Below are positions 1-26,856 of a stretch of DNA of 26,856 nt, piece after piece. The notes beneath the pieces were generated by a model. That model was given only the letters and a program-made list of their open reading frames with translations. It was not told the origin of the DNA and did no database searches. The stretch covers positions 62,001-88,856 of the forward strand of contig QPGO01000262.1 in assembly GCA_008632985.1 (NCBI GenBank), in the 5' to 3' direction. The stretch comes from Psammoneis japonica. Its lineage: Eukaryota. Within the stretch, counting starts at the first letter, position 1; each line of letters begins with the position of its first letter. The position numbers and the translations under genes were made by a program.

Positions 1-190
1 CTCATGAAATGTTCAACAACAGCTGTTTCCACTCACACAGTCAATGTTCCTTCTGCTGCTGTGCAGCCGGACAAGAGTGCAGCCTCATGTGACAAGCAAG
101 CACTCGTGAAATGTTCAACAACAACTGCCTCCATTGATGTGGTCAACATTTTTTCTGCTGTGCAGCCAGGCAAGAGTGCAGCCTCATTTG
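1..190. repeat. ~102-bp tandem repeat, about 2 copies, cut by the window start
   Basis: ctcRtgaaatgttcaacaacaRctg...gtgcagccRgRcaagagtgcagcctcat starts at 1 and again at 103. The period is 34 codons, so it may be a remnant of a repeat-protein gene. Confidence 0.75.
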
Positions 191-974
191 TGCTCATGCC
201 CATGTCTTGAGCAAAGCACACCCCACTTTTCCTTGTCCAAAACTTTGCAGCCATGTGCAAAGTTTCGCTTTTTTTGATGTGTTCCAGCCATGCGCAAACC
301 AAAGCAAGCAGAAAAACAACACTTGCACAATTTTCACATGGCCTCTAACTTGCAAACAAGCTTTCACTGCCAAAATTGCAGATTTGTCCAAATTTCAATG
401 TTTTGCAACACTGACAAGACTCACGTCAGTGCTGCAGTGTGTGGTTGTTTGTGTGCGGCCAATGTTTTTTTCATTGCGACAAATGAGTTGCAACACAACG
501 GATGACTTTTGCCAAAATTTTTGAGAACTCATGTGCTGTTGCTGCTCACAGGCTAACACTGGACATTTTTGTGTGCATTTTGTGGTGGTGGTGTGCTTGC
601 ACAAAAATTTCTGCAAGATGAGCAATGGCGCACAGTTGGCATCATTTCCACAGGATGATTTTGTGACAAATGTTCTCTGTGAAGACTTGAGCACCCATGA
701 AAAAATCGCTCATGTGTTCATTCTCCCATCAAACAGAAAAGCCAGAATGGGCAAGCTTTTTTGTGAACAGCCCAAATGTGCAAACCTCATGTGATTTGTG
801 CTCAAATCAGGTTGTTGTTTTCTTGTGCATCACCTGGGACTGGAGCACGTCTTTTCTCCAAAATTTTTGCTGTCTTCCTTTCATGTGTCCCTTTGCTTGT
901 TGCAAGAACACCCATGCTGCATTTCTTCATTTGCTTTCAACTTGCAGCCTTGATTCTTGCCCATTGCTTGCGTG

Positions 975-1354
975 TGCACCATGCTTGAAGAATGAGCACA
1001 AACAAAAGCAGAGCAAAGCACAAAAAGTGAGAATTGTGAGATTGGATTTTGCTCAATCATTTTGGGATTCTCTGAACAGGCTCTCAATGGCCCAAAGCTT
1101 TTGTGCCAGTCCTGCAGACCAAGAGGCCTTTCAGAGAATGTGCTCGTGACAACAGATTGTCTGGGCACGATTGCCATTGACACACAAGATGTCAACATCG
1201 TCAAGCAATTGCACCTGCAATTTTCGACATCCAATCAACTCTGTTTGATCATTCTGTCCATTGCACAAACCCACGATTGACGTGCGATTGAACACAATGC
1301 AATGTTTGAGTCCACACATGCACACATGAAATGTGTGTGACAGTGCATGCTGCG
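975..1354 (-). repeat. 3' LTR of Gypsy-1
   Basis: tgcaccatgcttgaagaa...catgctgcg, colinear with 5659-6038. Confidence 0.9.
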
Positions 1355-1365
1355 TTCACCTCCCC
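1355..1365 (-). other. Polypurine tract of Gypsy-1
   Basis: Minus strand GGGGAGGTGAA directly abuts the 3' LTR, just after the end of integrase. Confidence 0.75.
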
Positions 1366-1380
1366 AATTGCACATTGGAG

Positions 1381-2376
1381 TCATTTGCCAAACGGCGCAA
1401 TGCAACGGACATTGACAGCATCAATGATGTCACCATGTTTGATCTGTGCTGTGCCACCAGTGTGCGCCGTTGTCATCACACATGGTCCAACATGGGGCTG
1501 CTCTAATTTCTGCAAGTCTTTCTCAAGTGGCATCTTCTCTCCTGCTCTGTGTGCGCTGGATTGGTTTCCAGTCTGTGATGTGTTGGACGTCAAATGTCAT
1601 GTCTCTGTCAAAGACCAACTGTCCTGGTGCAGCTTGCATCACAGCATGATGCATGGATCGCACTGCAAATGCCACTGCTGACAATGTTCCAGCGAAAGGA
1701 TCCTCAGCATCCAGAGGTGCATGTTGCAAATCAAATGCACGGATCACATTTCCCAGCACTTGATGCACCCATTCAACAACTGTGTTTGCTTTTGGATTTT
1801 GTGCAGTTGTTGGGGCTTGACTTTGATGCCATGATCATCTTGCACCACATCTTTAAATTGGTGCCCAATGAACTCACTTCCACGGTCGCATGCAATTGAC
1901 AATGGCCAAGGATGCCTGCTCAGCCATGTCCATTCTAACAGCCCAGCTGCAGTTGTGGATTCCTTGCTTGGAATTTCCACAACTTCAAACCATCCGGTTG
2001 CTGGATCTGTCATTGTCAAGCATTTCAGGACCAGGGGTTTCTTCTTTCCCTTGTGACACATTTTGTGTGGTCCAATGAGATCCACACACAGCCATTCCCA
2101 TGACACTGATTCTGCGCACTTGGGAGGCAAATGCCCACATTTCTTGTGTTTCTTTTTGAATTTCTGGCACATCTCACATCTCGACACACATTTTTGCATG
2201 TCTTCACACAAGGCAGACCACCACAAGTGTTGTGAGATTGTTTCTTCTGTTTGATTTGTGCCAGGGTGAAGAAGGTGCGTGTGATGCCAATCTGTCGCTG
2301 CCTTTTGCAATGTCTTCGGAGCGACGATTTTGTCCTTCCTTGTGACATGTGAGCAACCGGTCTTGCTCACCTCCAC
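1381..2376 (-). pseudogene. pol: Gypsy-1 integrase remnant (zinc finger, rve core, GPY/F-like tail), frameshifted
   Basis: WHHTHLLHPG..CEMCQ..HKKCGHLPPK..LCVDLIGP..MTDPATGWFE..WLSRHPWP..DRGSEF; AVAFAVRS..PGQLVFDRD; PHVGPC..NVRCIAPF. Confidence 0.93.
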
Positions 2377-2505
2377 AAAAAGTCTTCACGTGAAATGTCT
2401 TGTTTGACAATTTGGAGAGAATGTCTCTGTCCCATTTTTGTTCAGTGTCAAGAACTTTGCAATTTAATGGAAAGACATTGTTGCAGTGATTTTGGTGGGA
2501 CCTTT

Positions 2506-2900
2506 TCAGCCAACTCTTCTGTGCTGAGGTTTTCCACAGGTTCCATTTTTTTTCACAGCAAGTCGGCCAATTGCATCTGCGACAATGTTCGCCTTGCCTT
2601 TGAGACACATCATTTTGGGGCTGCACTCTTCTGTTGTTAGACACCAATGCACAACTCTGTCCATTGTGAAATTTTCATGTGTGAGAATTTTGTCATCCAT
2701 GTGTGTGTTCATCTGTTGGCCAAACATCATGTTTTGGAACTCTTTTGATGTCTCCGCTGTGGACAACAGCTCCTTTTTCATTGTGGCACAATGCGTCTGT
2801 GCTCCATTCAGCTCGCGGCTGCAGAAGGCAATTGGTTGGTTGTTCTGCATGATGGCCACTCCCAATTGAGAATTGCTTGCACCAGCACATGTCTCAAAGG
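2506..2900 (-). pseudogene. pol: Gypsy-1 RNase H remnant
   Basis: GVAIMQNNQPIAFCSRELNGAQTHC..KELLS..EECSP..KGKANIVADAI matches the Ty3/Gypsy RNase H pattern. Confidence 0.92.
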
Positions 2901-2929
2901 TGAGTTGAAATTCGGGTGTGATGACAGCA

Positions 2930-3770
2930 TCTCTTCATGTCTTCAAAGGCTTTTTGTTCTGTTTGGTCCATTGCCACTTTGCTTGGGTTGAAGCAAGTTT
3001 GGCTGAAGGAGCCAGAACATGAAATCATTGAGGCCACATGTCTCAACAGCAGTTGATCACACTGGCAAAGCGCCACAATTCCTTGCAAGTTTTGGGAGTT
3101 GCGATCACTTGAATCGCTTCCACCTTTTTTGGAATTGGGCTGATGCCATTGCGGGTGACATGAAAGCCCAGACAGCCCACTTCAGGTTTGGCAAAAAAAA
3201 CTTTTTGGCATTGACCTTCAACCCGGCTTGTTCAAGGTGCAGAAAAACCGTCTCAAGCTTTTTGAGGGGTGGTCTTGAAAATCAACTTTTGCAAGGCACA
3301 GTGTGTCATCAGTGCAAGTCCTGACGAACTCCAGACCTGCCATGAGCTCACTCGTGTGCTCTTGGAAAAACATCTGGAGCTCCACAGATTCCCACAGGGA
3401 GTCTGCAGTGCTCATGTTTGCCCCAAGGCATGACATCGTGCACAAACAACGTGCGCGCGGCGTTGGTTTGATGTGACAGTGTCCCATGCTTAAATCAAGG
3501 GACGTTGCATGCATGAAACCTTCAAGTTTCTGCAGCATGTCCTGAATGTTGGGCAGAGGAAATGGAGCATGTGTTGACCTCTCATTCAGCTCACAAAAGT
3601 TGGGCAAAAACCAAGCTCGCACCAATTTTTCTTTGGTTGAAGGTTGGAGCTGCCCATTCAGAACAATTTGTTTTTCTTGAGACCTTCAGCTTGCATGGTC
3701 TTTCAACCTCCTTTCAAGCAGCCACCTCCAAGGCTTGTGGCATGGGAAATGGTTTGGCATGATGTGGGCC
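2930..3770 (-). pseudogene. pol: Gypsy-1 reverse transcriptase remnant
   Basis: NFCELN..PFPLPNIQDMLQKLEGFMHATSLDLSMGHCHI..FQEHTSELMAGLEFVRTCTDD. The catalytic YxDD reads CTDD at 3305-3316. Confidence 0.93.
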
Positions 3771-4049
3771 AGTGTCCATTTCAACTCTGAATCCACTGGT
3801 TTCCCAGTCCATTTGCCTGGGAACCATCAAAAAGGTTTTCAAATCTTTTTAAGAGGAAGTTTAGCTGCTTTTGCTCTTTTGGTTCTGGATGAGCAGCTGC
3901 TGCTGTCACATCGTCAAGGTCAGCAGCGTGACAGTCTGAGCCAAGGATCCGATTGACCCTGTCATTGAGACCAGTCGCAGCACGAGATTTCTCAATGTGG
4001 TTGGCAATCAACTTAAAAACATCGGCGTCAAAGAGTGCATCAACATTCT

Positions 4050-4514
4050 TCACAGGTGTGGTTGCCTTGCATCCTCCCATTTGATCTCTTCATTCAAGAA
4101 GTTCAGTGTTGTTCCAAGACTTGACATTGAGTCGCATCCCACAATCACATCATGATGACTCAAAGAAGAGTGGGCATCATCAACATGTGCTGTTGCTTCA
4201 ATCATCTTGTGTTTGTCAAATTTGGGTGAGGAGAGCTGGATTTTACATCAACAGTCAGTCGCAAAGAGCCCTCCTTTGGTTTCCCAGATTTTGGTGGCGG
4301 ATGTTTTAGCTCTGAGTTTCCGTGTGAATTTGCACAAAATTGTGGTTGATGATGATGTTCTGCTGTCAAGAACAATGCACAGAGGCTCATTTTTTGCTTT
4401 GCCCAATGAGGTGTTCATGCAAGCAATGACCACTGGACTGGTGTGGGTTGCCTTTTGGCCCTTTTTCCAGGCGTTCCAATGTCCAGCAATGCGCAAGACT
4501 CCTTTGCGGTGCAA
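4050..4514 (-). pseudogene. pol: Gypsy-1 aspartic protease remnant
   Basis: CIVLDSRTSSSTTI (LLDSG-like active site) and WETKGGLF, lying between gag and RT. Confidence 0.75.
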
Positions 4515-4515
4515 G

Positions 4516-5622
4516 TCATTCCTCAGAATTGCTGCGCATCATTCTTTCAAACTGACAATTCTCCTCATCAAGGGTGTCAGAGCCACAATCTTTGCTCTTG
4601 CACTTTTCATCATTGTTCGAAGAACTTGTCTTGAGCATTTTTTGAACTGCCTGGACTGCCATGGCATTCAACTCTTCTTTGCGAGCGGCATTTTCGTTGT
4701 CGCGAGGCGACCACATGCAATTGCCATTTGAACGGCGCCATTTTGGATCACGTTCACAGTGTCCACGGTGTTCTTTTGCTGATTTTTTGATTGACCAGCA
4801 CTTGTCTGTGTTGTGAGTGGACATTTTGAATGAAATGCACCACTTCTTGGACTGAGAATTTTCAGCACCATGTTGGTGACCATTTTTGGCACCACGTTTG
4901 GAGCATTCTTGGCTTTTGATCCAGAACTGCTGCTGGTGTCAGCCTTGGCATGAGTGCTGTCAAATGTGTCCTCTGCAACCTCTGGGCACTCCAGAAACTC
5001 AACCAACTCGTCACAGGTGTGTTTCAAAATTTCGAACCTTGGACGGTTGACTTGAGCTGCCACTTTCGAGGTGCAGGATTGAAGAGGATGTCCTTGAGCT
5101 TGTCCTCCTCAATCTTCTGATCCTTCTCAAAGGGAGGATGGAGCTTGGGGTCTTCTTTGACTTCCTGGACCCAAGCAGCAATTTTGCGTGCTTTAGCCAT
5201 GGTCTCTGGCTTGTTGAGATTGCGATGCAAGCAACATTTCTGAACCTGGAGTGCGTTCTTGGGAAACACATGCAGGCATTTCTCGAGGCTTCCTTTGGCA
5301 GATTTGTCTTCAACATTTGCCACGCCATTCTTGAAAGCATGCAGAGCATCTCCTTGCAACAGCATGTGCATGAGACGGAACTTGTCAGCTTGCTTCTTGA
5401 CGTTCTGGCCCACTGAAAGTTGATCACAGCTCTTGAGGAATTTGATGAACTTGGGAACACCCTGCAACTGGCCTTCTTCTTGGGATGAAAACACTGCTCC
5501 ATCTTGAGGCACTGGCTTGGTTTGAGCGTCTTTGGCTTGGAGTTTGATTCCAATGGCTGAGGAACAATTTTCTCCTGCCTCAATGAAGTCTTGGCATCAG
5601 CAACATGAGGTGAAAGCTTCAT
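4516..5622 (-). pseudogene. gag: Gypsy-1 gag remnant
   Basis: ATG at 5622 just inside the 5' LTR. Fragments LLQGDALHAF, VFPKNALQVQK, LVEFLECPE and a degenerate knuckle (H..THNTDKC). Confidence 0.75.
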
Positions 5623-5658
5623 TTTCAACTTGTCACCTTCTGTGGTGTGTGTGCACAA

Positions 5659-6038
5659 TGCACTGTGCTTGAAGAACAAGCATGAACAAAAGCAGAATGA
5701 AGCACAAAAAGTGAAAATTGTGAGATTGGATTTTGCTCAATCATTTTGGGATTCTCTGAATGGGTTCTCAGTGGCCCAAAGCTTTTGTGCCAGTCCCACA
5801 GACTGAGAGGTTTTTTGGAGAATGTGTTTGTGACAACAGATTGTCTGGGTGTGATTGCCATTGACACATGAGATGTCAACATTGTCAAGCAATTGCATTT
5901 GCAATTTTTGACATCCGATCAACTCTGTGCAATCGTTCTGTCCATCGCACGAACCCACGAATGATGTGCGATTGAACATGACATGACATTCAAGTCCATG
6001 TGTGCGCACATGAAATGCACATGACCACACATGCTGCA
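5659..6038 (-). repeat. 5' LTR of Gypsy-1
   Basis: tgcactgtgcttgaagaa...catgctgca, 380 bp, TG...CA termini. Confidence 0.9.
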
Positions 6039-6689
6039 CATGCTTGCTCAGCTTGTTGTTGTGGACATCTTTGTCAGTGTTGCCCAGCCGGCAATGCAGG
6101 CAGCAGCAGCCTCATGTGCCCTCACTGCAAACATTCTGGGCTCAGCTCTGAGCATGGTCTTTGTTGTCAACTTGCTGCCAGCCACATCACTGCCTCCAAC
6201 TTGACCAAGTCTTTCAGTTGCCTGTGCTGCAGACAACTCTGCGTTGACTTGGGCCCTCTGGTGGAGAGTGCAGCCATCCTGAAGAGCTGATGTGCCATCC
6301 ATGTCTTTGATTTTGGCTGCTTTGCTTTCTTTTGATGCTGTCTCTGTTGCCTTCAATGGGTCCACCTCCAGTCAACCCACAAAATGCCTCATTTTGCTGA
6401 GCTCCTTTTTCTGGCATTGCCCAGCATCCCCAAAGGTGTGCACCCTGCCATGAGAAGGGGAGCGCTTCTGTGCAATGCAGCGGGGCTGTCTCTGATGCCA
6501 TTGATGTCTTTTCCTCTCTGGACAATGACACGCCAAAAACAGCAGCTGACGAAGCAACTTCTGGATCCACTCCTGCCATTGCCCTTCTTCCCCGCACCTC
6601 CACTGCAATGCTTGAAGACAACAACCCAATTGACCAACAAAAGAGTGCCCCCCAATGCCGCCATTCTAAAATGTTCCAATGCACAACAT

Positions 6690-6810
6690 GGCAAAAAGTG
6701 CAAAATCGGGAGGGTGCAGAATGTTCAAGGGTGCAAAAAGAGGAATGATGCAAGATGGCAATGGGGGCCAAATGTTCAAGGGTGCAAAATGGCCAAGGGT
6801 GCAAAAAAAG
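6690..6810 (+). repeat. Short degenerate array of the aagggtgcaaaa satellite motif
   Basis: Several agggtgca units, including caagggtgcaaaatggccaagggtgcaaaa, which is identical to units of the large array. Confidence 0.7.
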
Positions 6811-7394
6811 TGTTCCAGCCACACCACATGAATCAAAACGTGCACACAAATGACGCTCGCGCAATTTTTACATTGGCAAGGACATCCTCCAGTTGCACGC
6901 TTTTTTGGCTCAGTGTTTCCTGTCAACAAGGATTGGTTGCACCCAAAGGAAACTGATGATGAAGCTTTTGCTTGGCCTGGAAAAGACTGTCATGAGAGCA
7001 CTTGGTTGCATTGCTCCATGCTGCTTGAAGACCCCAAAGAAGACGCTGATGCACAGCAGCATTGTTTGACAAGGGCGCTTTGAAATTGCACAGAGAGTTG
7101 ATGAGAAAAAGCAAGGCCGACCCAAATGTCATGATGGACATTCCAACAATGGTGGCCTTTGTCTGTGAGTGGTTGAGCAAGGGAAAGAGCTTGAGTGTTT
7201 CGGTCAGAAGATTTGCCACAATGGAAGAGGAGGGACAAGTTGAATTTGTGGATCACAAAGGGACCCTTGTGGCAGAGGAAAGAATCAAGACCTTGCATTC
7301 AAACACCTTTTGCATGAGGTGCAAGGTTGGAAGGAACGTTCACAGCAGCCTGTCTGAGTTGGTGCCAGACATCGTTCTTGTTGAAAATGGCATT

Positions 7395-7783
7395 GATGCT
7401 TTCCAGGTCTAGGTGGGACCTCGCACTGCTGAACTGTGACATCGACAGTTTTTTGAATCGCGTTGCATGTCGCGCACGCACATTTCTACGTGATTTTGGC
7501 GAAATTTTGCATCATTTTACAGTGCAATTGTCAGGCGATCCATTCAACAACTTTTGATGTTTTTTTCTTCTGCGCCATTCTCGAGTGTCCCAAGAATGGC
7601 GCAGGGCAGGCCATTGTCCAAAACTTCAAGTGTGAACAGAGACATGTGTGCCACAAACTTGGCCGTTCATTTCATGTCGAAGACAAATGTGTCCATTGAC
7701 CAGAGTGCAAAACTGCAGAGCTCGCATGTGGAATTCTGCGGGGCAAATGTCACAAAAAGTCCCACCTGGGACTGGAACCCGTC
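7395..7783 (+). mobile_element. MITE copy A (389 bp), TSD CATT
   Basis: catt|GATGCTTTCCAGG...CTGGAACCCGTC|catt. Confidence 0.9.
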
Positions 7784-8192
7784 CATTTGTGAAAAGGCAC
7801 AAGATGATGGTGTGCAGATGACCATTGCAGTTCTTCAAGGTTGGCTCAACAAAGCCCAGCCTGCGGTTGTGGCTGACCAAACATCTGCAGCTGAGGCAGT
7901 GCCGGCACACGAGCCCCTTTTTCATGGACGACAATTCAGCAAGTGGAGCAAGAATTCAAGCGCGCACCAGTTGGTCAACAGGTGCCTGTCAAAGACTGTC
8001 AACACAACGGACAGCAATGAAGAGGCAACACACAAGTTGAAGGCAGAATTCACTGAATTGAACAAACAGTGTGGCACCGTTGCTTGCGCCATTGCTTGCA
8101 TGCAACTGAACAAAAATGTGACTCCAAAGCAGCTGAAGGATGAAATCCACTGCAGGGGGTGCAACACCGACGACGAACTTGATTGCTCAGAT

Positions 8193-8582
8193 GACACGTT
8201 CCAGCCCCAGGCGGGACTCCGTGTGACATTGGGCCCGCAGAATTCTGCATGCGAGCTCTGCAGTGCAAGAATTTAATTGATGCATGTGTTCATCTTCAAC
8301 ATCAAACAAAAGGCCAAGTTTGTGGTGCAATTGTGCCTCTCACCACTCAACGTTTTTGCAAATGTGCCTGCCCCGTGCAATTCTCAAGACATCACAGAGT
8401 CGCGCTGCAACAAAAAATGTCAAAAGTTGTTGGACGGATCGATCAATTGTTGCACCGTAAAATGACACAAAATGTCACCAAAATCACGTGGAAATCTGCG
8501 TGCGCGACATGCGACACGATTCAAAAAACCATCGATGTCACAGTTCAGTGGTGCGAGGTCCCACCCAGACCTGGAACGCATC
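8193..8582 (-). mobile_element. MITE copy B (390 bp), TSD AGAT
   Basis: agat|GACACGTTCCAGCC...CTGGAACGCATC|agat. Confidence 0.93.
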
Positions 8583-10694
8583 AGATGCCGACCCTTTCAA
8601 AATCAAGTTTCGAACTGCCGTCCAACTGGAGCCAGAGCAACTGTGAGGCAAGGCCATGGGGAAATTTGTGTTTGACGAGGATCAAAGTTGCAGCGACTGC
8701 AACAACTTTGACGAGTCCTGCAAGGACCCAAACTCTGCAGAAGAGCATGCAATGATCAAGGCAACACTCATCTAACAGAGTCATTTCAACCACTCCTGAT
8801 GTGAATGCCCAGAGCACAACAAAGGTGGGTTCGACAGAGGCCAGGACATTGATCAGTCTCAAAAAATTGGAGATTTGAGCAGACTGTTGAATCTCAGCCA
8901 TCAGCTGTGCAGCAGCAGGAAAATCGTGAGGTCGACGGTGTTGAGACGAATGGAGTGGAAGGAACTGCTGGTTGGTCAGGCAAGTGGAGCAAAATGGAAC
9001 CAGCGATGGTCCCAAAATGACACACAGTCTGCACCTCACACATCGATTCTGAACATGATGCAGAAAATGACGAGTCGGTTGAATTGAGCAAGACATCATT
9101 TCTGAACATTTCCAAGATGATGAGTGCAAAGACTCAGAAGGAGCCGAGATTCAGGAAGATGTGACAAAAGATCACAGTCAAGGCAAAACGGCTGCAAAAG
9201 AGCCAGAAGCATCAGAAAGCGGTGACAGCAATGCAGCACAAGATGCAGCCAGCGACAAGCTGGAAAAGAAGACATTGCATCTGTGAAACAAATGGGCCTT
9301 GGTGATGGCCAGCAGGCAGAACAAAGCAAGTCTGAAGAGGGGCAGAAGAGATCGTCAGGTGAAGCAATTCAATCAGGTGAGCAAGGCAAAATGGAGCCAG
9401 CCATGGTCCCAAATGGTGCTGTCTTCGTTTCTCACGTCAAACATTTCAAACGCTGTGCAGACAATTGAGAGTCGGTCAAAATGGACCCAGAAATGGACCC
9501 AAATGGCTCACCCCATGCTGGGCAGGACATTTCTGAAAATGTGCAAGATGATGACTCCTTTCCAGCCCAAGAAGACGGTGGTGAGATGCAGGGATTGCAA
9601 GGCAGCATTGAGGATGCAGCCCCTGATTCGGTCAGAGACAAGCCAAGTCAACGACCCAGCGCATCTCTGAAAACACACAAAACCTCAGAGGGTGACCTGT
9701 CTGATGCAGATTCGAAGTGAAGCTGAAGAGGAAAGCCAGGAGGAAGAGGGAAGTGAAGCAGAAGAGGAAAGCCAGGAGGAATTGGAGCAGGAGGATGGGG
9801 AGATGTCAGGCAACAATGATGATGAGAAACGTGGCGACGGCAACAAGAGAGCAAACAAGCAACATCGGCAGGGAGATTGTCAGAAAAAATTTCCCACAAG
9901 AACACTCGTGACGACAACAACAAAGCCAACAAGTAAAGTTGGCTGGAAATGGTGCAAAAGAAATTGCGCAATCATGACAGAGGCACGGAAGGAGTTCCAA
10001 GTGCAGTCAAGCAGGACGAAGTGTCTGAAACAGCAAGCATTGTCAGTGACGGATCTGCTGCGCCAGAGCTCCCTGTTGTCGCCAATCAAAAGGCAGCATT
10101 GCTGCCATGAAGCAAAGGGATCCAGCAATGGCAACCATCGAAACATTTGCCACAGAAAAAGAGCGGGCAAGTGGTCGTCTGTTTTTGGAAAAGACGAGAC
10201 AGGAAGCCAAAGCCAACAGGAGAAAGCAGATTCGGAAAGAAAAGAAAGAGGCAGAGGGCCCCTCTGCTCCACCGAAGTCAAAAAAAATGAGGAGGGTTGT
10301 TGTGAACATGCCCCGCTCCTCTGCAAGAAATCAGAGCAAGAGAAAGAAGGGCTGGAACATCATTTGTGCAAACACAATCACTGCAGATGTTGACATTTGT
10401 GTGTGTGCATCCAGCGCTTCAATTGCTTGTCAAAATGACATTGCAGCTGTTGACAGCAAACCAATGTGTGATCCCAAAACACATCTTTGGCAATGCCAGT
10501 TGTTGGTTGAAATGGGCCCAGCGTTGGTCCCAAATGGCGCAGCCTGCCCATCACCCATCAACCGAAATGGGTCCAGCAAAGGTCCCAAATGGGAGGTCTG
10601 TGCATTGCACGTCGCCATTTTGTGGTCAAAAACATTGATGGATGATGTGTGGACTCTTGCCCCAACCCAAAACCAAACCAAAAAGACGCGTGCA

Positions 10695-10758
10695 CCAACC
10701 CTGACCCCTGGCCCCTGACCCCAACCCTGCCCCCAACCCCAACCCTGCCCCTGCCCCC
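10695..10758 (+). repeat. Degenerate telomere-like (CCCTAA-type) hexamer tract; continues at 15895-15908
   Basis: Units ccctga, ccctgg, ccccaa and ccctgc. Hexamer phase resumes (ccccaa ccccag) on the far side of Gypsy-2. Confidence 0.65.
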
Positions 10759-11113
10759 TGCACTGTGCTTGAAGAATGAGCACAAACGAAAGCAGAACAA
10801 AGTGCGAAAAGTGGAAACATGAGATTAAATTGTGCTCTGTGCTTTTTGGTTTCTCCGAATGAGTTCTCAAAATGGCCCAAAGCTTCTGCACTGCTTCCAC
10901 AGACAAAAGGCCTTTCGGAGAATGCATCTGTGACAACAGATTGTCCAAGTGCGATTGCCATTGACGCGCAAGATGTCAGCATCGTCAATCGATCGCATTT
11001 GCAATTTTCGACTCCCAATCAGCTCTGTGTGATTGTTCTGTCCTTTGTGCACATCCACGACTGTGGCACGATTGACACACAAATGATGTGTGATTGTGGA
11101 CATGCACACTGCA
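10759..11113 (-). repeat. 3' LTR of Gypsy-2
   Basis: tgcactgtgcttgaagaatgag...cacactgca, colinear with 15529-15894 except for a short indel near the end. Confidence 0.88.
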
Positions 11114-11123
11114 CTCGCCTCCC
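11114..11123 (-). other. Polypurine tract of Gypsy-2
   Basis: Minus strand GGGAGGCGAG abuts the LTR, and the adjacent attgcacattggagtcatt is shared with Gypsy-1. Confidence 0.7.
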
Positions 11124-11139
11124 TGATTGCACATTGGAG

Positions 11140-13969
11140 TCATTCATCAAGTGGAGTCATTTGACGGACATTGACAGCGTCAACAATGTCTCCACATTGG
11201 CTGCATTGTGACAATTGGCAATGGCTGTTGTTGTTTTGCACAGGCCAACACAGGGCCGCTTCAATTTCCAAATGTCTTTCAAGAGTGTCGTGGTTTGTTT
11301 CACACTCCATGTGTGTGTGCGACACTCCACGCACATGCATGTGCAAATGTGCTGCAGCATTGTGTCGAGCATTCTCTCTGACATTGTTTTGTTCATGTGG
11401 GCACAAGGACCAACTGTCCTGCTGTTCTTTCATGGCATTGATTGTGCATGGCATTTTGCCCAGTGCTTGATGTGTGCTCTCAATTGGCGTTCACTCACTT
11501 GCTTGTGGATTTGGTGCAGTTTGGTGGGCTTGCTTCACATGCCACATTGCTCTGCTGCACTGCCACATTTCTCAAGCAGCAATTGACGATGGTCAAGGAC
11601 ACAACCATTTTGTCTTGACAATCAATCCTGCGATGGTTGTGAACTCCATCATGGATTTTTTGCACTTCAACCATCCATCAGTTGGATTTTAATTGTCACT
11701 TGGATGTTTCTTTTTGACATGCCAGCATCATTTTGTCATTCTGAAGGCACTGCTTTCATGCACCAAGTGGACAAATGTCCATTTTTCTTTTCTTTTTCTG
11801 AATCTTTGGAACATCTCGTGTGTCGACATGACAAGTCATTTGTGTCTTGCCTCGCACATTGTGCAACACAACCGCGCGGGTGTTGTGAGATTGTCTTTTG
11901 CCAGTGTGAAGTGGACACTGTGTGATCGCACACCAATCTGTCACAGAGGTTTTTTCCAACCGTCCTTTGTGCAAAGGCAATTTTGTCCTTGTGACATGAG
12001 CATTTTTTGATCTTGCTTGCCTCCACGAAAAGTGCTCCCATGACATGTCGCGTCTGACAATTTGGAGGGAATGTCTTCATCCCGTTTCAACGGCGGGACA
12101 TTGTCGCAGGATTCAATTTTCTGCAGTGAGTTGGCTGATCGCGTCTGTCGCAGCGACGTTTGCCTTGCCCTCGATGCACATCATTTCGGGGCTAAAGTTT
12201 TCTGTTGTAAGTTGCCAATGCGCGGCTTTGTCCGTTGTGTCTCATGATCCGTGTGTGTGTCAATCTGTTGGCCAAACAGCGTGTTTTGGGATTTTGTGAG
12301 TGTTTTCACTGTGGACAGAAGTTCTTTTTTCCGTTGCAATGCATGACATTGAAATTCGTGCATGACAACAACACAGTTTTTGATTTGACATGCTCCACAT
12401 TTTCGGAGACTTTTTGTTCCGCACTTGTGCTTTTGCCGTTTGACCTTTGTTGAGGTGGATTTGGCTGGCACTGCACAGGAGATCATTGAGGCTGCATGTC
12501 TTGACAGCAGCAATGTTCAACGATGAGATGTCGCAGTGTTCTTTGCGTTTTTCTCAGTGTTGCAATTGCCTGAGTCACCTCCATTTTCATTGCAATCGAT
12601 TGCACATCGTTGCACATGAAAGTCTTGACAGTTTGTTTCAATTTGAGCAGCGAAGGACTTTTGTCATTGACCTTCAAAGCAAATGCTCCAGTCGCATGAT
12701 GCCGTCTCAAGCTTTTCTTGTGCAGGTGACATTTTGAAGTCACTTTTTGTCAGACATGAATGATCACATGTGGTCATTCTGACAACTTCAAACCTGTCAT
12801 GAGTTCACTCATGTGTTGCACAAAAATGTCTGGGGCTCCACAGCTTCTCGCTGGAAGTCCACAGCACTCATTTTCTCCCCACGGCATGATTTTCATGTTG
12901 GCATGACATGTGCTTTTTTAATTTGATGTGACAGTGTCCCACATTCAAATCGAGTGAGGTCACACACATGAAACCTTGCAGTTTCTGAAGTGTGACCTGA
13001 ATGTTTGGTGGAGGACACAACGTGCATGCTGGCCTCTTGTTCAGTTCACAAAAGTTGGGCAGAAACTGAGCTTCGACCATTTTTCTGTTTTTTTAAAGGT
13101 TGGAGCTGTCCATTCAGAGCAGCTCATTTTTCTTTGGGACTTTTAGCTCACAGAGCCTTTCAATCTCTTTGTGAGTTGCCTCCAAGGCTTGTGGAAACAG
13201 GAAACCTTTCGCACGATGTGGTTTCAAGCCAGACTTCGCTGTGAGGTTTTCTGGCCCACTCGCCTGGAGAACCATCAAAAAGAGATTTAAATCTTTTCAA
13301 AGGGAAGATCAATGGCTTCTGCTCTTCTGGAGTCAGACAAGTTGCCGCAGCTGTCACATCATTGAGATTGGAAGTGCGATGATGTGATTCGAGGACCATT
13401 GGCTCCATCATCAACTCCATTCACGGTGTCACATTTTTTGGTGTGATCGGCACTTGGCTGAAAACATTGGCTTCGAAGAGTGGATCAACATTCTTCATGG
13501 ATGCAGTTGCTTCTTCCTCTTTGATTTCTTCAGCTGCATGGTCCAATGTGATTTCAAGACTGGACATCAAGTCGCGTCTCATGATCATGTCATTTGGACT
13601 TGAAGAAGAATGTTTTTTTGTCAACACACGCTGTTTGAATGTCAGCATGTCTTAAATTCACACAGCAAGAGCTGAGCTCGGTGTTTGCCATCAGTCGTGA
13701 AGAGCTCACCCTTGGTTTCCCAAGTTTTTGGTGGCAGATTTCTTCATTCTCACTTCTGCGTGAATTTGTGCAAAATTGTGGACGATGATGTTCTTTGACA
13801 AAAAGAATGGCGTTGAAGCTTGTTTTTTGCTTTCCTCAGAGAAGCGCTCACATGAACAGCAAGAGTGGGACTGGCGCAACACACTGTGATGCTTTTTCTG
13901 GATTGCCAGATGTCCTGCAACGCGTTGTGCTCCTCGAGTGGTGTAAATTTTTGATTGGAGTCAATCAGA
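11140..13969 (-). pseudogene. pol: Gypsy-2 pol remnant (PR, RT, RNase H, IN), heavily frameshifted
   Basis: FLPNFCELNKR..PNIQVTLQKLQGFMCVTSLDLNVGHCHIKL (RT); KELLSTVKTL..LFGQQI (RNase H); GDIVDAVNVRQMTP (integrase tail); DMIMRRDLMSSLEITLD (protease). Confidence 0.85.
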
Positions 13970-14358
13970 GACGCGTTCCAGGTCCAGGTGGGACCTCGCA
14001 CTGCTGAGCTGCGACATCAACAGTTTTTTGAATCTCATCGCATGTCGTGCACGTGGATTTCTACGTGATTTTTTTGATGTTTTGTGTCATTTTACAGCAC
14101 ACTTGTTGAGCAATCTGTCCAAAAACTTTTGACATTTTTTGTCACAGCGCAACTCTAAAATGTCTTGAGAACTGCGTGGGGCAGGCACACTTGCAAAAAC
14201 GTTGAGTGGTGAGAGGCACAATTGTGCCACAAACTTGGCCATTCATTTGATGTTGAAGACAAATGCATCCATTGATTAAATTCTCATGCTGCGGAGCTTG
14301 CATGCAGAATTCTGCAGGCCCAATGTCACACGGAGTCCGCCCAGGGCTGGAACGCATC
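13970..14358 (+). mobile_element. MITE copy C (389 bp) nested in Gypsy-2, TSD CAGA
   Basis: caga|GACGCGTTCCAGG...CTGGAACGCATC|caga. Confidence 0.93.
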
Positions 14359-14362
14359 CAGA

Positions 14363-15491
14363 TCATTTTTTCCAAATTGACAGTTTCGCTCGCTGAGTGT
14401 TTTAGAGCCACAATTTTTGCTCTCATTTCCACGTTCCTTTGCCAAGGAAATCATTTTAACTGTTTTTGTGAACTGCCCAGTCACTGTGGCATGCAACTCC
14501 TCTTTCACAGAGACATTTTTCTGCTGTCATCACGTCGCGTGCAATTGCTGTTAGAGAGTCATGTTTTTGGGTTTCTCTCAGAGCAACCCTTGCACTCTTT
14601 TGCTGCTTCATTTTCAGAACAGCTTCAACCCATGATGCAGGTGTTCTTTTTTCAAAGATTGGACCTCTGGCTCACTTTGGATTGTTCAGGTGCCATGTGG
14701 GAGACCATTTTTAGAACCAAACTTGGAGCCATTTTGGTTTTGAAATTGGCTTTGCTGTCAGCGCCTGATTTGACATGTTTTTTCATCATGGACATCTTCA
14801 ATGACCTTCAGATGACTCAAAACTTAATCAGCACATCAAGGATGAGTTCCAATGGTTGGTTGTTTTGGACAGCAGACTGATGCTGCCACCCTTGTGGTGC
14901 GAGTGACAGCTGATGTCTCAGCACTCGGTTTCCCACTGAGCTCGACTTAGAATCGATTGAAGGGTCGCGTGGATGCTCTTCATTGACCTCTTGGGTCCAA
15001 TGGGCACTCTCTTGCTGCTGAGAGCCTTTGGTTTCTTCAGATCATCTCAAAAACAATGGCTCTGATTCTGAAGTTTAACTTCTCGGAAGACATGAGTCAA
15101 GAGACTCTTGAGGCACTTTTCAGCGGTTTCTTCTTGGTCTTCAGACTCAAGGCTTGTTGACTTGGTCTCTAAAAACTCTCCAACAGTCTCTCCTTGCACA
15201 GCAGATGCATTTCTTTGACCTGGTTGACTCGCGACCTGAAATTCATCGAGTCATGACTTGGTGCAGACATTTCGACAATGCTGTGCACTTGCAGAGTCCT
15301 TGGTCCTGAGGTGCTTGAAATGGATCACATTGGAATGAATCCTCTTGTCTCACAGACAAAAAACAGGGTCCCATCTTGAGGTGCTGCTCAGATTGAGCTG
15401 CCTCCACTCGGAAATCAATTCCAGCAGAACCAGCACATTTCACACCTGCTCATGGAAGAGTTTGCAAAGGCACATCAGCCAAAACTTTCAT
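14363..15491 (-). pseudogene. gag: Gypsy-2 gag remnant
   Basis: ATG at 15491 (MKVLADV) in the same position as the Gypsy-1 gag start. KEELHA..SKNCGSKTLSERNCQF parallels Gypsy-1 KEELNA..SKDCGSDTLDEENCQF. Confidence 0.65.
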
Positions 15492-15528
15492 TTTCCGTGT
15501 TTTTGCCTTTTGTGGTGTGTGCACACAA

Positions 15529-15894
15529 TGCACTGTGCTCAAAGAATGAGCACAAACGAAAGTGGAACAAAGTGCAAAAAGTGAAAATGTGAGATCAAAT
15601 TTTGCTCTGTGCTTTTTGGTTTCTCCAAATGAGCTCTCAATGGCCCAAAGCTTCTGCACTCCTTCTGCAGACAAAAGGCCTTTTGGAGAACATGTCCATT
15701 GCAACAGATTGTCTGAGTGCGATTGCTGTTGACACGCAAGATGTCAAAATCGTCAATCGACTGCGTTTGCAATTTTCGACTTCCGATCAACTCTGTGTGA
15801 TCATTCTGTCCTTTGCGCGCATCCACGACTGTGGAGTGATTGGCGCACAAACAACACATGATTGCAGACATGCACACAACAGTCGCGCGCTGCA
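15529..15894 (-). repeat. 5' LTR of Gypsy-2
   Basis: tgcactgtgctcaaagaatgag...gctgca followed by cccc. Confidence 0.88.
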
Positions 15895-15997
15895 CCCCAA
15901 CCCCAGCCGAGCACATTTTGTGACAACTGCAGCATGGTGAAGAATGTCAGCATTCCAGAATCTGTGCTGCATGAGAAGCACAGCGCGGTCAATTGTT

Positions 15998-16318
15998 GAT
16001 GCGCTCCAGCCCCAGGCGGGACTCCGTGTGACATTGGGCCCGCAGAATTCTGCATGCGAGCTCCGCAGTGCAAGAATTTAATTGATGGACACATTTGTCT
16101 TCAACATCAAATGAATGGCCAAGTTTGTGTTGCAATTGTGCCTCTTGACACTCCACGTTTTTGCAAGTGCGCCTGCCCTGCACGATTCTTAAGACATTGT
16201 AGAATTGCGCTGTGACAAAAAATGTCAAAAGTTGTTGGACGGATCGCTCAATGAGTGCACCACAAAATGACACAAATGTCAAAAAAATCACGCAGAAATC
16301 TACGTGCGCGACATGTGA
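15998..16318 (-). mobile_element. MITE copy D, truncated (one terminus only)
   Basis: Starts GATGCGCTCCAGCCCCAGG, colinear with copy B until ~16318, and lacks the last ~70 bp. Confidence 0.88.
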
Positions 16319-16416
16319 GAGAAGCATCTGCAGCTGGAATTTGGCGGGCTTGTTGATGAAGCTCATGGAAGGTGCAAAGCATTGGCAGTTGTGCTCATTT
16401 TCATTTTGGTGATCGC

Positions 16417-16806
16417 GATGCATTCCAGGTCTGGGTGGGACCTCGCACTGCTGAACTGTGACATCGACAGTTTTTTGAATCACGTCGCATGTCGTGCACG
16501 TGGATTTTCACATGATTTTTTTGACATTTTGTGTCATTTTATGGTGCACTTGTTGAGCGATCCGTCCAACAACTTTTGACATTTTTTGTCACAGCGCGAT
16601 TCTTTGATGTCTTAAGAATCACGCAGGGCAGGTGCATTTGCAAAAACGTCGAGAGGCAAGAGGCACAATTGCGCCACAAACTTGGCCGTTCATTTGATGT
16701 TGAAGACAAACACATCCATCAATTAAATTCTTGCACTGCAGAGCTCGCACGCAGAATTCTGCGGGCCCAATGTCACACGGAGTCCCGCCTGGGGCTGGAG
16801 CGCATC
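16417..16806 (+). mobile_element. MITE copy E (390 bp), TSD TCGC
   Basis: tcgc|GATGCATTCCAGG...CTGGAGCGCATC|tcgc. Confidence 0.93.
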
Positions 16807-17752
16807 TCGCCAAGGTTCAGGGCCTGTGAACCTCCCAAGCCAGATGAGCTGGCTGCAAAGTTGGGTTTGTGTTTCACCTCTCTGTGAGAGGATGTTTCGA
16901 GTGTGTGAGCCAAGGGTGCAAAACAAAGGGTGCAAAATGGAAAAGGGCACAAAATCACAAAGGGTGCAAAATCACAAAGGGCGCAAAATGGCCAAGGGCG
17001 CAAAATCACAAAGGGCTCAAAGGGCGCAAAGGGTGCAAAATCACAAAGGGCGCAAAATGGACAAGGGCGCAAAATCACAAAGGGCACAAAATGGCCAAGG
17101 GCACAAAATCACAAAGGGTGCAAGACAGCCAAGGGCTCAAAATCACAAAGGGCACAAAATGGAGGCAAAGGGTGCAAAGTCACAAAGGGCACAAAATGGC
17201 CAAGGGCGCAAAATCACAAAGGGCTCAAAATCACAAAGGGTGCAAAGGGCGCAAAACCACAAAGGGTGCAAAATCACAAAGGGCGCAAAATCACAAAGGG
17301 CACAAAATGGCGGCAAAGGGCACAAAATCACAAAGGGCGCAAAATGACCAAGGGAGCAAGACAGCCAAGGGCTCAAAATTGCAAAGGGCGCAAAATGGTG
17401 GCAAAGGGTGCAAAACCACAAAGGGCGCAAAATGGCCAAGGGTGCAAAATCACAAAGGGCTCAAAATCACAAAGGGTGCAAAATCACAAAGGGCGCAAAA
17501 TGGACAAGGGTGCAAAATCACCAAGGGTGCAAGACAGCCAAGGGCTCAAAATCACAAAGGGTGCAAAATGGCGGCAAAGGGTGCAAAAACAAAAAGGGCG
17601 CAAAACAGCCAGGGCACAAAATCACAAAGGGTGCAAAATCAGAAAGGGCGCAAAATGGCCGAGGGCGCCAAATCACAAATGGCGCTAAATCACAAAGGGC
17701 ACAAAATGGCGTCAAAGGGTGCAAAATCACAAAGGGCACAAAATGGCCAAGG

Positions 17753-18542
17753 GATGTGCTCCAGCCCCAGGCGGGACTCCATGTGACATTTGGCCCGTGG
17801 AACTCCACGTGTGAGCTCCGCAGTGCAAGAACTCAATTGATGGATGTGCTCATCTTCAAGATCAAATGAGCGGCCAAATTTGTGGTGCAATTGTGCCTCG
17901 CGCCACTCAACTTTTTTGCAAATGTGCCTGCCCTGCGCGATTCTTGAGACATCACAGAATCGCGCTGCAACAAAGATGGGTTCCAGTCCCAGGTGGGACT
18001 TTTTGTGACATTGGGCCCGCAGAATTCTGCGTGCGAGCTCCACAGCAAAATTGTCAAGCAATGCATGTGTGAATGATCGCCAACAGAAAAAGAGGCAATT
18101 TTGCGAACACATCTCCTCCTCCACACTTGAAGTGCATTCTTTGCAGCATGCCCGGGCATGTTCTCCAGACATTGAAGAACACACCCAGCACATTTTTGTT
18201 GACATGAGCACAGACAACAGCAAGCCTTTGGCTTCGCAAAACAGGCAGTGTGGAACAATTTTTTGTGACAGAACACGCAGAAATGTGCGCGCGAAACATG
18301 CGACGGATGACAAAAAACAATTGTGCCACAGCTCAGCAGTGCAAGGTCCCAAATGGAGCTGGAACACGTCCAAAAAATGTCAAAAGTTGTCACGCGGATC
18401 GCTCAACAAGTGCGCCATGAGATGACACAAAATGTCACAAAAATCACGCAGAAATCTGCGTGCGCGACATGCGACGCAATTCAAAAAACTGTCAATGTCG
18501 CAGCTCATCAGCACGAGGTCCCACCCAGACCTGGAACGCACC
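17753..18542 (-). mobile_element. MITE copy F, TSD AAGG, split by a nested related MITE
   Basis: aagg|GATGTGCTCCAGCC...CTGGAACGCACC|aagg. Removal restores the satellite unit atggccaagggcgcaaaa. Confidence 0.9.
17975..18370 (-). mobile_element. Second MITE subfamily (396 bp) nested in copy F, TSD CAAA
   Basis: caaa|GATGGGTTCCAGTCCC...GCTGGAACACGTC|caaa. The ends are related to the main family but the interior differs. Confidence 0.88.
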
Positions 18543-19008
18543 AAGGGCGCAAAATCACAAAGGATGCAAAATGGTGGCAAAGGGTGCAAAATCACAAGTG
18601 GTGCAAAATGGCCAAGGGCGCAAAATCACAAAGGGCTCAAAATCACTTTTGCGCCCTTTGCCGCCATTTTCCGCCCTTTGTGATTTTGTGCCCTTGGCCA
18701 TTTTGCACCCTTTGTGATTTTGCGCACTTTGCCACCATTTTGCGCCCTTTGTGATTTTGTGCCCTTTGCCGCCATTTTGCACCCTTTGTGGTTTTGCACC
18801 CTTGGCCATTTTGTGCCCTTTGTGATTTTGAGCCCTTTGCCGCCATTTTCCGCCCTTTGTGATTTTGCACCCTTGGCCATTTTGCACCCTTTGTGATTTT
18901 GCACCCTTTGCCGCCATTTTGCGCCCTTTGTGATTTTGCACCCTTGGCCATTTTGCACCCTTTGTGCTTTTGCACCCTTTGCCGCCATTTTGCACCCTTT
19001 GTGATTTT

Positions 19009-19396
19009 GACGTGTTCCAGGTCTGGGTGGGACCTCGCACTGCTGAACTGTGACATCGACAGTTTTTTGAATCATGTCGCATGTCGCGCACATGGATTTC
19101 TGCGTGATTTTTCGATGTTTTGTGTCATTTTACGGTGCACTTGTTGAGCGATCCGTCCAACAACTTTTGACATTTTTTGTTGCAGCGCGATTCTACAATG
19201 TCTTAAGAATCGCGTGGGCAGGCGCATTTGCAAAAACGTCGAGTGGCAAGAGGCACAATTGTGCCACAAACTTGGCCGTTTGTTTGATGTTGAAGACAAA
19301 TGTGTCCATCAATTAAATTCTCGCACTGCGGAGCTCGCACGTAGAATTCTGCGGGCCCAATGTCACACGGAGTCCCACCCAGGGCTGGAACGCGTC
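19009..19396 (+). mobile_element. MITE copy G (388 bp), TSD TTTT
   Basis: tttt|GACGTGTTCCAGG...CTGGAACGCGTC|tttt. Confidence 0.92.
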
Positions 19397-22132
19397 TTTT
19401 GCACCCTTTGCTGCCATTTTGCGCCCTTTGTGATTTTGCGCCCTTGGCCATTTTGCTCCCTTTGTGGTTTTGCACCCTTTGCGACTTTGCGCCCTTGGCC
19501 ATTTTTCACCCTTTGTGACTTTGCACCCTTTGCTGCCATTTTGCGCCCTTTGTGATTTTGCGCCCTTGGCCATTTTGCACCCTTTGTGATTTTGAGCCCT
19601 TTGCGACTTTGCACCCTTGGCCATTTTGCACCCTTTGTGATTTTGCACCCTTTGCCACCATGTCGCACCCTTTGCCGCCATTTTGTGCCCTTTGCAATTT
19701 TGCACCCTTTGTGATTTTACACCCTTTGTGATTTTGCACCCTTGGCCATTTTGTGCCCTTTGTGATTTTGAGCCCTTTGCAACTTTGCGCCCTTGGCCAT
19801 TTTGCACCCTTGGCCATTTTGCGCCCTTTGTGACTTTGCACCCTTTGCCGCCATTTTGCACCCTTTGTGACCTTGCACCCTTTGCTGCCATTTTGCACCC
19901 TTTGTGATTTTGCGCCCTTGGCCATTTTGCTCCCTTTGTGGTTTTGCACCCTTTGCAACTTTGCTCCCTTGGCCATTTTTCACCCTTTGTGATTTTGCAC
20001 CCTTTGCTGCCATTTTGCGCCCTTTGTGATTTTGCGCCCTTGGCCATTTTGCGCCCTTTGTGATTTTGCACCCTTTGCCGCCATTTTGGGCCCTTTGTGA
20101 TTTTGCACCCTTGGCCAATTTGCGCCCTTTGTGATTTGCACCCTTCACCGCCATTTTGCACCCTTTGTGATTTTGCACCCTTTGCTGCCATTTTGCACCC
20201 TTTGTGATTTTGCGCCCTTGGCCATTTTGCTCCCTTTGTGATTTTGCACCCTTTGCGATTTTGCACCCTTTGCGACTTTGCGCCCTTTGTGATTTTGCAC
20301 CCTTTGCTGCCATTTTGCACCCTTTGTGATTTTGCACCCTTTGTGATTTTGTGCCCTTGGCCATTTTGTGCCCTTTGTGATTTTGCACCCTTTGCCACCA
20401 TTTTGGGCCCTTTGTGATTTTGCACCCTTTGCGATTTGCGCCCTTGGCCATTTTGCGCCCTTTGTGATTTTGCGCCCTTTGTGATTTTGTGCCCTTGGCC
20501 ATTTTGCACCCTTTGTGATTTTGAGCCCTTTGTGACTTTGCACCCTTGGCCATTTTGCACCCTTTGTGATTTTGCACCCTTTGCCACCATGTCGCACCCT
20601 TTGTGATTTTGTGCCCTTTGCTGCCATTTTGCACCCTTTGTGATTTTGCGCCCTTGGCCATTTTGCGCCCTTTGTGATTTTGAGCCCTTTGCGACTTTGC
20701 ACCCTTGGCCATTTTGCACCCTTTGTGATTTTGCACCCTTTGCCGCCATGTCGCACCCTTTGTGATTTTGTGCCCTTTGCTGCCATTTTGCACCCTTTGT
20801 GATTTTGCACCCTTTGTGATTTTGCGCCCTTGGCCATTTTGCGCCCTTTGTGATTTTGAGCCCTTTGCAACTTTGCGCCCTTGGCCATTTTGCACCCTTG
20901 GCCATTTTGCGCCCTTTGTGATTTTGCACCCTTTGCCGCCATTTTGCGCCCTTTGTGATTTTGCACCCTTTGCTGCCATTTTGTGCCCTTTGTGATTTTG
21001 CGCCCTTTGTGATTTTGCACCCTTGGCCATTTTGCTCCCCCTGTGATTTTGCACCCTTTGCGATTTTTCACCCTTTGTGATTTTGCACCCTTTGCTGCCA
21101 TTTTGCGCCCTCGGTGATTTTGTGCCCTTGGCCATTTTGCGCCCTTTGTGATTTTGCACCCTTTGCCGCCATTTTCCGCCCTTTGTGATTTTGCACCCTT
21201 TGTGATTTTGCACCCTTGGCCACTTTGCAACCTTTGTGATTTTGCACCCTTTGCGATTTTGCGCCCTTTGTGATTTTGGACCCTTTGCCACCATTTTCCG
21301 CCCTTTGTGATTTTGCACCCTTTGCTGCCATTTTGCTCCCTTTGTGATTTTGCGCCCTTTGTGATTTTGTGCCCTTGGCCATTTTGCGCCCTTTGTGATT
21401 TTGCACCCTTTGCCGCCATTTTGCGCCCTTTGTGATTTTGCTCCCTTTGCCACCATTTTGCGCCCTTTGTGATTTTGCACCCTTTGCCGCCATTTTGTGC
21501 CCTTTGCAATTTTGTGCCCTTTGTGATTTTGCACCCTTGGCCATTTTGCGCCCTTGGCCAATTTGCGCCCTTTGTGATTTTGCACCCTTTGCCGCCATTT
21601 TGCACCCTTTGTGATTTTGCACCCTTTGCTGCCATTTTGCACCCTTTGTGATTTTGCACCCTTTGCTGCCATTTTGTGCCCTTTGCAATTTTGCGCCCTT
21701 TGTGATTTTGCACCCTTGGCCATGGTGCAAAATGGCCAAGGGCGCAAAATCACAAAGGGCTCAAAATCACTTTTGCGCCCTTTGCCGCCATTTTCCGCCC
21801 TTTGTGATTTTGTGCCCTTGGCCATTTTGCACCCTTTGTGATTTTGCGCACTTTGCCACCATTTTGCGCCCTTTGTGATTTTGTGCCCTTTGCCGCCATT
21901 TTGCACCCTTTGTGGTTTTGCACCCTTGGCCATTTTGTGCCCTTTGTGATTTTGAGCCCTTTGCCGCCATTTTCCGCCCTTTGTGATTTTGCACCCTTGG
22001 CCATTTTGCACCCTTTGTGATTTTGCACCCTTTGCCGCCATTTTGCGCCCTTTGTGATTTTGCACCCTTGGCCATTTTGCACCCTTTGTGCTTTTGCACC
22101 CTTTGCCGCCATTTTGCACCCTTTGTGATTTT

Positions 22133-22522
22133 GACGTGTTCCAGGTCTGGGTGGGACCTCGCACTGCTGAACTGTGACATCGACAGTTTTTTGAATCATG
22201 TCGCATGTCGCGCACATGGATTTCTGCGTGATTTTTTCGATGTTTTGTGTCATTTTACGGTGCACTTGTTGAGCGATCCGTCCAACAACTTTTGACATTT
22301 TTTGTTGCAGCGCGATTCTACAATGTCTTGAGAATCGCGTGGGGCAGGCGCATTTGCAAAAACGTCGAGTGGCAAGAGGCACAATTGTGCCACAAACTTG
22401 GCCGTTTGTTTGATGTTGAAGACAAATGTGTCCATCAATTAAATTCTCGCACTGCGGAGCTCGCACGTAGAATTCTGCGGGCCCAATGTCACACGGAGTC
22501 CCACCCAGGGCTGGAACGCGTC
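22133..22522 (+). mobile_element. MITE copy H (390 bp), TSD TTTT; duplicate of G
   Basis: Same flanks and nearly the same sequence as G, offset ~3125 bp. Confidence 0.9.
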
Positions 22523-23777
22523 TTTTGCACCCTTTGCTGCCATTTTGCGCCCTTTGTGATTTTGCGCCCTTGGCCATTTTGCTCCCTTTGTGGTTTTGCA
22601 CCCTTTGCGACTTTGCGCCCTTGGCCATTTTTCACCCTTTGTGACTTTGCACCCTTTGCTGCCATTTTGCGCCCTTTGTGATTTTGCGCCCTTGGCCATT
22701 TTGCACCCTTTGTGATTTTGAGCCCTTTGCGACTTTGCACCCTTGGCCATTTTGCACCCTTTGTGATTTTGCACCCTTTGCCACCATGTCGCACCCTTTG
22801 CCGCCATTTTGTGCCCTTTGCAATTTTGCACCCTTTGTGATTTTACACCCTTTGTGATTTTGCACCCTTGGCCATTTTGTGCCCTTTGTGATTTTGAGCC
22901 CTTTGCAACTTTGCGCCCTTGGCCATTTTGCACCCTTGGCCATTTTGCGCCCTTTGTGACTTTGCACCCTTTGCCGCCATTTTGCACCCTTTGTGACCTT
23001 GCACCCTTTGCTGCCATTTTGCACCCTTTGTGATTTTGCGCCCTTGGCCATTTTGCTCCCTTTGTGGTTTTGCACCCTTTGCAACTTTGCTCCCTTGGCC
23101 ATTTTTCACCCTTTGTGATTTTGCACCCTTTGCTGCCATTTTGCGCCCTTTGTGATTTTGCGCCCTTGGCCATTTTGCGCCCTTTGTGATTTTGCACCCT
23201 TTGCCGCCATTTTGGGCCCTTTGTGATTTTGCACCCTTGGCCAATTTGCGCCCTTTGTGATTTTGCACCCTTCACCGCCATTTTGCACCCTTTGTGATTT
23301 TGCACCCTTTGCTGCCATTTTGCACCCTTTGTGATTTTGCGCCCTTGGCCATTTTGCTCCCTTTGTGATTTTGCACCCTTTGCGATTTTGCACCCTTTGC
23401 GACTTTGCGCCCTTTGTGATTTTGCACCCTTTGCTGCCATTTTGCACCCTTTGTGATTTTGCACCCTTTGTGATTTTGTGCCCTTGGCCATTTTGTGCCC
23501 TTTGTGATTTTGCACCCTTTGCCACCATTTTGGGCCCTTTGTGATTTTGCACCCTTTGCGATTTTGCGCCCTTGGCCATTTTGCGCCCTTTGTGATTTTG
23601 CGCCCTTTGTGATTTTGTGCCCTTGGCCATTTTGCACCCTTTGTGATTTTGAGCCCTTTGTGACTTTGCACCCTTGGCCATTTTGCACCCTTTGTGATTT
23701 TGCACCCTTTGCCACCATGTCGCACCCTTTGTGATTTTGTGCCCTTTGCTGCCATTTTGCACCCTTTGTGATTTTGC

Positions 23778-24259
23778 NNNNNNNNNNNNNNNNNNNNNNN
23801 NNNNNNNNNNNNNNNNNNNNNNNNNNNNNNNNNNNNNNNNNNNNNNNNNNNNNNNNNNNNNNNNNNNNNNNNNNNNNNNNNNNNNNNNNNNNNNNNNNNN
23901 NNNNNNNNNNNNNNNNNNNNNNNNNNNNNNNNNNNNNNNNNNNNNNNNNNNNNNNNNNNNNNNNNNNNNNNNNNNNNNNNNNNNNNNNNNNNNNNNNNNN
24001 NNNNNNNNNNNNNNNNNNNNNNNNNNNNNNNNNNNNNNNNNNNNNNNNNNNNNNNNNNNNNNNNNNNNNNNNNNNNNNNNNNNNNNNNNNNNNNNNNNNN
24101 NNNNNNNNNNNNNNNNNNNNNNNNNNNNNNNNNNNNNNNNNNNNNNNNNNNNNNNNNNNNNNNNNNNNNNNNNNNNNNNNNNNNNNNNNNNNNNNNNNNN
24201 NNNNNNNNNNNNNNNNNNNNNNNNNNNNNNNNNNNNNNNNNNNNNNNNNNNNNNNNNNN
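23778..24259. other. Assembly gap (482 N)
   Basis: Run of n characters. Confidence 1.
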
Positions 24260-26154
24260 ATTTTGCGCCCTTTGTGATTTTGCACCCTTTGCCGCCATTT
24301 TCCGCCCTTTGTGATTTTGCACCCTTTGTGATTTTGCACCCTTGGCCACTTTGCAACCTTTGTGATTTTGCACCCTTTGCGATTTTGCGCCCTTTGTGAT
24401 TTTGGACCCTTTGCCACCATTTTCCGCCCTTTGTGATTTTGCACCCTTTGCTGCCATTTTGCTCCCTTTGTGATTTTGCGCCCTTTGTGATTTTGTGCCC
24501 TTGGCCATTTTGCGCCCTTTGTGATTTTGCACCCTTTGCCGCCATTTTGCGCCCTTTGTGATTTTGCTCCCTTTGCCACCATTTTGCGCCCTTTGTGATT
24601 TTGCACCCTTTGCCGCCATTTTGTGCCCTTTGCAATTTTGTGCCCTTTGTGATTTTGCACCCTTGGCCATTTTGCGCCCTTGGCCAATTTGCGCCCTTTG
24701 TGATTTTGCACCCTTTGCCGCCATTTTGCACCCTTTGTGATTTTGCACCCTTTGCTGCCATTTTGCACCCTTTGTGATTTTGCACCCTTTGCTGCCATTT
24801 TGTGCCCTTTGCAATTTTGCGCCCTTTGTGATTTTGCACCCTTGGCCATTTTGCGCCCTTGGCCAATTTGCGCCCTTTGTGATTTTGCACCCTTTGCCGC
24901 CATTTTGCACCCTTTGTGATTTTGCACCCTTTGCTGCCATTTTGCACCCTTTGTGATTTTGCACCCTTGGCCATTTTGCTCCCTTTGTGATTTTGCACCC
25001 ATTGCGATTTTGCACCCTTTGCGACTTTGCGCCCTTTGTGATTTTGCACCCTTTGCTGCCATTTTGCGCCCTTTGTGATTTTGCACCCTTTGTGATTTTG
25101 TGCCCTTGGCCATTTTGTGCCCTTTGTGATTTTGCACCCTTTGCCGCCATTTTGGGCCCTTTGTGATTTTGCACCCTTTGCGATTTTGCGCCCTTGGCCA
25201 TTTTGCACCCTTTGTGATTTTGCGCCCTTTGTGATTTTGCGCCCTTGGCCATTTTGCAACCTTTGTGATTTTGAGCCCTTTGCGACTTTGCACCCTTGGC
25301 CATTTTGCACCCTTTGTGATTTTGCACCCTTTGCCGCCATGTCGCACCCTTTGTGATTTTGCGCCCTTGGCCATTTTGCACCCTTTGTGATTTTGAGCCC
25401 TTTGCAACTTTGCACCCTTGGCCATTTTGCACCCTTTGTGATTTTGAGCCCTTTGCAACTTTGCACCCTTGGCCATTTTGCACCCTTTGTGATTTTGCAC
25501 CCTTTGCCGCCATGTCGCACCCTTTGTGATTTTGTGCCCTTTGCCGCCATTTTGCGCCCTTTGTGATTTTGCGCCCTTGGCCATTTTGCACCCTTTGTGA
25601 TTTTGCACCCTTTGCTGCCATTTTGCACCCTTTGTGATTTTGCACCCTTGGCCATTTGCACCCTCTGTGATTTTGAGCCCTTGCGACTTTGCGCCCTTGG
25701 CCATTTTGCACCCTTTGTGATTTTGAGCCCTTTGCGACTTTGCACCCTTGGCCATTTTGCACCCTTTGTGATTTTGAGCCCTTTGCAACTTTGCACCCTT
25801 GGCCATTTTGCACCCTTTGTGATTTTGCACCCTTTGCCGCCATGTCGCACCCTTTGTGATTTTGTGCCCTTTGCCGCCATTTTGCGCCCTTTGTGATTTT
25901 GCGCCCTTGGCCATTTTGCACCCTTTGTGATTTTGCACCCTTTGCTGCCATTTTGCACCCTTTGTGATTTTGCACCCTTGGCCATTTTGCACCCTCTGTG
26001 ATTTTGAGCCCTTTGCGACTTTGCGCCCTTGGCCATTTTGCACCCTTTGTGATTTTGCACCCTTTGCCACCATTTTGCACCCTTTGCTGCCATTTTGCAC
26101 CCTTTGCGATTTTGCGCCCTTTGTGATTTTGCACCCTTTGCCGCCATTTTGCAC

Positions 26155-26823
26155 ACCAGCGTGACGCGCTGCAATTTCGGCAACAAAAAATGCACCGCGG
26201 AGGTCTTGTGCACGGTCGTCGATCAGTTTTTTGAGATTGTCTTCCTTTGGAAACCGGAAACAAGGCTTGCCGGAAACGGGGTCATTTGGGTCATCACCGG
26301 CAACAATCGTGTGGACAAATTCCACCATGGCTTTGATGTTGCGGCGAAGATTCACACGGCGCTCTTCTTGTTGAACTGTCTCTCCAGGCATTTTGGAGAA
26401 ACAGAGAGCTTCATCCAAATTTCGATGATGAAGGTGGCATTGACCTTTCAGCGAGCGGGATTTCTTCAGGGGCCAACCATGAGTCTTGATGCAAGACCAA
26501 ACATCAGGGTGTCCAAGAGTTTTCCTGACAACGTTGTTGGTGTGGATGACTTCCGCGACATGTGGAATTCGACGCAACTTTGGCTTGTGGCAAAGGAAGG
26601 GAAGAGCGAGAAATTGTGGAGAGGGAGTCCATTTCGTCGACTCAAAAAACTGCTTTTTGGGTGCACGCGTTGAAATTGTGCTTTTGAGCTTGGGACCAAA
26701 CAGCTCCATTCCAAAGCCATTGGCAAAACATTCCATGTCATCAAGATCATGTTCATCAGGAAATTGGAAGGAAGGGTTGGGGTCGACCTCGTCGTGAGAC
26801 GGGGTGAAGTCGTTGACCGCCAT
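26155..26823 (-). pseudogene. ~223-codon protein-like frame of unknown function, running into the satellite; no Tyr
   Basis: MAVNDFTPSHDEVDPNPSF...RNIKAMVEFVHTIV...LKKLIDDRAQDLRGAFFVAEIAARHAG. No family recognised. Stop codons are globally rare here, so openness is weak evidence. Confidence 0.5.
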
Positions 26824-26856
26824 GGCAAGAGGTCAGTTGTGATTTGCGCAGAAAGT

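Follow-up and report, generated by a model that had tools for sequence, protein, structure and literature searches.

The window analysed here, i.e., the whole stretch of 26,856 bases (A 5849, C 6537, G 6034, T 7954, N 482), is a block of old transposons, MITE-like elements and satellite that was very probably driven near completion by locus-targeted DNA hypermutation of TpA steps from A:T to G:C, a process of the same kind as that reported for Bigelowiella natans (Mettrop et al., bioRxiv 10.64898/2026.01.13.699255, 2026). To the findings of that preprint the window adds near-saturation on transposons and satellite, a rule for the flanking bases, the absence of strand runs, and a partly converted metagenome contig.

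Depletion of TpA Across the Window

The whole window holds 64 TA dinucleotides against 1732 expected (observed/expected, o/e, 0.037), and the mean over 300 mononucleotide shuffles was 1767 (SD 31, minimum 1679). Over the same length, TG (3024; o/e 1.69) and CA (2516; o/e 1.77) are in large excess and CG is scarce (739; o/e 0.50), while Tyr accounts for 21 of 52,741 six-frame codons and the six-frame stop triplets comprise 78 TAA, 29 TAG and 1201 TGA. These counts bear out an earlier note on this DNA, which had estimated by eye about 60-70 TA where more than 1000 would be expected, together with a large excess of TG and CA and a near lack of Tyr in all six frames. Dinucleotide counts reveal no depletion of AA, AT or TT, and the symmetrised rho is 1.48 for AA/TT, 0.85 for TC/GA and 0.96 for CC/GG. 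Across the 27 one-kb windows, rho(TA) ranges from 0.000 to 0.135, and the domain is at least 26.8 kb long, since no edge of it falls within the window:

1..26856, no strand assigned: TpA-depleted, CpA/TpG-enriched domain (27 of 27 one-kb windows with rho(TA) <= 0.135)

Satellite DNA holds 12 TA against 544 expected and the remainder 52 against 1190; in keeping with the earlier remark that all layers are hit, TA loss affects the LTR elements, the MITE-like family, the 17-nt satellite and the ORF remnants.

Repetitive Elements Within the Window

Two LTR retrotransposons of one family were recognised, the first from its LTR pair, Pfam domains and translation, the second from its LTR pair and its internal similarity to the first:

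975..5978, minus strand: degenerate Ty3/gypsy-type LTR retrotransposon A
975-1325 and 5659-5978, minus strand: LTRs of element A (86.9% identical)
1747-2385, minus strand: integrase of element A (Pfam Integrase_H2C2, 8.1e-12; rve, 2e-6, below Pfam's cutoff)
2509-2934, minus strand: RNase H of element A (Pfam RT_RNaseH, 3.5e-12)
around 3221-3685, minus strand: reverse-transcriptase remnant of element A
10759..15877, minus strand: LTR element B, same family as A, more decayed
10759-11109 and 15529-15877, minus strand: LTRs of element B (84.2% identical)

The translation of element A is broken by frameshifts and TGA stops. The interior of element B is split by a MITE-like copy (13970-14360) and matches that of element A at 76% (3467-3740 versus 12922-13194); Pfam scans of the ORFs of element B gave no domain. 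Pfam scanning covered 32 of the 34 ORFs of at least 120 aa, the other two lying within the satellite, and 67 of the 161 ORFs of 55-119 aa. Credible matches in these ORFs were confined to the integrase and RNase H remnants, and no host gene was found among the 32 and 67 scanned; matches to MtrE, Ndr and Colipase_C were set aside because they scored below the Pfam cutoff. In the Protein Atlas, the integrase ORF fell into generic integrase clusters only.

The MITE-like family is represented by the following copies and fragments:

7389..7785, plus strand: MITE-like 390-bp element with terminal inverted repeats (TIRs) of ~28 nt
8193-8589, minus strand: MITE-like copy
13970-14360, plus strand: MITE-like copy (inside element B)
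15998-16322, minus strand: MITE-like copy, partial
16417-16807, plus strand: MITE-like copy
17752-17974, minus strand: MITE-like copy, partial
18371-18544, minus strand: MITE-like copy, partial
19008-19397, plus strand: MITE-like copy
22132-22523, plus strand: MITE-like copy

Sequence comparison places the element as an insertion in the satellite. Its TIRs are evident when the element ends are compared directly and were missed by the automated repeat search, probably because the TA sites of the two arms were converted differently. A pattern scan with a degenerate 42-nt stretch of the element returned 0 matches in viral_contigs and 0 in metagenome_contigs. The remaining features are the satellite itself, a gap and a duplication:

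16912..17753, minus strand: 17-nt satellite array, A-rich orientation (period 17, 47.9 copies; higher-order period 88)
18539..26140, plus strand: 17-nt satellite arrays, T-rich orientation (higher-order periods ~71-159 nt)
23778..24259, no strand assigned: run of 482 N, scaffold gap or withheld stretch
22124..23777, plus strand: near-identical duplicate of 19000-20650 (99.7%; 1 mismatch, 4 gap openings)

The T-rich arrays, broken by two MITE-like copies and the N gap, hold 248 copies at 19397-23777 and 107 copies at 24260-26140, and CG, TG and CA alternate at identical places of the satellite units. The sole mismatch between the 1.65-kb duplicates is a TA in one copy (19204-19205) that reads TG in the other, the only hint in the window concerning de novo occurrence.

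Direction and Timing of the Change

The polarity of the change can be read from homologues. At 7 Tyr columns conserved in 8 integrase homologues, the window has His 4 times, Cys once, other residues twice and Tyr never, and the other conserved residues of the alignment are kept (Trp 7/7, Lys 11/11, Gly 8/8); the integrase of element A also shows Ile replaced by Thr or Met. At the nucleotide level, 9 TA columns conserved in related loci read CA (4), TG (3) or other (2) in the window and TA in none, and 25 of 36 conserved AA columns are retained, with AG at 4. TpA reads the same on both strands, so that the outcome is TpG or CpA depending on which strand is hit. The second line of evidence comes from the sister LTRs of the two elements, whose core alignments (323 and 321 columns) contain 12 and 10 CA/TG swaps; the substitutions that involve neither CG nor TA number 11 and 14. 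In the full LTR alignments, CA/TG is the commonest class of double difference (17 and 15 cases, other classes at most 2 each), although a rough estimate from the CG classes attributes about 5 of the 17 in pair A to ancestral CG rather than TA. Because the LTRs of each pair differ mainly by such swaps, the alignments show TpA loss to be, as judged from these comparisons, mutation in place that followed element insertion. The earlier note had proposed conversion of A:T to G:C at TpA on both strands of repeats and had suggested a polarised family alignment; the sister-LTR swaps and the polarity of the alignment, in which conserved TA became CA or TG and Tyr became His or Cys, uphold that proposal.

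Ordinary CpG decay operated alongside TpA conversion, as shown by the CG o/e of 0.50, the CG/TG/CA polymorphism among copies, and the replacement of Arg by Cys, His or Gln in the integrase.

Flanking Bases and Strand Pattern

The TA dinucleotides that survive are far from a random sample. None of the 64 has a 5' A, 1 has a 3' T and 23 lie within TTAA, a bias with a chance probability of ~7e-14 over 55 distinct contexts. In line with this, inferred ancestral TA sites were retained in 0 of 67 cases with a 5' A versus 14 of 67 with a 5' T, counts that come from related copies and are therefore not independent. ATA and TAT were thus converted (with the one residual TA bearing a 3' T), and TA resists most when T precedes it and A, C or G follows. 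Strand runs are lacking: runs tests on 12 copies gave a Stouffer z of +0.57, showing that adjoining sites were resolved independently on either strand. A single processive burst on one strand is ruled out by the same value, CA and TG being finely interleaved on one strand.

ADAR prefers a 3' G, and the tRNA substrates of TadA and ADAT2 have a 3' C, G or A. The best flanks in the window (3' T, 5' A) differ from these preferences, so the window context does not support the ADAT2 candidate of the preprint. A wider reading, which is tentative and rather doubtful, holds that TpA editing is tetranucleotide-specific, best at A-T-A-T-like sites and nearly blind to T-T-A-A, unlike ADAR, TadA or ADAT2, that it saturates on transposon and satellite heterochromatin, and that it extends beyond one alga, which together would make it a new, wider class of DNA-editing genome defence. 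The claim that it is not limited to one alga draws on an unrelated metagenome contig (L049), on which a Ty3-like integrase has been converted in part and keeps its residual TA in the same contexts as the window.

Other Copies of the Repeats

A public sequencing run (X1) was compared with the window; it is possibly the window's own source sample and so provides no independent biological replicate. In this run, 52% of the sampled window 31-mers are present, and contigs at depth ~44-56 match unique window stretches with 0-2 differences. An assembly artefact, a concern raised in the earlier note, thus fails to account for the data, since the TA-less DNA recurs in these contigs at the depth of a single copy. 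The k-mer depth of the MITE-like family reaches ~55,000-75,000 versus ~50 for single-copy contigs, which suggests roughly a thousand genomic copies.

Other copies still hold TA: among the best-supported 40 of 677 variant places, TA is restored in X1 at 7 where the window has TG or CA, which suggests that low TA is not a family property of these repeats. At place 14244, T makes up 50,795 of a depth of 62,454 (81%). Places 7341 and 7342, found on the same X1 contigs, represent a CA-to-TG swap and not a restoration of TA. Additionally, 79 related Ty3-like metagenome loci have a median rho(TA) of 0.75 and a minimum of 0.19.

Comparison With Known Hypermutation Systems

Natural A:T-to-G:C editing of this kind was found in the literature in one preprint only, which reports de novo TpA-to-TpG/CpA hypermutation in mutation-accumulation lines of B. 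natans (Mettrop et al., 2026); the statement of the earlier note that no described pathway has this signature therefore no longer holds. According to the accessible text of the preprint, two integrated viral regions there collected 231 mutations, 230 of them A-to-G or T-to-C, and these GC-ward changes were all at TpA, at ~6e-7 per site per generation. The same text describes 124 TpA-depleted, CpA+TpG-enriched clusters, an enrichment of low-TpA coding sequences for reverse-transcriptase and DDE domains, a single-copy integrated giant-virus region as the main target, and an ADAT2-like adenine deaminase as a candidate enzyme proposed without test (Mettrop et al., 2026). When its cluster thresholds (rho(TA) <= 0.43 and rho(CA+TG) >= 1.52 in 1-kb windows) are applied here, 25 of 27 windows pass both, and the other two miss on CA+TG only (1.50 and 1.39).

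The window thus resembles B. natans in its A:T-to-G:C transitions at TpA, in combining low rho(TA) with high rho(CA+TG), in its association with transposon-type genes (reverse transcriptase and DDE in the preprint), in a GC-ward bias that runs against the usual AT-ward one, and in the selfish nature of the DNA hit, here two Ty3-like LTR elements, nine MITE-like copies or fragments and satellite. It differs in being near saturation (0.037 versus a rho of 0.45 given for the giant-virus region), in its LTR, MITE-like and satellite substrate in place of the giant virus or virophage described there, and in the flank rule and the lack of strand runs, which have no counterpart in the accessible text of the preprint.

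Fungal RIP is similar in that transposons decay where they stand, through transition hypermutation at a specific dinucleotide, and end up as long blocks of unusual composition; however, RIP, as its literature describes it in the parts available, acts mostly as C-to-T at CpA and raises TpA, whereas the window is opposite in direction (TpA o/e 0.037, CpA 1.77). CpG decay by 5-methylcytosine deamination likewise turns a self-complementary dinucleotide into TG or CA, but it begins at CG and cannot remove TpA, and in the same copies TA loss is deeper than CG loss (survival of ~3-4% versus ~50% of expectation). Restriction by APOBEC3 and ADAR is a further parallel, as an editing-type hypermutation directed against selfish nucleic acids. 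APOBEC converts C to U on single strands in strand-coordinated clusters, and ADAR acts on RNA; the window flanks also do not match the preferences of ADAR, TadA or ADAT2. That DNA can be a substrate for a tRNA adenosine deaminase is indicated by the available part of the work on amphioxus ADAT2 (PMC10354150).

Proposed Process and Rival Explanations

In the proposed process, the A:T pair of TpA steps would be changed to G:C through numerous small rounds of editing spread over a long period. In the simplest chemistry, an enzyme would deaminate adenines of the DNA to hypoxanthine, which replication then reads as G; this enzyme may be directed to silenced foreign or selfish DNA and not to repeats as such. 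Since the signature is symmetric, A-to-G on one strand is indistinguishable from T-to-C on the other, and T-to-C at 5'-A-T-A fits the flank data as well as A-to-G at 5'-T-A-T. The change could thus begin on a modified or oxidised thymine at TpA (e.g., a 5-hydroxymethyluracil (5hmU) or base-J type mark on silenced DNA) that mispairs with G, an unlikely origin. In dinoflagellates, 5hmU is enriched at TpC as well as TpA; in the window, TC/GA is just mildly low (0.85) and CC/GG is not raised (0.96), which demotes a 5hmU-type reading. Available literature does tie 5hmU to transposon silencing in dinoflagellates, while the preprint, in its accessible text, favours adenine deamination as a proposal (Mettrop et al., 2026). 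With a similarly low probability, the trigger would be repetition itself, in a homology-sensing form of the "reverse RIP" put forward in the earlier note rather than a response to foreign or silent chromatin. The whole window is indeed repeated (LTR elements, MITE-like copies, satellite), and the accessible text likens the process to RIP; there, however, both depth and BLAST indicate just one copy of the main hypermutable region, and a single-copy giant-virus region as main target argues against a homology trigger (Mettrop et al., 2026). Moreover, most of the depth of the ~thousand-copy MITE-like family keeps T at place 14244, so that high copy number alone is insufficient for conversion, and the near-identical 1.65-kb duplicate differs at one site only.

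Recruitment of Pol-eta-like error-prone repair synthesis, with its WA-to-WG hotspot, to the chromatin of the window is very unlikely. In its favour, TA is a hotspot for A-to-G changes by Pol eta when immunoglobulin genes hypermutate, but WA includes AA, and AA/TT is enriched (symmetrised rho 1.48) rather than depleted, 25 of the 36 conserved AA columns are unchanged and only 4 show AG, and the GC-ward mutations in the accessible text of the preprint are all at TpA; the Pol-eta-type candidate of the earlier note is for these counts a poor fit. Even less probable is an RNA-level origin, i.e., ADAR-like A-to-I hyperediting of transposon transcripts fixed via reverse transcription: retrotransposons are present and ADAR prefers a 5' U, according to the accessible text (bioRxiv 10.64898/2026.01.13.699255), yet the two LTRs of an element start out identical and here underwent conversion separately, after insertion, a result that contradicts fixation by retrotransposition. 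Additionally, TA is lacking to the same degree in the satellite and in the MITE-like element, which is of DNA type and has inverted ends, and both strands are affected with no runs. The chance of a sequencing or assembly artefact, such as a modified base at TpA being misread, is just as slight. The window does have an N gap, its near-identical duplicate is possibly a scaffolding product, and X1 may be the source sample; however, per-strand misreading predicts reads that are all CA on one strand and all TG on the other, and is rejected because the window is a fixed mosaic with CA and TG finely interleaved on one strand. This mosaic is reproduced by contigs at depth ~50, other copies in X1 read TA normally, and the new mutations of the preprint appear, in its accessible text, in Illumina data of some lines only (Mettrop et al., 2026).

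Implications of the Proposed Adenine-Directed Editing

If double-stranded chromosomal DNA is naturally edited from A:T to G:C at a defined dinucleotide, RIP- and APOBEC-type defence would have a first counterpart directed at adenine, and natural DNA adenine editors might be drawn from it. For such an enzyme the flank rule makes a prediction: a candidate should favour TA with a 5' A or a 3' T and spare TTAA. The window illustrates the end state of the process: over at least 26.8 kb of transposons and satellite, hardly any TA, Tyr codons or TAA and TAG stops are left, and GC content has risen by several points. Long false ORFs are to be expected in annotation because essentially only TGA stops remain, and protein homology is hidden by the rewriting of Tyr and Ile codons and of some for Leu and Val. 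The process is nonetheless recognisable from DNA letters alone, through the CA/TG swaps that separate sister LTRs.

TpA Depletion and the Content of the Window

The window contains 64 TA dinucleotides against the 1,732 predicted from base composition, an observed-to-expected ratio (o/e or rho, the dinucleotide frequency relative to that expectation) of 0.037, and the corresponding whole-window values are 1.69 for TG, 1.77 for CA and 0.50 for CG. Since 300 shuffled versions of the window gave a mean of 1,767 TA (SD 31, minimum 1,679), the depletion is confirmed and lies far outside the chance range. Rho(TA) ranges from 0 to 0.135 in 27 of 27 one-kb windows, with no boundary of the depletion among them. 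The earlier note's description of a window-wide loss of TA was accurate, as satellite DNA (12 TA against 544 expected) and non-satellite DNA (52 against 1,190) are depleted alike. Because TA is depleted, Tyr is scarce (21 of 52,741 codons in six-frame translation), and so are TAA (78) and TAG (29) among the six-frame stop codons, next to 1,201 TGA. The DNA concerned carries the following features:

975-5978, minus strand: element A, a degenerate Ty3/gypsy-type LTR element (LTR pair and Pfam remnants)
975-1325 and 5659-5978, minus strand: LTRs of element A, 86.9% identical
10759-15877, minus strand: element B, a degenerate Ty3/gypsy-type LTR element (LTRs 84.2% identical)
Nine copies or fragments in the window: 390-bp MITE-like family, terminal inverted repeats of ~28 nt (comparison of ends)
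16912-26140 (16.9-26.1 kb), both orientations: 17-nt satellite, higher-order periods of ~71-159 nt
19000-20650 and 22124-23777: duplicated block of 1.65 kb (MITE-like copy plus satellite), 99.7% identity, adjoining the N gap
N gap: 482 N

Element A matches the Pfam families Integrase_H2C2 (8.1e-12) and RT_RNaseH (3.5e-12), as well as rve at 2e-6, under Pfam's cutoff, and its translated reading frame is disrupted by frameshifts and TGA stops. The catalytic motif of reverse transcriptases is normally Y-x-D-D; in element A it reads C-T-D-D. Scans of 32 of the 34 long ORFs and 67 of the 161 short ones revealed no host gene. Positions 8590-10750 form a purine-rich, low-copy stretch with long acidic low-complexity ORFs and only 2 TA, which has no family match and a summed contig depth of ~130-410 vs ~50 per single contig.

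An automated repeat search did not detect the terminal inverted repeats in a single MITE-like copy, but the ends match by eye; the complementarity of the arms was probably eroded by independent TA conversion in each of them. Two copies at 7389-8589 are inverted relative to each other around a 400-bp spacer. Another two lie within the satellite, where the junctions at 19397 and 22523 show insertion inside a satellite unit with an apparent 3-nt T-rich target duplication, so that the satellite predates those insertions. The sole mismatch between the two halves of the 1.65-kb duplication is TA (19204-19205) against TG; the block arose either by a very recent duplication, followed by a single new conversion, or through scaffolding.

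Polarity of the Mutation

The integrase ORF of the window has 20 relatives (best E 4.8e-62, ~50% identity), eight of which were aligned with it. At seven Tyr columns conserved in the relatives, the window encodes His (4), Cys (1), Arg (1) and Ile (1) and retains no Tyr, whereas other conserved residues are kept throughout (Trp 7/7, Lys 11/11, Gly 8/8). In addition, Ile is frequently replaced by Thr or Met, and Arg by Cys, His or Gln. Replacements of these kinds are one-step products of TA to CA/TG and of CG to TG/CA changes. At the DNA level, 16 related loci were aligned with the window by codon threading, and at nine TA columns conserved in the relatives the window has CA (4), TG (3) or another dinucleotide (2). 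Two unconverted relatives retain TA at 9/9 and 8/8 of these columns, a slightly circular control, as both belong to the reference set. The Ty3-like family is not itself TA-poor, because the 79 related metagenome loci have a median rho(TA) of 0.75 (median GC 0.41). The mutation proposed earlier and its polarity, TA to TG/CA, are thus upheld by the conversion of conserved Tyr and TA columns in the window.

Conversion in Place After Insertion

Both LTRs of a retrotransposon are identical at the time of insertion. The sister-LTR cores of element A now show 12 CA/TG swaps over 323 aligned columns, and those of element B show 10 over 321; the cores of A and B also differ by 9 and 11 CG-vs-TG/CA differences and by only 11 and 14 other substitutions, respectively. 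In the full LTR alignments CA/TG is the commonest double difference (17 in A, 15 in B), other classes reaching at most 2. Such a swap has the appearance expected of an ancestral TA that was resolved independently in each LTR, although some swaps must derive from ancestral CG (~5 of 17, as roughly estimated from the CG classes). Doubling the swaps gives ~20-24 ancestral TA per LTR core (~6-7% of steps), which is the content of ~40% GC DNA. Similarly, 25 columns of the 390-bp family mix TG and CA among copies, and in 7 of the 25 a TA survives in some copy. This shows that TA conversion occurred in place, post-insertion.

Strands, Flanks and CpG Decay

Runs of CA or TG outcomes along one strand at inferred ancestral TA did not exceed chance in 12 copies (Stouffer z = +0.57), and the excess of TG and CA in the non-satellite portion is similar (+735 and +781), both consistent with many separate hits on either strand. 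A single processive pass along one strand was considered and rejected, given the alternating CA/TG outcomes. The 64 surviving TA are strongly skewed in their flanks (chance probability ~7e-14 over 55 distinct contexts): a 5' A occurs in none and a 3' T in one, 23 are TTAA, and the remainder are YTAR- or TTAC-like. In line with this skew, retention at inferred ancestral sites is 0/67 cells after a 5' A and 14/67 after a 5' T, 1/70 before a 3' T and 9/79 before a 3' A, the copies being related and the cells thus non-independent. The survivors occupy identical positions in several copies, indicating resistant sites instead of new mutations.

CpG decay runs parallel to the TpA loss but is less advanced (CG o/e 0.50), and CG, TG and CA are intermixed among copies. 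The 17-nt satellite units at 16912-26140 differ chiefly by CG vs TG/CA at fixed positions; CpG decay, presumably via cytosine methylation, therefore affects DNA that the TpA process affects as well.

Other Genomic Copies

X1, a public sequencing run with contigs carrying window DNA, contains 52% of the 31-mers sampled from window positions 7001-16500, and where the window is unique, X1 contigs at a depth of ~44-56 match it, showing 0-2 differences. X1 therefore rules out assembly error, although it is possibly the window's own source sample and not an independent replicate. Differences among repeat copies in X1 are dominated by transitions (A>G 138, C>T 171, G>A 152, T>C 111; each transversion 6-17). 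At 7 of the 40 listed variant places (of 677) TA is restored where the window reads TG or CA, and at place 14244, inside the 390-bp element, T is found at 50,795 of 62,454 depth. As many genomic copies retain TA, the window appears to be a converted domain and not a picture of the whole genome. A misread modified base was rejected, since it predicts all-CA from one strand and all-TG from the other, whereas a fixed fine mosaic is seen.

Precedent and Mechanism

A literature search found one relevant description of TpA-to-TpG/CpA hypermutation, a preprint on Bigelowiella natans (bioRxiv 10.64898/2026.01.13.699255). In its mutation-accumulation experiment, 231 of 302 nuclear single-nucleotide mutations lay within two viral inserts, one a single-copy giant-virus region of 186 kb and the other a virophage region of 25 kb; 230 of the 231 were A-to-G or T-to-C, all 230 at TpA, at a rate of ~6e-7 per site per generation and in some lines only (bioRxiv 10.64898/2026.01.13.699255). 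The preprint also reports 124 genomic clusters of TpA-depleted, CpA+TpG-enriched 1-kb windows and an enrichment of reverse-transcriptase and DDE domains in low-TpA CDS, and its authors propose DNA adenine deamination, naming an ADAT2 homologue (bioRxiv 10.64898/2026.01.13.699255). Like those clusters, 25 of 27 one-kb windows here satisfy the preprint's thresholds as given there (rho(TA) <=0.43, rho(CA+TG) >=1.52). The earlier inference of a TA-converting process was right in substance, but a pathway with this signature, of which the earlier note knew none, has been described in this preprint, and the window is best filed as a near-saturated case of a recently described TpA hypermutation. To that description it adds the proof of in-place action from LTR swaps, the flank rule and the absence of strand runs.

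The data show that TA was changed in place to TG or CA, that both strands were hit, and that the change depends on the flanks and is apparently local. The probable cause is a series of small editing episodes, the activity being aimed at silenced DNA of foreign or selfish origin, and the simplest chemistry would be deamination of adenine to hypoxanthine, fixed at replication. Saturation is supported by a rough estimate from the figures in the preprint, assuming that its rates hold for the window: from 211 mutations, 6,169 TpA and 3,132 generations one obtains ~1e-5 per TpA per generation, and a fall to 3.7% at this pace would take only ~3e5 generations. Other substitutions between sister LTRs amount to 3-4%, which at the preprint's baseline of 3.5e-10 would correspond to tens of millions of generations, so that the time available to the domain would far exceed the need. 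Given such ample time, the 64 survivors would have to be poor substrates, or the process episodic.

ADAR prefers a 3' G. The flanks preferred here, 3' T and 5' A, match neither this nor the tRNA-substrate preferences of TadA/ADAT2, and so lend no support to the ADAT2 homologue named in the preprint; a thymine-directed route, though less likely, may act instead of an adenine-directed one. A Pol-eta-like process at WA is unlikely, as AA/TT is enriched (1.48). The conversion of sister LTRs after their insertion, together with that of satellite and MITE-like DNA, rules out RNA editing with subsequent retrotransposition. Repetition itself may be the trigger, but two observations speak against it: the preprint's target is single-copy (bioRxiv 10.64898/2026.01.13.699255), and the high-copy MITE-like element has many unconverted copies in X1.

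Related Loci

One of the 79 related loci, L049, a 1,518-bp metagenome contig with a Ty3-like integrase, is an outlier in composition (rho(TA) 0.19, rho(CA+TG) 1.65, CG 0.04). Its integrase ORF is open, with three Tyr positions conserved in relatives changed to Cys, His and His, and at nine conserved TA columns it keeps TA in 2, with TG in 3 and CA in 2. Of the 23 TA that survive in L049, most are TTAA (7), TTAC (4) or CTAC (3), as in the window, while 1 has a 5' A and 3 have a 3' T (an ATAT being in both counts). The signature is that of the window, partly developed. At the DNA level L049 and the Ty3-like element of the window are only ~66% identical. This single short contig hints at a process extending beyond the window locus, possibly beyond one organism. 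In three further loci (L003, L010 and L011) CpG is nearly absent (rho 0.00-0.03) and TA is normal (0.71-0.82), indicating that CpG decay and TpA loss are separable.

Follow-up and report, generated by a model that had tools for sequence, protein, structure and literature searches.

The window analyzed here, a stretch of 26,856 nucleotides of Psammoneis japonica DNA, contains two copies of one Ty3/gypsy LTR retrotransposon family, both on the minus strand. Copy 1 (960..6084; LTRs at ~975-1325 and 5659-5978) retains frameshifted remnants of integrase, RNase H, and reverse transcriptase, with Pfam matches to Integrase_H2C2 and rve at 1747-2385 and to RT_RNaseH at 2509-2934, and with tblastn homologs over 1390-3817. 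Copy 2 (10744..15960; LTRs at ~10759-11109 and 15529-15877), delimited by self-blast, is older and carries an inserted MITE, m3. Alignment of the MITEs defined m1 (7385..7790, plus strand), m2 (8188..8595, minus), m3 (13962..14365, plus), the truncated m4 (15993..16325, minus), m5 (16410..16812, plus), m6 (17748..18548, minus, interrupted by an insert at 17975-18370), m7 (19003..19402, plus), and m8 (22127..22528, plus), the last lying within a block (21723-23777) that is 99.76% identical to 18599-20649. One contig of a public sequencing run omits 7391-7791 and thus resembles a MITE-less form of the m1 locus. A 17-bp satellite forms a main array (19397..26140, plus strand), interrupted by m8 and by an N run (23778-24259), and a further segment in the orientation opposite to that array (16912..17753, plus strand). 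Between the repeats lie two low-copy spacers, A (6091..7384), with a contig depth of ~75-800 versus thousands over repeats, and B (8596..10743), with a depth of ~250-340 over 9025-10716.

Among the 26,374 non-N bases of the window, only 64 TpA dinucleotides remain, all of them between positions 346 and 22845. The observed/expected ratio is 0.04, so that ~96% of the expected TA dinucleotides in this repeat-rich DNA have gone, to CA or TG. The depletion extends to every sequence class (0 to 0.12): the ratio is 0.033 in copy 1, 0.058 in copy 2, 0.024 in spacer A, 0.016 in spacer B, and 0.03 in the oppositely oriented satellite, while MITE m6 has no TA at all and the three satellite segments measured hold 2 TA in 5,847 bases. 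The missing dinucleotides can be accounted for. CA and TG stand at 1.77 and 1.69, and their surpluses (~1,090 and ~1,240, together ~2,330) balance the deficits of TA (~1,670) and CG (~730), together ~2,400. The depletion of TpA is therefore mutational, and it took place in situ, as both the coding remnants and the repeat copies demonstrate.

In copy 1, none of the 34 codons at which Tyr is conserved (Tyr in no fewer than 60% of the aligned homologs, with 6 or more aligned) still encodes Tyr; 12 encode His and 12 encode Cys, the codons now present being CAT (9), TGT (8), TGC (4), and CAC (3). The 15 such codons of copy 2 likewise include no Tyr, with 6 Cys and 3 His. Control residues were largely retained (His 12/16, Cys 6/7, Phe 27/34, Trp 18/25), and the homologs themselves contain 3.5 to 5.0% Tyr. 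Between the paired LTRs of the two elements (669 aligned bases), which are 86.9% identical in copy 1 and 84.5% identical in copy 2, we found 11 and 14 CA-versus-TG double differences, respectively, ~5.6 of these 25 being sites that could stem from CpG. TA, CA, and TG also coexist among the MITE copies within single alignment columns. One recent event can be seen directly: the 99.76% identical blocks differ by four homopolymer indels and one substitution, and this substitution lies at a TpA, reading TTAAG in m7 (19204-19205) and TTGAG in m8. The changes are thus A:T-to-G:C transitions confined to TpA that yield TpG or CpA.

These observations bear on two explanations that would place the cause elsewhere. 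An artefact of sequencing, assembly, or data processing might be suspected from the N run and from the homopolymer-length indels that separate the near-identical blocks, but it would neither order survivors by context and mix TA, CA, and TG among repeat copies, nor single out Tyr codons for conversion to His or Cys while sparing those for His, Cys, Phe, and Trp. Contigs of the public run also agree with the window in its TA-poor form (0 differences over 342 bases and 5 over 732, for example), a match that is not independent, since that run may be the source of the window itself. We give this explanation almost no credence. Hardly more credible is ADAR-type editing, either of transposon double-stranded RNA before reverse transcription or of DNA/RNA hybrids. 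Its 5' U/T preference agrees with losses at TpA, and ADAR can deaminate dA in DNA/RNA hybrids, according to the parts of that study consulted here (PMC5389660); a parallel with ADAR is also drawn in the discussion of a preprint on a similar process in Bigelowiella natans (10.64898/2026.01.13.699255). However, the LTR pairs diverged after integration, the MITEs, satellite, and low-copy DNA are depleted as much as the retrotransposons, and His and Cys products are equally frequent on the sense strand of copy 1 (12:12), whereas editing of expressed retroelements would be strand biased and restricted to them.

The survival of the remaining sites depends strongly on their flanking bases. An exact count of NTAN tetramers assigns 43 of the 64 sites to YTAR (TTAA 23, CTAA 10, TTAG 9, CTAG 1) and 20 to TAC/GTA (TTAC 8, CTAC 5, GTAA 4, GTAG 3), 13 of these 20 lying in MITE copies; the TAT context is represented by a single site in the window (TTAT at 16540) and the ATA context by none of the 64. 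The original prediction had described just such a population, mostly CTAA, TTAA, and TTAG, with a TAC/GTA minority often located in MITEs, one TAT, and no ATA, and exact counting bears it out; each site it named is right to within 1 base, and all 64 fall inside its span. It had also proposed comparing all 16 NTAN tetramers with Markov expectation. For the window, a first-order model places 25.7 of the 64 sites in ATA/TAT, against 1 observed (binomial P of 2e-13), and the flanks of all 5,540 CA/TG sites, taken as the null, predict 39.3% (P of 6e-13). When the 5 sites of the repeated block in the 99.76% duplication are dropped and each orthologous MITE column is counted once, a small independent sample of 46 sites remains, of which 36 are YTAR, 10 are TAC/GTA, and none is ATA/TAT, against null proportions of 19.7%, 41.0%, and 39.3%. 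Survival independent of flanking bases, which would have spoken against the prediction, is contradicted by these counts.

Relative to the flanks of TG, half-site survival is 1.56 with a 5' T, 1.49 with a 5' C, 0.63 with a 5' G, and 0.04 with a 5' A. Read on the opposite strand, loss is quickest with a 3' T, next with C, and then with G and A about equally (survival of 0.04 for T, 1.49 for G, and 1.56 for A). Fully alternating RTAY words (ATAT, GTAC, and ATAC/GTAT) have 0 survivors where 11.5 were expected. One base further out from the survivors T is enriched (0.60 versus 0.38), so the structure of T-tracts could account for some of the influence of the flanks.

The window's single TAT (16540-16542) lies in MITE m5 and reads TTTTATGG. 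Among the other MITE copies, three have TTTTACGG (19131, 22256, and 8458, the last on the reverse strand), and two have TTTTACAG (7518 and 14093). From this alignment, the lone TAT likely arose through CpG-to-TpG decay adjoining an old TA, as had been proposed at the outset.

The scarcity of ATA/TAT among survivors could in principle reflect its scarcity at the start. The repeat alignments indicate otherwise. With ancestral TA sites retained by no copy inferred from CA/TG splits, ATA/TAT makes up 21 of the 49 ancestral sites in the MITE and LTR alignments, and 14 to 16 of the 25 LTR split sites are in these contexts, versus 4 in YTAR. ATA/TAT was thus common at insertion and none was kept, so that the bias is one of survival. 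Retention was 0/110 copy-sites for ancestral ATA/TAT versus 19/157 for other contexts (Fisher P of 3.5e-5), counts that are not independent because the copies share ancestry; per site, it was 0/21 versus 8/28 (P of 0.007). The order of loss put forward originally, ATA/TAT > TAC/GTA > YTAR, is supported by the exact counts and persists after de-duplication. Its two lower tiers separate in the older elements, while in the younger MITE family alone they are inseparable (retention of 9/61 for TAC/GTA versus 9/48 for YTAR). Since the process is near saturation, a rate ratio of only ~2.3 or more explains the pattern, and the near disappearance of ATA/TAT is not strict specificity.

It is improbable that most survivors are instead new TpA sites, created by other mutations once the hypermutation had stopped, with contexts that reflect the creation of TA. 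Some clearly are new, as 17686 (CTAA) and 19718 and 22844 (TTAC) deviate from the satellite consensus, and the TAT at 16540 received its 3' T through CpG decay. Nevertheless, CA/TG transitions, the commonest route to a new TpA, would put 39% of such sites in ATA/TAT, where 1 of 64 is seen. Moreover, a MITE column with TA in up to five of seven copies and CA or TG in the others marks an ancestral TA, and the TA/TG difference between the near-identical blocks indicates that the process is recent.

The products are symmetric with respect to the strands. At asymmetric ATA/TAT sites the two products number 50 and 36 (P of 0.16), and no strand coordination was detected between neighboring sites (same product in 95 pairs, different products in 119; permuted mean, 107.6). 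The flanks affect the two adenines to a similar degree, and neighboring sites choose strands independently, which suggests that TpA is recognized in the duplex and that one of its A:T pairs is then changed. The flank preference itself might nonetheless originate in DNA mechanics instead of enzyme contacts: alternating purine-pyrimidine flanks would ease the opening or flipping of TA, T-tract or A-tract flanks would stiffen it, and any TpA-directed activity would then give the same order. The equal action on both adenines, the outward enrichment of T, and the absence of RTAY survivors all agree with such an origin, which we regard as unlikely but deserving of serious attention. In standard nearest-neighbor tables GT/AC counts as one of the more stable steps, yet GTA is lost faster than TTA or CTA, and the best survivor, TTAA, consists wholly of A and T. 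Plain duplex stability therefore fails to order the classes. That the bias marks an enzyme, and does not arise from the DNA duplex itself, is our inference.

Considering these data, we very likely see a chromosomal domain that was subjected, with its DNA in place, to TpA-targeted A:T-to-G:C hypermutation, the context bias being the kinetic footprint of that process. The domain would comprise the whole window, with its LTR retrotransposons, MITEs, satellite, and intervening low-copy DNA, and every TA within it would be a target for conversion to CA or TG. Conversion would be accelerated where the T follows a purine or, equivalently, the A precedes a pyrimidine. ATA/TAT would react by far the quickest and GTA/TAC at an intermediate rate; YTAR, above all where it follows several T residues in a row, would be the slowest and for that reason would be what remains near saturation. 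The chemistry would most likely be adenine deamination to inosine, although a mutagenic thymine modification is also possible, and since TA is palindromic, the data do not tell the two apart. As a tentative possibility, the activity could be a duplex-reading, TpA-specific DNA base modifier that covers a whole domain regardless of copy number and whose preferences match no known ADAR, ADAT/TadA, APOBEC, or polymerase eta signature. Such a modifier would form a previously undescribed class of mutator in eukaryotic genome defence.

To our knowledge, a 2026 preprint is so far the only report of hypermutation directed at TpA in foreign DNA. The flank preference described here establishes which neighbors this recently described kind of mutation favors, and ranked flanking preferences are the type of fingerprint behind the assigned APOBEC, AID, and RIP signatures. 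The hierarchy makes a quantitative prediction, open to immediate comparison with published de novo mutations, and it supplies oligonucleotide substrates, ATAT versus TTAA, for a biochemical assay; if the proposal is true, a new genome-defence mutator could be sought and confirmed by means of this fingerprint. With ADAR preferring TAG and ADAT2 preferring GAA on DNA, the hierarchy also argues against both deaminase models raised so far. The window further reveals that the process can go nearly to completion, acting after insertion, stripping Tyr codons from transposon genes, and covering low-copy DNA among the repeats.

The comparison with deaminase and polymerase signatures, likewise part of the original prediction, produced no fit for ADAR, BjADAT2, or polymerase eta. 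The natural tRNA substrates of ADAT2/ADAT3 (TadA-type) enzymes, in which a pyrimidine and U precede A34 and a base other than U follows, are closer to the surviving YTAR sites than to the favored ATA/TAT contexts. These enzymes are the candidate put forward for B. natans in the preprint sections consulted (10.64898/2026.01.13.699255), and amphioxus BjADAT2 is described as deaminating A and C in DNA, in the contexts GAA and TCG, respectively (PMC10354150, consulted in part). Here GA (1.11) and AA (1.42) are undepleted and losses fall at TpA, a disagreement that concerns likeness to BjADAT2 and not an ADAT2 homolog as the enzyme. For ADAR, the available portion of the published work gives TAG as the best site, with a 94% yield and a favored 3' G (PMC5389660). 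ADAR shares with the process here a possible A-to-I chemistry and the 5' T preference. In contrast to its edits, the changes here are heritable, in DNA, and strand symmetric, and TAG and TAA survive best while TAT is gone (survival with 3' G, 1.49; with 3' A, 1.56; with 3' T, 0.04).

Error-prone patch synthesis by a polymerase-eta-like enzyme would also produce A-to-G changes at an A after T or A. In somatic hypermutation, polymerase eta mutates preferentially at WA, which makes TA a hotspot on both strands, according to the material consulted (PMC7884765). However, WA includes AA, and AA (1.42) and TT (1.50) are undepleted while AG (0.89) is not raised; all B. natans hypermutations, moreover, are reported at TpA (10.64898/2026.01.13.699255, in the sections consulted). 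Such an origin is accordingly very improbable.

RIP, in Neurospora and other fungi, is similar in being a genome defence that introduces transitions at one preferred dinucleotide of repeated or foreign DNA, with ranked neighbors. RIP mainly converts CpA to TpA and so creates TA, whereas the process here removes it; the ratios of 0.04 for TpA and 1.77 for CpA point in the opposite direction, and low-copy DNA is affected here as well, a further difference. The C-to-T direction of RIP is given in the portion of the literature consulted (PMC7296669), and the preprint discussion makes the same comparison (10.64898/2026.01.13.699255).

The closest counterpart is the TpA-to-TpG/CpA hypermutation of integrated viral DNA in Bigelowiella natans (Mettrop et al. 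2026, bioRxiv 10.64898/2026.01.13.699255). According to the sections of the preprint available to us, de novo mutation in living lines is ongoing and episodic there; two integrated viral regions gained 231 mutations in mutation-accumulation lines, of which 230 were A-to-G or T-to-C changes, all at TpA, and reverse transcriptase and DDE domains are overrepresented among TpA-poor coding sequences. The text of the preprint mentions no flanking preference; such data may nevertheless be contained in the figures or supplementary material, among them Fig. 2B and Table S2. The two cases differ in extent, with near saturation here (0.04) against a Rho of 0.45 in the B. natans giant-virus region, and in targets, which here are LTR retrotransposons, MITEs, satellite, and low-copy spacers. 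Transposon origin is evident here from the Ty3/gypsy domains and the MITEs, while the low-copy spacers and the ORF at the right end have no recognizable origin; a single-copy region can also be a target in B. natans. By the thresholds of the preprint, which describes TpA-poor clusters of at least 3 kb rich in CpA and TpG, 12 of 13 measured segments of the window combine a TA ratio of at most 0.12 with CA and TG both at least 1.49, and the right-end ORF segment has 1.54 for CA and 1.22 for TG. Both systems are characterized by transitions at TpA only, which give TpG or CpA depending on the strand, and this shared signature suggests that the process in the P. japonica window matches the one in B. 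natans.

Our counts confirmed a strong context bias among the TpA sites that survive in the window, where TA occurs only 64 times (observed/expected, 0.04, with CG at 0.50, CA at 1.77 and TG at 1.69). Most survivors (43/64) lie in YTAR, comprising 23 TTAA, 19 CTAA/TTAG and a single CTAG; 20 are TAC/GTA (GTAA/TTAC, 12; CTAC/GTAG, 8), and one, a TTAT, belongs to ATA/TAT. ATAC/GTAT, ATAG/CTAT, ATAT and GTAC are each absent from the window's NTAN table. These exact figures reproduce the original prediction, made by eye, of mainly YTAR survivors, a TAC/GTA minority located in many cases within MITEs (13 of the 20), no ATA and one TAT, and the coordinates that it gave were right. The lone TAT, at 16540, was proposed to have probably arisen later by CpG-to-TpG change, an account that holds, as the site reads TTTTATGG and the sister MITE copies read TTTTACGG.

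Survival independent of flanking bases was not seen, as a first-order Markov model predicts 25.7 ATA/TAT sites in place of the one found (P = 2e-13). Likewise, when all 5,540 CA/TG sites supply the flanks, the expected ATA/TAT share is 39.3% (P = 6e-13). When five sites in a duplicated block were removed and one site per orthologous MITE column was kept, the remaining 46 sites were distributed as 36 YTAR, 10 TAC/GTA and 0 ATA/TAT, against expected shares of 19.7%, 41.0% and 39.3%, respectively. Both the full and the de-duplicated counts therefore support the predicted order of loss, ATA/TAT > TAC/GTA > YTAR, on an evidence base of one window, 46 independent sites and ancestors inferred by parsimony. 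Half-site survival relative to TG flanks was 1.56 for 5'T, 1.49 for 5'C, 0.63 for 5'G and 0.04 for 5'A, and T is also over-represented among survivors one base beyond the immediate flank.

The surplus of CA and TG in the window (~2,330) matches the deficits of TA (~1,670) and CG (~730), which argues that the depletion is mutational, with TA converted to CA or TG. The coding remains of a Ty3/gypsy LTR retrotransposon, present on the minus strand as two copies (copy 1, ~960-6084; copy 2, ~10744-15960) with the Pfam domains Integrase_H2C2, rve and RT_RNaseH, carry the same replacements. Its homologs come from environmental assemblies, at no more than 57% identity. From an alignment of 14 homologous pol proteins with the window, we considered codons with Tyr in at least 60% of at least six homologs. 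None of the 34 such codons in copy 1 encodes Tyr (His, 12; Cys, 12), nor do any of the 15 in copy 2 (Cys, 6; His, 3), and control residues are mostly retained (His, 12/16; Cys, 6/7; Phe, 27/34; Trp, 18/25). In the same alignment, Thr and Met occur where the homologs have Ile, Ala where they have Val, and Ser and Pro where they have Leu, the replacements predicted from the conversion of ATA, GTA, TTA and CTA.

CpG is low as well, at 0.72-0.89 in the MITEs and, lower still, at 0.24-0.53 across the spacers and older elements. As CpG and TpA decay both yield CA/TG, the GC content of these 26,856 bases of eukaryotic repeat DNA, which contain a single N run (23778-24259), stays near 47%. Five columns of the MITE alignment (141, 224, 257, 272 and 332) contain mainly CA and TG, with CG in one of the seven copies; such columns could represent strongly decayed CpG or, alternatively, TA sites changed at both adenines, making CG directly.

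The two LTRs of a retrotransposon are identical at insertion. Those in the window are now 86.9% (copy 1) and 84.5% (copy 2) identical and carry, at the same dinucleotide, 11 and 14 double differences of CA versus TG, respectively, indicating that conversion occurred in place, after insertion. A further 20 differences between the paired LTRs fall at sites where one of the two kept CG, and from the CpG figures we estimate that a CpG origin is possible for about 5.6 of the 25 CA/TG splits; the remaining splits mark TA sites converted separately in each LTR. Among the MITE copies, TA, CA and TG coexist within alignment columns. Two blocks of satellite and MITE sequence (18599-20649 and 21723-23777; 2,055 bases) are 99.76% identical. 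Apart from four indels in homopolymer length, a single substitution (TTAAG versus TTGAG) separates them; their near identity reflects a very recent duplication or else a repeat introduced by assembly.

Before conversion, ATA/TAT was a frequent context. Ancestral sites inferred from alignments of the MITEs (seven independent copies) and the LTRs (four copies) include 21 ATA/TAT among 49, and by preconversion context the 25 LTR splits comprise 14 to 16 ATA/TAT, 5 TAC/GTA and 4 YTAR. TA was retained at 0/110 ATA/TAT copy-sites versus 19/157 elsewhere (Fisher P = 3.5e-5), and per site at 0/21 versus 8/28 (P = 0.007). TAC/GTA sites are still present in the younger MITEs (TA, 0.06-0.12), and YTAR accounts for 33 of 38 unique non-MITE survivors in the older elements. 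Such an order in time is what would be expected with loss of ATA/TAT first, GTA/TAC next and YTAR last. MITE retention of 16.5% outside ATA/TAT versus less than 1.6% inside corresponds to a rate ratio of ~2.3 or more; near saturation, modest kinetic differences are enough.

Depletion extends to every sequence class of the window (TA observed/expected, 0-0.12). Two low-copy spacers (6091-7384 and 8596-10743), with contig depths of ~75-340 versus thousands over the repeats, are as TA-free as the repeats (0.016-0.024), and targeting thus seems to be regional, or by domain, and not by copy number. An ORF of 233 codons at the right end (26134-26832, minus strand), which has an ATG start and extends into satellite, lacks TA while its CpG is near normal (0.89). 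For this ORF and the spacer ORFs, a Pfam search gave nothing at the curated cutoff, no usable Atlas match was found, and the proteins of 128-408 residues that were searched included no homolog at E 0.01; the right-end ORF is possibly a Tyr-less remnant of a mobile or viral gene.

The window also holds eight copies of the ~390-bp MITE and a 17-bp satellite in both orientations, which flips head to head at 18640 and at 21765 to form an inverted junction. One MITE copy is split by a 396-base insert (17975-18370) whose left part resembles a MITE end, suggesting nested insertion. An exact-pattern scan of metagenome_contigs with a conserved 26-letter MITE core returned 0 loci. Among public sequencing runs, one (X1) contained a 0.54 share of the words sampled, and no RNA run was listed as containing them. 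In X1 contigs aligned at 80% likeness, the repeat families are multicopy, and transitions outnumber transversions (2,257 versus 545 places). One such contig lacks exactly the first MITE (399 bases, 7391-7791), with six other letters at the joint. It may represent an empty site, in either an allele or a paralog, which would mean that the MITE has been mobile.

With respect to mechanism, the products are symmetric between strands (His:Cys, 12:12; CAT:TGT, 11:10, both copies pooled). At asymmetric ATA/TAT sites, 50 changes affected the base adjoining the flanking A:T pair and 36 affected the far base (P = 0.16). Adjacent conversions fell on the same strand 95 times versus 119 on different strands (permuted mean, 107.6), so that permutation across the window found no strand coordination among neighbors beyond chance, a comparison that near saturation is weak on processivity. 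Together, strand symmetry, a roughly equal flank effect and no excess of strand sharing suggest that the flank acts on the duplex site and not on one target strand. A duplex-reading activity fits better than a single-strand deaminase contacting its own-strand neighbors, while two matching strand-specific preferences may offer an alternative to duplex reading. TA being palindromic, adenine deamination and mutagenic thymine modification look alike here. We rejected selection for stop codons or for TTAA target sites, as the survivors are found on either strand of dead repeats and retention is random among orthologous MITE copies; simple duplex stability was also rejected, as it does not order the context classes.

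The TpA process itself is probably one already known, from one preprint (10.64898/2026.01.13.699255). In mutation-accumulation lines of Bigelowiella natans, two integrated viral regions gained 231 mutations, of which 230 were A to G or T to C, and all were at TpA; the hypermutable regions also carry 144 A/T-to-G/C SNPs, and the giant-virus region offers 6,169 TpA sites. The genome contains 124 TpA-poor, CpA- and TpG-rich clusters, reverse-transcriptase and DDE domains are over-represented in coding sequences poor in TpA, and an ADAT2-like deaminase was proposed as the enzyme (10.64898/2026.01.13.699255). This preprint was the only work found in a literature search on the flanking preference of TpA hypermutation, and its running text states no such preference. 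The ranked preference reported here thus appears to be new, testable information on TpA hypermutation. It was originally suggested to be an enzymatic fingerprint, and none of the known deaminase and polymerase signatures with which we compared it fits the hierarchy. TAG is the site that ADAR domains edit best on DNA/RNA hybrids (PMC5389660), and amphioxus ADAT2 prefers GAA and TCG on DNA (PMC10354150). Polymerase eta mutates at WA (PMC7884765), whereas AA is not depleted here, and RIP acts in the direction opposite to the TpA loss seen in the window.

Follow-up and report, generated by a model that had tools for sequence, protein, structure and literature searches.

How does the pol gene of a retrotransposon come to lose its conserved tyrosines, and to lose them so consistently to cysteine and histidine? 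A first-pass annotation of positions 1381-3770 of this locus described such a pattern against typical Gypsy motifs, and read it as the trace of a DNA-level process acting on both strands. We use the whole stretch of DNA in which this region lies, 26,856 nucleotides that we refer to as the window (a scaffold interrupted by two N gaps, 223 and 259 bases long), to ask which dinucleotide was changed, when, and in what kinds of DNA. The region belongs to a degenerate LTR retrotransposon on the minus strand (element A), whose parts are the following.

975..6017, minus strand: element A, degenerate Ty3/Gypsy-like LTR retrotransposon, recognised by an LTR pair and a collinear pol; contains 1381-3770
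975..1333, minus strand: 3' LTR in the element's own orientation, 84% identical to its partner
5659..6017, minus strand: 5' LTR, partner of 975..1333
1390..4331, minus strand: pol remnant (RT, RNase H, integrase) with stops and frame shifts and zero conserved Tyr
1744..2385, minus strand: integrase, zinc-binding H2C2 and catalytic core (KKCGHLP, MTDPATGW, LSRHPWP)
2506..2934, minus strand: RNase H domain (IAFCSR, EEC); Pfam RT_RNaseH 46.8 bits, cut-off 24.8
3305..3487, minus strand: RT core motifs, with GYYH as GHCH (3470-3487) and YxDD as CTDD (3305-3328)

The pol remnant is collinear with residues 3-1009 of an intact relative, P0004 (tblastn, E = 1e-147), and its domains stand in the order RT, RNase H, integrase; the relatives carry PF00078, PF17917/PF17919, PF17921 and PF00665. 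Alignment to domain profiles, which the first-pass annotation had proposed as a check, supports this assignment in part: RT_RNaseH and Integrase_H2C2 (45.5 bits, cut-off 25.5) score above their cut-offs, whereas rve stays below its own in element A (28.4 vs 32.6 bits) and RVT_1 gives no match at E <= 0.1 for the ORF at 3221-3685. The RT domain of element A is mutated and split by frame shifts, and the RT region was assigned via alignment to relatives that carry PF00078. Element A thus resembles Ty3/Gypsy (Metaviridae-type) elements in its LTR pair, domain order and integrase H2C2 zinc domain. Unlike an intact member of that group it has no open, potentially functional gag-pol: the aligned pol holds 16 distinct in-frame stops (15 TGA, 1 TAA) and several frame changes, and keeps tyrosine at 0 of the 13 columns where it is invariant (12/12) among intact relatives, so that the inactivation suspected in the first-pass annotation is plausible on several counts at once. 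Judged from its sequence, region 1381-3770 is shown by these features to be the pol of a dead Ty3/Gypsy-like LTR retrotransposon. Conversion of TA dinucleotides, discussed below, blurs the short signals of such an element, namely the target-site duplication, primer-binding site and polypurine tract.

All nine motifs quoted in the first-pass annotation are present in the minus-strand translation of element A, with the following codons at the altered positions.

3305-3328, minus strand: FVRTCTDD, Cys encoded by TGC
3470-3487, minus strand: MGHCHI, CAC TGT
2815-2832, minus strand: IAFCSR, TGC
2623-2631, minus strand: EEC, TGC
2281-2292, minus strand: DWHH, CAT
2125-2145, minus strand: KKCGHLP, TGT
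1903-1923, minus strand: LSRHPWP, CAT
1480-1497, minus strand: PHVGPC, CAT and TGT
1990-2013, minus strand: MTDPATGW, ACA

The reference motifs against which these had been read are borne out by an alignment of 12 intact pol proteins, in which the 13 columns of invariant tyrosine map onto element A. Among 25 columns with Tyr in at least 10 of the 12 relatives, element A has 12 His (CAY), 7 Cys (TGY), 6 other or unalignable residues and no Tyr; this count follows manual inspection of two frame-shift columns, YxDD and STYHTT, and automatic column mapping gave 11 His, 6 Cys and 8 other, again without a single Tyr. At the 275 columns where another residue is invariant, element A has kept it 180 times. 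Tyrosine is therefore lost far more often than other residues (Fisher's exact test, p = 1.8e-6 for invariant columns and 2.3e-10 for columns at the 10/12 threshold), and mostly to His or Cys. Because the relatives hold Tyr, the ancestral codons were TAY, and since the products are TGY and CAY the direction of change is from TA to TG or CA, as first proposed. The two products report on the two strands, and neither their ratio (12 His vs 7 Cys) nor the dinucleotide counts at positions 1-16000 (1683 CA vs 1755 TG) reveal a clear strand bias. Conserved arginines of the same pol have become Cys, His, Gln, Trp or stop. Among 170 replacements at non-Tyr columns, TA conversion could account for 28 and CpG decay for 23; these counts are tentative, since some of the columns are misaligned.

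As a control, we examine 63 related loci from metagenome contigs, where Tyr occupies 646 of the 651 cells of the invariant columns and the median TA content is 0.75 of expectation. Three of the four His or Cys cells in this set fall in one TA-poor locus (L029). Its TA content is 0.19 of expectation, 4 of its 11 conserved Tyr columns still hold Tyr, compared with 179 of 187 columns for other residues, and its residual TAs show the same flanking pattern as those of the window. L029 comes from an unrelated public record and is a partly converted relative. Integrase searches at longer and near lengths returned no relative above 57% identity; the six examined of 20 near-length matches all carry tyrosines, including that of W-Y-H where the region is present.

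When did the change take place? An element inserts with two identical LTRs, such that any difference between them arose afterwards, in DNA. This comparison can be made twice, given a second element with LTRs and pol related to those of the first.

10759..15886, minus strand: element B, a second, more decayed element with a MITE inserted within it
10759-about 11118 and 15529-about 15886, minus strand: LTR pair of element B
11789-13651, minus strand: pol pieces of element B, matching the relatives' pol

The LTRs of element A differ at 57 positions, of which 36 lie in 18 doublets where one copy reads CA and the other TG; the remainder are 19 single transitions (10 at CpG) and 2 transversions. Element B has 14 such doublets. 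Random placement of the differences yields on average 2.0 doublets for A and 1.5 for B, with a maximum of 7 in 5000 runs. A doublet of this kind could also descend from CG. However, at the 14 comparable doublet sites of pair A the LTRs of the other element have CG at only 1, compared with 5 of the 9 sites of single CpG changes; a rough estimate from the CpG sites of the pair is that up to about a third of its doublets may be CpG-derived. The pol of element B has gone the same way as that of A, with Tyr at 0 of 10 invariant columns and 1 of 17 at the 10/12 threshold.

The same change is found in DNA of other kinds, namely the MITE copies and satellite arrays listed here and the spacers between them.

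16417..16806, plus strand: MITE copy of 390 bp with terminal inverted repeats and a 4-bp target duplication, TCGC
7395-7783 (plus), 8193-8582 (minus), 13970-14358 (plus), 19009-19396 (plus), 22133-22522 (plus): other full MITE copies
15998-16318, 17753-17974 and 18371-18540, all minus strand: partial MITE copies
19397..23777, no strand assigned: repeat array of a TA-free satellite with a 17-bp unit
16912-17753 (opposite orientation), 18647-19009 and 24260-26140: further arrays of the 17-bp satellite

Terminal inverted repeats, together with 4-bp target duplications in 5 of 5 independent full copies, mark the MITE as an element without an RNA intermediate. Its copies vary at 59 pyrimidine-purine sites: 7 show TA, CA and TG together, another 18 are limited to CA and TG, and CG occurs at the remaining 34, never alongside TA. 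Many of these sites split 5:1 or 6:1 among the copies, and at the Tyr columns now occupied by CAY or TGY in both elements, A matches B at 6 and differs at 2, a small sample, compared with roughly 4 and 4 for independent 50:50 choices. Taken together, these skews mean that some conversions may predate copying, or that flanking bases bias the choice of strand. In the satellite region the TA count is 0 at 20001-22000, 5 at 22001-24000 and 0 at 24001-26000. Copies of the window's families in sequencing run X1, which may be the window's own source sample and so does not count as independent support, differ by 1194 transitions vs 221 transversions. Summed contig depth in that run suggests tens of copies of the retroelements and many more of the MITE, although summed depth is not copy number; the segment 9054-10046 was considered as a single copy and rejected, its summed depth being about five times that of the best contig.

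Quantitative inspection of the window as a whole confirms that no part of it has escaped.

1..26856, no strand assigned: TpA-depleted, CpA/TpG-enriched domain with no boundary inside the window

Only 64 TA dinucleotides remain in 26.4 kb, an observed/expected ratio of 0.04, and the corresponding ratios are 1.77 for CA, 1.69 for TG and 0.50 for CG. In 2-kb blocks over 26.8 kb, TA ranges from 0.00 to 0.08, CA from 1.55 to 2.32 and TG from 1.28 to 2.17, and TA lies at 0.03-0.06 of expectation in elements A and B, spacers and satellite alike. The TA frequency is 0.0024 compared with 0.063 in 62 related loci (L029 left out). By arithmetic on the dinucleotide counts, the CA+TG surplus of about 2330 approximates the TA deficit of about 1670 plus a CG deficit of about 730. 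CpG stands at 0.26-0.66 of expectation across the parts measured; CpG decay is thus a co-acting process, to which about one third of the surplus CA and TG can be ascribed, as can some of the doublets between LTRs. The GC content of element A, 0.463 vs a median of 0.409 in its relatives, has risen by about what the lost TA would contribute. Nothing above the curated Pfam cut-off was found in 50 of the 95 listed stop-to-stop ORFs of at least 90 aa, the RT fragment included, the 50 scanned being those not wholly inside 18400-26300. There is no recognisable host gene in the window, and hence the idea that foreign DNA is targeted rests on the absence of a counter-example.

The few TAs that survive are themselves informative. 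Only 1 of 59 has A at -2 or T at +1, as opposed to 47.8% in a reference set of 62 intact relatives (p = 1.5e-15, with the effect drawn from 59-64 residual sites, several of them homologous positions in repeat copies), and TTAA makes up 22 of the 59 compared with 8% in the intact relatives. From these proportions we infer a flank preference in which ATA and TAT would be converted first and completely, while TTAA and YTAA/TTAR would persist longest.

These observations together answer the question with which we began. The repeat tract, at least 26.8 kb long, has had nearly every TpA replaced by CpA or TpG. The replacement occurred in situ and postdates the insertion of the elements; it struck the two strands about equally, and the LTR retrotransposon, the MITE, the satellite arrays and the intervening spacer were all affected alike. 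Such conversion turns Tyr codons TAY into His CAY or Cys TGY, so that catalytic and structural tyrosines of pol are lost; it turns ATA into ACA or ATG, and it makes the stops TAA and TAG vanish. We put a probability of about 0.8 on DNA-level TpA hypermutation of the repeat tract, with adenine deamination as the proposed chemistry, as the best explanation of the whole. Taken separately, TpA hypermutation at the level of DNA is very probable; the LTR doublets, the MITE sites and the TA-free satellite and spacer all argue for it, as the first-pass annotation had anticipated from the tyrosines. Adenine deamination is a plausible candidate for the chemistry, at not quite even odds. In this mechanism a host enzyme would deaminate adenine to hypoxanthine at TpA steps of silenced or foreign DNA, and since hypoxanthine pairs with C, replication would fix G. 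The tract itself might be picked out through chromatin state, small RNA or repeat sensing. CpG decay runs alongside and adds to the CA/TG excess. A candidate enzyme, an ADAT2/TadA-like deaminase, is taken from a preprint on the marine alga Bigelowiella natans (Mettrop et al. 2026, bioRxiv 10.64898/2026.01.13.699255).

What other processes could leave so uniform a trace? One variant keeps the DNA-level process and places the attack on the thymine of TpA, with T replaced by C on either strand; oxidation or hydroxymethylation, for instance, could give 5-hydroxymethyl- or 5-formyl-uracil, to be mispaired with G or misrepaired. Oxidised thymines can mispair with G, and because TA is its own reverse complement every observation in the window is equally compatible with either change, T to C or A to G. 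The first-pass description of A to G on either strand thus holds as a change of TA to TG or CA on both strands and goes too far in naming the damaged base, which the sequence does not give. We regard thymine attack as improbable: the window bears no sign of thymine modification, and the preprint, which in its main text tests neither chemistry, names an ADAT2-like candidate. Far harder to sustain is ADAR-like editing of RNA in a U-A context, copied into DNA at insertion by reverse transcription. As the preprint's discussion notes, ADAR enzymes do favour sites at which the edited A follows a U (bioRxiv 10.64898/2026.01.13.699255). Yet such editing should mark one strand, leave the LTRs of an element identical and touch retroelements only. 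Here both strands are affected (12 His vs 7 Cys), LTR pairs copied from a single RNA are set apart by 18 doublets in element A and 14 in element B, and MITE, satellite and spacers show the same change, leaving the editing model scarcely credible.

Equally remote is the idea that decay of methylated CpG, or selection against TA, is the sole cause of the CA/TG richness. CpG is depleted (0.26-0.66 in parts, 0.50 overall), the arginine replacements are those it would produce, and 34 of the 59 variable MITE sites involve CG. But CpG decay, active as it is in the window, can neither remove TA nor turn TAY into TGY or CAY, as the first-pass annotation argued. Selection against TA fits poorly with intact relatives whose median TA is 0.75 of expectation, with a dead pol that leaves nothing for selection on coding or RNA stability to act on, and with satellites that show the same TA loss. 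A sequencing or assembly artefact, in which polymerases misread a modified TpA and the assembler picks CA or TG at random, is very improbable as well. The scaffold has its two N gaps and the comparison was made on contigs; but strand-wise misreading predicts runs that are all TG or all CA, and here CA and TG are interspersed only a few bases apart. Contigs of run X1 at a word depth of about 50-56 match parts of the window with 0-5 differences, the residual TAs obey the flank rule, and in the preprint's mutation-accumulation experiment only 11 of 15 identically sequenced lines carried new TpA mutations (bioRxiv 10.64898/2026.01.13.699255).

If DNA-level TpA hypermutation is the right reading, the window preserves the remains of the process at completion, along with the kinds of DNA that it affects. 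It is easy to see how its products could mislead annotation: loss of two of the three stop codons makes long false ORFs, such that TA-free DNA with TGA as the only remaining stop yields spurious genes, and some of the numerous unannotated TpA-depleted 'genes' reported for B. natans could have arisen in this way. Three sequence-only tests (Tyr to His or Cys, CA/TG doublets between LTRs, and MITE sites with TA, CA and TG) can be reused on any genome, and the flank preference is a constraint that any candidate enzyme must reproduce. Should adenine deamination prove true, that enzyme would be a natural TpA-specific DNA adenine deaminase. L029 suggests that the process extends beyond the one strain studied so far. 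More speculatively, and only as a tentative generalisation, it may represent a genome defence that resembles RIP run in reverse, in which TpA is erased at the DNA level, probably by adenine deamination, across silenced tracts holding any class of element, fastest at ATA/TAT and slowest at TTAA, and outside one studied strain too.

Fungal RIP changes C to T at CpA, gains TpA and AT content, and is triggered by duplication in the sexual phase. The process seen here is like RIP in acting on DNA and on both strands, in producing dinucleotide-dependent, saturating transitions, and in killing transposons in place. It differs in direction, which is opposite, with TpA destroyed and GC raised; RIP itself does not fit the window, given the near-absent TpA, the raised GC and the polarity of TA to CA/TG. 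The trigger may differ too: duplication sets off RIP, and the TpA target reported in B. natans is single-copy. APOBEC3 on retroviral cDNA and ADAR on repeat RNA share with the window the clustered, deaminase-type transitions on foreign or repeated nucleic acid, but they act on single-stranded cDNA or RNA, on one strand and before or during integration, whereas the window shows both strands of resident DNA changed after insertion, elements without an RNA stage included. Decay of 5-methylcytosine at CpG gives the same products, TpG and CpA, and the same doublet pattern between copies, and is also active here; its substrate is CpG, and it is incomplete in the window (0.5) while TA loss is near-total.

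The closest system is that of B. natans, described in the only report on TA-to-CA/TG hypermutation of repeats that our literature search found (bioRxiv 10.64898/2026.01.13.699255); among the papers listed by a search for LTR retrotransposons in B. natans, none concerns TpA hypermutation by title or abstract. Mutation-accumulation lines of this organism show de novo TpA to TpG/CpA hypermutation (Mettrop et al. 2026, bioRxiv 10.64898/2026.01.13.699255), which affects integrated DNA of giant-virus and virophage origin at a rate of about 6e-7 per site and generation. According to the preprint's main text, neither measured target is saturated: one is a giant-virus insert of 186 kb present in single copy (Rho TpA 0.45), the other a virophage insert. 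The genome holds clusters of TpA-depleted 1-kb windows, and reverse transcriptase and DDE domains are over-represented among its TpA-depleted CDS, in which TpA has a mean frequency of 0.0018, compared with 0.0024 in our window (bioRxiv 10.64898/2026.01.13.699255). The preprint uses 1-kb windows and a combined ratio, whereas our blocks are 2 kb with CA and TG ratios kept separate. As far as that text goes, the two systems are alike in attacking TpA only, in yielding TpG or CpA according to strand, and in coupling TpA loss to CpA+TpG gain across clustered windows. In the window the specificity for TpA is seen in the TAY to CAY/TGY changes at 19 of 25 conserved Tyr columns and in the 7 MITE sites, and the action on resident DNA in the LTR doublets and in the affected MITE, satellite and spacer. 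The signature in the window matches the one measured in B. natans, and the kind of process is therefore already known. They differ in that the targets here are LTR retrotransposons, a MITE and a satellite, converted to saturation (0.04); the main text of the preprint makes no mention of retrotransposon, LTR, satellite, flanking or trinucleotide. What the window adds is saturation on retrotransposon, MITE and satellite DNA, together with the effect of flanking bases.

The pol gene in which the first-pass annotation noticed substituted tyrosines belongs to a degenerate LTR retrotransposon, element A, which shares the window with a second element, a family of MITEs and satellite arrays.

Repeat features of the window
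975-1333 and 5659-6017, minus strand: LTRs of element A, a degenerate LTR retrotransposon (pair 84% identical)
4331-1390, minus strand: pol of element A, collinear with residues 3-1009 of the intact relative P0004 (E = 1e-147)
1744-2385, minus strand: Integrase_H2C2 and rve (Pfam; rve below its cut-off)
2506-2934, minus strand: RT_RNaseH (Pfam)
10759-15886, minus strand: element B, more decayed, with LTRs and pol related to those of A (repeat and pol matches)
7395-7783, 13970-14358, 16417-16806, 19009-19396 and 22133-22522, plus strand: full copies, 390-bp MITE family
8193-8582, minus strand: full copy, same family
15998-16318, 17753-17974 and 18371-18540, minus strand: partial copies, same family
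16912-17753, 18647-19009, 19397-23777 and 24260-26140, both orientations: 17-bp satellite arrays

The integrase ORF of element A is 45-57% identical to intact metagenome pol proteins of ~1000-1100 residues, and because these relatives carry PF00078, PF17917/PF17919, PF17921 and PF00665 we assign the element to the Ty3/Gypsy type; its reverse transcriptase piece has no Pfam profile match. Intact relatives of this lineage (63 related loci, L001-L063) are common across varied public metagenomes, on contigs often of ~4-6 kb that scarcely exceed the length of an element, and their CpG ratios run from 0 to 1.18, so that their hosts differ in methylation.

All nine motifs quoted in the first-pass annotation are found in the translation with the codons it gave, and its reference motifs are borne out by the tyrosine columns of 12 intact relatives. 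We mapped two sets of such columns on element A: 13 that are Tyr in 12/12 relatives, none of which keeps Tyr in element A, and 25 that are Tyr in at least 10 of the 12. Automatic mapping of the 25 gives 11 His, 6 Cys and 8 other; two of these last sit at frame shifts and on inspection prove to be the Cys of CTDD and a His in SMHH, which brings the tally to 12 His, 7 Cys and no Tyr, with 6 columns other or unalignable. Invariant columns of other residues are kept at 180 of 275 positions (for example, Trp 14/14 and Pro 24/27), and the difference between Tyr and other residues is significant by Fisher's exact test (p = 1.8e-6 for invariant columns, 2.3e-10 for columns conserved in at least 10 of 12). 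Element B likewise keeps none of 10 invariant tyrosines. As a control, the 63 related loci, compared as DNA, have Tyr in 646 of 651 cells of the invariant Tyr columns, so Cys and His are not the normal state of functional homologues. The tyrosine loss is confirmed, and the interpretation placed on it is supported.

The lost tyrosines are one manifestation of a state that extends over the whole window. TA occurs there 64 times, 0.04 of the expected number, while CA (1.77) and TG (1.69) are in excess and CG is at 0.50; all 2-kb blocks are alike, and TA stands at 0.03-0.06 of expectation in elements A and B, spacers and satellite. Counted over the window, the excess of CA+TG (~2330) is roughly the sum of the TA deficit (~1670) and the CG deficit (~730). 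In the 63 loci the median TA is 0.75 of expectation and the median GC 0.409; TA frequency is 0.063 in the 62 loci that remain without the partly converted locus L029, versus 0.0024 in the window. The GC of element A is 0.463, a gain close to the amount that conversion of the missing TAs would supply. Stop codons in six frames are 1201 TGA, 78 TAA and 29 TAG, and there are 120 ORFs of at least 80 aa, including one of 1274 aa within the satellite. We take these as chance products of the scarcity of TAA and TAG and no evidence of genes; gene callers would over-predict in such TA-free DNA.

Richness in CA and TG is by itself compatible with CpG decay, so the polarity of the change needs separate evidence. 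CpG decay does act here: in both elements, codons for conserved Arg (3046-3054 and 2788-2796 among them) now read Cys, His, Gln, Trp or TGA, and the measured parts of the window have CpG observed/expected ratios of 0.26-0.66, so the tract was probably cytosine-methylated too. Decay from TA is seen at the Tyr columns, where the ancestral codon is TAY and not CGY, and in the MITEs, at sites where TA survives beside CA and TG. The MITE is 390 bp long with imperfect terminal inverted repeats, and all five independent full copies have 4-bp target duplications (TCGC, TTTT, ATCT, CAGA, CATT); one copy sits inside element B. Summed contig depth on the MITE is 24,000-79,000 versus ~50 in unique parts, which, though summed depth is not copy number, suggests a very abundant family. 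Comparison of 7-8 copies yields 59 variable pyrimidine-purine sites, of which 7 have TA, CA and TG, 18 have CA and TG only, and 34 involve CG. At none of the 59 do TA and CG occur together, and the sites therefore fall into two distinct classes, with CG as the starting state of decay in one and TA in the other.

The LTRs of one element are identical at the time of insertion, so differences between them arose later. In element A the two LTRs now disagree at 57 positions out of 359, with 18 CA-versus-TG doublets accounting for 36 of them; the remainder comprises 19 single transitions, 10 of these at CpG, and 2 transversions. For element B the count of CA/TG doublets is 14. Random placement of the same substitutions yields a mean of 2.0 (A) and 1.5 (B) doublets, with a maximum of 7 in 5000 runs. 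Element B's LTRs have CG at only 1 of 14 doublet sites of pair A and at 5 of 9 sites of single CpG change, which indicates that most pair A doublets are TA-derived; on a rough estimate, about a third may have come from CpG. Both strands are affected, as first claimed, with 12 His versus 7 Cys and, in 1-16000, 1683 CA versus 1755 TG. RNA editing before reverse transcription is excluded, since the MITE has no RNA intermediate and satellite and spacers are equally TA-free; together with the LTR doublets, this bears out the earlier inference of a DNA-level process. Contigs of sequencing run X1, which may be the source sample and so is not independent, match parts of the window at a word depth of ~50-56, and other family copies in that run differ by 1194 transitions versus 221 transversions.

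Which TAs survive is not random. Grouped by canonical NTAN context, the 64 comprise 23 TTAA, 19 CTAA, 12 GTAA, 8 CTAC, 1 CTAG and 1 ATAA, with no ATAT, ATAC, ATAG or GTAC among them. Dropping the second copy of a near-identical block (19015-19397/22139-22521) leaves 59, of which one has A at -2 or T at +1, compared with 47.8% of TAs in the 62 intact relatives (p = 1.5e-15); TTAA makes up 22 of the 59 versus 8% in relatives. Several residual TAs share a position among different MITE copies, which fits site resistance and also means that the counts are not fully independent. Locus L029 (positions 1-1518 of a metagenome contig) has observed/expected ratios of 0.19 for TA and 0.04 for CpG, and its ORF is open across the stretch that matches pol. 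Of 11 conserved Tyr columns 4 are still Tyr (the 7 lost are 2 Cys, 2 His and 3 other), whereas other conserved residues are retained at 179 of 187, and ATAN contexts hold only 3 of its 23 residual TAs. Judged from its sequence, this independent public record seems to capture the same TpA conversion at an early stage.

Above its 17-bp unit the satellite shows higher-order periodicity (71-159 bp); its AT and GC skews are strong, and the array region includes two N gaps, of 223 and 259 bases. Segments 19216-19515 and 22342-22641, spaced 3126 bp apart, are 100% identical and the larger blocks 19015-19397 and 22139-22521 are not; the pair may have arisen by true duplication or through the assembly.

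Taken together, these data show conversion of TA to CA or TG in DNA, on both strands, after insertion, in all sequence classes of the tract and dependent on flanking bases. Enzymatic deamination of adenine, with the product then read as G, may underlie the conversion; TA being palindromic, damage to A and damage to T would leave the same sequence. By contig depth almost the entire window is at least somewhat repetitive, so triggering by repeats and regional targeting are not separable here.

Full-text searches found one paper on TpA hypermutation, Mettrop et al. (bioRxiv 10.64898/2026.01.13.699255). According to its main text, 231 of 302 new nuclear point mutations in Bigelowiella natans mutation-accumulation lines fell in two viral inserts (giant-virus, 186 kb; virophage, 25 kb), 230 of the 231 being A-to-G or T-to-C changes, every one of these on TpA, at ~6e-7 per site per generation and in some lines only. 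It also describes 324 TpA-depleted CDS with a mean TpA frequency of 0.0018, among which reverse transcriptase and DDE domains are over-represented, and 124 clusters of TpA-depleted 1-kb windows, and proposes an ADAT2-like deaminase. The main target there is single-copy, which speaks against homology being strictly required. Its numbers (211 mutations, 3132 generations, 6169 TpA) give ~1.1e-5 per TpA per generation, a borrowed rate that would bring TA down to 4% in ~3e5 generations. Outside the TA and CpG classes ~3% of sites differ between the LTRs of element A, which at the preprint's background rate corresponds to tens of millions of generations, so saturation would be expected if the same process acts in the window. 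LTR elements, satellites and flanking bases go unmentioned in the preprint's main text. The window matches the TpA-depleted DNA described there and passes its thresholds: the kind of process is known from this one recent preprint, and the window extends it, as a new example at saturation, to further DNA classes and contributes a flank rule together with simple tests on sequence.
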